In this document: positions 1-64,000 of the stretch, in pieces
Layout: each line of letters starts with the position of its first letter
How positions within the stretch are numbered: position 1 is the stretch's first letter
DNA from: a virus
Lineage: Duplodnaviria; Caudoviricetes
Virus record (IMG/VR): IMGVR_UViG_3300031994_000006
Location: 64,001-128,000 of that record
DNA length: 64,000 bases
Strand: one strand, 5' to 3'
The notes under the pieces: generated by a model
What the model was told of the DNA's origin: nothing
What the model saw: only the letters and a program-made list of their open reading frames with translations
The model's database searches: none
Position numbers and translations under genes: made by a program

Positions 1-274
1 CAGGGCCGTCGAGGACGGGACACAGGTGATGAACTTCAAGGTTCCGTTTCTGCCGAAGGATACCGGAGGCGTCGAGCGTGTGTATCTGGTGCACCGGGGC
101 AATATCGTCGGCTGGATGAAGTTCTCCGGCGTCTGTTCGAAGGAATTCACGTGCACGACGACCGGGCGTCCCTGGAAGGGCAATTTCATTCAGAGGACCG
201 GCCCGTTCCACTATATTAATCCGGTTCCCTGCAGGGGATTCCAGGGATTCAGGTACTACGAGTATGACGAATAA
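1..274 (+). CDS. hypothetical phage protein, probably 5'-truncated by the window edge
   Basis: Frame is open from position 2 through the annotated ORF 26..274 and is followed by a hairpin terminator. Confidence 0.7.
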   Translation, partial: RAVEDGTQVMNFKVPFLPKDTGGVERVYLVHRGNIVGWMKFSGVCSKEFTCTTTGRPWKGNFIQRTGPFHYINPVPCRGFQGFRYYEYDE

Positions 275-298
275 GATCTGAAGAATACCGTGAAAAGC

Positions 299-336
299 AA
301 AAACGCGCGTGATCCGTCCGGATTACGCGCGTTTAA
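299..336 (+). terminator. rho-independent terminator
   Basis: Inverted repeat aaacgcgcgtgatccg-t-ccggattacgcgcgttt downstream of the stop codon. Confidence 0.7.
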
Positions 337-361
337 TTTCTGTATTCAAAGTTAAAGGCTT

Positions 362-535
362 ATGAGACATATCAAGAGACCCGCGTATTGGTTTACGACC
401 AATTTCGTGATGACGAATCTGCTTATCAGGCTCGTCAATCAGACCGCGTTACGGGACGCGGATTCATATGCGGAGCTTCCGGCCGAGGTCCGTGAGCTCA
501 TGACGGAGACACAGTATAATATGATGACAGAATAG
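362..535 (+). CDS. small hypothetical protein (57 aa, MRHIKRPAYW...)
   Basis: ATG at 362, TAG at 533-535; fills the gap before ORF 539; not in the ORF track. Confidence 0.55.
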   Translation: MRHIKRPAYWFTTNFVMTNLLIRLVNQTALRDADSYAELPAEVRELMTETQYNMMTE

Positions 536-538
536 CTT

Positions 539-811
539 ATGGTATATCAGATTACAATCAAGGACGTCCAGAAGGCCCTGCAGACATGCCAGAAGAACGG
601 CGTGGCGGTAGTGGTATGCTCAAATTCGCCGAGGATGTCATTTGCGGTATCGTTCCATATCAAGGATGACGGGACCGTCTGGTTCAGTCCGTCATATCAG
701 GTCGGTAACCTGAACCGGTGCCTGCCGGAGAACTATAACCTGCTTACCGCGATCTACGAGTTCAACAGTGATATGCGGAAATATGACAATGAGCATTTCG
801 ATTTCACATAA
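539..811 (+). CDS. hypothetical protein
   Basis: 90-aa ORF, TAATG-coupled to the next gene. Confidence 0.7.
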   Translation: MVYQITIKDVQKALQTCQKNGVAVVVCSNSPRMSFAVSFHIKDDGTVWFSPSYQVGNLNRCLPENYNLLTAIYEFNSDMRKYDNEHFDFT

Positions 812-1062
812 TGAATAAGAATCGCTATAAGAAGAAAAGGACTCTGCGACAGCATTATTTCAGATCCCTTGAGAAACTGGTCGACTTTGTCAATCATTAT
901 CATAGGGTCCGTCCTGATTTCGAGGTCCAGTCCGTTACGACGGATGTTGAGGAATGCCGGATGTTTATGTCGGAGTCCAGGAGCATCAGGAACATTTATA
1001 ACCTGCTTTATTATTCAGATGACTATTTAAAGAAAGATTATGATAAACCTACAGAATCTTAA
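811..1062 (+). CDS. hypothetical protein with MNKNRY N-terminal tag
   Basis: Starts MNKNRYKKK; translationally coupled to the upstream ORF. Confidence 0.7.
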   Translation: MNKNRYKKKRTLRQHYFRSLEKLVDFVNHYHRVRPDFEVQSVTTDVEECRMFMSESRSIRNIYNLLYYSDDYLKKDYDKPTES

Positions 1063-2377
1063 GATTTCAGATCAGGATGCGAAGTCCCTGAAGGAGCGTT
1101 TCCTCAGGGACACCGGCATCAAGGGCGATCTCATAAGGGAGCCCTATTTCACCGCGAGGATGCTGTACCTGGAGGAGTACTGCGGCGCCTGGACACAGTG
1201 GAAGGCCCTGCTCGACGAGATCTCCGGCAAGTACGGGGGCAATGTATCCGAGTTCCTGGAGTCGTATTATAACGCGAGGAACGATATGCTTCTGTCAATA
1301 TGTCCGTCGGCCGTCGAGAAGGGCGCGAACAAACGCAAGGCGCCCGAGCATCTGCTTGAGATTTACCGACAGGGCGGATTTCCGTACGCGCTGTTCAACG
1401 GAGATATGGACAAGCTGACGTCGGATGCCGCGCAGAGGATGTACGAGAAGATGCAGTCGAATATGTCCCATTACTTCATCGGTTCGTACGGCAAGACCTC
1501 GGAGGCCCTGATTATAGGACTGTCAGCGCAGAAGGCGGGCGACGGTAAGAACGTCTATACGCCGGACAATGACGGATGTCTGTTCGTGGAGGCCGATCTC
1601 AGGATGGCCAACTTCCAGGCGATGCGCTATTTCGACGGCAGGATATTCGGCCAGGACGTATACGCGCAGGACGGGCCGCTTGACATTGAACAGGAATACC
1701 GTAAATGGGCGTCCACGTTTACGGACTCTGAATACGTCCTCGGTTCGAAGTATGTCCGTCAGGTCGTATTCGGCTCGCTCAATCCCAAGAGGGAGATCTC
1801 AATCGAGCAGGCGCTCGCGGCCGCCGGCGCATGCGAGCTTTCCGGCTGGTTCGACGTATCCGGCATAGAGCACAGGTGCGTGGCCGTCAACAGCGACGCG
1901 GTCATATTCAGGATAGATTCGGATGAGGACCGGTCGAAGCTGGTCAGCATATGCGACCGTGCCGCGATGCTGCTCCGCCGTCAGGGTGTGTCACCCGGGG
2001 ACTATATGAACGGAACGGACGGAGGATCGTGCTTCCTGGAGGACGTCGGCATCCATATGAGGATCCGTCCGTTCTGGCTGCGCCGCGGCGTGGTCACCGA
2101 CGGGACGAATGAGTTCGACTTCTATATGAAGGAGTACCTGGACAAGGGCCTCGCGCCGAAGTTCATCCAGCTTGACAGCGCCAATGTGCCGCAGGTGCTG
2201 GCGTTGACCGATCCGGAACTGTGGAAGCGCGCGACCGCGCTCGCCGAGAAGGACGCCTGGTACGTCGGCAACCTCAATGCGGTCAGGGACGTACTGGAGA
2301 ACGGCGAGATTTCCAAGTATTTCATGCACAACGGCAGGCTGTGCAGCTTCGTATGGCCGCTCGTCTGGAAACGCTGA
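1040..2377 (+). CDS. hypothetical protein with DNA polymerase palm-like acidic motifs
   Basis: 445 aa; FVEADLRMANFQAM resembles family A motif A and VAVNSDAVIF resembles motif C; function not established. Confidence 0.5.
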   Translation: MINLQNLKISDQDAKSLKERFLRDTGIKGDLIREPYFTARMLYLEEYCGAWTQWKALLDEISGKYGGNVSEFLESYYNARNDMLLSICPSAVEKGANKRKAPEHLLEIYRQGGFPYALFNGDMDKLTSDAAQRMYEKMQSNMSHYFIGSYGKTSEALIIGLSAQKAGDGKNVYTPDNDGCLFVEADLRMANFQAMRYFDGRIFGQDVYAQDGPLDIEQEYRKWASTFTDSEYVLGSKYVRQVVFGSLNPKREISIEQALAAAGACELSGWFDVSGIEHRCVAVNSDAVIFRIDSDEDRSKLVSICDRAAMLLRRQGVSPGDYMNGTDGGSCFLEDVGIHMRIRPFWLRRGVVTDGTNEFDFYMKEYLDKGLAPKFIQLDSANVPQVLALTDPELWKRATALAEKDAWYVGNLNAVRDVLENGEISKYFMHNGRLCSFVWPLVWKR

Positions 2378-2530
2378 TAAAAGCTGACAGATGTCCGGAT
2401 ATCGTGACTATATGATATCCGGGCGTTTAATACAGGAACGCAGGATTGCATACGGAGCCGTTCGGAGCCCCGTGTCACATCCTGACGGTTCGGCATTATA
2501 AAGTTATTAATATCATAGAACAAAGCGATT

Positions 2531-2989
2531 ATGGAGACAAACAACACTGAGAATCCGGTCATCGACGCACAGACTGAGACCGTGCAGAACCCTATGGACT
2601 CGAGCGTGGCGAAGGTTCTCTATCCCAAGGAGAGCAAGATCCGCAAATGGCTCGGGATCGACAGCAAACAGGTCAATGACGTACTTATTCCGGCGAATGA
2701 GTCGTATCTGCGCACGCTCTATACGGGCAATGCCGAGAGCGATGCCGTACGCCTGAAGAACTTCATGCTTGAGGTGACGCACCTCATGGAATACAAGCGC
2801 TCGCATCAGTCGTATATCTGCTGTATCCGGGTGCCTGACGACCTCCTTCTCTATCTGCATGACATCGTAGAGAAGTACCGCTCGCTCGGATATTTCGTGG
2901 AGAACCTGCGCAATCACATCGACGGCGTCGACCGCGACTATCTGTTCATCTCATGGGACAAGTTCGACATTAGCAGTCCCGTACAGTGA
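2531..2989 (+). CDS. hypothetical protein
   Basis: 152-aa ORF with phage-typical codon usage; GTGA overlap with the next gene. Confidence 0.75.
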   Translation: METNNTENPVIDAQTETVQNPMDSSVAKVLYPKESKIRKWLGIDSKQVNDVLIPANESYLRTLYTGNAESDAVRLKNFMLEVTHLMEYKRSHQSYICCIRVPDDLLLYLHDIVEKYRSLGYFVENLRNHIDGVDRDYLFISWDKFDISSPVQ

Positions 2990-3348
2990 ACAAGAACCGC
3001 TATAAGAAGGAAAAGCCCCCGAAGCTTTCCGATCCGTACGGGTTGAGCCTCGTGCTCGATCCGACGGATTTCTATGTAAAGAAGGACTTCGGATCCAGTC
3101 CGACGGTATTCAAGATGCTTAATACGGATACCGCCGTGTCCAATTTCGCGGATTTCCTGGCGTTTTATGACGGCGGCAGTGTAAACAAGGTCTGCATGGA
3201 TATATCAAGGATTGAGATGGCCCCGCCGGCGCTGGTGAAGAAGTGTATAGAACAGGTATTACAGTCAATAGAGAAGAAATGGAAAAAACAGGATCAGTAT
3301 TCAGAAGACCTCCGCAGAGTCATCGGGACAATGTTGAGACGCTTATGA
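2986..3348 (+). CDS. hypothetical protein with MNKNRY N-terminal tag
   Basis: GTG start overlapping the upstream stop; MNKNRYKKE. Confidence 0.7.
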   Translation: MNKNRYKKEKPPKLSDPYGLSLVLDPTDFYVKKDFGSSPTVFKMLNTDTAVSNFADFLAFYDGGSVNKVCMDISRIEMAPPALVKKCIEQVLQSIEKKWKKQDQYSEDLRRVIGTMLRRL

Positions 3349-3644
3349 GGAACACCTCATGGACCGAGGCGGAATGTGAGAAATTCATAACGATGGTCAC
3401 CGGGTACCTTGACTCATGCGGGTACTTCATGGGCGACTTCAATATACACAGGCTGCCGGTTCCGGAAGACTGGCGTCCGTACAGTCAGGAAGGCATCTGC
3501 AGATGGGTGCTCGATATGGCGCTTCAGCTGAACATGGAGTGCGGGTTTGAGTATGACGTCAGACTGAAGGGTGACCGGCGAGATCCAGCATACAGATCTT
3601 ATGCACAAGAAGAAGATACTGAGGCTCAGCAGGGATCCGTCTGA
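3345..3644 (+). CDS. hypothetical protein
   Basis: ATGA overlap at 3345 (MRNTSWTEAEC) is the likely true start of ORF 3243..3644. Confidence 0.6.
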   Translation: MRNTSWTEAECEKFITMVTGYLDSCGYFMGDFNIHRLPVPEDWRPYSQEGICRWVLDMALQLNMECGFEYDVRLKGDRRDPAYRSYAQEEDTEAQQGSV

Positions 3645-3906
3645 ATGGGTATACTATAAGGAGCCGAACGGATACAGCTGGTCTCCGGAGCCGGGCTGGT
3701 GGAGGATCACAGGCTCGTACAGGGACGTAAGCTACGGAATGGGTAACGGCACATTCCTGATACTGACAAGGCCTGACTGGGCCAGTATGCTTCATGTCAG
3801 GGTCGAACACTGCAGACCGGCGAACACGGTCAAGGACTTCAGGGAACTGGAGGAGACCATCAGCCGGCTCGAGCGTTATATCAATGACGATTACAGGAAG
3901 ACATGA
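3601..3906 (+). CDS. hypothetical protein
   Basis: Likely ATG at 3601 within ORF 3571..3906; ATGA overlap with the next gene. Confidence 0.6.
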   Translation: MHKKKILRLSRDPSEWVYYKEPNGYSWSPEPGWWRITGSYRDVSYGMGNGTFLILTRPDWASMLHVRVEHCRPANTVKDFRELEETISRLERYINDDYRKT

Positions 3907-4259
3907 ACAAGAACAGATATGTACTGAAGGAGGAACGGGAGAAACCCTGCTATACCAAGATAGGGGGTATCAATGCATGCTCGGCCATTAATAGCGATAT
4001 GGATCTTGACTGTTTCATGCCGATCGGTCCCGGCAGGTACTGTCTGTATAAGCTGGATTACGGCGATTACTGGATAGTCGGCAGGATTCCGGAATTCAGC
4101 AACCTGCCTTATACACCCGGTATGTGCATCGAGATACCTGTAGAGTCGAGCAGCGGATATCTGCTGATGCTGAAGCCCTGTAATATCAGGGGAATCCTGA
4201 CGGACATGGGACTTGAGCGTATCCGCAGATATACGGATACCAGAATATACAGAAAATGA
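3903..4259 (+). CDS. hypothetical protein with MNKNRY N-terminal tag
   Basis: MNKNRYVLK; ATGA-coupled on both sides. Confidence 0.7.
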   Translation: MNKNRYVLKEEREKPCYTKIGGINACSAINSDMDLDCFMPIGPGRYCLYKLDYGDYWIVGRIPEFSNLPYTPGMCIEIPVESSSGYLLMLKPCNIRGILTDMGLERIRRYTDTRIYRK

Positions 4260-4582
4260 ACAAAGAGAGATACAGCGGAAAGGCCGGCAGGCCCGCATGG
4301 TATAAGGAACCGGTTGACTGTGAGGACATGTATACGTTCCTCAAGGAAAACGGCCTGTCCAAGGTACGGCCGCTTATACCCGGTGGCGGATGTATGTTCA
4401 GGACGACAGGCCCGGCGTCATATGGCAGGGACAAGTATATATACGGCATATTCACGGGTACGGTCATAAAACCGGGCGAATACGCGGTCCAGGGACCGGA
4501 CGGCCATCTGCAGTCTGTATTATACTATAATATCACAGGCGTTCCGTATGAGAAACCGCCGGAACTGCCGAGACCTTATTAA
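4256..4582 (+). CDS. hypothetical protein with MNKERY tag variant
   Basis: MNKERYSGK; ATGA-coupled. Confidence 0.65.
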   Translation: MNKERYSGKAGRPAWYKEPVDCEDMYTFLKENGLSKVRPLIPGGGCMFRTTGPASYGRDKYIYGIFTGTVIKPGEYAVQGPDGHLQSVLYYNITGVPYEKPPELPRPY

Positions 4583-4613
4583 ATATAGTGTTTAATCTTT
4601 AAAACTTATCTGA

Positions 4614-5645
4614 ATGGAACTCGAGAACGACGTTTGGCTGGACGATGAGACTATTGAGGAGAGCAGCGACAAGGAACATATGTCGAAGTTCACACAGTAT
4701 ATCATCGACGGCGATAATTACGTGCCTGTCCAGAAATGCGGCAAGACGCTTCCGAGCGGCTATTACAGGATAGGCTTTAACGACAATACGCAGCAGGTGT
4801 TCTTCATCAGGCAGAAGATCATCATGCCCAAGCTGTACACCCTGCCCAACTCGCTGCACCGCGACATCATGCGCGACATACAGCATTTCTGGGAGTCGAA
4901 GGACCGCTACAAGGCCTTCGGTAATGTTTATAAGCGCAATATTCTGATATATTCTGTACCTGGTACGGGTAAGACAAGCCTTATCAATCTTATTGTCAGG
5001 GATCTCCTGAAGAAAAGGAAGGGCATCGTCATACAGATCAACAAGGCGAACGACCTCGTGCTATATCCGCTGGCCATGAAGTACTTCAGGCAGGTGGAGG
5101 GCGACAGGCCCGTCATACTCGTCATGGAGGACTTCGACACGCTCCTCCTCGACGACACCTACAAGAGCGCGATGCTCAACCTCCTCGACGGAAACGACCA
5201 GTTCGACAACGTGGTGACCATCGCCACGACCAACCATCCCGAGAAGATAAACGACCAGTTCAGCAACAGGCCGAGCCGGTTCAACCTCATCATCGAGTAC
5301 GGCAAGCCGAGCGCCAAGGTCCGCAAGTTCTATATCGAGACCAAGCTCAAGGAGGCCGGCATTGATATCAGGAAAATCAAGGACGACATCACCAGGTACG
5401 TCTCCAGGTCGTCCGGCTATACGATGGATCACCTCAAGGAGCTCATCCAGGGCATATTCGTCGACGAGCTGCCTGAGGAGGACGTGTTTGGCCGCATCGA
5501 CGCGATGATCGAGAAACGCGGCCTGTACAAGGCGAACGACGACTATATCGGTGCCGGCGGGGGCGACGACGAGGACTGGGACGATGAGGTCGACGGGGCC
5601 CTGCCGCCGCTTCCGACGCCGAAGCGTAAGATCGGATTCGTATAA
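4614..5645 (+). CDS. AAA+ family ATPase
   Basis: Walker A SVPGTGKT, Walker B ILVMEDFD, sensor ATTNHPE, arginine finger RPSRF, C-terminal KIGF. Confidence 0.9.
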   Translation: MELENDVWLDDETIEESSDKEHMSKFTQYIIDGDNYVPVQKCGKTLPSGYYRIGFNDNTQQVFFIRQKIIMPKLYTLPNSLHRDIMRDIQHFWESKDRYKAFGNVYKRNILIYSVPGTGKTSLINLIVRDLLKKRKGIVIQINKANDLVLYPLAMKYFRQVEGDRPVILVMEDFDTLLLDDTYKSAMLNLLDGNDQFDNVVTIATTNHPEKINDQFSNRPSRFNLIIEYGKPSAKVRKFYIETKLKEAGIDIRKIKDDITRYVSRSSGYTMDHLKELIQGIFVDELPEEDVFGRIDAMIEKRGLYKANDDYIGAGGGDDEDWDDEVDGALPPLPTPKRKIGFV

Positions 5646-5648
5646 ATA
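5641..5648 (+). promoter_or_regulatory. T4-type late promoter TATAAATA
   Basis: Exact T4 late consensus 4 nt before the ATG at 5653. Confidence 0.65.
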
Positions 5649-5652
5649 CGGT

Positions 5653-6096
5653 ATGAGACTCGACAGGATTTATACCCAGATAACCGAGGCGTTCAAGGCG
5701 GGCAACAGGGCACGCAAGAAGGAAGCTGTCCAGGATGCGGCCGTCATGCCGGACAGTCCCGTGGACGAGGATCTCCGGGATCTCGTCAACGATTTTATGT
5801 TCAGGACAAGCGTGGAGGCCTGCATAGAGACCAACGGCTGCGACAAGTCCAAGCTGACAATCAGCGGCGACAATTCACAGATCATCGTCCGGTTTATGCT
5901 CCCTGGCGAGAACAAGAAATGTTTTATCCTGATATATCCGGCCGAAAAACATGTCATACTGCACGGCGGCAAGGTGCAGGGAATCAAAAAGATTGATTTT
6001 GACAATGACGGCGATTTTACCCCCAAGGTGAACCTGATGGTCAACATGATGCACTACGTCGAAATGCTTATCGGAACATACAAAGAAGAAGTGTAA
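5653..6096 (+). CDS. EAFxAGNRARKKE-tagged protein (putative internal head protein)
   Basis: MRLDRIYTQITE-AFKAGNRARKKEAVQD; ATG at 5653 follows a late promoter box. Confidence 0.75.
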   Translation: MRLDRIYTQITEAFKAGNRARKKEAVQDAAVMPDSPVDEDLRDLVNDFMFRTSVEACIETNGCDKSKLTISGDNSQIIVRFMLPGENKKCFILIYPAEKHVILHGGKVQGIKKIDFDNDGDFTPKVNLMVNMMHYVEMLIGTYKEEV

Positions 6097-6130
6097 AACG
6101 TACACTTAAAGTTGATATATGTCAAATAAT

Positions 6131-6170
6131 AAGGCCTGATTCAGTTTCTGCGGCTCTGAATCAGGCCTTT
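6131..6170 (+). terminator. hairpin terminator
   Basis: Perfect 14-bp inverted repeat aaggcctgattcag...ctgaatcaggcctt. Confidence 0.7.
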
Positions 6171-6268
6171 AAAGCGCCCTGAAACGTTAAATATCCAGAA
6201 CGGCGACTGAACGGCCGGTTCTTTACGGGGCCGGACGATAGCCGAGAAAAGAAAAGAGAAAGAAGAGT

Positions 6269-6361
6269 ATGAGAGTTATCAGGAAAATGCTGGGTTCGCT
6301 CGGCCGCGGCTGGAAAGAGGCCGCAAAGCTGATGGCTCCGCCCGCGATAGCCGGGATGTAA
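6269..6361 (+). CDS. small peptide (30 aa)
   Basis: ATG after a purine-rich tract (agaagagtATG) matching the context of 6479. Confidence 0.35.
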   Translation: MRVIRKMLGSLGRGWKEAAKLMAPPAIAGM

Positions 6362-6364
6362 GCC

Positions 6365-6460
6365 ATGACTGTTTTGATTGTTATTACGATAGCGGCGTTC
6401 GCCGCATCGGTGTGGACGCTTACGGGGATTCGTATAAAAGAACCCCGTGGGCATAAATAA
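6365..6460 (+). CDS. small hydrophobic peptide (31 aa)
   Basis: MTVLIVITIAAFAASVWTL..., one putative transmembrane segment; tightly packed between neighbours. Confidence 0.35.
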   Translation: MTVLIVITIAAFAASVWTLTGIRIKEPRGHK

Positions 6461-6478
6461 AAAAGAAAGGAAAAGAGT

Positions 6479-6868
6479 ATGAAGAGAATTATCATGACGG
6501 CCCTGATGGCCGTTGCGTTCATGTCCGCGATGGCGGATACCGAGAAAGAGATGTCAAGGGAGGAGCTTGCGTCCGCCTATGACATGAGCGTCAGCTACAG
6601 GAGCCTTGACAGGGCGCTTGAGCTGACACAGGATCAGGCCGAATATATGCACATGGCATACGACCTTTTCCGGAAGCAGATGGAATGCGCCGGAATGTGC
6701 TCCGGCAAGGCGTCGCGTGATGCGATGACCTCCAACGCGATCAGGTCGCATGTCGGCATCATCAGGCCGGTCCTTGATCAGAGGCAGTACCGCAAGTACC
6801 TGACACTGCTCAATACGACGCTCCGTAACAGGAATATCGACGCGGCCGGAAACAATGACAGGAAATAG
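6479..6868 (+). CDS. secreted/periplasmic helical protein, Bacteroidota-like
   Basis: Signal peptide MKRIIMTALMAVAFMSAMA; LELTQDQ and YRKYLTLLNTTLRNR motifs. Confidence 0.75.
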   Translation: MKRIIMTALMAVAFMSAMADTEKEMSREELASAYDMSVSYRSLDRALELTQDQAEYMHMAYDLFRKQMECAGMCSGKASRDAMTSNAIRSHVGIIRPVLDQRQYRKYLTLLNTTLRNRNIDAAGNNDRK

Positions 6869-6892
6869 CCTGGCGGCAGTCGCCGTTCAAAC

Positions 6893-6925
6893 AGGAAAGG
6901 GACTCATTCGAGTCCCTTTCTTTAT
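6893..6925. terminator. bidirectional terminator
   Basis: gaaagggactc-attc-gagtccctttc between convergent genes. Confidence 0.75.
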
Positions 6926-6928
6926 TCA

Positions 6929-7651
6929 TCAAAGCCATCCCCATTGTATCATCCTGGTGACGGTCTCTTCATACGTTATTGAGCCGTTCAGGCCGAACTT
7001 GTATTCCGTATTACAGTACCCGCATCCGGGATCCTTGAACGTGTCATGCACGCACATTCCGTGCTGCTCAAGCGGTTCGATAAGGTGCTCGAATATCTCG
7101 GTCTGTTTGAGGTCGGCTATGAACGACACCATCTCCTCCCTCATCATCGGCGGGCATTCCTTGAACACGACCAGCTCGAGGTTCGAGTCGACGAAGCACA
7201 GTGCATCGACCTGACCGGCCCTGTGCTTGTTGCGTCCCTTCCTTTTCCATTCGGCGAAGTCCGTCACGGAGTCGATGCTGTCGAACGTTATTTTCCTGGT
7301 GACCCAGCTGCCGACGCACGCGCTGGTGACGGTCTTCGGTATGTTCAGCACCTCTGCGAGGTTGTCGCCCCTTATCACAAGCGTCCTGAGTCTGTCGAAT
7401 CCCATCTGCGAGAAGTCGAACGTCAGCAGATCGGCATCGTCGCCCTTCTCGTCGAACGACAGGTCAAGGGTTTCGCACTTCTTCATGTCGCTGAGCCTGA
7501 CTATGCCGGAACGCTCCATCTCATGCTTTATCTGGGGATCCGGCCATGCAATCAGGGGATCCACGGAATTCACCGTGTCCTGCGCGGATTCCTGTTTCCT
7601 TGCCCTGTTTCCGGCCCTGAAGGCCTCGTTGAAGTCGAATTTTCTCCTCAT
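6929..7651 (-). CDS. EAFxAGNRARKKE-tagged protein (putative internal head protein)
   Basis: MRRKFDFNE-AFRAGNRARKQESAQD; the following PLIAWPDPQIKHEMERSGI resembles the starts of polyprotein modules 4 and 7. Confidence 0.75.
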   Translation of the reverse strand: MRRKFDFNEAFRAGNRARKQESAQDTVNSVDPLIAWPDPQIKHEMERSGIVRLSDMKKCETLDLSFDEKGDDADLLTFDFSQMGFDRLRTLVIRGDNLAEVLNIPKTVTSACVGSWVTRKITFDSIDSVTDFAEWKRKGRNKHRAGQVDALCFVDSNLELVVFKECPPMMREEMVSFIADLKQTEIFEHLIEPLEQHGMCVHDTFKDPGCGYCNTEYKFGLNGSITYEETVTRMIQWGWL

Positions 7652-7652
7652 A

Positions 7653-7659
7653 ATAAATA
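7653..7659 (+). promoter_or_regulatory. late promoter-like ATAAATA
   Basis: Intergenic, 21 nt upstream of the ATG at 7681. Confidence 0.5.
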
Positions 7660-7680
7660 GCCAAACCTATCGGTATTATT

Positions 7681-8130
7681 ATGTCATATTTACTTTCCGA
7701 TATATTCCGGCAGCTCTGTGAAGCCTTCAGGGCAGGCAATGCCGCCCGTAAGAAGGAATCTGCACAGGATTCCGTCGACGGAGGCCGTGTCATACCGCCG
7801 TCGGAGGTGCTGAAGCAGTATTTCGGTGATAAGATGGACGACCTGAGGACCGTCAAGATAGACATTGACGGACGGATCAGGGAATACCTGACGACATATG
7901 TGGAGGGATATACGGACGGCCGTAATATGGTCAGGATCTCGTTCATTGACGAATGGCCCCTGATTTCCGGCGATACATTCCTTCTCAAGATGTACTATGA
8001 CAACGGCGACAGGGATGATCTCCATTTCGGCGATGAAATCGACAATGCCGATATATTGCTCTGTGTGTGCGACGAGATTATGGACGCCGTCGACGGATCG
8101 GAGGATGAAACTGAAGAGGATGACGAATGA
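7681..8130 (+). CDS. EAFxAGNRARKKE-tagged acidic protein (putative internal head protein)
   Basis: MSYLLSDIFRQLCE-AFRAGNAARKKESAQD. Confidence 0.75.
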   Translation: MSYLLSDIFRQLCEAFRAGNAARKKESAQDSVDGGRVIPPSEVLKQYFGDKMDDLRTVKIDIDGRIREYLTTYVEGYTDGRNMVRISFIDEWPLISGDTFLLKMYYDNGDRDDLHFGDEIDNADILLCVCDEIMDAVDGSEDETEEDDE

Positions 8131-8510
8131 TTAAGGAGATATACTGCCGCATGCCCGGCGATCCCAAGTACGACAAGGGCCGCATTCATATAGACGACGA
8201 AGTCAGCGCGCTGCTGCAGCGCATCAGGATTTGCCTCGGCACCCGTCAGGGCGAGGTGCTCGGGGATCCGTACTTCGGTATCGACCTGACCGACTATCTG
8301 TTCGACATGTCGTACGACAAGGCGGCCATCGAGGCGGCCATTATGGAGAACCTGACCGACTACGTCATAGCACCGTTCGCCAGCGACAGGGGATACGATG
8401 TGTCCGTCGACGTCGAGTTCGGCAAGGACCCGCAGGCCCGCGCTGACTACATGCTTGTCGACATATCGATAAACGGTGAGAAACTGCTCGGAATACTTGT
8501 TACGGTATGA
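8127..8510 (+). CDS. baseplate wedge protein, T4 gp25-like
   Basis: LLQRIRICLGTRQGEVLGDPYFGIDLTDYLFD matches the gp25/GPW TxxGExxxxPxFG signature; 127 aa. Confidence 0.8.
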   Translation: MIKEIYCRMPGDPKYDKGRIHIDDEVSALLQRIRICLGTRQGEVLGDPYFGIDLTDYLFDMSYDKAAIEAAIMENLTDYVIAPFASDRGYDVSVDVEFGKDPQARADYMLVDISINGEKLLGILVTV

Positions 8511-9604
8511 CGGACGCCTCTGTCGTTTCAATGCTCGTCCGTCAGGACGGAACGCCTGACAGGGGCCTTATGAAGAGGGACCGGCTCAGGAAGGCCGGCC
8601 TTTACGGCTATATCAGGAACCGGTGGCCGGACTGTTCCGGTGTGACGGAGTCCCTTTACCGTATCTACAACAGGATTGACGATGTGCCCGCATGCCCTGT
8701 ATGCGGCCGTCCCCGTGAGTTCGGCGGATGGAATCGGGGCTATATGCCCCGCTGCCGTATCTGCGGCCGTGACATGACGGATCCCCTTACGCTTTCGCTT
8801 ATCACCCAGAAGCCGCTCGGTAAGTACAGGCCGCTTGACGTCAGGCACGATGCGACTGACAGGTCATATATCTGGGTTCGGCCCGGCGGTACCGATCCGT
8901 ATGAGTTCAGGGCGCCGGAGACCGAGTTCCGTAAGGGATACAGGTCATCCGCCGACACGGTCCGCCGGTATCTCGACAACATAGGAGAAGAGCATACGGC
9001 CGGCGGCGGATTCGACATATGGCTTCCGGTCAGGGGAATCGGCCTGTCGTTCGGCAAGGGAACAAGACTGGACGGTCCCGGCGTCCGCACGGTTGTGCTG
9101 CCGGAGAAGCTGCATGACATGCCGGTGTTCATGTCATACTATATCGACAGACTGTGCGGCCGCGGTACTGAGGTCAGATGGGAGGACTGTGACATTGTCA
9201 GGATACCCAATCAGATTATACTGCACGGATTCATGTGCCTGTCCGATCTGAACGCGTCGCCGGGCGACACAGGTGCAAGATTCGGTATCGTCACCGACGG
9301 AGGCGCCATCATACAGGTCATCGAGGTATGGAAGCGCCGTATCAGGATATTCGAGAAGACCGGTGTCATAATCGTAAACGAGGACTGGGCGGCCGTCTCC
9401 GACTTCGTGCTTAACGGATGCAGGGCCGGCGGATCCGGACGCATCCTGACTGAGATAAACCCCGCTACGGACGATCCTGACAGGCTCCTCCAGGCCGGCT
9501 GGACAGTCAAAGGCTTTGTTCGCAGGTCTGTATGGAAAAAACAGGGTGAAAAAAGCGGTTTTTATCGCGGATTCCGGCCGCTTTTGCTGGAATATGTCCA
9601 ATAA
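8507..9604 (+). CDS. homing-endonuclease-like protein (Zn ribbon plus degenerate PD-(D/E)XK-like domain)
   Basis: CPVCG...CRIC zinc motif; FDIWLPVRGIGLSFG resembles the LDIYIPxxxIGIEFNG motif with the Glu missing. Confidence 0.5.
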   Translation: MTDASVVSMLVRQDGTPDRGLMKRDRLRKAGLYGYIRNRWPDCSGVTESLYRIYNRIDDVPACPVCGRPREFGGWNRGYMPRCRICGRDMTDPLTLSLITQKPLGKYRPLDVRHDATDRSYIWVRPGGTDPYEFRAPETEFRKGYRSSADTVRRYLDNIGEEHTAGGGFDIWLPVRGIGLSFGKGTRLDGPGVRTVVLPEKLHDMPVFMSYYIDRLCGRGTEVRWEDCDIVRIPNQIILHGFMCLSDLNASPGDTGARFGIVTDGGAIIQVIEVWKRRIRIFEKTGVIIVNEDWAAVSDFVLNGCRAGGSGRILTEINPATDDPDRLLQAGWTVKGFVRRSVWKKQGEKSGFYRGFRPLLLEYVQ

Positions 9605-9607
9605 ATA
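9601..9607 (+). promoter_or_regulatory. late promoter-like ATAAATA upstream of the tail sheath gene
   Basis: Lies 57 nt upstream of the sheath ATG. Confidence 0.6.
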
Positions 9608-9664
9608 ATATGCAGACGGCTGAAATATGCCGTTTCAGCACGAAAAATCACTCACAAGAAAATA

Positions 9665-12600
9665 ATGGCAAAACTGGCACTCAATCTCGCACAGTTCAAG
9701 TCTGCCGGTGTGTATATCCAGGAGATAGACAACACCACCGAGATCACTGTCGAGAGCAACTCGCTTCGCCTTCTTGTAGGTTTCAATCCCAAGGGACCGT
9801 TCAACCGTCCGGTTTTCCTGTCCAATGAGAATGACCGCGTCAAGATCTTCGGCGACATCGACCAGAAGCTTGAGGCTAAGGGCAACTACTTCAACCGTAT
9901 GGCCCAGACCCTTGTCAGCGCCGGCCCGCTCTTCGCGCTCAACCTCCTGAAGGTCGACGACGCATACGACGGCGAGGACCAGGTCAACTATGCGGCGTTC
10001 TCCCTGAACGCGGGCTACCCGAACCCCGAGCTTATCTCTACCAACGGAACCATCTACGGCGAGGTCGACAAGAACCCCGTGGACGATACTGTCTACTACA
10101 ACAGGGCGAACAACATCATCCCCTATGTAGGCAACGCTCCTTACAGCGCCTTCTATGACAGGTCGAGGTTCTGGATCCCCTCTGAGGAGAACCTTACCGC
10201 CGTTGCGGCCCGCGGCGTCGGCGACGGCACCGAGACGACCGTGTTCAACAGCTCGAACTTCTTCAACCTGGCGAACGTCGGCACCGAGGAGATCTCCGTG
10301 CTCGTGTTCAAGCCCGAGGCCCTGAAGGGATACGATATCACCTGCGCGGAATGGTATGACGGCGAGGAGAACATCCCGTACGGATTCATCCGTCCGAACG
10401 ACTACATCGCCGACTACTTCATCCAGGTTGTCGTCGTCAAGGGCAACTGGGGCGACTTCAAGAAGCTCGCGACCGACACGCTCTGGGGTGACTTCTTCGA
10501 TGCCAACGGTATCAAGAAGAACAAGATCAACCAGTTCCTGTCTACCGCAGGTGTCTCCACGCTCGGTTCCTGGATCGGTTCCATCATCCCCGACTTCGAG
10601 GACAAGCTCGGCAACCCGCAGAACATCGTCGACAAGATCAACAACTCGACGACCGTCACGGGCCTGCTCGCAGCGTTCAACCGCGACGCCGCGATGACCC
10701 TCGGCTATGACTACGACTTCGAGGACACCGACGACGAGGACAACAAGGGCGGCTGGTTCCAGGACATCGACGGCGACGGCAACTTCGACCGTGGCCAGGA
10801 GTCAATCGATTCCCGTGAGGGCACCCCGTATGACGACGGCAAGCCCAAGAACGACCTGTTCCTCATCGATATGGTCGGTCACGAGTTCACGAAGGGCTAT
10901 CCTACGGACAAGTACAATACTGAGACTAAGAAGTATGAGCGCCGTTACGGTATTAACTTCCTGTCTTACAACTACGACTCCGACACTCCTGACGACCTCC
11001 TGACTCCGATGAACTTCGCCAGCTACTTCCATGAGACCGGCGCTGTTCCTCCTGAGATTCAGAACATGTTCATCATAGCCAATGAGCACGCTGCTGCGAA
11101 GCTCGGTCTCGGCGACTATGTGAAGAACTTCCCCGGCGAGGGCGAGGAATACGGACACCTCCTGATTCCCGGTATCACCAGGATCATCAAGAAGGTCGCC
11201 CTGACGCTGACCATCTCCGAGTCTGACGCCCAGAAGCTGTACGGCAACCGCGACCAGACCGTCGAGGTGACCGACGCCAAGTTCATCTACAAGGGCAAGG
11301 AGTATCTGTACAGCGGCTACGCTATCCAGAACTACCGCCTGAAGAGGTTCTATGTATGGCTGTACACGGCTGTCGAGCCCGTCGAGATCATCAGTGCCGA
11401 GGAGGCGATGATTTCGATTGATAACGACACTGAGGAGAATGTCCTTGTCACCGACCTGTCCCAGGATAGTATCATCGACTTCCAGTACGACGACTATGCG
11501 TTCCGTCTCTTCATCAACTCTGATGAGGACACCACAGGCGACAAGGCTATCGAAGGCGATCTGAACACCAACGAGGGCTTCACCGACAAGATCCAGGTCA
11601 ATGCGGCGTTCGGCATATATGTCGACGGCGAGTTCTATACTCAGGCTAAGGAGAACGGCTGGAAGGTCAAGATCTCCAAGAAGCACTATGAGAACGGTAT
11701 TCTCGTTCCCGGTGAGTTCGAGGAGGACTACTACGAGCTCGACGAAGACAGGTTTAATACCATCACCCTCAACGAGATCTACATCGACGGTACCGGTATC
11801 TACAAGGACGACGGCTCTCCCGTATCCACAGCGGATCTCCCCGCCGGATACAAGATCGGCATGACCATCAACCACGTCAAGACCGACGTCTATGTCGGCG
11901 GACAGGTGACGAAGCAGGCCGCTATCACGGATCCTATCGTCAGCGCCAACCTGAAGTTCATCCCGATGAAGGGCCTGTCGATCTCCAAGCGTCATATGCC
12001 CGGATACGACGAGCAGGGTAACCTGGACGTCGAGGCCGGCGTGAACAAGATCTACAGCCTGCTGATGGAGGACGAGGGCGTGCTCCGCGGCCTCTGTAAC
12101 CCGCAGATGATTGACTTCCGTTACATCATCGACTCGATGGGCTACGGCCTTGACAGCATGATGGGCGGCAAGGTCTACCTGTCGCAGCTGGCGCAGAAGA
12201 GGCAGTCATGTACCGCGATCCTGAACGCGCCTTCTAAGAGGCACTTCAGCATCAGCACGAACCCGTACTTCTGCGACTCGTTCACCGAGGGCGTCGAGAT
12301 CCGTCCCGCATTCGACACGAGCTATATCGCATCGGGCGGCAACACCGAGCTCTATCACTCCAAGATCTTCAGTCTGCCCGACCTGGACAACGGAGCGTCG
12401 TTCACCGGCGTATTCTGGCCCTGGCTGCAGTACACGGTCAACCGCAAGAAGATCATGGTTCCGCCCGCTGCCGACGTCGCGAACGTGTTCATTAGGAAGT
12501 TCACCGGAGGCGATCCCTACGCCATTGCGGCCAACCGCAACGGTATCCTGAGCAACCGCTACCTGACGGGCCTCGAGTATCAGGCCGACCAGCAGGATCG

Positions 12601-13027
12601 TGACTACCTCGAGCCGATGGGTATCAACACCATCATCGCCGACGGACAGGACATCATGATCTACGGCAACCAGACCGCCTACCAGCGTGTCGACAGCGAC
12701 CTGAACAAGCTGCACGTCCGTGAGAACCTGAACACCATCGAGCTGCGCTGCAAGGCCGTTCTGAAGAACTACGTGTTTGTCTACAACACGCCTGTTACCC
12801 GCGGCGAGATTGTGAAGAGACTCGACCCGATCCTCAGCGCGATGAAGACGTCCGGCGCCATCAGCTGGTACAACATCCAGTGTGACGACAAGAACAACAC
12901 CGATGAGATTATCGAGCAGGACTTTGGTATCGTGGACATCAGCGTGATCTTCGGTCACGGCATGGAGAAGATCCTCACCAGGATCACCCTCGAGCGCAAG
13001 TCCATCATGGTACGCTCTGGATATTAA
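9665..13027 (+). CDS. tail sheath protein (T4 gp18-like)
   Basis: N-terminal SAGVYIQEIDNT and GFNPKGPFNRP; C-terminal VPPAA, DRDYLEPMGIN, YGNQT, LNKLHVR, CDDKNNT. Confidence 0.93.
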   Translation: MAKLALNLAQFKSAGVYIQEIDNTTEITVESNSLRLLVGFNPKGPFNRPVFLSNENDRVKIFGDIDQKLEAKGNYFNRMAQTLVSAGPLFALNLLKVDDAYDGEDQVNYAAFSLNAGYPNPELISTNGTIYGEVDKNPVDDTVYYNRANNIIPYVGNAPYSAFYDRSRFWIPSEENLTAVAARGVGDGTETTVFNSSNFFNLANVGTEEISVLVFKPEALKGYDITCAEWYDGEENIPYGFIRPNDYIADYFIQVVVVKGNWGDFKKLATDTLWGDFFDANGIKKNKINQFLSTAGVSTLGSWIGSIIPDFEDKLGNPQNIVDKINNSTTVTGLLAAFNRDAAMTLGYDYDFEDTDDEDNKGGWFQDIDGDGNFDRGQESIDSREGTPYDDGKPKNDLFLIDMVGHEFTKGYPTDKYNTETKKYERRYGINFLSYNYDSDTPDDLLTPMNFASYFHETGAVPPEIQNMFIIANEHAAAKLGLGDYVKNFPGEGEEYGHLLIPGITRIIKKVALTLTISESDAQKLYGNRDQTVEVTDAKFIYKGKEYLYSGYAIQNYRLKRFYVWLYTAVEPVEIISAEEAMISIDNDTEENVLVTDLSQDSIIDFQYDDYAFRLFINSDEDTTGDKAIEGDLNTNEGFTDKIQVNAAFGIYVDGEFYTQAKENGWKVKISKKHYENGILVPGEFEEDYYELDEDRFNTITLNEIYIDGTGIYKDDGSPVSTADLPAGYKIGMTINHVKTDVYVGGQVTKQAAITDPIVSANLKFIPMKGLSISKRHMPGYDEQGNLDVEAGVNKIYSLLMEDEGVLRGLCNPQMIDFRYIIDSMGYGLDSMMGGKVYLSQLAQKRQSCTAILNAPSKRHFSISTNPYFCDSFTEGVEIRPAFDTSYIASGGNTELYHSKIFSLPDLDNGASFTGVFWPWLQYTVNRKKIMVPPAADVANVFIRKFTGGDPYAIAANRNGILSNRYLTGLEYQADQQDRDYLEPMGINTIIADGQDIMIYGNQTAYQRVDSDLNKLHVRENLNTIELRCKAVLKNYVFVYNTPVTRGEIVKRLDPILSAMKTSGAISWYNIQCDDKNNTDEIIEQDFGIVDISVIFGHGMEKILTRITLERKSIMVRSGY

Positions 13028-13052
13028 GCCGAAAGGTAATAAATCCCTATAT

Positions 13053-13088
13053 GACAGGGGTTCCGGTAATGACCGGGACCCCTGTTTT
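13053..13088 (+). terminator. rho-independent terminator
   Basis: acaggggttccggt-aatg-accgggacccctgt followed by a T run. Confidence 0.8.
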
Positions 13089-13121
13089 GCGTTTAATAGT
13101 AAACTTATATAATTTTCAACG

Positions 13122-13742
13122 GTGTCAACCTTAACGAATGACCAGATGAAACGGCTTGACAAATACGGCAGGGACTGCGTCCATGTGATGGCCGATAACA
13201 CCAAGCTGTTCAGGATACATTATACAACACCACAGGGATCTTTGGACCAGGCCGGAATTGACGGATGGATTATGTCAATGGACGGGTATACGATGAGCTT
13301 TGACGCGAAATCGCATATGAGGGGATACGATATAACGGATGAGAGGACCGGCGGGCTTCATTATGACTCATTCACGCTTCCCAACCATGAAATCAGTATT
13401 CCCAGGGTGAATATGTTCATGCTCGCCAACGGATATATCAATATCAATACAGATAATGACAATATATTGAGACAGCCGACCAGGCTCTATATCCTTGACA
13501 TGATGAATCTCGTATTCCTCAGGGACCTTATCGTAGATAAAAATGAGGAAGTCAAAGGCCTGCACAAGAGTCCCGTCAGTTCCGATGAGCCGCTGTGGCA
13601 GCTTGAGATGAACGAGCTTATGAAGTATAATAACGGCCGTGTGAACGACAAGACCGGTCATGTTATCCAGTTCCGTTATTATGATTTCAGGAAGAACGCT
13701 TTCGTCCTTGAACATGAGGACTGGAAACCTGATGTTATATAG
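13122..13742 (+). CDS. hypothetical protein
   Basis: 206-aa ORF, GTG start (or ATG at 13147). Confidence 0.7.
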   Translation: MSTLTNDQMKRLDKYGRDCVHVMADNTKLFRIHYTTPQGSLDQAGIDGWIMSMDGYTMSFDAKSHMRGYDITDERTGGLHYDSFTLPNHEISIPRVNMFMLANGYININTDNDNILRQPTRLYILDMMNLVFLRDLIVDKNEEVKGLHKSPVSSDEPLWQLEMNELMKYNNGRVNDKTGHVIQFRYYDFRKNAFVLEHEDWKPDVI

Positions 13743-13745
13743 GAT

Positions 13746-14543
13746 ATGAAATATACAGTAATAACATTCCTTTTCAACGGATACGATAAGCTGCGTACGC
13801 CGAGGATTGTGGATCCCAATGCGGTCTACGTATGCTTTACGGATGATCCCAAGCTTGAGTCACATGTATGGAAGTGCGTCTATCTGGAGCAGTTCGACGA
13901 CAAGACGCTTACCGGCGTGCAGAAGACCTACAGGCTCAAGTACTCGTTCTGGAAATACCTGCCGGCCGATGCCAGGTATACGGACTGGTGGGTGGTGATG
14001 GACGGCTCGCTTGAGATACAGGAGTCGCTCAGTCCCGTCATCATGCACCTTGAGAACAACGGCTATGACATGGCCCTGTCGGTCCATCCTGACCGTACGG
14101 ACTGGCTCAAGGAGTATGATGCATGGATAGAGCAGCGCGCCATGGATGCAGACAACAAGGCCAGGTTCGTGGAAGTGATGAAGGACAAGCTCGGCACCGA
14201 GGACTTCAATCAGGGACTCATCGAATGCACCATCAGGTTCTACAGGGCGAACAATCAGGAGATACTGCACATGCTCAGTAATACATATGAACTGCTCAAC
14301 TATGCGAACCAGTTCAAGGATCCTAATGACCAGTGCTATTTCACCTATATCTGCAAGCCTTATATACAGAGACTCAAGACTCTCCTGTTCTCAAGGCAGT
14401 TGTACTTTGATTCCAGGTACTTCAGGTTCTACCTTCACGGTACCGACAGGTGCATCAGATGGAACGGGGATCCGTATAAGGACATGCCGCCGCTCGCGGC
14501 GACCAAGCTCGGAGGCGAGCAAAGCAGGATAGAGGTTTTCTGA
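13746..14543 (+). CDS. DUF616-like (GT-A fold) glycosyltransferase
   Basis: NGYDKLRTP, YVCFTDD, VMDGSL, HPDR and DQCYF motifs typical of this family. Confidence 0.75.
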   Translation: MKYTVITFLFNGYDKLRTPRIVDPNAVYVCFTDDPKLESHVWKCVYLEQFDDKTLTGVQKTYRLKYSFWKYLPADARYTDWWVVMDGSLEIQESLSPVIMHLENNGYDMALSVHPDRTDWLKEYDAWIEQRAMDADNKARFVEVMKDKLGTEDFNQGLIECTIRFYRANNQEILHMLSNTYELLNYANQFKDPNDQCYFTYICKPYIQRLKTLLFSRQLYFDSRYFRFYLHGTDRCIRWNGDPYKDMPPLAATKLGGEQSRIEVF

Positions 14544-14546
14544 TAT

Positions 14547-14585
14547 AAAAAATCCGGGGCGTTCTGAACGTCCCGGATTCTTTTT
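14547..14585. terminator. bidirectional terminator
   Basis: aatccggggcgttc-t-gaacgtcccggatt flanked by A/T runs, between convergent genes. Confidence 0.8.
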
Positions 14586-14608
14586 GAGGTATTGTCATAA
14601 CCCGAAGG

Positions 14609-16549
14609 TTAGAACATGCCAGCGAAGTCCACGTGGAAGGTGATGTACTGGGTCTCAGGATAGAAACCAGTGTCGATAAGAGCGTAACGGCTCTTGATCA
14701 TTACCTTCGGAGCCATGGTGCCCTCAGAGATGATCTTCACAGACTCAGCCATGAGGTAGGGTGCGAACACAACACCGGGCTCATCCTTGCTGCCCTTACG
14801 GCCGACGAGGACACGGGTGTCATTACCAGCCATCAGAGGATCAACATAGACCGTGATACCTGCGACGTTGCCGACAGGATACAGGCTGTTGCCGTTCTGA
14901 GCGACGTTGTTCTCGATCGGAGCCCAGATATTCTGCGCGTTGCTCTGGAGAGCGGTAGCGACAGTAATATTGGTAACAGCGAACGTAGCGCCGCCGTAAC
15001 GACCACGCTGGAGGATCCAGTTGTTGGCGGTGATGAAGTTCATCTGCAGCCTCTGGAGCAGGGTAGCCTGGTTCTCGAAGATGGCCTTGCTGTTCAGGTA
15101 GATGGGCTTGTACGGCATGGAGACGTTAGTCCACTTGCGGTACGTACCGTCTGCGCCGACAGTCGTAGCGTCAGCCTGTGGGATCGCATAGGCAGGAGTC
15201 ATGCCGTTACCGAAGATACCGGCAGTCTTGCTGTCCTCAGCGAACGAGATGTTCAGGTTAGCTACAGAACCCTCAACCTCAGCGAGCTTGCAGTGGTTCT
15301 TCCAGCCGAGAGCGAACAGACGAGAGAGGATGTGACGGTTGATCGTCGAGCTGAGCTCGTTGACACCGGCGTTCTCAATCATCTTCAGCACATCGATACC
15401 CCACTGCTTCTGGAGGTCAGTTACCTGCTCCTGAGTAACAGCGACGGATACCATGATGGTACCTACGGTCACGTTCTTCGTGAACACCTGGAGGCTGAGC
15501 TGACGAGCGTAGCTCATCTCACCTGTACCACGAGACATGGGCTCGTAGAGAACCGTTCCGTCCTGATACGTGCCGTACCAAGGATCCATGTCGTTGACAC
15601 CGGATCCAGTGAAGCCCTGGATCTGATCCTCAAGCATAGAAACCAGACGGGGAGTAGTAATCGTAGCGCCAGCCAGGCTGCCGGTCAGGGCAACAGGACC
15701 AGCGGCGAACTCCTGAGCGAGGGTCTTGGCGCCCTTGACGATCTTCAGGATGGGGTCGCCATCGAGACGGCTCCAGCCGACGAACTCGAGCGTCAGGCCA
15801 TCAGCCTCGTTGAGGACGGTCTCACCGGGAACCAGACCCGCAGCGCGTGCGGCGGCCTTCAGGGCACCTACAGACTTGGCAGAGCCGATAGAGTCGAAGG
15901 AAGCCTTGAACATGTGAGGCAGACCGTAGAGGTCGTTGGGCTTGTTAGCACCGTTGGCGTCCAGATCGTGGAAGTGGTTGACGTTCTGGGTAGCGTCGTC
16001 GTAACCCGGGGTAGAACCGTAGGGCTGCTTCGTTCCGCTGTAGACGTAGTCCATGTAGGGGATTACGCCGGTCGGTCCCTGCATAGGAACGGTGTTGACC
16101 AGGTCGAAGCCGATGGTCTTGGCGGCGACCTTCAGTGCCAGGGGCAGGAGGGCGGGCCACTTGTCACCGGAACCCATCTGGGTGCCGTCAGCCTGATCAG
16201 CGGCGGTCAGGCCGGGAGTGCCTGCGGGAACGGCGTCACCGATGCCGAGGGTGTTGTACAGGGTCTGGTAGGGAGCATACACGCCGCCGACGGTACCGTT
16301 GATACCGGAAGCGTTGTTGAAGTATGCACCGCCGGGGACCTGAGCCTCATTCAGTGAACCGAACGCGCCGTAGCGGGCTGCTACGTTGGCGTTGATGCGG
16401 GCGTTCTCGTTGAGAGCCTGCACGGTGTTCATGGCAATCTGGGCCATGAGGGCCTTCTTGGCGGGATCCTTGACACCGGTAGTGCGCTCAATCATCGCGC
16501 CCCAGCTCTCGGTCAGCGCCTTACGGCTGTTCTTAAGATTACGTGCCAT
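14609..16549 (-). CDS. major capsid protein (T4 gp23-like)
   Basis: DLVNTVPMQGPTG, EQVTDLQKQWGID, NELSSTINRHIL, GVVFAPY, PKVMIKSRYAL; N-terminal LTE/LNE processing-like sites. Confidence 0.93.
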   Translation of the reverse strand: MARNLKNSRKALTESWGAMIERTTGVKDPAKKALMAQIAMNTVQALNENARINANVAARYGAFGSLNEAQVPGGAYFNNASGINGTVGGVYAPYQTLYNTLGIGDAVPAGTPGLTAADQADGTQMGSGDKWPALLPLALKVAAKTIGFDLVNTVPMQGPTGVIPYMDYVYSGTKQPYGSTPGYDDATQNVNHFHDLDANGANKPNDLYGLPHMFKASFDSIGSAKSVGALKAAARAAGLVPGETVLNEADGLTLEFVGWSRLDGDPILKIVKGAKTLAQEFAAGPVALTGSLAGATITTPRLVSMLEDQIQGFTGSGVNDMDPWYGTYQDGTVLYEPMSRGTGEMSYARQLSLQVFTKNVTVGTIMVSVAVTQEQVTDLQKQWGIDVLKMIENAGVNELSSTINRHILSRLFALGWKNHCKLAEVEGSVANLNISFAEDSKTAGIFGNGMTPAYAIPQADATTVGADGTYRKWTNVSMPYKPIYLNSKAIFENQATLLQRLQMNFITANNWILQRGRYGGATFAVTNITVATALQSNAQNIWAPIENNVAQNGNSLYPVGNVAGITVYVDPLMAGNDTRVLVGRKGSKDEPGVVFAPYLMAESVKIISEGTMAPKVMIKSRYALIDTGFYPETQYITFHVDFAGMF

Positions 16550-16693
16550 TGTTTTATATTGGCTAATTTTTTTCGTTTCGTCCTTGCGGAGTTCCTGCGT
16601 CCTGCCGGATTAGGTTTTGTTTTTTCGTCCCGGCGTCGCCGATGTCCTTTTCCTTTTGGAGACGGCACAGTACCTTCCGTGTCGGAATCATAT

Positions 16694-16700
16694 TATTTAT
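16694..16700 (-). promoter_or_regulatory. late promoter-like ATAAATA for the capsid gene
   Basis: TAATAAATA on the minus strand, ~145 nt upstream of the capsid ATG. Confidence 0.6.
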
Positions 16701-16732
16701 TACATGAAAATGCGGCATTTATTGAAAAACGC

Positions 16733-16840
16733 CTATTTGTGGTTTTTGCGGAGCCTTGCCCTGATCTGACAGATCTTCATTACGTCTTCATGAGAGAGAC
16801 TGCTCTTGAGCTCGGCAAGGTCCTTTTTCGTGAATTCCAT
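16733..16840 (-). CDS. small peptide (35 aa, MEFTKKDLAELK...)
   Basis: ATG to TAG ORF in the gap between the capsid and polyprotein genes. Confidence 0.35.
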   Translation of the reverse strand: MEFTKKDLAELKSSLSHEDVMKICQIRARLRKNHK

Positions 16841-16907
16841 ACTATTGGGCGTTGTTTCTCTGTATATATCACGGCTGAATAGATAAGCTAAGCTATATTA
16901 TAGGTAT

Positions 16908-19900
16908 ATGGGAAAAATCGATTTCGATAAGATGAACGAGGCCTTCAAGGCCGGCAATAGGGCGAGGAAGAAGGAGGCCGTACAGGATACGGTCGAATCG
17001 GTCGACAGCATGCAGGCACAGATTAAACTGTTCAAGAAGCAGACCGGTGTAGAACTCGAGATCAGAGACGGACGTCCATATTCTGATAGAGACCTGGATC
17101 TGGAAGGCTGTACCGGACTGACAGGCCTGCCGGTTGGACTGGAGGTTAACGGGTATCTGTACTTGGACGGCTGCACCGGGCTGACAGGCCTGCCTAAAGG
17201 CCTGGAGGTTAACCGGTATCTGTCACTTGAAGGCTGTACCGGACTGACAGGCCTGCCCGACGGGTTAAAAGTCAGAGGAAGCCTGTGGCTGAAAGACTGC
17301 ACCGGACTGACAGGCCTGCCTGACGGGTTGAAAGTCAGAGGAGATCTGGTTCTGACAGGCTGTACCGGACTGACAGTCCTGCCTGCAGGCCTGGAAGTTG
17401 AAAGACTGCTGAATCTGGAAGGCTGCACCGGACTGACAGGCCTGCCGACTGACCTGGTTGTCCGGGGTGATTATATTGTGCACAAGGGCGTGCTGACATC
17501 GTTCTTCAGGAAACTTGGGATACCGGTTGACGACGACGGAAATACAGATGCGGAAGACTGGCGTAGGTGGCAAAAAGCGCACGGATATCTTACAGAGGCG
17601 TTCAGGGCCGGCAACAGGGCCAGGAAGAAGGAATCCTTGCAGAATGATACGGATGCCGTATCCAGATGGCGCATACCGAAGAAGCTCGAGACCATCGACG
17701 ACTGGGAGGCCGCGTTTCTGCTGAACGCCGAGTCGGTCGGTATTACGGCCACATTAAGACAGTCGGATTCCCCGAGCAGTACGACGCGTATCTATAACCT
17801 GTATGTCCGATCAACGGAAAACAATTCCGTCACTTTCTCTGTCGGCATCACGAAGACTGATTTCTATTCGGACAATTCCCCGTTCGGCATAATAATGCGT
17901 GTAATCCTCAAGTTGGGCGCGGCCATCGGTAATGTATCGATGCACCTGGTACCTGTCACGGATGCTGCGAGGAATACGTCAGGGAGGAAAATATTCACGG
18001 ATCTGTCCGCTGCCATGGATTCCGTATGGGAGATAATCAACTATCTCAGGAACAGCAGACATTTAGGACAGGTTCTGAAGAATCCGCTCATACTCGAGCT
18101 TGACTCATCCGACGTCACGATGATCATCGTTGATGAATACCTCAGGTCCGAGCCGGGATGTCCGCTTATCTGGAACCAGAGGGATGAATATCAGGATTTC
18201 CTGACAGACTATGATTCAGAGCTAAGGCGTGCGACCGCCGTCGGACCGTGGATCAACTGGCACGGAGACACCGAGGTGCTGGCCGAGGCCTTCAGGGCAG
18301 GCAACAGGGCCAGGAAGAAGGAGTCGATATCCAGGACGTCGAATATCGTCAGCACCAGGGTACCGTCAATCACAGAGCTCGGCGACATGCTCCTTGATCT
18401 CGGATTCCTGGTCAGGAGCGGTAAGAGGGACTATGCCGAGGAGCGTCAGGAGAAGGCCCCTGAGGAAATCGACAGCATCCTGTTCAGCAAATGGTATACG
18501 CCGTCGGGCAAGGTGCCTGAAAGCGGTCCTATCAAGGAGTCCATGATACTGATGCGCGGCGGATACGGCTTATTGAATAACAAGGAGTCCGGACGGAAAA
18601 TCCCCTATATCAGCGCGGAGATTCATGTCGATATAATGCTGGACGAGGAGACCGTCGGCAAATACAGGCTGAGCTCGCTGTCAAGCAACTGGAGCTCCGT
18701 ACTCAACCTGACGGCATTCAACAAGGTCGACGAGGAGTTCATGCCAAGATTCGCCGTTCTCATGAAACTGTGGAGCGACAGCGACAGGATACTCAAGGGC
18801 CTGTATGACATGACAAAGGACAACCTTCTCCTCTTGAGGGTCGATCAGTACATACAGAAGGCGTATATCCACAGGCTGCTGTGCAGGCTCATGCCGGAAT
18901 TCGAGTCATGGCTATACTCGGAAGGTTTCGGTATCGGCAAGGAGATAGATCCTGACTCATGGCAGTGGCAGGCATCGGGCTGGATCAAGATGCCGGAGAT
19001 ACCGGAGGCGCCGCAGACGCCTGTCAACGAGGCTTTCAGGGCCGGTAACCGCGCACGTAAGAAAGAGACCGTCCGGGACGCTGTACCGGATAATGTGGAT
19101 CCTCCTATCAGGTTCGAGGATCCCAATGTCGAGAAGATATGTCACGGGCACGGCGTCTATACCATTGGCGACGCGGCCGGGATCGAGACGATACAGGGAT
19201 GGTTCGAGATTGACAGCGGCGCGGGTATCGATAATCCGGAAATCGTGAAGTTCAATGAGCTCAGGTACTTTACCGGACTTACGACCATTCCCGCCAATGC
19301 GTTCCTCGAGCAGGAGAAGCTTGAGGAGATTATGATACCCGATAGCGTCACGGTAATCGGTCAGTGCGCGTTTGACTCGTGCAGGAATCTGTCGAAGCTC
19401 GTCCTGCCCGACAGGAACAGCCTGGAGCTCGGTAATGACTGTCTGCAGTCGTGCGACGGACTGGACGAGGTCGTCGTGCCGTCCGGATGGTCCAGATGGG
19501 ATTGCATCCAGAATATGAAGGAGGCGTATGACAATGAACTTATCTGGTACCAGGAGAAAATCGATGACAACCGCATACCGGAGGAGTCAGCCTTCGAGCT
19601 GCTCGATGCGAGACTTGATACGTATTTCACCAACCGTCAGGATACGCTTGACTGCAGATTCTCCGACCTGCTTGACTGGTGGACCGAGGATGACTGTTAT
19701 GATGACGGCCAGGACAATGACGGCGAGGAAATGTCTGAGGCGTTCAGGTCCGGCAACCGCGCCCGCAAGAAGGAGTCCGTCCAGGATACCGTCCAGTCGG
19801 ACGACGCACTTGACGACCGCAACAGGTGCGCCGAGATGATGAAGACCATGCTGACGTCGCCGGCATGCCCGGCCGTAAGGATCATAGGCGATCGGCCCGC

Positions 19901-22900
19901 GGTCGTCGAGAACGCGCCGGCGATAGACCCGGCCGACATCAAGATAAGCGAGCACCTCGGCAATAACCAGGACTATACGCTCGTCGTCCTGAAATGGGAG
20001 GGTGTCGACCAGACCGATCCCGCGCAGAACTTGACATACGTCACGGAGATTTCGTTTTCGGAGGCGACCGACGGATCGGGCCTGCTCATATCGGGCGGAT
20101 GTTTTAATGACGATGATTCGGCAGACTTCTCGCCGCTTCCCGACATGTGTATCAGGGCCGATGCGGAGAATGACGGCCGGCCGAAGCTGTGGGAGCTGTG
20201 CTATGTCGAGGACTGGGAAACCGTGGATCCGGACGGCATGACGTATTCGAAGGTGTCCGTGAACGCGATGGCGGCGGTCGCCGCCGCCGTCAGGCAGATT
20301 AAGGAGCAGGACCGCAGGAAGGATCCGTCGTCGGCCGGCAAGTACCCGGTCGGCGAGGCGTTCAAGGCCGGCAACAGGGCGCGTAAGAAGGAGGCCGTCT
20401 CCGATACGGTACAGGATACCGATACGTTCATAGGCGACGGTATGCCGGCTGACAAGATTATCCCGAATCTATTCCTGAGCGCCGTCAGTACGACACAGGC
20501 GCTGCTCAGGATGCTGGGCAACGTCAATCCGCCGTTCAAGCCTGAGTTCCCAAGCTATATGAAGTGGTTCATTGATATCATAATCTCCATGTATATCAAG
20601 ACCTCGATTTCCTGGCAGCGCAGGATTTCGATCGCGAACGTCAAGGGCAGCCCTGACAGGAACAAGGGACAGGAATTCGATATCATCCTTGAGATGGGAA
20701 TCAGGAAATACCATTTTCTCATAACCCCGGGCAACAAGGAGAACCAGTATGCGGTATGGTTTAAGATGACCGTGCATCTGTTCGACATAGACTTCAATCC
20801 TGATTATCCGGAGCAGTCCGCCGTCCATATAGCGCCGGCCATGAAGTATTTCATTGCCGGATTCCTTGAGGCATACAGGACGTTCTTTGAGGAAAAAGGT
20901 GTGCTCGAGGCGTTCAGGGCAGGCAACCGGGCCAGGAAGAAGGAATCCGTACAGGATACTGTCAATGCTGTCGATGTACCGGTCAGATTCGAGGATCCGG
21001 TCGTCCGCATGTACATGGAGGAGCATGGGATAACGACTTTGTCCAAGGTCGCGACCGCGATATTGCCGATATGGGATGCCGATGAACAGGAAGACTGGTT
21101 CAGGCCTGAGAGGTTCAATGAGTTCAAGCTGTTCACGTCGATAACTCATATCAAGGAATATATGTTCAACGGACAGGAGAATCTTGAGGAAATAGAGCTC
21201 CCGCCTACAGTACAGGCCATCGGATATGGGGCATTCAGATCATGCCTGAGTCTCGAGAACCTTGACATTCCCAATTCATGCAGGGAACTCGGGGAAGACT
21301 GCCTTGCCGGATGCGACAGCCTTGAATATGTTGGTTTCCCGGATTCATGGACCTATGAATACGCGTTCGAGCAGTTCGCCAGGGCATTCAAAGATGATAT
21401 TGAAACCCTGCCCGACATACTTACCTGGAATGATGTCAACTCATGGGATGAGATGCCGTTCCCTGATGCGACGATTACGAACAATTACTATACATTCCAT
21501 CTGTCGGATCTGTTTAAGAAGTTCAGCGACCAGGATACCCTTGAGATGCATGGACTGCTTAATGAGGCCTTCAGGGCCGGCAACAGGGCCCGCAAGAAGG
21601 AGTCCGCCGCCGATACCGCAGAGGGTCCGTTAAAGCAGATTCCGTTTACTGAGAAGGAAATCAGGGACGCCTTCAGGGCGATAATCGACAGTGAGGACAA
21701 TCCCATCAGGAAGAACGCGCAGCCCGGCTATGAGGACAAGATAAAGCCGGCCGCCGTGCTGGCACAGGCCGTCAGTTATTCATGTGAGGCCTTCAGGAAA
21801 CTGTTCAGCCGCGTTATGGCAGGGCCGTGGGGCAAGCTCAAGATTACATGGGAGGAATGGCGGGACGGACGCCGCTGGGGCGGATGGACGGAACTCGGTA
21901 TAGTCAAGGTCATCATCAGCCGGGACGACTTCAAGGACGGCACGCCCGTCAAGGTGTGGAAGTTTTCGCTCAGGATTACCAACGACTTCGAGAACGACTG
22001 GCAGGACAGGTTCGGCGTATTCGCCGGATTCGACGCCGCTGAGAATCTGAACGTCGAAATATACAAGCCTGTTATAGACATATACATCAGGCACAACCCG
22101 TATAAGATATATGTTCGTCAGGCATTCGTCGACGGGCTTAACAGATTCTTCTCATATGAGATCTGGGAGGCTTTCAAAGCCGGTAACAAGGCCAGGAAGA
22201 AGGAGTCCGTCATCGATACGGTCGAGTCGGTCAATGATATACAGACACAGATTGAATTGTTCAGGAAACAGACTTTCGGCATAGAGCTTGAGATCAGGGA
22301 CGGACATCCGTACTTTAACGGAGACCTGGATCTGCGAGGCTGCACCGGACTGACAAGCCTGCCTACAGGCCTGGAGGTTGAAGGAGACCTGGATCTGGCA
22401 GGCTGCACCGGACTGACAGGACTGCCTGCAGGCCTGAAGGTTGAAGGAGACTTGTCTCTGGAAGGTTGTACCGGACTGACTGGCCTGCCGTTTGACTTGG
22501 TTGTCCGGGGTGCTTATATTTTTCATGATGGTATGCTGATACCGTTCTTCAGGAAACTTGGGATACCGGTTGACAAAGAAGGAGACACAGATACAGAAGA
22601 CTGGTGTACGTGGCAAGAAGCTCATGGATATCTTAAAGAGGCCTTTAGGGCCGGCAACCGTGCAAGGAAGAAGGAGTCCGCCGTCGATACGGTCGATTCC
22701 GTCAATGTGAAGATTACGAAAGAGGAGGTTGTCGGATGGTTCAGGGATGCGATAGATTCTGACCGGAATACCATACCGAAGAATGATCCGCATGCCTGGC
22801 CTGCAATGTGCCTTGTCACTGACGCCTTGTTTACAAGGCTTGCCATTGATAAGCTTGTTGATAAAATTAAGGAAAGTGACAGCGGTGTTGTTATAGAGCG

Positions 22901-23219
22901 TGTATCATACGGACAGTTCCGTAATCCTAAAGGGCCTAATCAGTTCGGCAGTAAGACCTTGGGTTTTGTCGATGTAACGGCAGGCTTTAAGGATCGCAGT
23001 TTTTCATGGAGCTGGGAATTTGTAATTACTATTGAAGATTATAAAGGCAAGGAAGATTATTGCTATAAGCTTTATGTCAATTCTCGTGTAAATTCTGAAA
23101 GCCTTTTACCGGGTCCTAAAAATGAACCGTTGGTGACCGTCTATGCAAGACGTACTCCGTATAAGATAGAAGTCAATGAGAAATTCATCGACGGTATTAA
23201 CAGTATATTGAAACAATGA
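16908..23219 (+). CDS. 2103-aa modular polyprotein: 10 modules each opened by EAF[RK][AS]GN[RK]ARKKE; includes LRR and BspA-like LRR modules
   Basis: Motif Glu codons at 16938, 17595, 18285, 19029, 19737, 20355, 20907, 21564, 22167 and 22638. Confidence 0.9.
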   Translation: MGKIDFDKMNEAFKAGNRARKKEAVQDTVESVDSMQAQIKLFKKQTGVELEIRDGRPYSDRDLDLEGCTGLTGLPVGLEVNGYLYLDGCTGLTGLPKGLEVNRYLSLEGCTGLTGLPDGLKVRGSLWLKDCTGLTGLPDGLKVRGDLVLTGCTGLTVLPAGLEVERLLNLEGCTGLTGLPTDLVVRGDYIVHKGVLTSFFRKLGIPVDDDGNTDAEDWRRWQKAHGYLTEAFRAGNRARKKESLQNDTDAVSRWRIPKKLETIDDWEAAFLLNAESVGITATLRQSDSPSSTTRIYNLYVRSTENNSVTFSVGITKTDFYSDNSPFGIIMRVILKLGAAIGNVSMHLVPVTDAARNTSGRKIFTDLSAAMDSVWEIINYLRNSRHLGQVLKNPLILELDSSDVTMIIVDEYLRSEPGCPLIWNQRDEYQDFLTDYDSELRRATAVGPWINWHGDTEVLAEAFRAGNRARKKESISRTSNIVSTRVPSITELGDMLLDLGFLVRSGKRDYAEERQEKAPEEIDSILFSKWYTPSGKVPESGPIKESMILMRGGYGLLNNKESGRKIPYISAEIHVDIMLDEETVGKYRLSSLSSNWSSVLNLTAFNKVDEEFMPRFAVLMKLWSDSDRILKGLYDMTKDNLLLLRVDQYIQKAYIHRLLCRLMPEFESWLYSEGFGIGKEIDPDSWQWQASGWIKMPEIPEAPQTPVNEAFRAGNRARKKETVRDAVPDNVDPPIRFEDPNVEKICHGHGVYTIGDAAGIETIQGWFEIDSGAGIDNPEIVKFNELRYFTGLTTIPANAFLEQEKLEEIMIPDSVTVIGQCAFDSCRNLSKLVLPDRNSLELGNDCLQSCDGLDEVVVPSGWSRWDCIQNMKEAYDNELIWYQEKIDDNRIPEESAFELLDARLDTYFTNRQDTLDCRFSDLLDWWTEDDCYDDGQDNDGEEMSEAFRSGNRARKKESVQDTVQSDDALDDRNRCAEMMKTMLTSPACPAVRIIGDRPAVVENAPAIDPADIKISEHLGNNQDYTLVVLKWEGVDQTDPAQNLTYVTEISFSEATDGSGLLISGGCFNDDDSADFSPLPDMCIRADAENDGRPKLWELCYVEDWETVDPDGMTYSKVSVNAMAAVAAAVRQIKEQDRRKDPSSAGKYPVGEAFKAGNRARKKEAVSDTVQDTDTFIGDGMPADKIIPNLFLSAVSTTQALLRMLGNVNPPFKPEFPSYMKWFIDIIISMYIKTSISWQRRISIANVKGSPDRNKGQEFDIILEMGIRKYHFLITPGNKENQYAVWFKMTVHLFDIDFNPDYPEQSAVHIAPAMKYFIAGFLEAYRTFFEEKGVLEAFRAGNRARKKESVQDTVNAVDVPVRFEDPVVRMYMEEHGITTLSKVATAILPIWDADEQEDWFRPERFNEFKLFTSITHIKEYMFNGQENLEEIELPPTVQAIGYGAFRSCLSLENLDIPNSCRELGEDCLAGCDSLEYVGFPDSWTYEYAFEQFARAFKDDIETLPDILTWNDVNSWDEMPFPDATITNNYYTFHLSDLFKKFSDQDTLEMHGLLNEAFRAGNRARKKESAADTAEGPLKQIPFTEKEIRDAFRAIIDSEDNPIRKNAQPGYEDKIKPAAVLAQAVSYSCEAFRKLFSRVMAGPWGKLKITWEEWRDGRRWGGWTELGIVKVIISRDDFKDGTPVKVWKFSLRITNDFENDWQDRFGVFAGFDAAENLNVEIYKPVIDIYIRHNPYKIYVRQAFVDGLNRFFSYEIWEAFKAGNKARKKESVIDTVESVNDIQTQIELFRKQTFGIELEIRDGHPYFNGDLDLRGCTGLTSLPTGLEVEGDLDLAGCTGLTGLPAGLKVEGDLSLEGCTGLTGLPFDLVVRGAYIFHDGMLIPFFRKLGIPVDKEGDTDTEDWCTWQEAHGYLKEAFRAGNRARKKESAVDTVDSVNVKITKEEVVGWFRDAIDSDRNTIPKNDPHAWPAMCLVTDALFTRLAIDKLVDKIKESDSGVVIERVSYGQFRNPKGPNQFGSKTLGFVDVTAGFKDRSFSWSWEFVITIEDYKGKEDYCYKLYVNSRVNSESLLPGPKNEPLVTVYARRTPYKIEVNEKFIDGINSILKQ
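17094..17471 (+). repeat. 6 x 63-bp coding tandem repeat (21-aa LRR, LxLxGCTGLTGLPxGLxVxGx)
   Basis: Recurrent tg(c/t)accggactgacaggcctgcc at a 63-nt period. Confidence 0.9.
22326..22514 (+). repeat. 3 x 63-bp coding tandem repeat (same 21-aa LRR)
   Basis: Paralogous to 17094-17471. Confidence 0.9.
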
Positions 23220-23443
23220 AGATAATCAGGGCATATATAAGGTTCATCGAGACGCTGCTGACCGACAGGAGGACCGAGCAGGAGATCCGCCGGTATGATA
23301 TCTGCAGGGCCTGCCCGCACCGGAAGTGGGTGTTCTGCGGCCTGTGCGGGTGTGTCATACACGCCAAGACTATGGCCGACTATCCCCTGGGATCCGACGG
23401 CCTGAGCATAGGCGGGTGTCCGGACGAGCCCCCGAGATGGTGA
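23216..23443 (+). CDS. small Cys-rich protein (DUF6171-like)
   Basis: RYDICRACP...CGLCGC...AKT...CP...W pattern; ATGA-coupled to the polyprotein gene. Confidence 0.65.
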   Translation: MKIIRAYIRFIETLLTDRRTEQEIRRYDICRACPHRKWVFCGLCGCVIHAKTMADYPLGSDGLSIGGCPDEPPRW

Positions 23444-23447
23444 CCGG

Positions 23448-23463
23448 ATAAATAACCGGAAAA
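23448..23463 (+). promoter_or_regulatory. late promoter-like ATAAATAACCGGAAA
   Basis: Same 15-mer as at 26197; intergenic, upstream of a gene start. Confidence 0.6.
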
Positions 23464-23480
23464 TTCAGATACTGTATTAT

Positions 23481-24215
23481 ATGAAGATAAGTCTCAAGAA
23501 GGAACATTGGATGTTCATCCTGGTGGTGGTGCTCGGACTCAGCCTGTTCGGCAACGTCAGGCAGTGCATCCGCCTGCATGAGAAGCCCGTCGTGATTGAC
23601 GACTCGCTCCGTTACTGGAAGGACAAGGCCGGCAGGGAATACGCAGAGAAGGCCGCGGCTATCATGACCGTCAGTCAGCTCAGGCATGAGAACGACTCCC
23701 TGTATGCGGAATACAAGGCGCTCAAGGATCGCGGTCCTATCATCATTACCAAGACCGAGACGCTCATCGAGCTCCGCGACACGGCCATCAATACGGTGGT
23801 CGAGAAGTTCCCCGGCGGCTATGACCTGAAATGGGGCATGCGCCAGGACTTCAGCGGCAACAACTGGGTGGCGCTCGGCGGCACGACCAGGGCCGACTCG
23901 CTCATGAAGGACGTCACGACCAGGCTCGACTCGCTCCAGATAGGCGCCGACATGGTGCTCAGCGTGACCGACGGCAACAAGGACTGCGTCCGTATCGACG
24001 TCAGGTCCAACAACCCGCTGCTCAAGGTCACCGACATAGAGGGCGTGATGCTCGATCCGAATAAGTCCAAGTCAATCACCTCGAGGATCAAGAAGAAGAA
24101 GTTCGGTATCGGACTGCATGTCGGACCGGGACTCCAGGTCAATCCGAAAGGCGAGGTCAACCTCGGCATAGAGGCCGGCGTCGGACTTGATTTCAACCTG
24201 ATTTCCCTGTTCTAA
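23481..24215 (+). CDS. membrane-anchored protein, putative spanin-like lysis protein
   Basis: N-terminal transmembrane segment, coiled coil, C-terminal KKKKFGIGLHVGPG...GVGLDFNL beta-hairpin. Confidence 0.55.
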   Translation: MKISLKKEHWMFILVVVLGLSLFGNVRQCIRLHEKPVVIDDSLRYWKDKAGREYAEKAAAIMTVSQLRHENDSLYAEYKALKDRGPIIITKTETLIELRDTAINTVVEKFPGGYDLKWGMRQDFSGNNWVALGGTTRADSLMKDVTTRLDSLQIGADMVLSVTDGNKDCVRIDVRSNNPLLKVTDIEGVMLDPNKSKSITSRIKKKKFGIGLHVGPGLQVNPKGEVNLGIEAGVGLDFNLISLF

Positions 24216-24216
24216 G

Positions 24217-26115
24217 ATGGCAAAGATTTCGAAGTTCTTCCAGATCTCGGAGAAGATCCTCCTCGAGTATTCATATGACACGTACAATCCGTCAAGCAGG
24301 CTCAGCCAGGCGTTCGCCGGCGTGATAGAGCAGCTCGACGGAAGGAAGGCCGTATTCGAGACGCCTTCACGCGACGACATGCAGGAGCGGTACAAGTCGT
24401 CATTCCTGTTCTCGTCGTATCCGAACGAGACCGGCGATTCCGCCTTCTATACAGGCTACACGCAGGTGTCCAAGCTGTCGTCCGTCGACTCGGCATGTCA
24501 GGACAGGCTCGTGTCGGAGCGCAGGATCTCGAGGATCGTGCTGGCGCCGTCGCCCGTCCAGGTATACTATGACACCGTAAGGGTCCACATACTGACCGGA
24601 TACAATTTCGCCGACGTCGCCGGATTCCTGATGACGTTCGCCGCCCATGCCGTACAGGGACCGGACGTCGTACTGAGGAACTTCACGTTCAACAAGGGCG
24701 CCGGACTGGTGTCCGCGGGTACCGGATGCGTCACGTTCAATCCCCGTCCGGTCTATCTGTCAGGCAAGTTCTACGACCGCTACATAGAGTTCACGGTGCC
24801 GAGCGCGTACTGGCTCGCGTCGGCCGCCAATCCGGGCATGGGTACGATACAGGGCGTACTCAACGTCAAGCACGGCTCGGGCGTGACCGTCTCGTTCACC
24901 GAGATAGGCGACGATAACTGGAGGCTTGTCGAGAATCCTGTCCCTTATACCCCGGGAGCCACGCTCATCGGACAGGCGGATCTCATGCTCACCAACCGGG
25001 TCGACGCCGAGATACCGTACAACTCACAGTCCGACTGGTTCAACGTCCGCCTCGGTGTCGATGAGGACAAGAGGGCCGTTGAGTTCTATTCGGTCTGGGG
25101 CGACGTCATCGACGACCAGCCGATGACCATGACCGTCATGAACCAGATCGAGACCGGCGACATCCGCATACTCACTGACTCGTTCATGGACGACTCAGAC
25201 GTCGACTGGGAGGAGTTCACCGAGATATACGGTCCCGAGGCGCGCAAATGGGTCATCCGTAACGAGCTCACGCTGACGTACAGGTACAATTCGTACACGT
25301 TCGCCGGATCGGAGCTCTACGAGTACCGGAACATACACCAGAAGGAGCGTATCGACCGGTATACCATGCTGGAGGACTTCAACGACTCCACGCTTGCCGA
25401 CTCGGACGCCGACTCCACGTATAAGTTCTTCTACAGGCCGGTGGTGCCCGAGCTGCCCGGATACGACTGCGTCGCGATGGACATCGAGTATACCGCGAGG
25501 CTCCTGAACAGGCTCAACGGCGCCGAGGTCGTCCGAATGGCCACCATGACAGTCGAGCAGCCGCTCAGGGCATTCGAGGACAAATCGGCCGAGATCTCGG
25601 TCAGCAACATGAACCGGTGGGTGCTGTTCAACAAGAACGTCATCAACCAGATAGTGCCCGACTCGTCGGCGCTCGCCGCGCAGCGCGACTCCAGGATCAG
25701 GTACATATCCAATTTCTATACCAATAACGATATAGTGATACAGGCCGGTACGGATACGTTCACGACCATGGGCACCAATACGCTCGTACTGTACGACACC
25801 GATCACTACTACAAGTTCTCCGTATGGTCCGATATGACGCTCAGCCAGCCGTGGGCGCTCGATCAGGCTACAGCCGAATACCTGCTGACCTATACGGACA
25901 AGGACGATATAAGGAAATACATAGCGCCGACGTATTCCGTCAACATGTCGCTCGCCGCCGGGACCATAGAGTTCAAGCTGACGGAGTCGATGGTGAAGAG
26001 CATACTCGGCGGCAACGGCAGGTATGCGCTCGTGGCCAGGACGCCCGAGGGCACCACGACGGTTTTCGCCGGCCGGGCCGTGAGTATATACAGTACCGAG
26101 TCTGAGAATCCGTAA
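24217..26115 (+). CDS. hypothetical protein, probably structural
   Basis: 632 aa, beta-rich, in a late-promoter operon. Confidence 0.6.
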   Translation: MAKISKFFQISEKILLEYSYDTYNPSSRLSQAFAGVIEQLDGRKAVFETPSRDDMQERYKSSFLFSSYPNETGDSAFYTGYTQVSKLSSVDSACQDRLVSERRISRIVLAPSPVQVYYDTVRVHILTGYNFADVAGFLMTFAAHAVQGPDVVLRNFTFNKGAGLVSAGTGCVTFNPRPVYLSGKFYDRYIEFTVPSAYWLASAANPGMGTIQGVLNVKHGSGVTVSFTEIGDDNWRLVENPVPYTPGATLIGQADLMLTNRVDAEIPYNSQSDWFNVRLGVDEDKRAVEFYSVWGDVIDDQPMTMTVMNQIETGDIRILTDSFMDDSDVDWEEFTEIYGPEARKWVIRNELTLTYRYNSYTFAGSELYEYRNIHQKERIDRYTMLEDFNDSTLADSDADSTYKFFYRPVVPELPGYDCVAMDIEYTARLLNRLNGAEVVRMATMTVEQPLRAFEDKSAEISVSNMNRWVLFNKNVINQIVPDSSALAAQRDSRIRYISNFYTNNDIVIQAGTDTFTTMGTNTLVLYDTDHYYKFSVWSDMTLSQPWALDQATAEYLLTYTDKDDIRKYIAPTYSVNMSLAAGTIEFKLTESMVKSILGGNGRYALVARTPEGTTTVFAGRAVSIYSTESENP

Positions 26116-26155
26116 GGATTCCAAATCTCAGTGAATTGTTGTTTGTCATAAGTTT

Positions 26156-26192
26156 AGAAGGCGCATCCGTGAGGATCCGCCTTTTCTTTTTT
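26156..26192 (+). terminator. rho-independent terminator
   Basis: agaaggcgcatcc-gtga-ggatccgcctttt followed by a T run. Confidence 0.7.
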
Positions 26193-26196
26193 ACCG

Positions 26197-26211
26197 ATAA
26201 ATAACCGGAAA
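26197..26211 (+). promoter_or_regulatory. late promoter-like ATAAATAACCGGAAA
   Basis: Between the terminator and the ATG at 26232. Confidence 0.6.
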
Positions 26212-26231
26212 TACCGGAATATATTCTGATA

Positions 26232-27437
26232 ATGGCCGAAAAATATTCAACGCTCAAGATACCGAGCCTTTATAAGTTCACTTCGGAGATTGACTACCTC
26301 AACTTCCTGGCGACCAAGCCGGCCGCGGACCGTGAGTCCGTACTCGCGTTCGTGGGCAACAGTGCGGGCCGTGACGACGTGGACGACAATACGTCACAGG
26401 GATTCGACATATTCCTCGGCAACGAGTCGCTCACCAAGGTCAAGTTCTATGTGACGGATGAGTCTACCGGATACTGGAGGCTCGCCACCGAGTCCGAGCT
26501 CGACGGAACCGTCAACTACGCCATTACGAAGGTCGACCGTGACCGTCAGTCCCATTCGAAGAACATCTATCTCAGGAAGATCTCCGAGGAGGTCAACGGC
26601 CTTGTGGAGAAGGCGGTGGACGACAAGTACTACTCGATGCTCCACCATACACACCTCATCTTCCGCAAGATATACTCGATACTGTACAAGTTCGTCATAC
26701 CGAACATCGACGACGCATGGCTCACCCAGGCGCCGGGCATCTATGAGCACGGACAGAAGGTGACCATCTCGAGCGTACGTATCGGAACGCTGACCGAGCC
26801 CGACGTGAAGATCAAGAGGATCGGTGTATTCAAGAACAGGGTGCAGGACGTCTCGCCCGCGAACTGCATCGCCTATACGACACAGAAGACCACGGGCAAC
26901 GAGCTGGCGCTCAACATGCCCGTCACAATCTCGGAGAACCATACCTATTACATAGGATTCACATACGAGTTCGTCAACCATACGGACCTCATACACAAGG
27001 AGAGGAACTTCGACACCAGCGTCCCGCTCGGTGAGGAGGAGGGAACCGAGTTCGTCGAGTTCATCAAGACATGTACATACACATTCGGATATATGGAGAA
27101 ATTCTTCTGGAGCACCAATATAGACGCCGTCCGTAACAGGTCGATCGGCGAGATCATGACGACTGAGGAGGACTGGCGCCCCGGCACGTCTTATGTCGGC
27201 GTCACCCATCATACAGGCAGCCTGGCCGCATGGGTGCCGACGACCGAGCAGACCAAGAAATTCCTGTTCGCCTGCTTCCCCGAGTCATGGGGCAAGCCGA
27301 AGTACATGATAGACGGCCTGACCTATGAGTTCGAGGAGGATAAACTGATAAATAAGACTGAATACAACGGAGTGACTTACTGCCTCTACGCATCTGACTA
27401 TCCGATTGTCGCAAACGCTATCAGCATCACAAGGTAA
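26232..27437 (+). CDS. hypothetical protein, probably structural
   Basis: 401 aa; TAATG-coupled to the giant phosphoesterase gene. Confidence 0.6.
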   Translation: MAEKYSTLKIPSLYKFTSEIDYLNFLATKPAADRESVLAFVGNSAGRDDVDDNTSQGFDIFLGNESLTKVKFYVTDESTGYWRLATESELDGTVNYAITKVDRDRQSHSKNIYLRKISEEVNGLVEKAVDDKYYSMLHHTHLIFRKIYSILYKFVIPNIDDAWLTQAPGIYEHGQKVTISSVRIGTLTEPDVKIKRIGVFKNRVQDVSPANCIAYTTQKTTGNELALNMPVTISENHTYYIGFTYEFVNHTDLIHKERNFDTSVPLGEEEGTEFVEFIKTCTYTFGYMEKFFWSTNIDAVRNRSIGEIMTTEEDWRPGTSYVGVTHHTGSLAAWVPTTEQTKKFLFACFPESWGKPKYMIDGLTYEFEEDKLINKTEYNGVTYCLYASDYPIVANAISITR

Positions 27438-30400
27438 TGGCCATTATAATTAACAGCTGGTTCAAGGTCAACTCGTCGATAGACACCGCGCTCCTCGACT
27501 CGTCATGGGTCAAGGGATCGGTGCATTACGCCAAGCAGCCTTCGGACCTTGTGGCACCGGGCGGCCGGTTCCAGGACAAGGCGTTCGTCGAAGACGGCAA
27601 CCTTGTCGTGTGCAACAGGCGCGAGCTCTGGCAGGCGCTCTATACGGATTCCTCAATCCTCTGGAGCAAGTTCGCAGTGACGGGCACCGGAGGCGGCGGG
27701 ACCGGCGGAGGCGGTTCGATAGTCAGGCCCGGCACGGACGGCTCGGTCATCGTCAATCCGACGGCCGGCCCTTCAATCGTATATGCCGAGACATACGAGG
27801 CGCTCTGTCAGGCCTACAGGGATCCCGCCAAGATAGACGAGGGCGTCCTGGGCGTCGTCGGGGGCAAGGACCTCTATGAGTCCAGGCTCGTATCCGGCGA
27901 GATCACATGGGTGAAGTCCCAGATAATCCCGGAGATAGACGACAAGGGCAGCTCGGTCATATACGTCAGTACATGGGAGGAGCTCTCGCTCGGTGAATAC
28001 CAGGACCGCAATAAGATACAGGACGGCAACCTGGCCGTCGTCAAGTACGGCAAGAGCGGCAAGCAGGAGGTCTGGCAGGGATTCTACGCGAGCGACTCAC
28101 CCGCCATCGTCTGGGAGAAGTCCAGGCTGTTCAACGTCTCGCAGCGCAATATCGTCGTCGACTCATCGGGCAACTGGCTCGACAACGTCTATTTCGACGA
28201 GGAGCTCCGGCAGTTCTCAGGCGAGGAGATGGAAAAGCTTCCCGACGAGTTCCTGGTTGTCAGCTCCAGCACCGATCTGAACGAGTTCTCGAAGATCAGG
28301 CCGTCATGGGATCCGTTCGAGGCCATCATGGTCCTGCAGAACGCGGTCGCCGACATGCAGCGCAAGATGAGGGTCCTGCTCCGCACGTTCGACAACGGCC
28401 TCGAGTCCGGCAACATAGCCGACGTGTCCGCCAATGCGGCCACGTCGCTCGCATACGGACAGGCCGCCCCGCAGCCGATGATAGACGTCAGCCCGTTCGT
28501 GCTCGGCACCGGCAATGAGGTTCCCGAGGGCGAGGATCCGGTGGCCGACGTCAGCATGCACTGGACGAACGAGAACGGCGAGATCGTCGAGCGTGAGCAT
28601 GTCATATACAATGACAACATCCTCGACTCATGCGTCTATCCGTATACGAAGCTCGGCTCCACCGACACGTTCGATGCTGAGACGCTCGAGGAGGGAATCG
28701 ACCCGTTCGCCGGCGTGGACGTCAGCGACGGAACCCAGAGCTTCATCAACCCTGGGGCGCTCCTCTACGGCGATTCCATGATACCCGACACGCTCGACTC
28801 GAGCGGGTACATAATGCCCCTGAAGCACCTCGTACTCAAGGTCGCCGACACGGTCGAGATCATGAACAGGTTCAAGCAGTACCTGTACCCGAACGAGCTT
28901 GTCATCTGTATCGCCACGAATACGCTCTACCGCTATGACATAACCCGCAACAGGATGGTCGCCCTGGCCGGCGGCTCCGGCGGCTCAGTGGATCCGAGCG
29001 CAGACTCTTCAACTGACATACCTGATACATCAACAGATATTATTACAATGGATGAAATAATCAAGGCACTGACCGACGGTTCGGTCAACCAGATCGTCCT
29101 CACGGACATCAACAACTCCGCACCGGACGCGCCGAAGTATACGGCCGGCATCAGCAACGGTCAGTGGAAGATTTCCCGCGTCGGAGGCGTCGAGATTCCC
29201 AAGGGTTCGACCGCTGGTCCCGCGAGGACGAGCACCACGAGCCCGTTCAAGGGATGCAGCACCCTGCAGATCAACGAGGTGTACGCGAACGACAATGCGG
29301 CCATTCTGGCGAACGCCGAGCATGACGTGACGCTTCCCTGCTCACACAACTTCGTGGAAATCGCGAACCTTGATCCGCATAACGCAATCGACCTGAGCAA
29401 GGTCACGCTCCAGTACCTGGATCCCGGTGAGAAATGGCACTGCCTGCGGCTCCGCGGCGTCATCGAGCCGGGCAGCACGTTCCTTGTCAGGGGCGCGAGG
29501 ACTGCTCCGTCAGGAGCCCCGTCCACCGTCATCGACGTCACTACGTACGATATGGAATGGTATGAGAACGGCAGCCTGATGGCGTTCAATAACGCGAAGG
29601 GCGCGCTCTATCTCACGCTTGACACCTCCGCGCTTCCAGACGCGTCGAATCCCGCCGTCATGGCAGGCAAGCTTCCCGCCGACAACAACTACATCGATCT
29701 CCTGGGCTGGGGTCCGGCGACATGGGGATACGCCGACGCGGCGAGCCCGTTCACGGTCGTAGGCCCGAACAACCTTATCGTCAAGAAGTGGATGATGGAC
29801 CGCTCGAAGCAGGGCGGACCGCAGGCGCTGTCGAACAGGGACTCCAACAAGTACATGGACTTCGTCAACCTGAAGGCGCACAACCTCGGCAACGAGAAGG
29901 ACTTCCGTCCCCGTGCGTCGTTCGAGAAGAAGGACATCTACACGACCCGCTCGTTCTTCCGTGAGGATCATCCGTACTGTGTGACCGTCGCGTTCGGTAT
30001 CGACGCCGCGACGACCAGGACATTCAACTGGATCTCAACGCAGGATCAGGCCGAGTACGTGTTCTACCGCATCAAGGGCTCCAATGACCCGTGGAAGATT
30101 AAGGAGTCTTATTATGAAGGAGACGGCATGGACGCCGCCATCCGCGAGGTCCCGGCGACCTATACCAGGTACGCGGCGGCAGTGGCCGCGGCCGGTGCCG
30201 AGGCGACCGAGGCGTCCGACGCGACCACCTACAAGATCCATATCCCCGCATACGACCGTATCAAGTGGGAGACCTCGGGCCAGACCTTCGTCACGACGCA
30301 CAAGGTCATCCTGAAGAACGGTGTCACGACCGAGTGGAGGAAGTCCGGCGACTCATATGTCAAGGCGACCACGGTTCTCACGCCGTCGCTCCGCTACTAT

Positions 30401-32488
30401 ACCGACAACACGCTCAGGACCGAGTCCGGAACGAGGACGCAGTATACCAAGGGTACCGAGTATGAGTTCAAGGTAGGTCCCGCGGTCTATGACCAGTACG
30501 GCATCGTCGCCGGTCCGGATGACGCGCGCTGCTCCGAGCTGTTCTGCTTCCAGATCCGTCCGGCTGTCACGGACGCCGAATGGAGCTTCGTACAGCATAC
30601 CGACGAGCAGGGCTTCCGCTGGCAGGACTATGAGTGCTGGAGGCGTTCCGCGGACCAGATACGCGCCCTGCACAATCCTGAGTTCACCATAGACACGGGC
30701 GATATGACCCAGAACGGCAACAGGCTGTCCGAGTGGATTGACTTCTACAACGGCGGACTGAATCTCTGGGGAGGCCGTCCTTTCTCCAAGAAGATCGGAC
30801 AGGGTACCGAGAACAGGCTCTATGAGAACGAGTCCGCGGGTATCGAGCAGATGAACGTCGTCGGCAACAACGACCTTTCACCGATACAGGACTACATCCT
30901 CGGCGACGGTTCGGATACCATTGATATAGGCAACGTCGAAGGCAAGTGCTCACCCAAGCAGTTCCTGTACTTCTACTGCTATGAGCTCGATCCTGAGAAC
31001 CTGCCCGTGCAGTACTCCACTGAGGAGGTCACCCTTAACTGGCGCGACAGCGGCGGGGCCGCCCATGCCGTGCAGGACGAGAGGACCTATATCACGAACG
31101 TCTTCCCGAGCACGTACAGCTTCAACTACAACAACTGTCACTTCACGGCCATCTGCTCCGAGCTGACGGTACCCGCTGAGCACCATATCTACGGCGCCGA
31201 GGCCGCGGGCACGGGAGTCGCTTCCCATGCGGGCACCAATGATGCGATCCTCAGGTGGATGGAGGCCGACCTCTGCAAGTACTACAAGTTCTCGCACAAG
31301 CCGGGTCCGAACGCCACCTATCCATGGGCTATCGTCTACATGCATGAGATGCCCTATACAATCCTCACGGAGGACTATATGGACAAGTTCATGCCGACCG
31401 ACGCCGAGAAGGCACAGGGCAGGCGCTGCACCGCGACGCTCGCCGCACGTACCGGAGGCTCCAAGCTGAACGACAATACGACCCGTCCGTTCGAGACGTC
31501 CGAGATCATACAGCGCAATCACGTGCGTCTGGTCATCGGCGGCCACAAGCACACCCATTCGCAGACATGGCCCCTGTTCGAGAACGTGACCTATACTACC
31601 AAGATCTGGATACCCGCGGCCGAGTACTCCGCACTGAACGCGGCCGGTCCTATCGAAATTGTGAAGACCGACGTCTCCACTTACCGCGTGACCGGCGCGA
31701 GCGCGACCTATACCGACGTGGACGTTCCTAACCATGACGACTATACGTTCGTCGGCGAGCAGATCATCCAGCCCTGGGAGGTCAATACCTGGGTTATCGA
31801 GAACGCGTCCAAGCTCGAGAGGAAGGTCAACAGCGCACAGGTGTACTTCACGCTGCCGGACGGATCCAAGACCGATGCATACGACTCGACCGCGTATGAC
31901 GTCTACAAGCGCGAGTACACCGGCGAGGCCGCGGATCGTTCCGACATCTACTATGACTGGCGCTGGCAGGGCGGCGGCATTCCTCTCGTCGCGGCCGACA
32001 AGGGCGACTGGGCGCCGATTTACGTCATGAGCCAGGCTACGTCGCAGAAGGTCGTATCCAATAAGGAGAAGCCGACGAGATGCACGCCCTGGATGCACTG
32101 GTACTATCCGACGACCGTGGGCGCGGGTTCGACCGTATCACAGAAGGCCGGCTCGGAGGCCGTACAGAACAACCAGAAGTACCCGCACTTCGTCAAGTAC
32201 GTGTTCATGCAGGACGGTGAGAACAGCGCCAATATGAACGCCGGTACCATCAAGGTATACCACTATGCGATATACGAGCAGAACTTCGCGAACGACGCCA
32301 AGTCCGCACAGTTCTTCGCAAACGACGAGTTCGACGACAAGCTGGCTGAAAGGGCCAGGCTGCATAACGCGACAGGCTCGACGACATCCGCATCGCCTAC
32401 GGTCCTCCCGGCAGACGGTCTGGGCGTCACCATCAAGTTCATTGATGAGTTCCTGCCCAGGTTCCATGTCATGACGGCGGCCGACTGA
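27437..32488 (+). CDS. large virion-type protein with lamin-tail domain, FN3/PAP-N-like region and calcineurin-like metallophosphoesterase
   Basis: LQINEVYAN...FVEIAN (lamin tail); HTDEQ, DTGDMTQNG, VGNNDL, YMHEMPY, GGHKHTH (metallophosphoesterase motifs). Confidence 0.8.
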   Translation: MAIIINSWFKVNSSIDTALLDSSWVKGSVHYAKQPSDLVAPGGRFQDKAFVEDGNLVVCNRRELWQALYTDSSILWSKFAVTGTGGGGTGGGGSIVRPGTDGSVIVNPTAGPSIVYAETYEALCQAYRDPAKIDEGVLGVVGGKDLYESRLVSGEITWVKSQIIPEIDDKGSSVIYVSTWEELSLGEYQDRNKIQDGNLAVVKYGKSGKQEVWQGFYASDSPAIVWEKSRLFNVSQRNIVVDSSGNWLDNVYFDEELRQFSGEEMEKLPDEFLVVSSSTDLNEFSKIRPSWDPFEAIMVLQNAVADMQRKMRVLLRTFDNGLESGNIADVSANAATSLAYGQAAPQPMIDVSPFVLGTGNEVPEGEDPVADVSMHWTNENGEIVEREHVIYNDNILDSCVYPYTKLGSTDTFDAETLEEGIDPFAGVDVSDGTQSFINPGALLYGDSMIPDTLDSSGYIMPLKHLVLKVADTVEIMNRFKQYLYPNELVICIATNTLYRYDITRNRMVALAGGSGGSVDPSADSSTDIPDTSTDIITMDEIIKALTDGSVNQIVLTDINNSAPDAPKYTAGISNGQWKISRVGGVEIPKGSTAGPARTSTTSPFKGCSTLQINEVYANDNAAILANAEHDVTLPCSHNFVEIANLDPHNAIDLSKVTLQYLDPGEKWHCLRLRGVIEPGSTFLVRGARTAPSGAPSTVIDVTTYDMEWYENGSLMAFNNAKGALYLTLDTSALPDASNPAVMAGKLPADNNYIDLLGWGPATWGYADAASPFTVVGPNNLIVKKWMMDRSKQGGPQALSNRDSNKYMDFVNLKAHNLGNEKDFRPRASFEKKDIYTTRSFFREDHPYCVTVAFGIDAATTRTFNWISTQDQAEYVFYRIKGSNDPWKIKESYYEGDGMDAAIREVPATYTRYAAAVAAAGAEATEASDATTYKIHIPAYDRIKWETSGQTFVTTHKVILKNGVTTEWRKSGDSYVKATTVLTPSLRYYTDNTLRTESGTRTQYTKGTEYEFKVGPAVYDQYGIVAGPDDARCSELFCFQIRPAVTDAEWSFVQHTDEQGFRWQDYECWRRSADQIRALHNPEFTIDTGDMTQNGNRLSEWIDFYNGGLNLWGGRPFSKKIGQGTENRLYENESAGIEQMNVVGNNDLSPIQDYILGDGSDTIDIGNVEGKCSPKQFLYFYCYELDPENLPVQYSTEEVTLNWRDSGGAAHAVQDERTYITNVFPSTYSFNYNNCHFTAICSELTVPAEHHIYGAEAAGTGVASHAGTNDAILRWMEADLCKYYKFSHKPGPNATYPWAIVYMHEMPYTILTEDYMDKFMPTDAEKAQGRRCTATLAARTGGSKLNDNTTRPFETSEIIQRNHVRLVIGGHKHTHSQTWPLFENVTYTTKIWIPAAEYSALNAAGPIEIVKTDVSTYRVTGASATYTDVDVPNHDDYTFVGEQIIQPWEVNTWVIENASKLERKVNSAQVYFTLPDGSKTDAYDSTAYDVYKREYTGEAADRSDIYYDWRWQGGGIPLVAADKGDWAPIYVMSQATSQKVVSNKEKPTRCTPWMHWYYPTTVGAGSTVSQKAGSEAVQNNQKYPHFVKYVFMQDGENSANMNAGTIKVYHYAIYEQNFANDAKSAQFFANDEFDDKLAERARLHNATGSTTSASPTVLPADGLGVTIKFIDEFLPRFHVMTAAD

Positions 32489-32506
32489 AAATAAACCGGA
32501 TATCCT

Positions 32507-32680
32507 ATGATTACGACAATCTGCATTCTGATCTACCTCATCTGCGCCTGGGCGGCGTACAGGTACGTTATCTCCAAGTGGAGCCAGCCCAAGTGGGAGA
32601 AGGTGATGCTGAGCCTCGCATGGATCCTCATGCTGCCGCTCTACGGAATCAACAAGCTGAACGATATCGACAGGAAATAA
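32507..32680 (+). CDS. small protein with two transmembrane segments (57 aa)
   Basis: MITTICILIYLICAWAAYRY...VMLSLAWILMLPLYG; phage-like codons; followed by a terminator; not in the ORF track. Confidence 0.7.
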   Translation: MITTICILIYLICAWAAYRYVISKWSQPKWEKVMLSLAWILMLPLYGINKLNDIDRK

Positions 32681-32710
32681 GAAATCCCGGGGAAATCCCC
32701 GGGATTTTTT
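32681..32710. terminator. bidirectional terminator
   Basis: aaatcccgggga-aa-tccccgggattt followed by a T run. Confidence 0.85.
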
Positions 32711-32894
32711 ATCCTACGCAGTCACTGTCAATCGGGCCTGGAATACCCTCGACGAGATCCTCGTTCTCGCCGTCCGATACCTCCTCATCGACGGACGTCA
32801 TCGGGCCGGCGCAGGTTGAAGGCTTCCTGGCCGAACAGCCGAGTTCCCATGAACACCTTTTACACTTGCTGTAGTCTTCAACAGTCTTTCCCAT
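32709..32894 (-). CDS. small Cys-containing hypothetical protein
   Basis: 61 aa with a CxxC...C...C pattern; last gene of the minus-strand operon. Confidence 0.55.
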   Translation of the reverse strand: MGKTVEDYSKCKRCSWELGCSARKPSTCAGPMTSVDEEVSDGENEDLVEGIPGPIDSDCVG

Positions 32895-33501
32895 TGTATT
32901 GTCTCCTATAGTCTTTTGTTAAATCGCAGTATTTCTCATACAGCTCGTCCTTCACGTTGGGCAGGCCCTCACACTGCTTGAGGTGCTCGTACCTGAGCCT
33001 GAAGTTGAGCGCCATCTTGTTCTCGAAGAAGAGCCGGTTCAGGACCTTGATGGCCCGCACCGCCTCGGTCCCGGTCAGTCCGTCCTCGTAGTTCGTCTGT
33101 ACGAAATGGTACAGCTGTGAATCGAGCATGTCGCCGTCGTCGTCGATGATGACATAGTTCTCGGTATCCGGATGCCGGTCGAGCCAGGTCTGTATCTCGC
33201 CGCCGCGGCCCTGTCCAGAGTACTTCTCATCCGAGAAATACGGTGTGCAGTCATACAGGTTATCCCTGAGCCAGTTCAGCATCGCATTCCTCGGACACCG
33301 TTTGGGCCTGTCGGCTATTTGGGCCGCAGTCGCCTCAGCACTGGGCTCCGGAAATCCGTGACGCCATGACGATGACACCACGATTCTGGCGCCGGTCTCG
33401 TCGACAATCCTCTTGACGTTCCTGATAAGGGACGCCTTCAGGCGCCATCTGGACGACGGTATGGTTATGACCCCGTCGAAGTCAAGAAATATGATTTTCA
33501 T
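32878..33501 (-). CDS. HAD-superfamily protein (HAD_SAK_2-like)
   Basis: IIFLDFDGV, VVSSSWR, RGGEIQTWL, YVIIDDD. Confidence 0.85.
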   Translation of the reverse strand: MKIIFLDFDGVITIPSSRWRLKASLIRNVKRIVDETGARIVVSSSWRHGFPEPSAEATAAQIADRPKRCPRNAMLNWLRDNLYDCTPYFSDEKYSGQGRGGEIQTWLDRHPDTENYVIIDDDGDMLDSQLYHFVQTNYEDGLTGTEAVRAIKVLNRLFFENKMALNFRLRYEHLKQCEGLPNVKDELYEKYCDLTKDYRRQYNGKDC

Positions 33502-33815
33502 TCATCCTTGTATTCAGGGTACAGGAACCGCCTGATGGCCTCATAGTCCTCCACCAGGTCGTCGGGATCCTTACGGAACCGTTTGCCGTCCCAGTACAGG
33601 TAGTAGCAGTTGACCATTTGTCCGTGTACGTTCTCGCGGATAACGCGGATCAGGATGCCGTCAAAGGTCTCACCTTTTTCCCTGAGTCCGTCGTACAGTT
33701 CCTTGGCCTTGCCGCGGATCTCATCCATTGAGAAACCGTTTCCCCATATGTTGTACAGGGAATTCATTCCTATGACCTTGTCGACGACCTTGTAGAAGTT
33801 ATAATAGCCTTTCAT
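33498..33815 (-). CDS. hypothetical protein
   Basis: ATGA-coupled 105-aa ORF. Confidence 0.7.
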   Translation of the reverse strand: MKGYYNFYKVVDKVIGMNSLYNIWGNGFSMDEIRGKAKELYDGLREKGETFDGILIRVIRENVHGQMVNCYYLYWDGKRFRKDPDDLVEDYEAIRRFLYPEYKDE

Positions 33816-34012
33816 CGTTGACGGTTCAATAAGTACTCACCGAGCACGGACATGAAGAATATGATATATCCTGCAGTACCTATCAGGGTCCATCCGTTAT
33901 AAGTATTCATGGCCAGCATGAACAGGTCGAGTATGAACAGTAAGACCGACAGCCTGAACAGGAACGGATATCTTCTGATTCCGTATCTCCAGTATCCTAA
34001 AATAAAATCCAT
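33812..34012 (-). CDS. small membrane protein
   Basis: 66 aa with two hydrophobic segments. Confidence 0.65.
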   Translation of the reverse strand: MDFILGYWRYGIRRYPFLFRLSVLLFILDLFMLAMNTYNGWTLIGTAGYIIFFMSVLGEYLLNRQR

Positions 34013-34031
34013 ATCTTAAACTGTATTGTAA

Positions 34032-34409
34032 TTACATGAATCCGAAAATCGACGAATAGATGCTGAGACTGTCGACAAGCCCCTTCATGGACTCCTCCGA
34101 CTGCCGCCTGGTCTTGAGCTCGTCCAGGTACGTCCTGAACGCGGGACCACGCTCCTCCTCGGGGAGGTTACAGAAATCCTGCATACGCTCAATCCAGTCC
34201 TTGAACTCCTCGATTTGCTCCCTGAGCCTGAGGTTGGCGTCGATAAGCTCTCTGTTCTTCCGCTCGAGCTCGATGCGGCGGTCCTGCTCACGGTTGAACA
34301 GCGTCTGCATATGCGCTATCTGATCGTCTTTCCGCTGGAGCTGATACTCGAACTGCTTACGGACTCCGTTAATCAGCTGCGCCTTTATCTGCTTCTTCGT
34401 CTCCTTCAT
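34032..34409 (-). CDS. coiled-coil hypothetical protein
   Basis: 125 aa, heptad-rich. Confidence 0.7.
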   Translation of the reverse strand: MKETKKQIKAQLINGVRKQFEYQLQRKDDQIAHMQTLFNREQDRRIELERKNRELIDANLRLREQIEEFKDWIERMQDFCNLPEEERGPAFRTYLDELKTRRQSEESMKGLVDSLSIYSSIFGFM

Positions 34410-34849
34410 GATCTTGCCTTATTGATCATCGTATATATGGCGGTATTCATGATATTCTCGAGACGCTGACGGACGCGGTCCATATTCTCAGGCTCGACGC
34501 GGCTGAAATCGAAATCGTAATAGAAGTCCTTGAATACATTGGCGAGCTTCCCGGACAGCTTGACGTATGCCTCGTCCTCCTCCTGCTGGATACGCTGGCT
34601 GTATTCCCAGTCGGTCTCCTCGTGGTACCGGCAGATGACGGCCGTACGATCGACGCCGCCTCCGTTGCCGTAGTGATCCTCCTCACACTCCTCCTCGTCG
34701 ATATCGAGGTTGATGTCCTTCATATCGAGCTCGGGATGCTCGGCCATATACCTGGCGTAAATCTTCGCGGCCTGATTCTCGGCCGGATACAGGACGATGT
34801 TCTCACTGTGTAGCACCTCCCTGACTCTTTTTCTGTTTCTGTCTACCAT
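34406..34849 (-). CDS. hypothetical protein
   Basis: 147-aa acidic ORF, ATGA-coupled. Confidence 0.7.
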   Translation of the reverse strand: MVDRNRKRVREVLHSENIVLYPAENQAAKIYARYMAEHPELDMKDINLDIDEEECEEDHYGNGGGVDRTAVICRYHEETDWEYSQRIQQEEDEAYVKLSGKLANVFKDFYYDFDFSRVEPENMDRVRQRLENIMNTAIYTMINKARS

Positions 34850-34861
34850 ATTTTAAAATAA

Positions 34862-35104
34862 TTATTCGACTTTATTTTTTAAAACATAATCCCAACTCAC
34901 GCAACGAGTCATTACTTTATCATAAGGGTTGTATCCATTATGTTTAAATACAGTTACATTCTTATATCCTATTCGTTCCAACTCCTTTGCTCTAATTTTT
35001 GCTGAATCGGAATTAGTATAATAACCCATAGCAGATGCCCAAGCCCCTAACGGTTCTCTTACATCATGTGATAATTCATTAAATGCTATAAAATAATTAA
35101 TCAT
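34862..35104 (-). CDS. AT-rich hypothetical protein
   Basis: 80-aa ORF with visibly lower GC than its flanks. Confidence 0.65.
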   Translation of the reverse strand: MINYFIAFNELSHDVREPLGAWASAMGYYTNSDSAKIRAKELERIGYKNVTVFKHNGYNPYDKVMTRCVSWDYVLKNKVE

Positions 35105-35154
35105 ATATGGGTCTGATTGTATATTTTAGTATGAATCTTCCTGTCTTTCCCATA

Positions 35155-35832
35155 TCAATAGTCCTTTGACTCGAACGTTATGCACTTACGGTCATGATCT
35201 ATGTCCACGTTCTCGACATCGTAAACGGCCCGTCCCGTGACAGGGACATAGCTGTCGGGAACGGACAGATTAATCTTATAACTGCCGTATCCGGCCTGTT
35301 TGGCCGCCTGCAGCATGTCCAGAAGATCATCAAGCGTCATGTCCAGATCAGTCGCCTTGATATCAAGGACCTTGTCTTGACACAGTTTCTTCAGCTTCCT
35401 GTTCATTATCCTCTTATGCTTCATATACTTGACACAGTGGAAGCAGTCACCTCCGCATATGTAGACGAGCCCGCTCGGCGAGGTCCCGAGGCACATCTCC
35501 CTGAAGTCCCTGAGATCCTTGTCCTCCTTCTCCTTCTTGTCCGTGATCTCCTGTATCGCCTGCATCAGTTTCCGCCTGACCGGCTCATGATCTATCTTCT
35601 CCGGGAAGATCAGGGTGATCATGTCGTCCGGATCCTCGCCGTGGTTCATGACAGCGTCGATGAGCGCGTTCCATGAGCCGTCGAACAGCTCGGAGTCGAT
35701 GACCATCGTCGAGTCCTTGAGGAACAGGAAATTCGCCCGCTCGTACATGATGCCGGGCTTGCGGGCGTACTTGCGGCGCTTCTCCTCCCAGTGGGCGCCG
35801 TGACTCATGTCTGAATTCTTTTCATTCTTCAT
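35155..35832 (-). CDS. hypothetical protein
   Basis: 225-aa ORF downstream of a host-type promoter. Confidence 0.7.
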   Translation of the reverse strand: MKNEKNSDMSHGAHWEEKRRKYARKPGIMYERANFLFLKDSTMVIDSELFDGSWNALIDAVMNHGEDPDDMITLIFPEKIDHEPVRRKLMQAIQEITDKKEKEDKDLRDFREMCLGTSPSGLVYICGGDCFHCVKYMKHKRIMNRKLKKLCQDKVLDIKATDLDMTLDDLLDMLQAAKQAGYGSYKINLSVPDSYVPVTGRAVYDVENVDIDHDRKCITFESKDY

Positions 35833-35855
35833 AACCTTTACCTTTTAAATTATAA

Positions 35856-35914
35856 CGCGAAGATAAGGGTTTTTCCCGGAAATAAAAAATCCTGCAGCGT
35901 TATTCTGCAGGATT
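35856..35914 (-). promoter_or_regulatory. terminator hairpin fused to a Bacteroidota-type promoter (copy 1)
   Basis: aatcctgcag...ctgcaggatt hairpin; minus strand reads GCAGGATTTTTTATTT...TATCTTCGC. Confidence 0.6.
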
Positions 35915-35931
35915 CAGTATCCGTTAGTATT

Positions 35932-36477
35932 TCATCTCCCGACAGGGAACATCATGTTCCAGCACCTGTCAAGCACAGCCGTCAGTGTGCGGACGCCCTT
36001 CTCTGATCCGAGGTCGGCAGCGGACATCTTGATATACGATTCAGACTCATTCCGTCCGTCGCCGTCGAAGTAGAGCCAACCGCCCTTCTCCTCATCATCC
36101 CGTTCATAACAGAAGCCGAGCCTGACCGTGTCGTCGTCCATGCGGTCAATCTCCATGGCGACGGAACCTCCCAGTCTTGTATTCCTGTCGCGGCCGGTCA
36201 GGTAGATGTTCTCCTCCGACTCAAACCTGCCGTCTGTCTCCAGATCGGACCAGACCGCCTCGGGCAGGTAGAAGTCGTCCGCCTTGTACGGAATACTCTT
36301 GTCCGTATTGCGCTTCTTCAAGGCCCGCTTGACGCCGTTGCACCAGGAGTATACGGCGGCCTTCAGATCCATGGGGACGGATTCGACCGCGTCGGCGGCG
36401 GATTCCTTCCTGCGGGCCTTGTTGCCGGCCTTGAAGGCCTCCCGGATATCCGGGGCTATTTCATCGAGCCTTTTCAT
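35932..36477 (-). CDS. EAFxAGNRARKKE-tagged protein (putative internal head protein)
   Basis: MKRLDEIAPDIRE-AFKAGNKARRKESAAD. Confidence 0.75.
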   Translation of the reverse strand: MKRLDEIAPDIREAFKAGNKARRKESAADAVESVPMDLKAAVYSWCNGVKRALKKRNTDKSIPYKADDFYLPEAVWSDLETDGRFESEENIYLTGRDRNTRLGGSVAMEIDRMDDDTVRLGFCYERDDEEKGGWLYFDGDGRNESESYIKMSAADLGSEKGVRTLTAVLDRCWNMMFPVGR

Positions 36478-36845
36478 AATCTTAAAATATTATTTTCATA
36501 ATTTTTAAAAATCTCTTTATTTTTAAAAATATTTAAAGGTTTTAGTTCTATTAGATTATCTTCTTTTCTAATAATATGATATAAAATTACTGGACAAATT
36601 TCTTCTTTAAACAATTTCCAACTTAATTTAGGATATTGATCAAAAGCTCCTATTTGCTTTATAATAGATTTACCAGTTGAAGGCTCATTAATTTTATAAC
36701 CTGGTTGTAATTCATTTTTATAATAATTATATACAACTTTCTGAGATTTTTGAGATGAAAATAAAATAAATTTATAATCATTCCAATTAATTTCAGATGA
36801 ACAATCTAACTCAAATTCATGAGGTCCGCTAAAAGAAAATCTCAT
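36474..36845 (-). CDS. very AT-rich hypothetical protein
   Basis: 123-aa ORF; two TATAAATA boxes upstream (36846-36853, 36861-36868, minus strand). Confidence 0.65.
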   Translation of the reverse strand: MRFSFSGPHEFELDCSSEINWNDYKFILFSSQKSQKVVYNYYKNELQPGYKINEPSTGKSIIKQIGAFDQYPKLSWKLFKEEICPVILYHIIRKEDNLIELKPLNIFKNKEIFKNYENNILRL

Positions 36846-36895
36846 TATTTATAATGTTTTTATTTATATAATCAATATATCTATAGTGAATTAAA

Positions 36896-38812
36896 TTAAC
36901 GAATTTGATAACAGTCTGGTAATATATCCCAGAGCTCCTGACGCTCGGTCATGTCCAGGCCTATCTCCTGTGCGATGCGATCATCGTCCCAGTCGTCCGC
37001 AAAGCCCGTGTCGGGCCAGGGGATGTACTTGATGGCATGACATACATGAAATCCATTTCTGAAGGCCTTGACATATACACGGACGAAGTCGGTCATCATA
37101 TAGTGATAGAAATGAAGGGCCTCCTTCTGTGTATTAAACGCAACGAATATACCTGAAATCTTAAAATCGGTATTTTGTTGTACAGGTATACCTATATTTT
37201 TAAACATCAGAGTATCATAATCAGGTGAACCTATATGTTTGTTCTGATCAGTCAGCTTGACAGTCCATTTGTTAATAAATCCTGAATTGTCTTTAATACG
37301 TTTGGCACCACCACGACCACCGTCACCATTTGTAAATGCATAATTATTAAGTCTATTATTTCCGAGTCTCTTACCCTTCTCAATGACAGTTTTCAATATT
37401 GAGTGTCTGTCAGCCTGACTGAAATCTTCTACATTTTCATATGACTTTTTATCTTTACCATCATAAGCAACAGTAAGGCCTGATCCTTTGACGATTCTGA
37501 ATATACCGAGAGTCTGTCCAACATTCGCTCCCTCACCTTGGAACAGCTCAAGTGCGTTCGACAATATGTTCGCGTCACAGTGTCTGTCCTCAAGTATCCT
37601 AACACGTTTGGAGTCGTTCAGGAACCAGGTCGCCGGCTGGATGCTGACGACGGTATCAGCGAGCTCAATCGCCTTTGACAGGAACATCTCGTCGAGGTTC
37701 TGTATAGACGTGGACGTGGACGTCTTCGGGGCCGTATACGGCGGATTCATTATGATATAGTCGAATTTCATGTCTCTCAGTTTTTCGGGAATTTCTGTAT
37801 CGATGCCTTTGATCCAATTTAGGAAACCCGGCACATTAATTATATGCTTAAATTTACACTTAGTCCTATATTCAAGCTGACTTTTTATTGCAATTCTGGC
37901 ATCTCCTGTAAGACAAATGCCCCAGAATCCGTCAGCAATAGTCTGACGATCGATTCCCTGTTCACAGAATTTGTTACAAAGCCTATTGAATATAGTCTCA
38001 ATAATATTCGCATCTTTACAAGCAAAGTCACAGATTTCAACCAGTCCATTATGGTTCAAATCCATATGATTATAATTACGGATACGTCCGAGATTCATTA
38101 TAGGAATTATTTTCTCACTAACAACCTTTTCAGGTGTTGAGACATATTTCATCTCAACAATCCGCTCATCAGTATATCGTCCAAATCTGTTATAAAAGAT
38201 ATGACGAAGTAAATTGGCCTCTATCGATCCAGGCTGGAACTCCATATCAAGATCCCTTGTATATCTCGAATCATAATGCTGAATCATTCCAGACATCTGA
38301 TCTATCGTAATCTGGAGTGACTTGATGAACTCATCAAGGCCTCTGTGAGGAAGACTTTCGATATACTCAGATCCACGACCAAGCTTCTCATCTGAATAAT
38401 TATCTTTTCTATTTCTGGTTGTCTCAGTATTCATTACACTTGCGCATAATTCACGGATGACATCATCAATATGTCCTGTATAATTGGCGCCGAGCGTCAC
38501 ATATCCATACAAATCGTCATTCAGATCATAACCGCGCCAGTCCTCATTGTATGTCGATGAATAGCGAGACTTACATGCCTCTATACACTCATCCTCAGTC
38601 GCATCGGACGGACAATGGGTAAGACCGATTTTAATTTTCTCGACTGTCGGCATCATCTCATAGTCATGATTACAGTATGCCTTCGGCGTTATGAAATAAA
38701 TCAGGGTATCGTCCTTAGCCTTTTTGGCTGGACGGCCTTCTCCGCGTACAGTCCTCTGTTCCATCAGTTCCTGGTACACATCCGACAGTCTGTAGGGCAT
38801 TTTCTCTTCCAT
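36896..38812 (-). CDS. Eco57I/type IIG-like adenine DNA methyltransferase with putative N-terminal GIY-YIG/T5orf172-like domain
   Basis: KFDYIIMNPPY (motif IV), SIQPATW, CDFACKDANI (motif I-like); IYFIT...KIKIGLT near the N-terminus; start placed at ATG 38812, downstream of the promoter box. Confidence 0.8.
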   Translation of the reverse strand: MEEKMPYRLSDVYQELMEQRTVRGEGRPAKKAKDDTLIYFITPKAYCNHDYEMMPTVEKIKIGLTHCPSDATEDECIEACKSRYSSTYNEDWRGYDLNDDLYGYVTLGANYTGHIDDVIRELCASVMNTETTRNRKDNYSDEKLGRGSEYIESLPHRGLDEFIKSLQITIDQMSGMIQHYDSRYTRDLDMEFQPGSIEANLLRHIFYNRFGRYTDERIVEMKYVSTPEKVVSEKIIPIMNLGRIRNYNHMDLNHNGLVEICDFACKDANIIETIFNRLCNKFCEQGIDRQTIADGFWGICLTGDARIAIKSQLEYRTKCKFKHIINVPGFLNWIKGIDTEIPEKLRDMKFDYIIMNPPYTAPKTSTSTSIQNLDEMFLSKAIELADTVVSIQPATWFLNDSKRVRILEDRHCDANILSNALELFQGEGANVGQTLGIFRIVKGSGLTVAYDGKDKKSYENVEDFSQADRHSILKTVIEKGKRLGNNRLNNYAFTNGDGGRGGAKRIKDNSGFINKWTVKLTDQNKHIGSPDYDTLMFKNIGIPVQQNTDFKISGIFVAFNTQKEALHFYHYMMTDFVRVYVKAFRNGFHVCHAIKYIPWPDTGFADDWDDDRIAQEIGLDMTERQELWDILPDCYQIR

Positions 38813-38835
38813 ATTACTTTGTTTTATATTTAACT

Positions 38836-38900
38836 TTACTGCAAAGATAGGCATTTCCGACGAAAATAAAAAATCCTGCAGCGTCTTTCTGCAGGATTTT
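38836..38900 (-). promoter_or_regulatory. terminator hairpin fused to a Bacteroidota-type promoter (copy 2)
   Basis: aaaatcctgcag...ctgcaggatttt hairpin; minus strand TATCTTTGCA matches the TAnnTTTG -7 box at 38842-38849. Confidence 0.7.
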
Positions 38901-38921
38901 GCATTATTTTGTTATATCCGC

Positions 38922-39623
38922 CTATTTCTGTCTGCCGAGGCTATCCGGCCAGATCATAAACGTGTCCGTCAATATGAAATACGTATCACATCCGTATTCG
39001 TCCAGGAACTTCTTGAACATGCCCGCAAGCTCCCGGGGATTGCGGTACAGGTCCCTGGCCTTGTAGATGTATGCCGAGACCGTGGGCCAGTACATATAGT
39101 TTTCCGATGGATCCGTCTCGTTCCACCTGTCATATACGTCGTCCTCACCGTACTTCTCTTCGAACTCCTCGAACGTCATGAACCTTCCGGTATTGTCATC
39201 GTACCGGTAATTCTCCGACGTCTTGTATATGTCGTCCATCTCATAGGCGAAAGTCTTGCCGAAGAACCAGTTGCTGAAGCTTCCATTCTGTATATAGTTG
39301 TCGGGAATTAGGACAGCCATGAACTTATCGCCGTCGATGGTGTTCACCTCGTCGAGTCCGCTCCTCTCCATGAGATCCTGTATGTCCTCGGGTACGCCGG
39401 TGCACCTTCTCTTATTAGAGTCCTCATATATCTCCAGGGTGCCATTCTTATTTCCGTTGTAGTACGTGACGAGCGCCACGTGGAACACCATGTTCGCGTA
39501 GTCGGTCACATCGAAGGCCATATCCTGGACGGCATCCTGTATGGACTCCTTCTTACGAGCCCTGTTGCCGGCATTAAACGCCTCCCACAGAGGCCTGTAT
39601 ATATCCGAAAGTCTAACATTCAT
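38922..39623 (-). CDS. EAFxAGNRARKKE-tagged protein (putative internal head protein)
   Basis: MNVRLSDIYRPLWE-AFNAGNRARKKESIQD. Confidence 0.75.
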   Translation of the reverse strand: MNVRLSDIYRPLWEAFNAGNRARKKESIQDAVQDMAFDVTDYANMVFHVALVTYYNGNKNGTLEIYEDSNKRRCTGVPEDIQDLMERSGLDEVNTIDGDKFMAVLIPDNYIQNGSFSNWFFGKTFAYEMDDIYKTSENYRYDDNTGRFMTFEEFEEKYGEDDVYDRWNETDPSENYMYWPTVSAYIYKARDLYRNPRELAGMFKKFLDEYGCDTYFILTDTFMIWPDSLGRQK

Positions 39624-39627
39624 GCCA

Positions 39628-39635
39628 TATTTATA
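39628..39635 (-). promoter_or_regulatory. T4-type late promoter TATAAATA
   Basis: Exact consensus 4 nt before the ATG at 39623. Confidence 0.65.
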
Positions 39636-39662
39636 ATCCCAGGCGGCCCGTGCCGGTCATTG

Positions 39663-39669
39663 ATAAATA
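39663..39669 (+). promoter_or_regulatory. late promoter-like ATAAATA
   Basis: GATAAATAATCGGAA upstream of the 3526-aa gene. Confidence 0.55.
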
Positions 39670-39713
39670 ATCGGAACTATTGCCGATAAAGGCCTTATTC
39701 TTTTTAGTATATC

Positions 39714-42700
39714 ATGATAGAGAAATGGACCCGCAGGGACGCCTCGACGTTCGAGAAGCAGATCATAGGCGCGGCGACCGCCAACAACATCGTCGTCAAC
39801 AACCCCAGGATCGCGTCCGGGCCCGTCTCGCTCGACAGCGTGCTCGGCTCGTACAAGGAGAACATCGACCACCTGTACGGAATAGCCAAGTGGAACTCCC
39901 GCCACGGGGGCGGCGGAGGCGGCGGCACGGGCGGCGGCGAGACGGCCGAGACCAGGATCATGTTCACCGACTCGAACAACCTCGACATATCCGACTCCGC
40001 CAGGAGGACCGACGGATCCTCGTACTCATTCAACGTGACGATCGCCAACGCGGATCCCGACTACCAGTACCGCGTCACGGTCTACCGCCAGGACGATCCC
40101 TCGAAGGTCTACCGCACCGCGGTCCTGACCAGGGCGGTCCCGACCATCTCCATCACGGCCGACGACATCGTGTCCGGCAACAACGTCATCATCGCCTCGG
40201 CGCAGGTCATCAACGACGGCACCAGGCTGACGTCGCGCTCCCTCACGGTCCAGAGGGCCGGCGTGTCCGTATCGGCCGTGACCGTCAACTACACCTCGAG
40301 CTCCCTGGAGGACGGCTACACCGTCACCCCGGGCGCCGCGGTCTACAAGTCGAGGGACCAGATACCCTTCATCGTCAACATACTCATCAACCCGAGCATC
40401 TCCGGTAACCTGGACTACGAGATCGACCTGAGCTCGATACTCGGCCCGGCCCATGAGAACGCCAGGATAACCGTGACCGGCCTGAGGTCCACGGGACAGC
40501 AGATCACCGTGCCGCTCAACCTGTCGGACCAGCTCTACTCGAGGGTCATGGTCAACGGCAAGTCCTATGACGTCAAGGTGACCGCCAGGCTGCAGATCGA
40601 CGGAACGCTGGACTACATCTCGGCGCCCGTGTTCACGTTCAGGGTCTCCTGGGTGACCGCCGACGGCATCACGGTGCTCTACTCCAACCCCGAGTGGAAC
40701 GACCTCGAGACGGAGGCCTATTCGGACTCCTGGTTCGCCGACGGCAACAACATCAACATGAACGGCTATGTGTACGCGCAGCGCACGTACAGCTACATAT
40801 ACCCGATCTACTACGTCTACAGGCGCACGGCGGACGGCGGATGGGACCTCATCCAGAACACCGGCGTCATCAACTACGGCCCGGAGCATGACGACGGATG
40901 GACGTACGCCGGAGGCCAGATGACCAACCGCGACATCAACGCGTTCATCTCCGGTAACATCCAGCGCCGACAGAGGAACAACGGCGAGGGCGTCTCGTTC
41001 GACGTCAACCTGTCCTACAACTCGATGCAGGACGACTGGTTCATGCCGAAGGACGTGTTCGACCCGGGATACGGGCTCGAGGATCCGACTGACTTCGCGT
41101 CCATCCGCGTCGACGTCTACATATTCGCCGGCAACTCGGCCAACAGCATCACCACGATGCCGGCCGTCGACTCAGAGGGCAGGTTCATACCGAACATATC
41201 AGTCAAGGCCGCCGTCGAGTACGCGGCCGCCGCGGTCCCTGACTACGTCCACGGCCAGTGCTACAAGGACGTGATAGCCGGCAAGGCCGAGGGCATCATC
41301 CGCTCCGAGGAGCACCGCCGCTTCAACCTCGACCTGCTGTCGAACCTGACCGGCTCGTACACGCAGACAGAGTACCGCAATCCCCAGAGATTCGAGGCCA
41401 ATGGGCAGGATTATGAGTACGACCTCCCGTTCCGCTATGTCAGGTCCAACAACACTACGACCGGATTCGTCCGTGAGGATTCCAGGGGCGTCATGAAGTT
41501 CAGGGCGACCGGCGAGTTCTACGGCTACATGACCACCGACGACCTCGCCCCGTTCGTGCTTACCGCATCCGACGGCATATCGTCATGGACCAATCTGTTC
41601 GCAGGCGACGGTTCCGGCTTCACTATCGAGCTCATCTTCAACTCCGACTGGCACCCGAACAACAAGGGCACCGTGTTCTCCATGGGCACCTATAACGCCA
41701 ACGGGGAGCTCACGTCGGGTATCGAGGTCACGCTTGACAAGGTATCCGTCAAGCTCAGGCAGGACGATACCATCTCGCTCGAGGTCCCGCTCATCCAGAA
41801 CACGCTCACGCAGATCGACATCTGCGTCTCCAGGCGCCGTGTCACCATCGGCGGCCAGACCGAGGACTATATCATCGCGAACGTCTACAAGAACGGCATC
41901 AGCCACGCGCTCGGCGCCGCGGCCGTCCGCAGCCTGAACGACCTCATGCAGTTCAACGGCCTGTATTTCGGCGCGAAGAACGTGAACGGGACCATGACCA
42001 ACTTCACGGACGCCGACATGTACGGACTGAGGCTCTACGATCAGCCGCTGCTCGACTACGACGTGACCAGGAACTGGCTTATCACATACTCGTGCATGCA
42101 CAAGGTGAAGTCTGCTACCGGAAACTCATGGGAGTACGATCCGGACGTGGTCGCGTCGGTGCTCGAGAAGAACTACTTCAACGCCGACTGGGATACGCCC
42201 ATCTGGGACTTCGCGACCAAGAAGCCTGCATCCGGCGACGCCCTCCTCGAGGCCCTCACGACCGTCAAGCAGCGTCTGTCCGCCACCAGCAAGGAGTACT
42301 ACCGCGAGCTTCCCGTCCTGCTGATTACAACACAGGACCAGGGCGCCTATAACTACGTCAGCGCGATATACGACGAGAACGCCGCCGCGGTCAACAACGC
42401 ACGCAGCTACGACTCGCAGCCAGGCTCAGGCACAGGCCTCATCCCCGCGTCCATGCAGTACTGGGACGAGCTCGGAAACGACCCGATCAGCATCGCCTCG
42501 ATGTTCTTCAACGTACAGGGTACCTCCACACAGGGCTATCACTCCAAGAACTTCGAGATATACTTCGGCAGGTACCGTGAGACCGGCTCCGGCCATGCGT
42601 ACGATCCGGACCAGAACTACTCGGGCTCGCTCGGCACCGACCAGGCGTTCAATGACGGCGAGGTGCTCTTCACCCCGAAGTCGAAGAAGTGGCTCCCTGA

Positions 42701-45700
42701 GAACCGCTTCACGCTGAAGGCCGACGTCATGGACTCCGGCCATGCGAACAACGCCGCCATCGGACGCTGGATCAACGACACCGGCTACATGCCGAAGAAC
42801 CCGGCGCAGAACGACACCGCCAACAGATACCGCAGCAAGGTCAAGGGCACGCTTGAGGGATTCCCCGTCGCCGTGTTCGTGACATGGGGCGACACGACCG
42901 TGCCTTCGTTCCTCGGCATCTACTCGTTCAACCTCGGCCGTGGCTCGTACTTCAACCTCGGCTTCAAGCAGCTCGAGCGCTATGAGCTCGTCCATGACAA
43001 CGTGGGCGACTCCGCCGACTGGAAGGACGCGGCCGACTCCGACTACGAGGGACCGTCAATCGTCAACCGCTATGAGATGAAGGTGCCGAGCGACACCGTG
43101 TTCTCGTTCGAGTGCACGACCAACGATCCCGTCGAAGCCACGGGCCTCAACCAGGTCAGCGACGCCGTCATCCAGAACTCATGGGACGTCAAGTACAAGT
43201 CCGCCAACATGACGGACCAGAACGCCTTCGCCGTCCTGCGCGGATTCCATGAGTTCCTCGCGTTCGCGAACGACAACGTCGGTAACGACAGCAGGAACGA
43301 GCAGAAGTACTGGTACACCGTCAACCCGCAGACGAACGAGATCCTGACCGACAAGGTGTACCGTTCGGTATCTGATCCGTCCGTATGGTTCCGCAACAGC
43401 GTGACCGTCACGGAGCTCGACGCCGTCGACGGACAGCGCCGCTTCAGTCATATCATATCGGCCGCCGATATCGAGACGCTCAATACGCTCGTCGTGAAGG
43501 GACAGGGTTCGCTCGTCGACGACCTCTTCATCGATGACATGAAGTGGACCGAGGGACTGTTCCTCAACAGGAATGCCGGTCGCCTCGGCTGGAACGAGTT
43601 CATGAACTCGCGTCCCGACCACAGGCTCGGCTTCTATAACGCCGACGCGACCGACCTCTACTTCAACCTGAGCGAGAAGACGATTACACCGGCGACCTCC
43701 GCGGGCGAGGGAGGCTGGATGGACTTCGCGTCGTTCTCATGCTACTTCAACGTGGCGATGCTGTTCGGCATGGTCGACTCACTCGGCAAGAACTTCACGC
43801 TGAGGACCTGGAACGGCGTCAACGGCGTCGCGACGATGTTCCCTGCCTTCTATGATATGGATACCGCCCTCGGCCTTAACAACTACGGCGCCGAGAATAT
43901 CGATCCTATCGCGTTCGTCGACTACTGGATGAACGTGGAGCGCAACGGCAACACCCAGATCAGGGTGCTGACCGAGCACTACCCGACCCGTGTCAACGAG
44001 GGCAACGTCTATAACTGGTACGATCCGGACGACGGCGCACTGCTCCGCTCGTTCACCGACTCGGCCCTGCAGCCGCCTTCTCCCGAGCTCGTGCAGTATG
44101 ACCAGCCCCAGTCCCACCTGTGGCACCTCGTCAGGTTCCTGCCGTACATCGAGGGCAACGACTTCTTCTATAACAACAACGGCCTTATCTCCGTCTACGG
44201 AGAATGGGGACGTCTCCGCGGCACCAAGAGCGGCGGTGACTTCTCGTACTTCGGCTCCTATAAGGAGTTCATGGAAAACTACTACAAGGCGCAGAACGAG
44301 GCCGTCGGCGAGATGATCTTCAACCTCGACTACGCTGAGAAGTACCAGACGCCGGTCATCAGGAACAACAAGCAGTCGTTCGGAGACATGACGTTCTGTC
44401 ACGGTCCCCGTATCGAATTCGTCACCGAATGGCTCCGCAAGCGTATATCGTTCCTCGACTCGATCTACAACCTGAACGGCCTGTTCCAGATGGACGACGG
44501 CGTGACGATCGACTCGAGGTTCAATGAGCTGCACGGCACGAACATCGGCGGCACGACGAACCAGTACGATATATTCAACGCGACGTACTCCGGCAATGTG
44601 GCCGAGACCGGCGAGTCGCCCTATCTCGAGAACTTCAACGGCCGTACCGGTATCATCAAGCAGAACTCCAGGTACTACTTCGATATCACGGCCAACACGC
44701 CCTGTATCATGACAATGACGCTCGGTAACGTCGCCAACAGGTTCCTCCTGATGGACAACGTGCCCACGTCGGTCAACATAACGGCGGCGTCGTCAATCTC
44801 GATGACCGTGAACTTCAATGCCGTATCGGCGCTTTCGGAGTGGACCGGCCTGAAGGAAATAGGACTGCAGTCGTTCAACTCGGTCGTCAACGACTGGAAC
44901 CTCATCGGCCTCGACTTTTCAGGGCTCGAGTCCATCCAGTCCGACACGAACTTCAACATCTCGGCGATGAACGAGCTCAGGACGCTCGACCTGTCCAACT
45001 TCAAGCTCCAGGGCGGCGCCGCGGTATCCGGTATCAACTGCGCCGACATGGAGAAGCTCGAGGAGCTCAACATCAAGGGTTCCTCAATCCGTTCACTGAC
45101 GCTCCCCGCCGGCGGTAACCTGCGTACGCTCGACGTCGCCGGCACCGACCTGACGGAGCTCGTCCTCCAGGACAAGTACATGCTCACGGGCTCGAAGGAC
45201 GGATACCTCAACCTGGCGGGCTGCACGCAGCTCAGGACGCTCAGGGTCATCAACTGCCCGAATCTCCGAGGCATCAGCTTCGGCAACAACATCTCGCTGC
45301 AGACCATCGAGATTGAGGACTGCGACATGCTCGAGATGTTCAACTGGGACGGCGAGTCCTCGACAGCCGTCACCCTGGACAACAAGACCAACGCGTATCC
45401 GGATGTCATACAGTCCATCAGGATCACCGGCAGCTGCCCGAACCTGAAGTCCGTATCCGTCAGGAACGTCGCCAACCCCGACGCCGTCATCGACCTCAGC
45501 GGATGCACCGGCATGGACTCCCTGACCATTGAGATGTGCCAGGACCTCAAGGCCGCGCCGATACTGCCCGCCACCATATCCGTCGGTTCCGACAACAAGC
45601 CGACCGACTATCTCATCTATGACGCCGACTACCGCCGTAACAGGCCGTTCTCGCTGTTCCTGAGGAACGTGGCGTTCACCGCGTTCGCGTTCGGCCAGAC

Positions 45701-48700
45701 GGATCAGTCGTTCACTTCGTATACGGTTCCCGAAGGCGCGGTCGACGCGTCCTATCCGTACGTGTCCTATGTCCCCTATGCCGATGCGGACACGGTCGTC
45801 AAGCAGACGCAGCAGGATCTCATCATGAATCTCGCGGTGTTCAAGTCGCTCGGCACGGTCACGCTGACCAACCTGACAAACATCAAGTTCGTGGCACTCC
45901 CGATGACTGCGACCGCGCAGAGGATCAATGCACAGACCGGCGCCGGCATATCGATTACAGCCTGCCCGATGCTCCGCCGCATATTCGGTAATATGGCGTT
46001 CGCGGCCGGTACGTTCGGTATGACGAAGAACCTGACCTCGTTCAGGATCTGCGACTGGAACGGATTCGACTCGAGCTATGTCGCCGCCGGCGAATACGTC
46101 TCGATGCGCAACTCGCACAAGCAGGTCAAGGACGCGTTCGACTCCATCATGGTATCCGGCAGCTCGCTCGACGCCGGCGCGATCGTCGCCAAGATGCACG
46201 ACCAGGATCCCGCGGCCCCGATACTGCAGGATATCCGCCCGTGGACCAGGCTCGCCGTCGATACGGAGCTCGTCCGCGGATTCCAGGGCCAGCTGTCCCA
46301 GGCATTCAACAATACGTCCGTGTCGATGAACGACGTCTACTACATCATGGCGATCGTCAACATCTACAACAGGAACCTGATGCGTCAGGGCATGGAGACG
46401 CCCGGACTCATAACGAACCTGTCCGACATGTTCAACGGATGCCCGAACATCTTCACGGAGTACAGTCAGGACGCCGCGAGGGGCGACCGTTCACCGAGCC
46501 ACATGCTCTTCAAGTACCTGGCGTCCGTCAACTCCACGCCTACCGACGCGGATCACGGCGGCGGCTCGGGACTGCTGAACATCTTCAACGGAACCCTCAT
46601 GGGCGGCGTGCTTTACTCGCCTGACTGGAAGCATACCTATACGGATCCCGCCGAGTTCGGCGACCATATCGGCATACTGACGCCGTTCGCGCTGAACGGT
46701 GCGACAGTGTCGAGCCTCGGATGGGGCCTGTCCCTGATGGACGACCACTTCGCCGACACGCCGGAGGGCCTCGCCGCGTACTGGAACGCCTCCCAGAGCT
46801 TCAACGGCGTCTATAACCTCCAGGTCATCGACAACATCATGAACAACAAGGAGGCCGTCAAGTCCGCGATTGCGGGCGCGGTGGACGTCGCGTACGCCGA
46901 GGACGACAACGGCATCAGGGGATTCCGCTCAGACTGTCTGATGAAGAACTTCAAGAACGCGGAGACCGTCAGCAACTCGTTCAACGGCTCGATGATCGTC
47001 AACCCGATCAACCTGACCGTCAGCGACTCACAGGGATACTCCTATACCTATACGAGCATGCTCGAGGAGAACACCAGGCTGACCGAGGTCGTAAGCTCGT
47101 TCAACTTCTGCGTACCGAAGGAGAACGCGTTCATCGTCGACGTGTTCGGCGGCGCGCTCCCGCTTATCGAGAACCATCCGGACAAGTGGTCGAACAAGAT
47201 CACCACGATAGCCCAGTCGTTCGCGGTATCCGGCGAGAATGAGAAGATCACGAACGAGAAGGGTGAGGTGGTCCAGATCAACTACTCGCACTCGTTCTTC
47301 GTCATGACCGACGACATGTTCGCCAGGTTCGCCGACAAGATTAAATTCCTGCAGCCGAACCAGCCGGTCGTCACGACCGAGGGTCAGGGCGCCTCACAGG
47401 TGACCAAGGTCAACTATAACGCGAATATCACGGAGTCCACCGCATACGGATGGATGTTCGGCCTCAACGACAAGGATACCGCGAGCTCCATCATCAAGAC
47501 GTATGTGAGATTCAAGAACAGGACCGGACTGCCGACCGGCTCGTCCGTGTTCCCATACGGCGTGCTGAAGGGCTGCACCTCGCTCGAGGGCTGTCCCGGA
47601 CTGTTCGCCAACCTGGATCTCCGTCACTGGGTGGACAAGACATCGCTCGCCAACATAGGCACCCCGTTGACGACCGCCGAGCTCGAGGCCGGCACCCTGC
47701 TCACTGCGAGGGACGCCGTCGTCACGCTGCCCGACTGCTATTCATCGGCGCCGTATGCGCCGGTACGCAAGTACGGGGAGACGGAGTATGTCCACAAGGC
47801 GGACTTCAGCATGTTCGACGACTGCGTCTGGCTGACCAACATCACCAGCATGTTCCGTAACATCACCCCGCCTGACATCATCGGTTCGGCGTACAGCCTG
47901 GGAGACCAGTATGTGATGCCCGCCGCCATCAAGCTGACCGCGAGGTCGTTCGAGCCGTTCGCCAAGAGGCTTACGTCCGGCAGGTCGCAGGAGGAGATTA
48001 CGAAGGCCGTCTACGCGCAGTGCCTGTTCGCCGACAACCACTTCATTACCGGGCATATACCGTTCGGACTGATGTCGACCGGCAAGACGACGGAGCAGGT
48101 GTACGTACAGGGCTTCTCCGCCGCGGCCGCGAACAACGGCAGCATCGGCATCGGTTCCGGCGCGTCGGCGCTCGACTCTGCGCCGGCCGTCTATGTCCGT
48201 GACCCGTACGTGCTCGACAGGGACGCCTATGTCTGGGATGTCAAGCAGGACGATTTCAACACATATACGATTACGGATTCCGACACGGTGTCCAAGGTCG
48301 TCACTGTGAACGGCAGGAGGATCATGCCGATGGTCAAGTTCGATCCGACGAACGCGCTGCACCACAGGCTGCCCAAGTACTCGCTCAAGCACCTGAGCGA
48401 CTGGCAGAGGTCGGCGGCCGCGGGCACCGGACTTCCATCGGCGCAGACGCAGGCCGTCACGGTCACCGTCCCGTTCCGCGTCATCGCGTCCATGACCCGT
48501 ATCTTCAAGGGCTGCGACGCGAGGGGCTTCGCGTATATCCACGCGAGGTACAAGCAGGACGAGGCGGCCGATCCCGCGTTCGTATACGAGAACGCGCTCG
48601 GATTCGCCTTTAATGACGCGACGTACAGCGCCGAGAACAAGGCGAAGATCGCGGCCATCAAGAAGTACAAGGAGACCGAGTACGTCGCGGACGACTACAT

Positions 48701-50294
48701 GAAGCTGCCCGACGGCACATGGCTCAACGAGAACATGGTCGTCGAGAACGAGTCCTACAACCCGTTCGAGTTCGTGTCCAACCCGGACTACGACACGGCG
48801 GAGTTCAAGGAGACCGGCTTCACAATCGGCGGCTATCCCGTCTATGAGTACAACGGCTCGTATGACCCGAGGTTCACCGTATCCAACCCGAACAGACACG
48901 AGCTTGTATTCAACAAGTACGTATATGACGGCAAGGCGCTGACCGACGGCGATATTACCGCCATCGGCAACCAGTGGGCGGCCTATATCGGAGGCGACGC
49001 AGTTTCAATCGTGCCCGGCGAGTGGACCAACCCGCACGCGCTCAGCGAGGACTGGACGGTCAACCTCAACTGGGACAGCCCGTCAGCGGAGCCTGTCGGC
49101 ATATTCGCCGAGTCGAGCGCCGAGTATGAGACCCTCGGCGGCAACTCCGAGCATCAGCGCCAGTTCAACAAGCTCATATGGTGCGGACTGCACGACACGA
49201 CCAGGTATTTCGTACCGAGCGATATCTTCGCATACTGTCGTAAGAACACCAATGTCAACTACGCGTTCGCGGAGGGCGGCTGGCTCAAGCCGAGGATTAC
49301 CGACGCGGGCCTGCAGTCGACCGTCAGGGACATCTCCGAGGATCCCGTCGACAAGTCGCTCCGCAAGATAGGCTCCGGCGAGTTCTACTATGAGATCGAC
49401 ATCTGCGGCGACATGTTCTCAGGCTTTACCGGACGCGTCAGCCCGATGATGTTCGACAACCTCTCGGGACTCTCCACGGTCGAGGGCATATTCTACCAGA
49501 ATCCGCAGCTCAGCCCGTATACGTACCCGGTCAAGGTGGACGGTGTCATAGAGCAGGGCATGCTGTTCGATCCGGACACGTTCAATGGCATCGCGAACCT
49601 CCAGGACGCATACAGGCTCTGGTCGAACAACTCGGTACCGAGGAACGTCAAGGTCCATCAGTCTACGTTCAGGAAGACGACCAGGCTCCAGTTCATGGAC
49701 TATGCGTTCGCGGGCACGCTGTTCTTCGGCTACAAGGCGGACGACGACACCTACGGCGGACAGATACCTTACGGCATGCTGTCGAACCAGAGGGCCCTGC
49801 AGTCGGTCAACGCGATGTTCTCGGCGATATCCGGCGGCAACTACACCATCAGCCATGTGTCGAACGCGAAGATCTCCATACTGTCGAACTCCACGACGCT
49901 CGAGAACACCGGACTGTTCGGCGTCAGGTCGATACCGGAGAACCTGTTCAGCGGCTCTTACAACTCGCTGAGCTTCCTCCAGGCGCTCTTCTACTACGAC
50001 AAGAGCCTCAACCATATCCCGGAGTTCTGGAACATACCGGGATCGGAGGGAGGACACTGGCAGAACCCGACATCGGACACGGCCATCGCGAGCCTTAGTC
50101 AGCAGCTCTGGCAGACGTTCTACTACCTGGCAGGCGAGCGCACGGCACCGTCGGAGAACATCGACAACGTCCAGGCGCTTATCGTGAACTACGTTACCGG
50201 AATCGGCACGAACCCGACGGCGCATGCGGACGCGCTCGCGACTGACGAGTCCGACATCGTGAGATTCGGTGCATACAGAACCAGGAGGACCTGA
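39714..50294 (+). CDS. giant virion-type protein (3526 aa) with CotH-kinase-like domain and leucine-rich repeats
   Basis: QGTSTQGYHSKNF, TLKADVMDSGHANN, LGIYSFN, DSLGKN, FYDMDTALG; LRRs such as LRTLDLSNF, LEELNIKGS, LRTLDVAGT; poly-Gly linker near the N-terminus. Confidence 0.75.
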   Translation: MIEKWTRRDASTFEKQIIGAATANNIVVNNPRIASGPVSLDSVLGSYKENIDHLYGIAKWNSRHGGGGGGGTGGGETAETRIMFTDSNNLDISDSARRTDGSSYSFNVTIANADPDYQYRVTVYRQDDPSKVYRTAVLTRAVPTISITADDIVSGNNVIIASAQVINDGTRLTSRSLTVQRAGVSVSAVTVNYTSSSLEDGYTVTPGAAVYKSRDQIPFIVNILINPSISGNLDYEIDLSSILGPAHENARITVTGLRSTGQQITVPLNLSDQLYSRVMVNGKSYDVKVTARLQIDGTLDYISAPVFTFRVSWVTADGITVLYSNPEWNDLETEAYSDSWFADGNNINMNGYVYAQRTYSYIYPIYYVYRRTADGGWDLIQNTGVINYGPEHDDGWTYAGGQMTNRDINAFISGNIQRRQRNNGEGVSFDVNLSYNSMQDDWFMPKDVFDPGYGLEDPTDFASIRVDVYIFAGNSANSITTMPAVDSEGRFIPNISVKAAVEYAAAAVPDYVHGQCYKDVIAGKAEGIIRSEEHRRFNLDLLSNLTGSYTQTEYRNPQRFEANGQDYEYDLPFRYVRSNNTTTGFVREDSRGVMKFRATGEFYGYMTTDDLAPFVLTASDGISSWTNLFAGDGSGFTIELIFNSDWHPNNKGTVFSMGTYNANGELTSGIEVTLDKVSVKLRQDDTISLEVPLIQNTLTQIDICVSRRRVTIGGQTEDYIIANVYKNGISHALGAAAVRSLNDLMQFNGLYFGAKNVNGTMTNFTDADMYGLRLYDQPLLDYDVTRNWLITYSCMHKVKSATGNSWEYDPDVVASVLEKNYFNADWDTPIWDFATKKPASGDALLEALTTVKQRLSATSKEYYRELPVLLITTQDQGAYNYVSAIYDENAAAVNNARSYDSQPGSGTGLIPASMQYWDELGNDPISIASMFFNVQGTSTQGYHSKNFEIYFGRYRETGSGHAYDPDQNYSGSLGTDQAFNDGEVLFTPKSKKWLPENRFTLKADVMDSGHANNAAIGRWINDTGYMPKNPAQNDTANRYRSKVKGTLEGFPVAVFVTWGDTTVPSFLGIYSFNLGRGSYFNLGFKQLERYELVHDNVGDSADWKDAADSDYEGPSIVNRYEMKVPSDTVFSFECTTNDPVEATGLNQVSDAVIQNSWDVKYKSANMTDQNAFAVLRGFHEFLAFANDNVGNDSRNEQKYWYTVNPQTNEILTDKVYRSVSDPSVWFRNSVTVTELDAVDGQRRFSHIISAADIETLNTLVVKGQGSLVDDLFIDDMKWTEGLFLNRNAGRLGWNEFMNSRPDHRLGFYNADATDLYFNLSEKTITPATSAGEGGWMDFASFSCYFNVAMLFGMVDSLGKNFTLRTWNGVNGVATMFPAFYDMDTALGLNNYGAENIDPIAFVDYWMNVERNGNTQIRVLTEHYPTRVNEGNVYNWYDPDDGALLRSFTDSALQPPSPELVQYDQPQSHLWHLVRFLPYIEGNDFFYNNNGLISVYGEWGRLRGTKSGGDFSYFGSYKEFMENYYKAQNEAVGEMIFNLDYAEKYQTPVIRNNKQSFGDMTFCHGPRIEFVTEWLRKRISFLDSIYNLNGLFQMDDGVTIDSRFNELHGTNIGGTTNQYDIFNATYSGNVAETGESPYLENFNGRTGIIKQNSRYYFDITANTPCIMTMTLGNVANRFLLMDNVPTSVNITAASSISMTVNFNAVSALSEWTGLKEIGLQSFNSVVNDWNLIGLDFSGLESIQSDTNFNISAMNELRTLDLSNFKLQGGAAVSGINCADMEKLEELNIKGSSIRSLTLPAGGNLRTLDVAGTDLTELVLQDKYMLTGSKDGYLNLAGCTQLRTLRVINCPNLRGISFGNNISLQTIEIEDCDMLEMFNWDGESSTAVTLDNKTNAYPDVIQSIRITGSCPNLKSVSVRNVANPDAVIDLSGCTGMDSLTIEMCQDLKAAPILPATISVGSDNKPTDYLIYDADYRRNRPFSLFLRNVAFTAFAFGQTDQSFTSYTVPEGAVDASYPYVSYVPYADADTVVKQTQQDLIMNLAVFKSLGTVTLTNLTNIKFVALPMTATAQRINAQTGAGISITACPMLRRIFGNMAFAAGTFGMTKNLTSFRICDWNGFDSSYVAAGEYVSMRNSHKQVKDAFDSIMVSGSSLDAGAIVAKMHDQDPAAPILQDIRPWTRLAVDTELVRGFQGQLSQAFNNTSVSMNDVYYIMAIVNIYNRNLMRQGMETPGLITNLSDMFNGCPNIFTEYSQDAARGDRSPSHMLFKYLASVNSTPTDADHGGGSGLLNIFNGTLMGGVLYSPDWKHTYTDPAEFGDHIGILTPFALNGATVSSLGWGLSLMDDHFADTPEGLAAYWNASQSFNGVYNLQVIDNIMNNKEAVKSAIAGAVDVAYAEDDNGIRGFRSDCLMKNFKNAETVSNSFNGSMIVNPINLTVSDSQGYSYTYTSMLEENTRLTEVVSSFNFCVPKENAFIVDVFGGALPLIENHPDKWSNKITTIAQSFAVSGENEKITNEKGEVVQINYSHSFFVMTDDMFARFADKIKFLQPNQPVVTTEGQGASQVTKVNYNANITESTAYGWMFGLNDKDTASSIIKTYVRFKNRTGLPTGSSVFPYGVLKGCTSLEGCPGLFANLDLRHWVDKTSLANIGTPLTTAELEAGTLLTARDAVVTLPDCYSSAPYAPVRKYGETEYVHKADFSMFDDCVWLTNITSMFRNITPPDIIGSAYSLGDQYVMPAAIKLTARSFEPFAKRLTSGRSQEEITKAVYAQCLFADNHFITGHIPFGLMSTGKTTEQVYVQGFSAAAANNGSIGIGSGASALDSAPAVYVRDPYVLDRDAYVWDVKQDDFNTYTITDSDTVSKVVTVNGRRIMPMVKFDPTNALHHRLPKYSLKHLSDWQRSAAAGTGLPSAQTQAVTVTVPFRVIASMTRIFKGCDARGFAYIHARYKQDEAADPAFVYENALGFAFNDATYSAENKAKIAAIKKYKETEYVADDYMKLPDGTWLNENMVVENESYNPFEFVSNPDYDTAEFKETGFTIGGYPVYEYNGSYDPRFTVSNPNRHELVFNKYVYDGKALTDGDITAIGNQWAAYIGGDAVSIVPGEWTNPHALSEDWTVNLNWDSPSAEPVGIFAESSAEYETLGGNSEHQRQFNKLIWCGLHDTTRYFVPSDIFAYCRKNTNVNYAFAEGGWLKPRITDAGLQSTVRDISEDPVDKSLRKIGSGEFYYEIDICGDMFSGFTGRVSPMMFDNLSGLSTVEGIFYQNPQLSPYTYPVKVDGVIEQGMLFDPDTFNGIANLQDAYRLWSNNSVPRNVKVHQSTFRKTTRLQFMDYAFAGTLFFGYKADDDTYGGQIPYGMLSNQRALQSVNAMFSAISGGNYTISHVSNAKISILSNSTTLENTGLFGVRSIPENLFSGSYNSLSFLQALFYYDKSLNHIPEFWNIPGSEGGHWQNPTSDTAIASLSQQLWQTFYYLAGERTAPSENIDNVQALIVNYVTGIGTNPTAHADALATDESDIVRFGAYRTRRT

Positions 50295-50299
50295 TAACA

Positions 50300-50333
50300 G
50301 AAAGAACGCGCACAATGCGCGTTCTTTTGTTTT
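50300..50333 (+). terminator. rho-independent terminator
   Basis: aaagaacgcgca-caa-tgcgcgttcttt followed by a T run. Confidence 0.8.
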
Positions 50334-50593
50334 TAAGCCCGTGTGCGCGTTTATGCGCATGAGGCTGCAAGTTATAAGCAAAGGGACGTACGGACGCGAT
50401 ACGGGCCTGATAAATAGCCCGGATGACCTATCTGCGGTCTCCGCGTTTAATATACAGGAAAAATAACAGCTCTGGACATGGATGACAATCCCGGTAATAG
50501 TAGCCAATTATCAGCTTATCATCACGCTGGCGGGCATCGCGGGGATACTGTCGTTCACGATGGGGCTGCTGATGTATAGCTTAGACAGTTTAG

Positions 50594-51142
50594 ATGGCAG
50601 AAAAAAAGAAGAAGATGGCGACGGCGGAACTTTCGGACGAGGCCAAGATGAAGATGAGGCTGAAACTGATAAGGGAGACCGGACTGTCGACTAAGCGCGC
50701 CGAGGTGTACCTTGACCGCTGCGACTGGAACATGGACAAGGTCTATGCGATGCCGCAGGTGAAGAAGGCGCTGAAGGCGGAAATCGAGAAGAAGGTCAAG
50801 GAATCGGTACAGGCGATGCTCGATACGCCGGACGATGATAATAAAGAGGCCTCTGTCAAAATGGGTCCCTCTGAGATCAGGGGCAAAAAGAAAAAAGTCC
50901 GCTTCGGCGGCTCCAAGGGACTGGAGTTCACGGTCACCATCACCGACAACGGCGATATGTACTACGGGAATACCAGGATCCGTAGTGACGCCAGCGGTCT
51001 GTACGCCCCATATCTCACCCAGAAGCAGATCTGCGAGTGGACCAGGAAGTATATCAAGCAGGCAGAGAACCTGACGGACAAGATGCTGGCCAGGAGATCC
51101 AAGGAGAAACATCCGGAAAGACCGAAAGCGACGACAATATGA
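50594..51142 (+). CDS. basic hypothetical protein with possible UBA-like helical N-terminus
   Basis: LIRETGLSTKRAEVYLDRCDWNMDK resembles UBA/EF-Ts N-terminal helices. Confidence 0.6.
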   Translation: MAEKKKKMATAELSDEAKMKMRLKLIRETGLSTKRAEVYLDRCDWNMDKVYAMPQVKKALKAEIEKKVKESVQAMLDTPDDDNKEASVKMGPSEIRGKKKKVRFGGSKGLEFTVTITDNGDMYYGNTRIRSDASGLYAPYLTQKQICEWTRKYIKQAENLTDKMLARRSKEKHPERPKATTI

Positions 51143-51810
51143 ACAAACCCGAATACATAAACGACCCGGTGTCGACTACGGACGGCAGGAAGCCGTCAAT
51201 ATCGGCGCATCCTATGTTCACCGACAGGACGCTCAGGCTGTACAGGATGCAGCATGATCTGAATGCGTTCAATATCAAGGGTGTCTGGAGACATTTTGCG
51301 CTCTGGCTTGCAGAGCTTATAGAGTATGAGTTTCCAGAGGCGCTCGACGGCGCCGATATCATACTGTCCGCGGCAATGCCATGCGCCGAGCCTTCAGGCG
51401 CGCCGGGCGATTCGGCATGGCTGAGGACCGTCTACAGGGTAAGGCTTCACGGAGACGAGCTCTGGATCGGATGCGAGAATCCCAGGGACAGTAAGGCCGA
51501 CCAGATGCCGAAGGCCGTGCAGTCGCCTATGTGCGACAATGAGACCTCGGGACTGATCATCGGCACCGGCGTCAACTTCGTCCAGGTAGTGACCGGCTCG
51601 AGCGTGCCCGTCGATAACCTGTATTTCATACCGACCAGCAAGGACTGTGACGACGGCTGGTGGGAGCTTAACGGATTCAATCTGTGCGGCGCCCTGATCG
51701 GCACACTGCATGATTTGTCCGATACGAACAGCTACTGGCACTCGCACATGAAGCACGGGTACAGTAACGACACAGGCGGCGTCAGCTATTCAGAATCCAT
51801 TTCAACATAA
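51139..51810 (+). CDS. hypothetical protein
   Basis: ATGA overlap at 51139 (MNKPEYIND) is the likely start. Confidence 0.65.
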   Translation: MNKPEYINDPVSTTDGRKPSISAHPMFTDRTLRLYRMQHDLNAFNIKGVWRHFALWLAELIEYEFPEALDGADIILSAAMPCAEPSGAPGDSAWLRTVYRVRLHGDELWIGCENPRDSKADQMPKAVQSPMCDNETSGLIIGTGVNFVQVVTGSSVPVDNLYFIPTSKDCDDGWWELNGFNLCGALIGTLHDLSDTNSYWHSHMKHGYSNDTGGVSYSESIST

Positions 51811-51822
51811 CTGAACATAACT

Positions 51823-52131
51823 ATGACTTTTGAAGAGTTAAAGGCGGAGGCCAAAAAGGTCTATGACGACGTGGCGAAGAACAGTGTATTCTGTGCCTCG
51901 TTTGAAGCCCGTAAGGTAATCGCAAGCAAGATTGATCAGTGCTCGGACAGGAATGAGCATCTGGATGTCCTTGAATGGGATGAATACAAAAACATCTATG
52001 CTCCGATGAAACGTGAGACGTATGAGCATAGGAAGCAGTTGGCGAAGGAATCCTATGAACACGCCCTTGCCGAGATTGAAAAAGAGTATGAGGAGCGTGG
52101 CAAGTTCTCTCCTGATTATCACAAAATATAA
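51823..52131 (+). CDS. hypothetical protein
   Basis: 102-aa helical ORF ending at a terminator. Confidence 0.7.
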   Translation: MTFEELKAEAKKVYDDVAKNSVFCASFEARKVIASKIDQCSDRNEHLDVLEWDEYKNIYAPMKRETYEHRKQLAKESYEHALAEIEKEYEERGKFSPDYHKI

Positions 52132-52158
52132 AAAGGTTGCAGAAATGCAACCTTTTTA
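52129..52158. terminator. bidirectional terminator
   Basis: taaaaaggttgca-gaaa-tgcaacctttttta. Confidence 0.85.
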
Positions 52159-55100
52159 TATTCTCCTGAGTTCGACCCCGTATTCGGTACCCGTGTCCGG
52201 ATCCGTGACCCGGCCCTTGAGCGAGTCCCTGGACACGTCGGAGAACGTCATCCTCTCGCGGACGGTCTCGCCGGCGTACCAGCTCGACACGACGTCTCCC
52301 CTGACGGACCAGGTAAACGACCAGTCATGGTACTCGAAGCTTGACGAGTCCGCATAGTCGGTCCTTATCGTCCTGACGCCTGTACCGTCCGCCGCGAACT
52401 TGAACATTATCTCGGACTTGCCGTCGCCTCCGGTCAGTATACCGGTCCATGATCCCGCGATGACGTCGGTGAGCCTGACGTATTCATCCGGTACGGAGTC
52501 GTAGAGCGAGCCTGACACGCCCTTCCTGACGGTCACATATGCGCAGTTGCCGGAACCTCCGAGCAGGTTGCCGAACATGTCGATGGTCTCGAGGCCTATG
52601 TGGTAGACGCCTTCCCTGACACCCTTCAGAGGCAGGGTCTCGTTGATGGACCTGAACAAGACGGACGCATCTCTGGCGTCGTCGTGTGTCGCGTGTCGCA
52701 CGGTCCACAGGCACATGTAGTTGAGATCGCCCTCCCTCTGTGATATGGATCCCTCACAGTAGGTGCCGGCCTTGTCGTCTGATACGGCGAGCAGTCCCTC
52801 CTCAGGCTCTATCTCACACGGCACCGGGCTCTTGTAGTGTATGAGCGACTTGTCCAGGTTGTCATATCCCCACTCCCTGAAGGCCTCGTCCGCCCTGAAG
52901 TCGTAGACGTTCACGCTGAACGACCTGTCGGTGAACCTGTCGATATGCCATCTGCTGTCGACGGACACGTCGCATGTCATCGTATCGGGATCCTCGGCCG
53001 CGGCGGTCACTCCCGCCGTGTACATGACGAACGACGACAGCGACGGCGTGAGGCATGCCCTGACAGAGAACGGATCAGAGTCGTTGTTATAAAGCCCGTT
53101 CACGAACGCCGGCTCACCCTTTACATAGGTGAACGGCCTGAGGAGCGCGTCGTTTACGGTCCCGTCTATCGTGAACGTCCAGGTACCGTCGCCGTTGTCC
53201 TCGCCGGATATCACCTTGTATGTGTCGCCGGATATGAACTGGCGGTTCCTCGTCGCCGCGTTAATCAGGTACTCACGGTCGGCCTCGTTCCATGAGTCGA
53301 AGTTCCTCTGGTACCTCCAGTACATGACCTTGACGACCTGTCCGTCGAGCAGCACGCGCCTGTCGGCCCTGAACCTTATCCTGCATGTACCGGTCCTGTA
53401 GTCGTTCTCACAGGTATCATAGGTGAACCAGAACTCCGTCACCGGGGCAATGAAGCAGTCGTACCTTCCGCTGTTCACCGCATCGTGCATCTCCGGGGTG
53501 AACTTGACATACTCGTCCTCCTTGGTCGAATATGACAGCTCGATGAAGTTGTCATCCGGCTCCTGGAGGTCATATTCGGGTATCTCCTTATAGTCGATGA
53601 CCCTGTACGGGCCCGAGCAGCTGAGAGACGCCGCGGCATTGTTGTTGGCCGGGTTCACGTAGTACAGCATGACCGAGCAGTCCGTATAGAACGTCTCGTT
53701 CCCCCTCGGATTCTCGTCGTTCAGTATGACGCGGATACGTCCGCCGAACGACTCCTCGGACTCAGGTACGGTCTCTGTGATACTGTCGACGCGCTCGGAT
53801 ACGTTCGTGACATGCAGCCACTCGCCTTCCTCGGGCATGTGCATCGCATATGAATGCGAGCTGTACCCGATGGAGTCGCCGCCGGCCTTCGTGACGTTCC
53901 TCCTGACATCCGGCCAGAATTCGGGCACGGTACAGTTGTCGGTCAGCGACAGTATGACGTTCTGTCCGAGCGCCGCGTCCCTGACGGAATCCGGCGCGGA
54001 CTCGGGATCCTCCGACAGGTATTCCCTGATGATCTCGACCGAAGGCGCCTTGCCCGATATATGGATGAGTGAGTCGGACTTGGCCCTGTAAGGTGTGTTC
54101 CAGTTGTCCCAAACGGTCGCGTACAGGCTCCAGTCGGCCCTGTGGTTCACCCACATCGGCCATTCCTTGTAACGCACGGTCCTGGCGGCCTGAAGCGCCG
54201 TGAGTGAATCCTCGAGCTGCGCCGCGAGCCTGGTCTCCTCGGCCCTGTACACGGCCCTGTATCTCTCGTCCGCATTGCCGAGCTCGGCCTCGCGCTCCTC
54301 CTCATAGCGCTCCTTCATCGCCGGCACACGGTCAATCCATTTCTGGAAATTGCCGATTGATGACTGCAGTATACGTTTCTTGGCCGTCGCCGTATCAGGG
54401 CTGGCGAGCTCGTCCTTCATCGTCAGGATACGATTCTCGTACTTGCCGGCACGGGCGTCGAGCGCCCCTATCATGTCATCGTACTTGCCGTTAATCAGGT
54501 CGAACTCCCTGGTGAATTGCGCGGTAATCAGAGCAAGCCTTCCGGTCCGCGCATTATCCCGCATCGCATGCCAGTCCTCAAGGAACCTGTCACGGTCCTC
54601 GTCGGTCAGGAATGAATAGGCGGGCACGCGTCCCGTACGGTACGCATACCTCATATAGATGAGCTGCTCACCCCTTGCATTGTAGCTGTCGAATACGATC
54701 CTGGCCCTGCAGTCGGCATTGACCGCCTCCGGACCGTCGTATCCGGCGCCTTCCCATACCTTCTCGCGCTTCTCTATGAATCCGTCCGATATGGTCAGTA
54801 TCAGCCTCGTATCCTCAGGCAGGAACGACGAGCCTCCCTCGAGCGACGACACCACGTAGTTGGACAATATGAACAGGGGCACGCGGTACTTGTTCATCCT
54901 GGTGTAGGCGAACGTCGCGCCGGGACCGGGCCTGAGCGTTATCCAGTCCTTGGACTTCAGGTATCTCTCGGGAGTCACCTTATCATGCAGCTCGTAGTTC
55001 CATCCGGTATTGCCGACGTACGACGATACCGTATAGAGCACGTTCTTCTCCCAGGGGCCGTAGCACTTCCTGAGCTCGCCGGCCCTTATCCTGATGACGG

Positions 55101-57183
55101 GCAGCGCCGAGTCCTCGGTCACCTCAGACGCCGCGGTCCTGCCGCCGTGCACGATTATCTCATTGTCCTTGACAAGCAGCGGATGCGACAGTCCGGACTT
55201 CCAGGCGCCGCAAGACACATCGGCCCTGAGCTCATACCCGACGTCGTTCCACTCGACCGGCATGTCGCCGAACGCGCCGAATACCAGCGCATCCGACGCG
55301 GGATCGGCCAGCGCCGCGAGCTCCGCGTCGGTCAGGGAAGTGACAGGCCTCATGCCGTCCGAGCCGGTACCCACCCATTTGATGAAGTCCGCCGCGGTGA
55401 GTACGGACGTGTCCGCCGCCGTGACCGTGTCGCCGAACTCCTTGAGCGACAGCGTGATCTTCGCCGAGCTGTCCTCGAGCTGCGTATTGCTGAGCTCCGG
55501 TATCCATATCGGGGTAACGGATCTCGAGTGTTCCTCCTCGAGCGTTATATGGCCGGTCGAATAGGCCGTCGTGACGACCCTGCTGAAGTAGACGCCCTCG
55601 CCCGTTATGTCCCTGATACGGCAGTTGATGCCGACGATATGGCGCTCGAGCCATTCCTTCAGACCCTCGAGCTTCGCCAGCAGCTCGGCGTTGTAGTATT
55701 TGTACTCGTTCTTGGTGACGGGTATGTCGAAGGCCATCAGTCCGTCCGTATAGTAGTAGTCGCCGGTGGACGGATCGACCTTGTGGATCGTCGCGGCGAC
55801 CGTGTCGTACTTGGCCTTCTCCCTGTTGATGCGGTACAGCATGGACAGGATGTTCAGCTTCTTCCACTTGAGGAACTGATCCGGCGAAATGCCGACGGCC
55901 TCGAGCTTCCTCCTGACGCTGAGATCCTGTGTTATGTCGATTTTCTGGTACGCTATGTCGTTCTCCTTCTCGCCGTCGAAGAACCTGTACCATTCCTTGA
56001 AGTAGACGTCATCCCATCCGAGGTAGCTGACGGCGTTCATGAGCGCCTTGTATGTGCCGGCGTACGGGAATATCTGGTCATACGTCAGGAACAGCTCCTT
56101 GGACTTCCTGTTGATGAACTTCCAGTCGGTACCGTCCTCACGGTCGTCATAGTCCTTGAACACGTGCGGGTACCACTTGGGATCGGGCACGCCGAAATTG
56201 GTGAACAGCGTCCTGAAGCGCTCATCCTCGTCGACGGCCTCCGACTTGACCGAGATCCAGCCGGCCTTCTCAAGGCTTCCGGCGGGCGTCAGCAGCCAGG
56301 CAGTTATCATGTCCTCATAGCATCCGCCCTCAGGCGACAGGAACGCAGGCGTCAGTACCAGCGGCTCCGACAGGTCGCCCGCCGTCATGCCGTCCGGAAG
56401 GGTGAAGTTCTTGATCCTCGACCAGTATACCCTGGAATGGTCGAGCTCCTCATAGGGTGAGCCTTCCTGGCGTCCCTCGTCCTCCCACCACTCGAGCGAG
56501 TCCTTGACGAACTTGACGGTCGAGTCCTTCCTGACCGTAAACACAAGTCCGTACGACGGATCGGACGGCCTCTGCAGGCCCTCCGGGGTCTCCTCCATGA
56601 TGAACAGCGTCTCAGGCTGCGGCAGTCCGGCCGAGACGGGCTCCAGATAGAGGCTCGCCATGAACAGCGACGACGGCCTGCCTGACAGATCCACATGAAG
56701 GGCGTTCTGCAGGAACTCGGGCGAGTATCCGTCGGCGAACGACACCGACCTGCAGAAGAAATCGGTCACGCCCGACTCGGGATCAGTGCTCGTCACGGCC
56801 CTTTTACTGCCGCATTCCATGCTGAATACGGATTTCGGGAGCTCATACCTGTCATCGTCGATATAGATGTCGACCGTGCTGCCGATATAACGGTCGAAAA
56901 GGTCCGTCATGTATTTCTCCGGATTAATCTTCTCGTCGTCCCTCAGTCCGTATGCCTTGCCCGGATCGGATATGCCGACATGTACGACGTTACCGGCCGG
57001 ATTGACGTCAATCCAGCCGGAAGGCGCGGTCTGCCATCCTTCGGTCGGTGCCGAGTATTCCTTGTGCGGGCCGTACTTGCCGTGTTTCATGACGGGCCTG
57101 AAAGCGAATGTGATACGGTGCTTCCATGTCATCTGGAGCGGCTTGCCGTCCGAGTCGAAAATCCTGAGCTTTGCTATATTCAT
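52156..57183 (-). CDS. large structural protein, putative baseplate wedge component
   Basis: 1675 aa; KELFLTYDQIFPYAGTYKALMNAVSYLGW resembles baseplate wedge xGTxxA motifs; internal coiled coil; late promoter box upstream. Confidence 0.55.
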   Translation of the reverse strand: MNIAKLRIFDSDGKPLQMTWKHRITFAFRPVMKHGKYGPHKEYSAPTEGWQTAPSGWIDVNPAGNVVHVGISDPGKAYGLRDDEKINPEKYMTDLFDRYIGSTVDIYIDDDRYELPKSVFSMECGSKRAVTSTDPESGVTDFFCRSVSFADGYSPEFLQNALHVDLSGRPSSLFMASLYLEPVSAGLPQPETLFIMEETPEGLQRPSDPSYGLVFTVRKDSTVKFVKDSLEWWEDEGRQEGSPYEELDHSRVYWSRIKNFTLPDGMTAGDLSEPLVLTPAFLSPEGGCYEDMITAWLLTPAGSLEKAGWISVKSEAVDEDERFRTLFTNFGVPDPKWYPHVFKDYDDREDGTDWKFINRKSKELFLTYDQIFPYAGTYKALMNAVSYLGWDDVYFKEWYRFFDGEKENDIAYQKIDITQDLSVRRKLEAVGISPDQFLKWKKLNILSMLYRINREKAKYDTVAATIHKVDPSTGDYYYTDGLMAFDIPVTKNEYKYYNAELLAKLEGLKEWLERHIVGINCRIRDITGEGVYFSRVVTTAYSTGHITLEEEHSRSVTPIWIPELSNTQLEDSSAKITLSLKEFGDTVTAADTSVLTAADFIKWVGTGSDGMRPVTSLTDAELAALADPASDALVFGAFGDMPVEWNDVGYELRADVSCGAWKSGLSHPLLVKDNEIIVHGGRTAASEVTEDSALPVIRIRAGELRKCYGPWEKNVLYTVSSYVGNTGWNYELHDKVTPERYLKSKDWITLRPGPGATFAYTRMNKYRVPLFILSNYVVSSLEGGSSFLPEDTRLILTISDGFIEKREKVWEGAGYDGPEAVNADCRARIVFDSYNARGEQLIYMRYAYRTGRVPAYSFLTDEDRDRFLEDWHAMRDNARTGRLALITAQFTREFDLINGKYDDMIGALDARAGKYENRILTMKDELASPDTATAKKRILQSSIGNFQKWIDRVPAMKERYEEEREAELGNADERYRAVYRAEETRLAAQLEDSLTALQAARTVRYKEWPMWVNHRADWSLYATVWDNWNTPYRAKSDSLIHISGKAPSVEIIREYLSEDPESAPDSVRDAALGQNVILSLTDNCTVPEFWPDVRRNVTKAGGDSIGYSSHSYAMHMPEEGEWLHVTNVSERVDSITETVPESEESFGGRIRVILNDENPRGNETFYTDCSVMLYYVNPANNNAAASLSCSGPYRVIDYKEIPEYDLQEPDDNFIELSYSTKEDEYVKFTPEMHDAVNSGRYDCFIAPVTEFWFTYDTCENDYRTGTCRIRFRADRRVLLDGQVVKVMYWRYQRNFDSWNEADREYLINAATRNRQFISGDTYKVISGEDNGDGTWTFTIDGTVNDALLRPFTYVKGEPAFVNGLYNNDSDPFSVRACLTPSLSSFVMYTAGVTAAAEDPDTMTCDVSVDSRWHIDRFTDRSFSVNVYDFRADEAFREWGYDNLDKSLIHYKSPVPCEIEPEEGLLAVSDDKAGTYCEGSISQREGDLNYMCLWTVRHATHDDARDASVLFRSINETLPLKGVREGVYHIGLETIDMFGNLLGGSGNCAYVTVRKGVSGSLYDSVPDEYVRLTDVIAGSWTGILTGGDGKSEIMFKFAADGTGVRTIRTDYADSSSFEYHDWSFTWSVRGDVVSSWYAGETVRERMTFSDVSRDSLKGRVTDPDTGTEYGVELRRI

Positions 57184-57207
57184 GACTACAATGTACTATA
57201 TGCCCGG

Positions 57208-57214
57208 TATTTAT
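57208..57214 (-). promoter_or_regulatory. late promoter-like ATAAATA
   Basis: Minus-strand GATAAATACCGG 24 nt upstream of the ATG at 57183. Confidence 0.6.
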
Positions 57215-57263
57215 CGGTAGGCCCGGAAACGCATGAAAACGCAAAACAAGGCAGAAAAACGCC

Positions 57264-57307
57264 GCAGGATTTTTTTATTCCGTAATAAAGCGCTATCTTT
57301 GCAGTAA
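57264..57307 (+). promoter_or_regulatory. Bacteroidota-type promoter (copy 3)
   Basis: GCAGGATTTTTTTATTC...TATCTTTGCAGTAA; TAnnTTTG box at 57294-57301. Confidence 0.7.
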
Positions 57308-57329
57308 CAAAATAAAAAACAAGTAAGTT

Positions 57330-57782
57330 ATGGCAAGGTTTAAGGAATTTCATTCATCAAAGACTAAGAGCGCAGGCGACTGCGTCATCAGATCGATAAT
57401 GGCCTGCACGGGCTACACATGGGAGAGGGTATTCTGGGATCTCTGCAACATCGCGCGTAAAAAGCAGTGCATGCCGAACGACAAGCCGGTGTATGACGCC
57501 TGGTTCAAGGCCAACGGCTTCAAGAAGTGCAAGGTCGAGAAAATCACGGACGACTCGGATTACCGCCTGCGTTTCCCGACAGTGTACGAGTGGTGTCAGG
57601 ATCATCCGGGCAGCGTCGCCTGCCTGACGGTCAGCGGCCACATGGTCGGCGCGGTCAAGGGACAGTACTGGGACAGCTGGGACTGCGGCGAGTACAAGGT
57701 CCGCTCGTTCTACCTGAGGGAACTCGGCTGGCGGCAGAGGGAATTTCATACGGCCGATATGGAAATCCCTAACAAACTTTAG
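57330..57782 (+). CDS. small papain-like / C39-like protein
   Basis: GDCVIRSI (Cys), SGHMVGAV (His), YWDSWD (Asp): candidate catalytic triad. Confidence 0.6.
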   Translation: MARFKEFHSSKTKSAGDCVIRSIMACTGYTWERVFWDLCNIARKKQCMPNDKPVYDAWFKANGFKKCKVEKITDDSDYRLRFPTVYEWCQDHPGSVACLTVSGHMVGAVKGQYWDSWDCGEYKVRSFYLRELGWRQREFHTADMEIPNKL

Positions 57783-57849
57783 GAAAAATAACCGGTGATT
57801 CCGGTAATTTGCGGCGTATATAATGTATAGCACATAAGAATATAAGCAT

Positions 57850-58173
57850 ATGAAAGGTAAAGACAACACTGAGACTATCGTATTATCAAGGTATGTGAAG
57901 ATCTCCAATCCGCGTCCGGTCAACGTCAAGACCGGCAAGTTCTCAATTCCCGTCTGGGCGTTCAACCGCTATCAGAAGAAGGATTTCGTGTTCGACGGCG
58001 TCATCGGCGGCAAGGAGGTCGTCAAGGTCCTGGACCGCGAGTACGTCAAGAACCATACGGTACTCGTCCGCAAGAAGCATGAGAGCGTCGAACCGATGAC
58101 ACTCGAGCCGGTCGTGACTTATCAGTATTTCTATCTCATCAAGGCAAAGGATATTCTGGACTATGGCGCTTAA
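57850..58173 (+). CDS. hypothetical protein
   Basis: 107-aa ORF. Confidence 0.7.
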   Translation: MKGKDNTETIVLSRYVKISNPRPVNVKTGKFSIPVWAFNRYQKKDFVFDGVIGGKEVVKVLDREYVKNHTVLVRKKHESVEPMTLEPVVTYQYFYLIKAKDILDYGA

Positions 58174-58657
58174 CAGGACATACACACTCGATCAGATCAG
58201 GACACGCATGATCAACCTCGGCCTTCAGAACCTGACGGCCGCCGAGCTCATCGAGAACTTCCAGAAAATGGAGGATGAGTCCGAACAGAGGATCAATGAC
58301 AGGAGCAAGGCCCGTGACGAATGGTATAGGAACTGCATCGGCAGGTGCTTCCTGATCGACTTCAACGGCACATCGTTCGCGGCATACCGCATCAATAATG
58401 ATCCGGTTTTGACTAATCAGATGGAGGGTGTCAGGATCTGCATCAGCCGCCCCGGATCTGACATGGGCACGAGGATTGAATACAATAAGAAGGACGCGTT
58501 CAACCGTTTCTGGCTGCAGAACCCATATGATGACAACGGCAAGTTCGGCGGCTATAGCGGCATCAACGGCGTCAGGGAGATAACGGACAAGGAATTCGAT
58601 GAACTTATCGCGACATATGACAAAGTCAATAAAATACTGGAGGACGTCGTAAAATGA
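58163..58657 (+). CDS. hypothetical protein
   Basis: 164-aa ORF. Confidence 0.7.
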   Translation: MALNRTYTLDQIRTRMINLGLQNLTAAELIENFQKMEDESEQRINDRSKARDEWYRNCIGRCFLIDFNGTSFAAYRINNDPVLTNQMEGVRICISRPGSDMGTRIEYNKKDAFNRFWLQNPYDDNGKFGGYSGINGVREITDKEFDELIATYDKVNKILEDVVK

Positions 58658-58830
58658 ACAGGAAATTAAGGAACACCGTCATGGCCGGAACGGCCGGACT
58701 GATCATAGGCCTGATCATAGGGGCCGAGAAGCTCAGGCGCTCTGTCAGGAAGACCGTCGAATCTTTGTGTGACGGATTCTTCGAGCCCCTATACAGGGAT
58801 ATAAAAACGGAAAAGAACGAAGAGGTATGA
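58654..58830 (+). CDS. small membrane protein (58 aa)
   Basis: MNRKLRNTVMAGTAGLIIGLIIGA...; ATGA overlaps with both neighbours; not in the ORF track. Confidence 0.6.
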   Translation: MNRKLRNTVMAGTAGLIIGLIIGAEKLRRSVRKTVESLCDGFFEPLYRDIKTEKNEEV

Positions 58831-59156
58831 AGAAGATTGTATGCGCGATTGCCGTACTGATGCTTACGGCATGCGGACCCGGCAGACAGGCCGGTAAGAT
58901 ATTGCAGGCGTCACAACCTGATACAGTAAAGGCGCCGAAGGCCGGTACGGCCGTCAATCCGGTCATAATCGGCGATACCGAGCTCGGATCGTACGGACAT
59001 GTATACGTGATCAAGGTGACCGACCACGACGGCGTGAATCATACGGTCGTCACCGTCAAGAACTCCGCCGCCGACGGAGGTGTGGCGGTCTGCGAGCTCC
59101 GCGGCCCTGAGGGACCTGATCCCGGCTGTGTCGACACTTATCCAATCGGCAACTAA
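58827..59156 (+). CDS. lipoprotein
   Basis: MKKIVCAIAVLMLTAC lipobox. Confidence 0.75.
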   Translation: MKKIVCAIAVLMLTACGPGRQAGKILQASQPDTVKAPKAGTAVNPVIIGDTELGSYGHVYVIKVTDHDGVNHTVVTVKNSAADGGVAVCELRGPEGPDPGCVDTYPIGN

Positions 59157-59174
59157 ACCCAACCATTCGATATT

Positions 59175-59669
59175 ATGAAGAAACTGCGTATTCTGGCCGT
59201 ATCACTCTGTATGATGCTCGGCCTTACACTTACATCATGTGTGGGCGCGGCGGCGATGGTGGACGAAACAGGCGTGTCTGTGGACATCCTGGTCGCGGAA
59301 GGAGTGCCATGTTATGACCTGGACAACGTACTTCTGTACTATTACTGGAACGGAAGGTACTGGTACAGGTACTGGTATCACAATACATGGTACTACAGAC
59401 CCTATGTACGCCCGATGCCCGGATACAGGCGTCCTCATTTCACGGGACCCCAGTCCGGGGATGTCTGGCGTCACGGTCCCGGACGGATCGGTCCGAGACA
59501 CAATATGCACCATCCGAACGTGCGTCGTCCCAATCCACGGCCGCCGAGGCAGCCTGACAGAATGTCGCCTCAGCCACGTCCGGACAGGGGAGGCGTCAAC
59601 AGGATTCCCAACGTCAGGCCGTCCGGAGGTCCGCATTCAGGCGGCGGCCATATAGGCGGCAGGCGATAG
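59175..59669 (+). CDS. lipoprotein with Tyr/Trp-rich core and Arg/Pro/Gly-rich tail
   Basis: MKKLRILAVSLCMMLGLTLTSC lipobox; ends GGHIGGRR. Confidence 0.75.
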   Translation: MKKLRILAVSLCMMLGLTLTSCVGAAAMVDETGVSVDILVAEGVPCYDLDNVLLYYYWNGRYWYRYWYHNTWYYRPYVRPMPGYRRPHFTGPQSGDVWRHGPGRIGPRHNMHHPNVRRPNPRPPRQPDRMSPQPRPDRGGVNRIPNVRPSGGPHSGGGHIGGRR

Positions 59670-59680
59670 ATGTCCGGAAA

Positions 59681-59712
59681 GAAAAAGAGGAGCCCTGAGG
59701 CTCCTCTTCTTA
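59681..59712. terminator. bidirectional terminator
   Basis: aagaggagcc-ctga-ggctcctctt. Confidence 0.8.
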
Positions 59713-59964
59713 GTTTATGTAGATGGTCTCCTTGTCATGTGCGACGCTGTACTGCGTCCGGATCTGCTTGACCATGTCTATCAGGTATATGATCAGCCGC
59801 TCAATCTGGCGGTAGTTCGAGTCCTGTACGGGATTCGAGAACATCTCACGCGACAGCACCTTGTTCAGCACCCCGTATTTGTAGTACTGATAGCCGAGGT
59901 TCGTGAAACCGTCCCTCATGTGCCGTGAATCCTTACGGAACGAGCTTATTCCCTTCAGTTTCAT
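59710..59964 (-). CDS. hypothetical protein
   Basis: 84 aa, TAATG-coupled to the upstream large gene. Confidence 0.7.
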   Translation of the reverse strand: MKLKGISSFRKDSRHMRDGFTNLGYQYYKYGVLNKVLSREMFSNPVQDSNYRQIERLIIYLIDMVKQIRTQYSVAHDKETIYIN

Positions 59965-62900
59965 TAGGCTGTCGTAACTTTAAATCCTATTTCAGATACC
60001 TTCTGTCCGCCGTCGACGCGCAGTCCCGTCATCGTGATGGATGATGTGTATACATTATTCGTATATACCACCTCATTGTTTCCGGGGTTCATGAACTTGT
60101 CCTCATAGTAGATACCGTTACCGCCTCCGGCCGTCTTGAACGTCGATGTACCGATCAGACCGAGCAATGTACGGGATGTACCGGCAAACGTACAGTTGAT
60201 ATTCGATACCGTTCCGTTGCCGCCGCGTACATAGAACGTAGACTCGGTATCCGTACCTATCTTCCTGGCCTCTGCGAAGTTCCAGGCAAGCTTGAGATTC
60301 GTCAGGGTGAGCTTGTAGTTTCCGGAAGGCGTGCCGGATCCGGTCCAGATGACCGCGAGTCCGTTCGCATAGAACGTATTCGCCTGGATGGTCCTCGGGA
60401 GTCCGTCCCTGCCGTTCGCGGTCACACTGCTGCTCGGCGTCCTGGCGACGTTCACGAGCGCGAGCGTCCAGCCGTTGCTCTCCGCTATCTTGACATAGTT
60501 CTTGCCGCTGTCAGGGACAGAGCTTGTATTGATGTCAGGCTCGGTAGGCTCGGCCGATCCGGCGCTCCTGTATACGAGTCCGGGCTGGCTCGATGACGAA
60601 CTTGTCTGCCACAGCAGCCATCTGCCGTTGGGATTCGGGCCGTGTGAGAACGACGATGAATTCGAGGGCTCCCATCCGGTACCGGACTGGGTCATCGTTA
60701 TGCCGCCGGTTTCAAGCTTGAACTTCGTTGACAGTATATAGGTCTCGGAATTCATTGTCACCTCTGTTCCGTTCTTGGCAATCTGATAGGTCGTGCCTCC
60801 TGTCGTGAATGACTTCCTGTACAGGATGGCGTATTCCTTATTGTACTGAAGATCCGCCGTGATATACCAGTTATCCTCGTAGTTCAGCGGATTGTATATC
60901 TCCTCAGGCCAGTTGCACTTGGCATCGGTCACGCCGTATCCGCTGCGCTGTGACAGCCATGCCTCATGCAGATCGGGCACCGCGTCATACCATGTATTGT
61001 TCTCCTGGTATGCGATTCTGAGCAATGTACTTCCGGCACCGCTTCCCGCGAGTCCTCCGACAATCCACTGTCCTCCTGTCGTATTGCCGGCCTCCATCGC
61101 GCCGGACGCCATCAGGTATACGATATGGGTGGAGTTCTTCGTCAGGCCTATCGTATAGTTGGTATCGGCCGACAGGGTTATCTCAGTGTTCTCCTTATAA
61201 TAGGTGGAACTTGTACCGGCCTGCCACTTGGCCTGCTGCGTGGTCGTATAGCTGTAGCCGTCATAGTCGCCGGTAAGTGTCGGGTATGCGGGAGTCGTGA
61301 CCTTCTTGTTGTTCGTCGTAAAGGTCTTGTACAGTGTCGTCACACCGCCCTTGTTGATATAGAACTTGGCGGTATATTCGACCTTCTTGGACAGCTCGAG
61401 TACATAGCTCGAGTCCTTCGTAAGCGTTATCTGGGTATTCTGCTCATATGACACGTTGGAAACGCCTGACTGCACCCATTTACTGCTTATGCTGTATCCG
61501 GCATAGTCGCTTGTCATCGACGGATACGACGGTGTGGTAAGCTTGCCGGCAGACGTCTTCACGGTCTTGAACAGCGTATTGCTGGAGGAGTCGTTCTTAT
61601 GCAGGTAGAACTGTCCGCTGTACTCGGTCGCGGCCTCAGGCTGGAACCTTGTGATATTCGCGACCTTGAAATATGACGATTGCAGGGTCTTTGAGTACCT
61701 GACCGTATACAGGATATACGTAATGGTACCGATTGTATAGTTGCCGATACGCTCGATCTGATTCTCGGCGTTCGCATCCGGGAATGTGAAATAGCTGCCG
61801 TTCGACGCGGATAGCTTGAATTTCCATCTTGCGGTCTGCTGTAGTGAATCGGTGGCCGACGAGGCCCTTTGCATCACGACGAAATACACCTTGTTCTTGC
61901 TGGTTGAGTTCCAGCTCTGCGCCACGGTGGATCCGAGATTATACCATGTGCCGCTGGCGCCCGAGACCGGGAAGTCATATGATCCGGCAAGCGACTCGGC
62001 GAAATCGAATGATGATATTACGGAATTGTCGCCTATCCAGTCACCGTTGCCCCTGCAGTCGGAACCAGCGCCGGTATAGCAGTACCTGCAGTATCTGTTG
62101 CTGCTTTCCGTCACAGGATGACTGGTAAGCAGCGCGTCGCCGAGCTCCTCGGACGTCACGCTGTCGGACGTCATTCCGACGATACCCGCGATTACCTGCG
62201 GCATGACGCCGTTGAATCTCGTATTGGAGTCGGATGCCGGCATGCGTCCGGCAAGTGATGCGTCCTTCGCGAACTTATTGCCGCCGTGTTTCGTATAATA
62301 GTCGACATAATCGGTCCTGTACGGCGCGAATTTACGGTACAGGTCGACCATCTTGATACCGATGCTTACCGAATACGTCAGCTCGGTCGACTTGTCGTCC
62401 GGTGTCCTGATATATCCGTGATACAGGCCTGACGCGGGACTGAGTATGTTATAAAAGGCCTTATTCTTTTCATTATACTGTTCCAGGCCGAATATCTGGC
62501 CTGAAAGCTCGTCGCTGTTGTTCGGATGCTTGAACCTGTATGTTGCCGTCGCTTTCTCCAGCGCATCGTCCTCCTTGAAATACGGAGAAAGATCGCATTC
62601 AGTCATGTCGACACCCTGGTATCCTGCCTGATTCATACGGAATATGTAGGGGAACGGAAGGCCGAGCACCTCATTGTGGACCTGCGGATCCATGCTTGCG
62701 GCCTTCCACTGGTTGGCCGGCGTCTTGGACCAGTCCCTGGAGGTACCGGACAGGAATCCGGCCTGCACATGCACCTCAGGAATCATCATCTCCGTGTATT
62801 TGAGTTTCTCCACGGCGTCGTCGAGTATATCGACAGACGATTTGTCGCCGTCCGACTCCGATGCATAGCCGTTCAGTATCAGGGACGCGCCGGACTTATT

Positions 62901-63779
62901 GAATCCGAGCGTGTTCAGGTATGTCTTGGAATACCGGAACCAGTGATATACCTTACCCGTAAGCGAGCCGCCGGCTGAACTGACGGTCGTCTTCCAGGCG
63001 GACCATTTCGATTCGGATCCCCATTTGGAGCTTACCGTCGCGCCGCACTGACCGGAGCTGATTCCCATGATGTCGCCGAACGTCACGGTACCCTGGAAGC
63101 CTTCACTGCTCGCCTTCCACGGCAGTATCTCAGACTCGCCCGTCTCTGAGTTGTATATCCTGATTGAGAACTCAGGATCATCCTCGCCGTAGAGCGGGAC
63201 ATACACGTCAAGGCTCGACGCGTTCGTAATGTCGCCGAACTCGCTTACCCGTATGTCATGTATGCTGCCGTCGAAGTTGCCGTTCTGAAAAAGCCTGGGA
63301 CTGTCCGTATAGGATTCGAACGCCCTGCTGCCGTCATATATTATATTGCCTACCGCGGATGAGTTCCTGCTCATCATCATGATGACGGGCCAGAACCATC
63401 CCGCGGTCAGATCCTCCGAGTCGACCACAACCGACGTACTGTCGGGATCCGTCCGGAGAAGTCTGAACCTGTATACGTTCTCATATGAACCGGACAGGTT
63501 CCTGTCGCTCTTGCTGACGGCAGTGGCCGCGAACTGGCGCATCGTCTCACAGGCCTTCGGGCCGAATTCGTTATTGAATGTGCGTGAAGAGAATGTCGAA
63601 CTGTAATTCGAGGCATTATCAGGCCTGATGACGACCGGACTGCCGTTCACAGAGGCGGCAGGCTCGATCCTCAGTCCGTACAGCGCGAAACTGCCGGTAT
63701 CGACGGTCGTCGTCGTGTTATCCGGCCTCAGTTCCGCGTAGAGGTCCGTCGGACGCAGTATGTTGGTTATGATTTCCAT
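59964..63779 (-). CDS. large Ser/Thr/Gly-rich structural protein (fiber/baseplate-like)
   Basis: 1271 aa, beta-rich; internal duplicated ~70-aa unit (YSGQFYLHKN...KLTTPSYP / YTAKFYINKG...KVTTPAYP). Confidence 0.6.
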   Translation of the reverse strand: MEIITNILRPTDLYAELRPDNTTTTVDTGSFALYGLRIEPAASVNGSPVVIRPDNASNYSSTFSSRTFNNEFGPKACETMRQFAATAVSKSDRNLSGSYENVYRFRLLRTDPDSTSVVVDSEDLTAGWFWPVIMMMSRNSSAVGNIIYDGSRAFESYTDSPRLFQNGNFDGSIHDIRVSEFGDITNASSLDVYVPLYGEDDPEFSIRIYNSETGESEILPWKASSEGFQGTVTFGDIMGISSGQCGATVSSKWGSESKWSAWKTTVSSAGGSLTGKVYHWFRYSKTYLNTLGFNKSGASLILNGYASESDGDKSSVDILDDAVEKLKYTEMMIPEVHVQAGFLSGTSRDWSKTPANQWKAASMDPQVHNEVLGLPFPYIFRMNQAGYQGVDMTECDLSPYFKEDDALEKATATYRFKHPNNSDELSGQIFGLEQYNEKNKAFYNILSPASGLYHGYIRTPDDKSTELTYSVSIGIKMVDLYRKFAPYRTDYVDYYTKHGGNKFAKDASLAGRMPASDSNTRFNGVMPQVIAGIVGMTSDSVTSEELGDALLTSHPVTESSNRYCRYCYTGAGSDCRGNGDWIGDNSVISSFDFAESLAGSYDFPVSGASGTWYNLGSTVAQSWNSTSKNKVYFVVMQRASSATDSLQQTARWKFKLSASNGSYFTFPDANAENQIERIGNYTIGTITYILYTVRYSKTLQSSYFKVANITRFQPEAATEYSGQFYLHKNDSSSNTLFKTVKTSAGKLTTPSYPSMTSDYAGYSISSKWVQSGVSNVSYEQNTQITLTKDSSYVLELSKKVEYTAKFYINKGGVTTLYKTFTTNNKKVTTPAYPTLTGDYDGYSYTTTQQAKWQAGTSSTYYKENTEITLSADTNYTIGLTKNSTHIVYLMASGAMEAGNTTGGQWIVGGLAGSGAGSTLLRIAYQENNTWYDAVPDLHEAWLSQRSGYGVTDAKCNWPEEIYNPLNYEDNWYITADLQYNKEYAILYRKSFTTGGTTYQIAKNGTEVTMNSETYILSTKFKLETGGITMTQSGTGWEPSNSSSFSHGPNPNGRWLLWQTSSSSSQPGLVYRSAGSAEPTEPDINTSSVPDSGKNYVKIAESNGWTLALVNVARTPSSSVTANGRDGLPRTIQANTFYANGLAVIWTGSGTPSGNYKLTLTNLKLAWNFAEARKIGTDTESTFYVRGGNGTVSNINCTFAGTSRTLLGLIGTSTFKTAGGGNGIYYEDKFMNPGNNEVVYTNNVYTSSITMTGLRVDGGQKVSEIGFKVTTA

Positions 63780-63791
63780 ATATTCTGTATG

Positions 63792-64000
63792 TTACTTAGT
63801 TCCGAAAGGCGCCGTCACAAGCTCGAGATCCGCCGGTATGCCGTCATTGTCTCCGTCCTTGTTCCAGTCGGACATGGTCGCGCTGAATGACTGATACACG
63901 GGAGCCACGGACTGCAGGTTGCCTGCCGCGTCGTATATCTTGGCGAGCATCTGGATTTCATGGCTGCCGGAGTTTATCGAGTCGTCTGAACCCTTATACT
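63792..64000 (-). CDS. 3' end of a gene starting outside the window
   Basis: Open frame ...SHEIQMLAKIYDAAGNL...LVTAPFGTK followed by TAA at 63792-63794. Confidence 0.7.
   Translation of the reverse strand, partial: YKGSDDSINSGSHEIQMLAKIYDAAGNLQSVAPVYQSFSATMSDWNKDGDNDGIPADLELVTAPFGTK

Follow-up and report, generated by a model that had tools for sequence, protein, structure and literature searches.

A conserved peptide behind a short leader probably labels head-carried proteins in a giant Prevotella-type phage

In a giant Prevotella-type phage, a peptide tag of 20-22 residues probably labels proteins that are carried in the head. Five stand-alone genes in the window, that is, the whole 64-kb stretch of DNA that was analysed, place this tag directly behind a short N-terminal leader. 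We lean towards the view that these genes encode precursors of internal head proteins, either cargo or ejection proteins, in which the tag would be retained as a lineage-specific label.

Results

A sequence-only reading of the window had proposed that five dispersed genes share a motif after a leader of 9-14 residues ending in hydrophobic-x-Glu, and the N-termini were found as claimed (Table 1). The motif common to these genes and to a 10-copy polyprotein is E↓AF(R/K/N)AGNxAR(K/R)(K/Q)E(S/A)xxD, the arrow marking the predicted cut. A six-frame regex scan recovered the 15 copies counted before, 10 of them in ORF 16908-23219(+), while the same scan of 50 shuffled windows returned none. The genome-wide count that had been suggested was run on the 207,794-bp record and gave 41 copies in 13 genes, which is a lower bound because a 443,820-bp contig also has identical proteins. 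After the tag was stripped, all five stand-alone proteins were singletons (BLASTP, E ≤ 1e-3), in agreement with the claim that their bodies are unrelated, and none of the five had a match in Pfam, PHROG or NCBIfam.

Table 1. Positions of tagged genes, neighbouring genes and promoter-like boxes in the window.
Feature	Coordinates	Strand	Length	Details
Tagged gene 5653+	5653..6096	+	147 aa	class-A leader 5653-5688 (MRLDRIYTQITE↓AF), tag 5689-5751
Tagged gene 7651-	6929..7651	-	240 aa	class-B leader 7625-7651 (MRRKFDFNE↓AF), tag 7562-7624
Tagged gene 7681+	7681..8130	+	149 aa	class-A leader 7681-7722 (MSYLLSDIFRQLCE↓AF), tag 7723-7785
Tagged gene 36477-	35932..36477	-	181 aa	class-A-like leader 36439-36477 (MKRLDEIAPDIRE↓AF), tag 36376-36438
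Tagged gene 39623-	38922..39623	-	233 aa	class-A leader 39582-39623 (MNVRLSDIYRPLWE↓AF), tag 39519-39581
Polyprotein	16908..23219	+	2103 aa	class-B leader MGKIDFDKMNE, 10 tags; post-cut Ala codons at 16941, 17598, 18288, 19032, 19740, 20358, 20910, 21567, 22170, 22641
Major capsid protein	14609..16549	-		T4 Gp23 type; PF07068, 119.8 bits
Eco57I-type N6-adenine methyltransferase-like gene	36896..38800	-		PF07669, PHROG DNA methyltransferase
TATAAATA box	5641..5648	+		12 nt before ATG of 5653+
TATAAATA box	39628..39635	-		12 nt before ATG of 39623-
ATAAATA box	7653..7659	+		28 nt before ATG of 7681+, usual distance in the genome

The tag is nearly unchanged in orthologues whose bodies are down to 31-45% identical. 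Between 7681+ and its orthologue P0036, identity is 79% in the leader, 70% in the tag and 45% in the body, and between 39623- and P0037 it is 65% in the tag and 31% in the body; a search with the 39623- body returned no homologue except itself. 5653+ and P0028 share 12/12 leader residues and 17/20 tag residues, and their bodies are 88% identical. For this gene, the start at 5653 is favoured over the in-frame ATG at 5584 because the preceding gene ends at 5645 and because P0028 begins with MRLDRIY and the same leader occurs in two paralogues. An orthologue (P0025) was also found for 7651-, for which Atlas gave a weak LRR-like signal only. The start of 36477- and the stop of a low-GC ORF (36474-36845) overlap by 4 nt. 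In the AF2 model of 7681+ (pLDDT 64), leader and tag form a single predicted helix (residues 5-29), followed by a linker (29-39) and a small alpha/beta body with an acidic tail; the model of 39623- was unusable (pLDDT 39).

Conservation had been described as strongest after the presumed cut, and this is what the alignment gave: the columns for E, A, F, G, N, A, R and E have an entropy of 0, and most of those upstream of P3 reach 3.3-3.8 bits. P1 is Glu and P1' is Ala in all 40 copies compared, and 37 of them have L, V, M, I or F at P3 (background 0.305; binomial p = 3e-16); in the five stand-alone genes P3 reads I, F, L, I and L, each with Glu at P1. This predicted cut-site context fits a T4 gp21-type prohead protease. 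All 40 copies differ in their 39-nt DNA versions, which shows selection at the peptide level. Codon-position identity among the copies is 0.58 at third positions compared with 0.91 at positions 1 and 2, and the invariant Arg is encoded by four codons. With 40 different DNA versions and low third-position identity, the copies lack the nucleotide-level likeness, silent sites included, that a DNA-level repeat or gene-conversion element would have.

The earlier proposal of a single portable address label, leader plus tag, held for the tag, which sits on unrelated bodies and on a host protein family, but leader and tag turned out to be two separable modules. Leaders fall into class A, M..(R)L(D/S)(R/D)I(Y/F)..(L/I)xE, and class B, M..(K)(I/F)DF(D/N)...E; the tag consensus over 20-22 residues is AF(R/K)AGNRARKKES(A/V)xD(T/A)V. 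A leader scan detected the class-A leader MPYRLSDVYQELME on the methyltransferase-like gene, whose ORF stays open up to 38854, followed by a degenerate basic stretch with no canonical tag. In orthologues of this gene the leader is kept at 100% at 60% overall identity and the basic stretch is variable; the scan also found leader B without a tag on two genes outside the window. These cases make the leader a module of its own, which lends indirect support to its proposed role in incorporation into the prohead core. Conversely, no leader precedes the tag at any polyprotein junction or in the host proteins.

The polyprotein and the major capsid gene are divergently transcribed, and some polyprotein modules contain BspA-type LRRs (Pfam). 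In a relative whose capsid protein is 99.2% identical, the tag is that of the present phage and the polyprotein has nine modules, with module gain and loss at the tag borders. The phage encodes a Peptidase_S77 (T4 gp21-type) protease (PF03420, 47.5-50.2 bits, above the Pfam cut-off of 27), and the capsid propeptide carries two clade-conserved hydrophobic-x-Glu sites without the tag, ALTE14↓SW and SLNE68↓A. The gene order is portal (phrog_213), another tagged polyprotein, protease-scaffold; in T4, the counterpart position between portal and protease is taken by the core genes 67 and 68. A scaffold-like protein (G000 28723-29364) is very acidic.

A second version of the tag, LGL(S/A)K(K/R)V.K.(H/Y), stands at equivalent places in the sister phage G001 (capsid protein 73% identical), one of them on a cargo module that is a homologue of module 4 of the polyprotein. 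Both versions share the same charge layout, with a basic half of +4 and an acidic half of -3. The spacing between Glu and tag in G001 is 2 to 5 residues, and the first tag of its polyprotein has no Glu ahead of it. In a more distant relative, G006 (capsid protein 61% identical), neither tag version nor another repeated peptide after hydrophobic-x-Glu was found, and neither tag profile matched any of eight further related records, of which four are Lak-size. Since none was found in these nine, either the tag system has a narrow distribution or further versions escaped the search.

The tag also occurs in host bacteria. In a Prevotellaceae HExxH family with 101 representatives, 26 begin with Met followed by this phage's tag at residue 2, and about 25 begin with the G001 version. 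The host copies start exactly at the predicted P1' residue, which gives independent support for the boundary between Glu and Ala and for the portability of the tag. According to the rule quoted in PMC10052503, Met is removed before Ala or Ser, so that the host N-terminus would equal that of protease-cut cargo. If Met removal alone can give this N-terminus, the need for a leader would be unexplained unless the leader has a role of its own. The zinc-site signature of the family, HEMxH...EIEEP, is invariant, and the gene lies next to comM, in a variable island that also has IetA-like ATPases.

The claim that a promoter-like box precedes at least three of the tagged genes applies to 5653+, 39623- and 7681+, with reservations, while 7651- has only TAAATA at -41. 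TAAATA is the top enriched upstream hexamer (25 genes compared with 1.5 expected), and ATAAATA precedes 20 of 192 genes, which accounts for 20 of its 38 genomic sites and includes the portal, the protease and three of the five tagged genes. The TATAAATA boxes at 5653+ and 39623- may not be promoters because they lie 4 nt from the ATG, compared with the usual -29 to -38. A T4-type late promoter, with TATAAATA read by a gp55-type sigma, would stand at a fixed distance from the transcript start of late structural genes, and here the distance to the ATG is not uniform (-12 as opposed to -29 to -38). For 36477-, a box is present only via an upstream 123-aa ORF inside an insert of 19.7% GC, and at this GC content it means little.

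Discussion

The arrangement described here suggests how the tagged proteins might reach the head, although cutting between Glu and Ala, packaging, tag retention and the nature of the partner are inferred. By analogy, the leader would act as the capsid targeting sequence does in T4 and bring the precursor into the core of the assembling prohead. The gp21-type (Peptidase_S77) protease would remove it after hydrophobic-x-Glu, and the tag would stay as the new N-terminus on every mature module. There it might be read by a phage-specified partner, be it the acidic scaffold or core, the portal or further tag copies, and would hold, order or release the cargo. A phage-specified protein partner is suggested by the lineage specificity of the tag together with host copies that match each version. 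The retained peptide had been thought to act in DNA binding, ejection or localisation; for the same reasons, plain DNA binding now appears less likely.

Internal proteins IPI-III and Alt of T4 carry a capsid targeting sequence that is cut by the prohead protease gp21, as described in PMC9026906, PMC9958956 and PMC5694885, and residues 8 and 10 of this sequence direct processing (PMC9026906). The parallels extend to a short N-terminal leader (10-20 residues in T4, 9-14 here) with a hydrophobic P3 and Glu at P1, to its presence on unrelated, fast-evolving cargo, and to the combination of a gp21-type S77 protease with a Gp23-type capsid protein. As T4 has the enzyme Alt, so the cargo here includes an enzyme-like protein, the methyltransferase-like one. 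In T4, however, the signal lies entirely in the leader and nothing is common to the mature proteins, whereas here the 20-22-residue peptide after the predicted cut is the most conserved part, most of the presumed cargo is strung into polyproteins with as many as 10 modules, leaders come in two classes, and the putatively retained peptide also occurs in host bacteria. Searches of the five proteins in Pfam, PHROG and NCBIfam gave no homology to T4 IPI, IPII, IPIII or Alt or to characterised cargo; the likeness is one of mechanism, not of descent.

Other giant myophages offer a further parallel. In phiKZ, 201phi2-1 and SPN3US, many head-internal proteins, ejection and inner-body proteins among them, are cut after x-x-Glu by a gp21-related protease, and the SPN3US paralogues gp53 and gp54 have an identical 15-residue N-terminus and bodies that are 34% identical (PMC5694885). 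The motif given in the sections of PMC10052503 and PMC5694885 on such processing is (A/S/G)-x-Glu, with propeptides mostly of more than 100 residues that are removed; these sections describe no shared retained tag, and a word search of the SPN3US paper PMC10052503 returned no mention of a polyprotein. Processing of this type is not matched here, as P3 is taken by L, V, M, I or F and the leaders have 9-14 residues. Phage P1 packages the DarB methyltransferase-helicase and other anti-restriction proteins in its head and delivers them with the DNA. Head-carried enzymes including a DNA methyltransferase are thus common ground with the Dar system, in which loading nevertheless follows an ordered Dar/Hdf chain without a common peptide tag and protease cut site. 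Encapsulin cargo-loading peptides are short, conserved and movable, and one such peptide suffices to bring unrelated cargo into a shell of the HK97 fold. The peptides differ in being usually C-terminal, in lacking a link to a protease cut, in binding the shell protein directly and in belonging to bacterial compartments rather than viruses.

Several other explanations of the tag have to be weighed against that of a retained label. It could be a self-associating sticker, in which basic and acidic halves of different copies pair up with no separate receptor, so that polyproteins and single tagged proteins would condense into an inner-body-like mass in the prohead. The two-half charge layout in both tag versions, the multivalency of polyproteins with many copies and the helix that AF2 places, with moderate confidence, over the leader-tag stretch would all suit such a mass, which a tagged host protein could join; mutual compatibility would also explain uniformity within and divergence between genomes. 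We nevertheless regard this explanation as unlikely: it is pure inference, and the very acidic scaffold-like protein could be the partner instead. Slightly less credit still is due to the idea that the tag serves the prohead protease solely as an extended recognition or docking site on the prime side, where it would make cutting efficient, with no later role. In this phage the tag always follows the predicted scissile bond directly, and efficient cutting would be needed at every polyprotein junction. Yet the clade-conserved capsid and protease-scaffold sites have no tag, and together with the variable Glu-tag distance in G001 this indicates that the tag is not needed for cutting; moreover, the first tag of the G001 polyprotein lacks a preceding Glu, and the host tag at residue 2 has no cut site before it.

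That the label has nothing to do with capsids, and serves as an address for another phage machine or compartment or as a handle for recognition by the host HExxH protease, with the host N-terminal copy as an autoinhibitory pseudo-substrate, seems to us improbable. The presence of the label in a host family with an invariant zinc-site signature, the location of the host gene among IetA-like ATPases beside comM, and an AAA ATPase gene that ends 8 nt before 5653+ would be in line with it. It is harder to reconcile with tagged polyproteins that lie within the head gene module and adjoin the capsid gene, and with a cut-site grammar of the protease type that in T4 acts inside proheads (PMC9958956). 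Very improbable, finally, is a second cut that would free a basic 12-mer (AFRAGNRARKKE) to neutralise packaged DNA like the small internal peptides of other viruses. The basic half does end with Glu in 40 of 40 copies, the peptide has a net charge of +4, and there are at least 41 copies per genome; but the second Glu, with Lys instead of a hydrophobic residue at P3, falls outside the grammar of the first cut and the capsid sites, conservation extends about nine residues past it, and a generic DNA counter-ion would need neither lineage versions nor host copies.

The presence of the tag on host proteins might have nothing to do with capsids. A bolder reading extends the retained label to the host and is, in our view, tentative and rather doubtful: the tag alone would be a sufficient lineage zip code by which any protein could be loaded into heads in this megaphage group, and Prevotella hosts would put it on a zinc protease that wrecks the progeny. 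Hosts would swap the N-terminal label among homologues to match the phage lineage that threatens them, and the labelled protease would be recruited to heads under assembly or to the cargo. If true, this would be immunity by forging the virus's cargo label.

The tag is a conserved peptide that heads mostly unrelated protein bodies

Reading the translations confirmed the N-termini that the sequence-only reading had described for five stand-alone genes (5653+, 7651-, 7681+, 36477- and 39623-), each with a 9-14-residue leader ahead of the tag. A six-frame scan recovered all 15 tag copies proposed for the window, ten of them in a single polyprotein ORF, and none in 50 shuffles, which rules out a chance origin. 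Counted genome-wide, as had been suggested, the tag occurs 41 times in 13 genes of the whole record, five of which are polyproteins. The strongest conservation does lie after the Glu, over 20-22 residues with the consensus AF(R/K)AGN(R)ARKKE(S)(A/V)xD(T/A)V. P1 Glu and P1' Ala are invariant at these sites, and P3 is L, V, M, I or F in 37 of the 40 copies that match the strict pattern used for codon and site statistics (background 0.305, p = 3e-16). These 40 copies represent 40 different DNA versions. Identity among them is 58% at third codon positions and 91% at first and second positions, and the invariant Arg is encoded by AGG, CGT, CGC and AGA. Because all versions differ and third positions vary, selection acts on the tag peptide and not on a DNA repeat; a DNA repeat or gene conversion as the origin of the tag is ruled out by the freely varying silent sites.

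The protein bodies proved mostly unrelated, in line with the earlier claim. After tag stripping, an LRR family of 11 members and two pairs are the only groups among the 41 modules of the record; the other 26, with all five stand-alone bodies among them, are singletons. None of the five stand-alone proteins matched Pfam, PHROGs or NCBIfam, and ESM Atlas, body-only homologue searches and AF2, applied to one or two of the five bodies, were uninformative. A SAM lyase-like assignment of 39623- was discarded since the structural likeness was weak (TM 0.34, poor model). The exact-tag DNA pattern had no match in IMG/VR, the polyprotein region none by blastn against GenBank phages, and we found no description of the motif in the literature. 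Ribosome skipping of the 2A type was rejected: it would be pointless behind a leader of 9-14 residues in single genes, and it is not known in bacteria.

Leader and tag are separate modules

The leaders fall into two classes. Class A, M..(R)L(D/S)(R/D)I(Y/F)..(L/I)xE, is found on 5653+, 7681+ and 39623- and in a looser form on 36477-, while class B, M..(K)(I/F)DF(D/N)...E, is found on 7651- and the polyproteins. The class A leader is similar to the ten-residue T4 capsid targeting sequence, in which residues 4 and 7 serve targeting and residues 8 and 10 processing (PMC9026906). Leader and tag are separate modules: three genes have a leader without the canonical tag (Table), and every internal polyprotein junction has the tag without a leader. 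Orthologues of the methyltransferase-like gene among these three are 100% identical in the leader and 60% overall, and the basic stretch behind the leader varies. In an AF2 model of 7681+ (pLDDT 64), leader and tag form one helix (residues 5-29), followed by a flexible linker and an alpha/beta body.

Table. Coordinates of features in the window, the whole record (G000) and related or host contigs
Feature	Sequence	Positions	Strand	Remark
AAA+ ATPase gene	window	4614-5645	+	stops 8 nt upstream of tagged gene 5653+
129-aa ORF	window	6479-6868	+	between two tagged genes
Major capsid protein, T4 Gp23 type	window	14609-16549	-	
Ten-tag polyprotein	window	16908-23219	+	
Low-G+C stretch	window	36474-36895		19.7% G+C
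Eco57I-type methyltransferase-like gene	window	36896-38800	-	starts MPYRLSDVYQELME, leader without canonical tag
Untagged class B gene	G000, outside window	26953-27522	+	MDRNFDFD... and hydrophobic-x-Glu site; adjoins scaffold and protease genes; ATAAATA box 13 nt upstream of ATG
Untagged class B gene	G000, outside window	174741-175571	+	MDFDFD... and hydrophobic-x-Glu site
Peptidase_S77 (T4 gp21) domain	G000	31264-31608		above Pfam's cut-off
Portal-protease polyprotein	G000	31749-34967	-	
Nine-module polyprotein	L050	10001-15727		phage with 99.2% identical capsid protein
HExxH (zinc-protease-like) family, ~350-400 aa	L036	8001-9155		proteins P0044-P0144 (family)
HExxH family	L037	6001-7188		
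HExxH family	L038	5689-6750		

Tagged polyproteins lie beside head genes, and some tagged genes follow a promoter-like box

The window, positions 64001-128000 of a 207,794-bp record from an uncultured virus (54% G+C in the record), also contains genes for a baseplate wedge protein and a tail sheath of 1120 aa. Contigs of 250-550 kb and 27% G+C, in our reading Lak-type Prevotella megaphages, encode capsid proteins with 57% identity to that of the window. For these uncultured phages, annotation is missing from most genes. The 233-aa product of 39623- and the methyltransferase-like protein recur letter for letter on a contig of 443,820 bp. The IMG/VR record is therefore a fragment; the full genome is probably about double its length, and the CheckV completeness of 76% looks too high.

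The Peptidase_S77 domain makes up the N-terminal portion of a protease-scaffold-like ORF of 766 aa. Genes are arranged here as portal (phrog_213), four-tag polyprotein, protease and a very acidic 213-aa protein; in T4, the core genes 67 and 68 occupy the stretch between portal and protease. The ten-tag polyprotein and capsid genes are adjacent and divergent. The first 121 residues of the portal-protease polyprotein form an untagged module with a GNAT acetyltransferase-like motif, a match below the Pfam cut-off (E = 0.009).

Among hexamers upstream of genes, TAAATA shows the strongest enrichment (25 genes vs 1.5 expected). ATAAATA occurs 38 times on the two strands, 20 times at most 60 nt ahead of a gene start. 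The usual form of the box, CGATAAATA(A/C)C at -29 to -38, also precedes portal and protease. A role as a 'late' promoter is plausible. A box had been reported upstream of at least three tagged genes, which stands for 7681+ (usual form) and for 5653+ and 39623- (TATAAATA at -12); 7651- has no box, and for 36477- boxes occur only before a 19.7%-G+C insert. This stretch contains a 123-aa ORF and two TATAAATA boxes, sits between the methyltransferase-like gene (41% G+C) and 36477- in a 54% genome, and looks like a recent foreign insert; contig L052 has a 419-nt gap without a called gene at the matching position. The 129-aa ORF between two tagged genes begins like a signal peptide (MKRIIMTALMAVAFMSAMA) and is preceded by an ATAAATA box at -26.

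Predicted cargo and tag versions differ between related phages

A profile of the 15 window tags, run against 1.84 billion representatives, matched only 44 proteins. In orthologues of the five genes the leader and tag are kept and the bodies drift: in one (P0036) leader, tag and body are 79%, 70% and 45% identical, in another (P0037) tag and body 65% and 31%. The L050 polyprotein has nine modules, compared to ten in the window; eight modules can be clearly paired, with bodies 58-87% identical. L050 has one new module and lacks two, and the break-points fall exactly at tag borders. The turnover of the predicted cargo is far faster than that of the shell.

The sister phage contig G001 (147 kb, capsid protein 73% identical) has no copy of this phage's tag. 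It carries at least 15 copies of hydrophobic-x-E|S-x(1-4)-LGL(S/A/G)(K/R)(K/R)V.K.(H/Y)...D, in polyproteins and single genes and behind the same KFDFD leader. The two tag versions are of equal length and have a common +4/-3 two-half charge layout. In G001, the G001 version sits on a homologue of polyprotein module 4, a predicted cargo module. No orthologues of the five genes were found in G001; the one family in common is that of polyprotein modules 4 and 7. Among other related records, profile A1 had no match in G002-G005 (364-673 kb) and profile A2, for the other tag version, none in G002-G010. A de novo search for repeated peptides after hydrophobic-x-Glu recovered the tags in the whole record and in G001, and in G006 it returned transposase-like paralogues only and no cargo tag. 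G006 (L039-L048) is a 191-kb relative with 33% G+C and a 61% identical capsid protein; it has six paralogous genes of ~470 aa, transposase-like in look, and a long collagen-like Gly-x-y repeat protein.

Members of a host protein family begin with phage tags

Three matches of the tag profile (P0042-P0044) have no relative in the phage, and P0044 is encoded on a bacterial contig next to comM, fur and fecCD. Homologues of this HExxH family occur on 121-kb and 85-kb Prevotellaceae and Prevotella contigs and have the invariant signature YIHEMxHR...EIEEPxAEF; neither single-sequence nor profile searches gave a match in Pfam, NCBIfam, PADLOC or PDB. This phage's tag is present on 28 of 101 cluster representatives, in 26 of them from residue 2, and about 25 begin with the G001 version (e.g. 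MSNLGMASKVKKKFEGTDSIDNI vs the phage's KKHEGTDSIDNV). The remaining representatives have other N-termini, such as MSFTxKV and MPGEGNNN..GLGLxGR, which may correspond to labels of phage lineages outside this sample. The homologues swap their first ~20 residues among themselves. The residue after Met is Ala, Ser, Pro or Gly in all representatives, and these allow Met removal (PMC10052503), so that Met loss would leave the host protein with the N-terminus predicted for protease-cut cargo. The gene, situated in a variable island beside comM, is 40% identical between two syntenic loci with flanks at 77-96%. IetA-like ATPases are nearby; an AAA+ ATPase gene also precedes 5653+ in the phage, which may be a coincidence. 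The host copies support E|A as the natural module boundary and the portability of the tag.

Possible roles of the tag

The reading we consider most likely, with moderate confidence, is that the tagged genes encode cargo of the head interior. The leader would be removable as in T4, and the tag would stay on as a recognition label specific to the phage lineage. The system is a variant of the T4 capsid targeting and internal-protein theme, not related to it by descent: in T4 one leader does the whole job, whereas this phage would combine a removable leader with a retained label. Less probably, the tag is an extended protease site, directly behind the predicted cut as it is. The capsid propeptide, however, has two tagless hydrophobic-x-Glu sites, ALTE14|SW and SLNE68|A, kept in 12 relatives (T4 gp23 loses 65 residues in processing; PMC9958956). 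The site grammar fits the phage's S77 protease, and a site can exist without the tag. Furthermore, Glu and LGL are 2 to 5 residues apart in G001, and this variation places the tag outside the immediate subsites of the protease.

Two other rivals, also less likely, are a self-associating sticker, for which the shared two-half charge layout might be considered, and a label without relation to capsids, to be weighed against the tagged polyproteins beside portal, protease and capsid genes. Release of the tag as a basic peptide by a second cut is unlikely. The suggested role of the retained tag in DNA binding is less likely, as the host copies point to a phage-specified partner rather than to DNA.

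If the tag is a retained recognition label, it would be readable and would flag dark genes encoding head-carried proteins, probably injected into Prevotella. It would cover at least 41 modules here, with many LRR proteins and an enzyme resembling DNA methyltransferases among them. Phages with 99% identical capsid proteins differ in their predicted cargo cassettes, which come and go at the label borders. Should the label suffice for loading, it would be a possible tool to put proteins into phage heads. The matching labels on the host HExxH family provide a sequence-only link from phage lineages to hosts; they may also reflect a new kind of conflict between host and virus.

Follow-up and report, generated by a model that had tools for sequence, protein, structure and literature searches.

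The polyprotein gene beside the major capsid gene of a Lak-related giant rumen phage (whole genome ~444 kb) is likely to encode a precursor of virion cargo, which would be cut into tagged products whose shared address would be exploited by bacterial copies. Its tag is repeated ten times, is under selection as a peptide, follows a grammar that is shared by the different tags of sister phages, coincides with points of module exchange and has copies in proteins of rumen Prevotellaceae. Comparisons of these sequences give good support to a two-part element, a predicted cut site followed by a retained, lineage-specific address.

The polyprotein gene and its modules

We recomputed the gene layout from the sequence of the window, i.e. 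the whole 64,000-nucleotide stretch analyzed. The ORF at 16908-23219 (plus strand, 2103 aa) was recovered with the coordinates claimed in the original prediction, together with all ten in-frame tag Glu codons, the module spacings (219, 230, 248, 236, 206, 184, 219, 201, 157 and 193 aa) and the gp23-type major capsid gene as its neighbor. The features of this region are listed below.

9665..13027 (+), tail sheath-like protein (weak PF17482 match), T4-type myovirus context
14609..16549 (-), gp23-type major capsid protein (PF07068), divergent to the polyprotein gene
16908..23219 (+), ten-module polyprotein gene, 2103 aa; its syntenic orthologue P0001 has nine modules
16908..16940 (+), 11-aa leader ending M-N-E, predicted propeptide of the F-D-F-D leader class
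16941..17597 (+), predicted product 1: tag and leucine-rich repeat (LRR) module of the largest module family, with variable repeat number
17598..18287 (+), predicted product 2: tag and domain without recognizable family
18288..19031 (+), predicted product 3: tag and domain without recognizable family
19032..19739 (+), predicted product 4: tag and BspA-type LRR_5 module, of a family also found behind the other tag of sister phage G003
19740..20357 (+), predicted product 5: tag and domain without recognizable family
20358..20909 (+), predicted product 6: tag and domain without recognizable family, in two copies in P0001
20910..21566 (+), predicted product 7: tag and BspA-type LRR_5 module, paralogue of product 4 (33%)
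21567..22169 (+), predicted product 8: tag and alpha/beta domain, paralogue of product 10 (26%)
22170..22640 (+), predicted product 9: tag and short LRR module, missing from the orthologue
22641..23219 (+), predicted product 10: tag and alpha/beta domain without clear fold match

In the source run, one Logan unitig spans 17606-21591 with zero differences to the window, and further unitigs cover most of 21563-23500, thus the ten-tag array is not an assembly artefact. The gene is also present in RNA run X10, as short contig pieces that do not show transcription.

The ten predicted products have computed masses of 17-28.5 kDa. Four of the modules consist of leucine-rich repeats and six have no recognizable family, which leaves the earlier description of the products as effectors unsupported; no known effector function was found in any module, and no function for the non-LRR modules came out of searches of PHROGs, Atlas and Foldseek. 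In the polyproteins, Pfam matches were limited to LRR and a weak GNAT match in an untagged first module, and remote enzymes may remain. The product 8 module is missing from the orthologue and constitutes the first module of another polyprotein (P0164). In total, 335 modules were grouped into 64 clusters, with gain and loss of whole modules between orthologues and one LRR family located behind both tag types.

Tag conservation and the predicted cut site

The conserved stretch comprises ~25 aa and continues beyond the tag core as S-[VA]-Q-D-[TA]-V-E-S-V-D. The proposed motif search over the genome and related phages yielded 41 tags in 16 ORFs of the record, which is a half-genome (about 90 tags in the whole genome), and different tags in sister phages. 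Besides the polyprotein, five tagged genes stand alone in the window:

5653..6096 (+), tag Glu at 5686
6929..7651 (-), tag Glu at 7627
7681..8130 (+), tag Glu at 7720
35932..36477 (-), tag Glu at 36441
38922..39623 (-), tag Glu at 39584

P0044 was rejected as a tag carrier, its profile match being spurious. A profile search of 1.84 billion representatives produced only 44 matches, 43 of them real tags, so the tag is not a product of chance. A strict tag pattern had no match in other IMG/VR records or in GTDB; the GTDB miss reflects the strictness of the pattern, since L056 has a variant tag.

All 41 copies differ in DNA, in agreement with the claimed selection on the peptide: among codon pairs, 39.7% differ synonymously and 9.3% non-synonymously, and third codon positions differ at 0.42 versus 0.07-0.11 for the other positions. 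For example, one tag Arg is encoded by AGG, CGT, CGC and AGA in different copies. Every phage copy of this first tag type is preceded by Glu (in one case Asp). The hydrophobic residue noted two positions before the Glu holds genome-wide: L, V, M or I occupies this position in 36 of the 41 copies, against a background of 26%, while the flanking residues vary.

The T4 prohead protease gp21 cuts after Glu in I/L-x-E contexts (PMC12991175) and processes head cargo (PMC9958956). A gp21-type protease is encoded by the phage (PF03420 at G000:31264-31608, E 2e-14) and adjoins a tagged polyprotein. The cleavage-like sites claimed for the capsid N-terminus are present as L-x-E-[S/A] and kept in relatives, and hydrophobic-x-Glu sites occur in the capsid N-termini of 23 relatives. 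With tags masked, no ORF is richer in hydrophobic-x-E-[A/S] than the protease-scaffold (15 versus 2.2 expected, p 1e-8), the capsid has 4 versus 0.9 expected, tagged ORFs have no surplus of such sites beyond their tags, and cut sites inside modules are not depleted. Met stands in place of the Glu both in the bacterial copies and in those sister-phage genes that stand alone. The claim of cleavage after Glu into ten products with a common N-terminus is supported by independent sequence comparisons (the site-rich protease-scaffold and the Met substitution); on these grounds the phage protease is very likely to cut after the tag Glu.

Tags of sister phages and their copies in Prevotellaceae

A family of HEXXH (zincin-like) proteins on mobile islands of rumen Prevotellaceae starts with Met followed by the tag, i.e. 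with the N-terminus that the predicted cut would create; all 35 Met-start copies of the first-type tag are bacterial. Other family members start with a different peptide (second type). As predicted, the profile of this second type, built solely from bacterial N-termini, matched 21 copies in polyproteins of sister phage G003 (best E 8.5e-12) and none in 20 other relatives. In G003, hydrophobic-x-E lies 2-5 residues upstream in 16 of 16 internal tags and in none of the four first tags. Across the wider clade, 87 of 91 internal tags have this upstream site and 11 of 15 first tags lack it. The variable spacing to the core indicates that the cut site is an element separate from the tag. G004 and Lak have further tags, some as Met-start versions, whose profiles matched no host protein.

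Of 20 tag residues, 9-20 are shared between host N-termini and phage tags, compared with 7-9 for controls, and the host copies keep the peptide in AT-rich codons. The tag type switches at least 21 times on a quickly built core tree. The host gene occurs in a comM-adjacent low-GC island and in a DUF932/RecA/ligase element, and is the hypervariable gene of both (37-52% identity, versus 77-100% for its neighbors). Among its neighbors, the only matches to defence models (PADLOC, Pfam and NCBIfam) were to IetA ATPases, and no family of these three resources matches the tagged protein itself. About 48 of the 106 host proteins fall below threshold for every tag profile, and two host peptide types have no phage partner. 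For the S-F-T type, profile and pattern were negative in 18 relatives and gave 33 single matches in IMG/VR, about the chance level; a similar-looking start in G003 and a single stretch in Lak are no more than leads. A profile search found the tag on no other bacterial proteins, and the HEXXH family is absent from the viral contigs and phage ORFs examined.

Residues H240, E241, H244, E263 and E264 are invariant in 92 sequences of the HEXXH family. The model of the host protein (pLDDT 81.8) aligned to 5zum with Z 10.0 and rmsd 4.4 over 214 residues (VIA), in a list consisting mostly of zincins, and had no Foldseek match at E 0.001. Gluzincins and switches of the IrrE/ImmA/CapP type combine HEXXH and a downstream Glu with a zincin-like fold; by both sequence and modeled fold, the host protein appears to be a gluzincin metalloprotease-like protein. 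The nearest named Atlas cluster is Peptidase_M78 (0.87), a lead only. The phage host is presumably Prevotella-like, judging from Lak (PMC6784885) and the sites of the host copies.

Proposed mechanism and comparison with known systems

We propose that the polyprotein would be incorporated into the prohead and cut by the gp21-type protease after each hydrophobic-x-Glu into ten small proteins starting Ala-Phe, all with the same basic helical tag at the N-terminus. The tag would be an address read on each product by the phage head machinery during loading, retention or ordered ejection, which would account for the conservation of every internal copy. By analogy with T4, packaging of the products in the head is probable, and their ejection into the cell is slightly favored. 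A single tag would be enough to pack the precursor, hence only the assumed post-cut step accounts for the presence of ten. The near-identical tag DNA may double as a crossover point for module gain and loss, and sister phages use different tags with the same grammar. In rumen Prevotellaceae, the zincin-like protein has copies of these tags, in their predicted cut form, at its N-terminus and exchanges them, the most likely benefit being access to the tag-reading phage machinery. An anti-phage role of this protein is rather likely. A tentative extension is a Trojan-horse defence: the metalloprotease, wearing the tag, would travel to progeny heads or enter them and either damage them or be delivered to the next cell, while tags and copies change in an arms race.

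The cut might also occur with the short leader packing the precursor and the tag acting after delivery (host-factor binding, protection or localization), the host protein then being a sensor or competitor. In the clade of this phage, the leaders (48 distinct ones, 3-20 aa long) fall into two conserved classes and also head untagged proteins (including an Eco57I-type methyltransferase), so packing may be the task of the leader, for which internal tags would be redundant. However, many first tags in G003, G004, Lak and the wider clade start at Met without any cleavable leader, and a host receptor explains neither the tag differences between phages of probably related hosts nor the tracking of each tag type by host proteins. 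The profile search found the tag on no other bacterial protein. We regard this alternative as unlikely. Still less probable is a long uncut protein that uses its repeated helices for avid binding to a partner, e.g. an LRR decoration or adhesion protein on the virion surface. LRR_5 domains are frequent in surface proteins, and the predicted helix would place the hydrophobic residue and the Phe, four apart, on the same face. The model (pTM 0.48) shows the tags as low-confidence helices plus a disordered linker; the independence of the domains in it counts against this reading. The 2-5 residue variation in the distance from hydrophobic-x-E to the core (second tag type), the loss of the cut site exactly where Met starts the tag and the start of bacterial copies at the predicted P1' residue likewise argue against an uncut protein.

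A DNA cassette site (a recombination or mobile-element end) with an incidental peptide is largely refuted and highly improbable as the main role of the repeat: module indels do break inside tags in comparison with the orthologue, but the copies diverge mostly at third positions and the host copies preserve the peptide in other codons. Such a role remains as a side effect. On the bacterial side, the gene might have no defence role: its N-termini might be captured phage DNA on a selfish element hitch-hiking in phage heads, or it might encode an IrrE/ImmA-like switch by which infection induces the element. Its location on two mobile elements, the lack of a PADLOC match and the Peptidase_M78 lead favor this view, whereas its hypervariability with repeated tag swaps, an arms-race pattern, and its position beside IetA-like AAA ATPases make it a doubtful account. 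It would leave the reading of the phage side untouched.

How proteins are chosen for the T4-type head core and ejected is considered mysterious (PMC9958956). With a retained tag in ~90 natural copies per genome, natural variants and host imitations, the reader of the signal becomes directly findable. The tags also provide an inventory of the proteins that these phages probably inject, and the host copies link uncultured rumen megaphages to hosts by sequence alone. A bacterial copy of a phage virion address, if true, would represent a type of defence that we did not encounter in the literature; the search, with thin coverage of subscription journals, found no description of the tags or the host copies.

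Unlike the switches of the IrrE/ImmA/CapP type, the host protein has at its N-terminus an exchangeable, disordered copy of a phage tag. The capsid-targeting system of T4 (IPI-III and Alt) shares with this phage the T4-type gp21 and gp23, a ~10-aa leader ending hydrophobic-x-Glu and many unrelated small cargo domains, and foreign proteins given the T4 signal are packed and delivered (PMC9958956, PMC9026906). However, the conserved signal of T4 is the removed propeptide, whereas here invariant residues follow the Glu and ~22 conserved residues would stay after the cut; moreover, the tags recur inside polyproteins, reach ~90 copies in one genome and are not the same in sister phages. The ejection proteins of SPN3US and phiKZ (PMC5694885) are also packed in the head and cut after the Glu of a motif of three residues, but their propeptides are removed from single proteins, and neither a common tag that stays on the product nor a modular precursor is described. 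Polyvalent proteins (Iyer 2017, PMC5512222) are similarly long mosaics with rapid domain shuffling, thought to be packed, cut and injected; in contrast, Pfam recognized no MPTase or other enzyme domain here beyond the weak GNAT match, the domains are bounded by a repeated tag with a head-protease site, and the zincin is on the bacterial side. Finally, in CBASS activation by prohead proteases (PMC12991175) a bacterial immune protein likewise mimics gp21 substrates in one feature; what CBASS presents is a site to be cut, whereas the Prevotellaceae protein, which has none, copies the new N-terminus of the product.

Tag arrays and module exchange in the source phage

As the original prediction had it, ten copies of the peptide E-AF[RK][AS]GN[RK]ARKKE (the tag) were recovered, codon for codon, in the 2103-aa polyprotein ORF at window 16908-23219; a unitig of the source run matches window 17606-21591 with zero differences. 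The source record (G000), a linear IMG/VR virus with a length of 207,794 bp and 54% GC, comes from sheep gut; relatives occur in goat gut. Capsid protein identity is 73% with contig L011 and 57% with Lak-sized phages (L005, 553 kb). Prevotella is the host of Lak phages (PMC6784885).

The record contains 41 tag copies in 16 ORFs: five encode long polyproteins, one is a two-module gene, and the small genes hold a single copy each, 9-14 residues after the start. All 41 copies are distinct in DNA, the differences being mostly synonymous. Contigs from one rumen metagenome carry 49 further tags. Since a 443,820-bp contig is the longest carrier for proteins of both sets, we infer that the record and these contigs represent a single genome of ~444 kb with ~90 tags. 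Nine contigs (L031, L032, L034, L035, L041, L045, L046, L050, L051) with polymerase-, DnaK-, DnaJ- and clamp-loader-like genes, unmatched in G000, are probably the missing half of the source genome. The gene at G000:31749-34967 (L025:11749-14967) has an untagged first module with a weak GNAT match and a degenerate fifth tag near its end.

Orthologous polyproteins differ by whole modules (335 modules, 64 clusters). P0001, the syntenic orthologue, has two copies of module 6 and none of modules 8 and 9, and both DNA breakpoints fall inside tags. Judged from these sequences, module movement runs from tag to tag. Modules 1 and 9 belong to a common large LRR family and modules 4 and 7 to BspA-type LRR_5, while no family was assigned to the others. 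In a structure model of modules 9-10, each tag is a weak helix that leads into a disordered linker, and the model keeps the domains independent of one another.

Predicted cut site, head protease and neighboring genes

T4 gp21 cleaves after Glu in I/L-x-E and degrades the scaffold and itself (PMC12991175, PMC9958956). The phage encodes a related gene:

G000:29386-31686, gp21-type protease with a long scaffold-like tail fused to it, immediately following a tagged polyprotein

With tags masked, this ORF is the most enriched of all in hydrophobic-x-E-[A/S] sites (15 versus 2.2 expected), and such sites are present in the capsid N-terminus of all relatives. Ala follows the tag Glu in all 41 copies; in 36 of them, the position two before the Glu is occupied by L, V, M or I. 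We infer cleavage after the tag Glu. Candidate head-core proteins are encoded near the protease gene (G000:20802-21671 and G000:28723-29364); they are small, charged and rich in hydrophobic-x-E-[A/S].

Other genes of the window include:

13122-14543, plus strand, two small genes in the sheath-gp23 slot
36896-38854, minus strand, untagged Eco57I-type methyltransferase with a leader of the tagged-gene class ending L-M-E
39714-50294, plus strand, 3526-aa ORF with a weak LRR match only

The methyltransferase is a candidate packed protein; its leader is the likely start of the protein, in the second half of the 35 aa that open the ORF. In a close relative the sheath-gp23 slot holds a 1519-aa metallophosphoesterase/PAP2 protein (L110:2981-7540, minus strand). 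Window 52156-57183 and 59964-63779 gave zero Pfam matches.

Tags on host proteins and in related phages

Among 1.84 billion representatives, the tag profile matched only the source phage's clade and four bacterial proteins. The latter begin Met-Ala-Phe, with Met in place of the tag Glu and stop codons just upstream. Their family (~100 members; HEXXH and a downstream Glu invariant) is modeled as zincin-like with the first 23 residues disordered, and none was found in viral contigs. Rumen Prevotellaceae encode it either on an island beside comM or on a DUF932/RecA/ligase element, and in both settings it is the hypervariable gene. About one third of members carry the source phage's tag, always directly after Met; the remainder carry other N-terminal peptides, with frequent changes on the core tree. 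For individual phage tags, the match with a host peptide reaches 18-20 of 20 residues. Downstream of the tagged host protein lies an exchangeable gene (L056:11224-12318; L052:11189-12352) that by eye looks like an HNH-type nuclease, with no library match confirming this. Several of the host copies (L053:160-651; L054:180-1303; L055:827-1135) are truncated or split or have a transposase downstream, as a costly or fast-turning gene would show.

If the other host peptides are copies of other phages' tags, these should sit in polyproteins behind hydrophobic-x-Glu. A profile built solely from bacterial N-termini of L-G-L type found 21 copies in the sister phage G003 (the record of L011) and zero in 20 other relatives. 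In G003 plus 20 further proteins, on contigs up to 438 kb, hydrophobic-x-Glu lies 2-5 residues upstream of 87 of 91 internal copies, and 11 of 15 first copies follow a Met start without this motif. Modules of the same LRR family as 4 and 7 also sit behind this tag in G003. A blind search behind hydrophobic-x-Glu revealed more tags in the relative G004 (three-module polyproteins and six genes beginning directly Met-Ala) and in Lak (single copies only). Tandem small genes at G004:10316-14582 (L094) resemble an internal-protein locus and have the G004 tag right at their start. In Lak (G001; L066-L093), two families of N-terminal motif follow hydrophobic-x-Glu, both in single copies only: 15 ORFs have an acidic S-L-F-D-D type, and in 13 ORFs an amphipathic helix is flanked by two sites.

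Proposed role of the tag and known systems

The proposed order is cut site, address (the tag) and cargo, in which the cut site would be dispensable wherever translation itself places the address first. The simplest reading is that after prohead maturation every product would have to carry the address N-terminally in order to be loaded, retained or ejected. According to the main rival explanation, the leader would do the packing and the tag would act after delivery. With the tag as address, a host protease wearing it would be a feasible weapon, because T4 packs and delivers a foreign protein bearing the targeting peptide and a nuclease, once packed, can destroy the virion (PMC9026906). Such a protein could enter heads, jam or cut the tag reader, or merely sense it.

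The T4 internal-protein system works similarly but differs in that the conserved signal is retained here; because it stays on the product, one defining feature of that system is missing. Polyvalent proteins have a similar architecture, but Pfam searches recognized no hallmark enzyme of theirs here. The tag array is real, and its host counterpart may be a new kind of defense.
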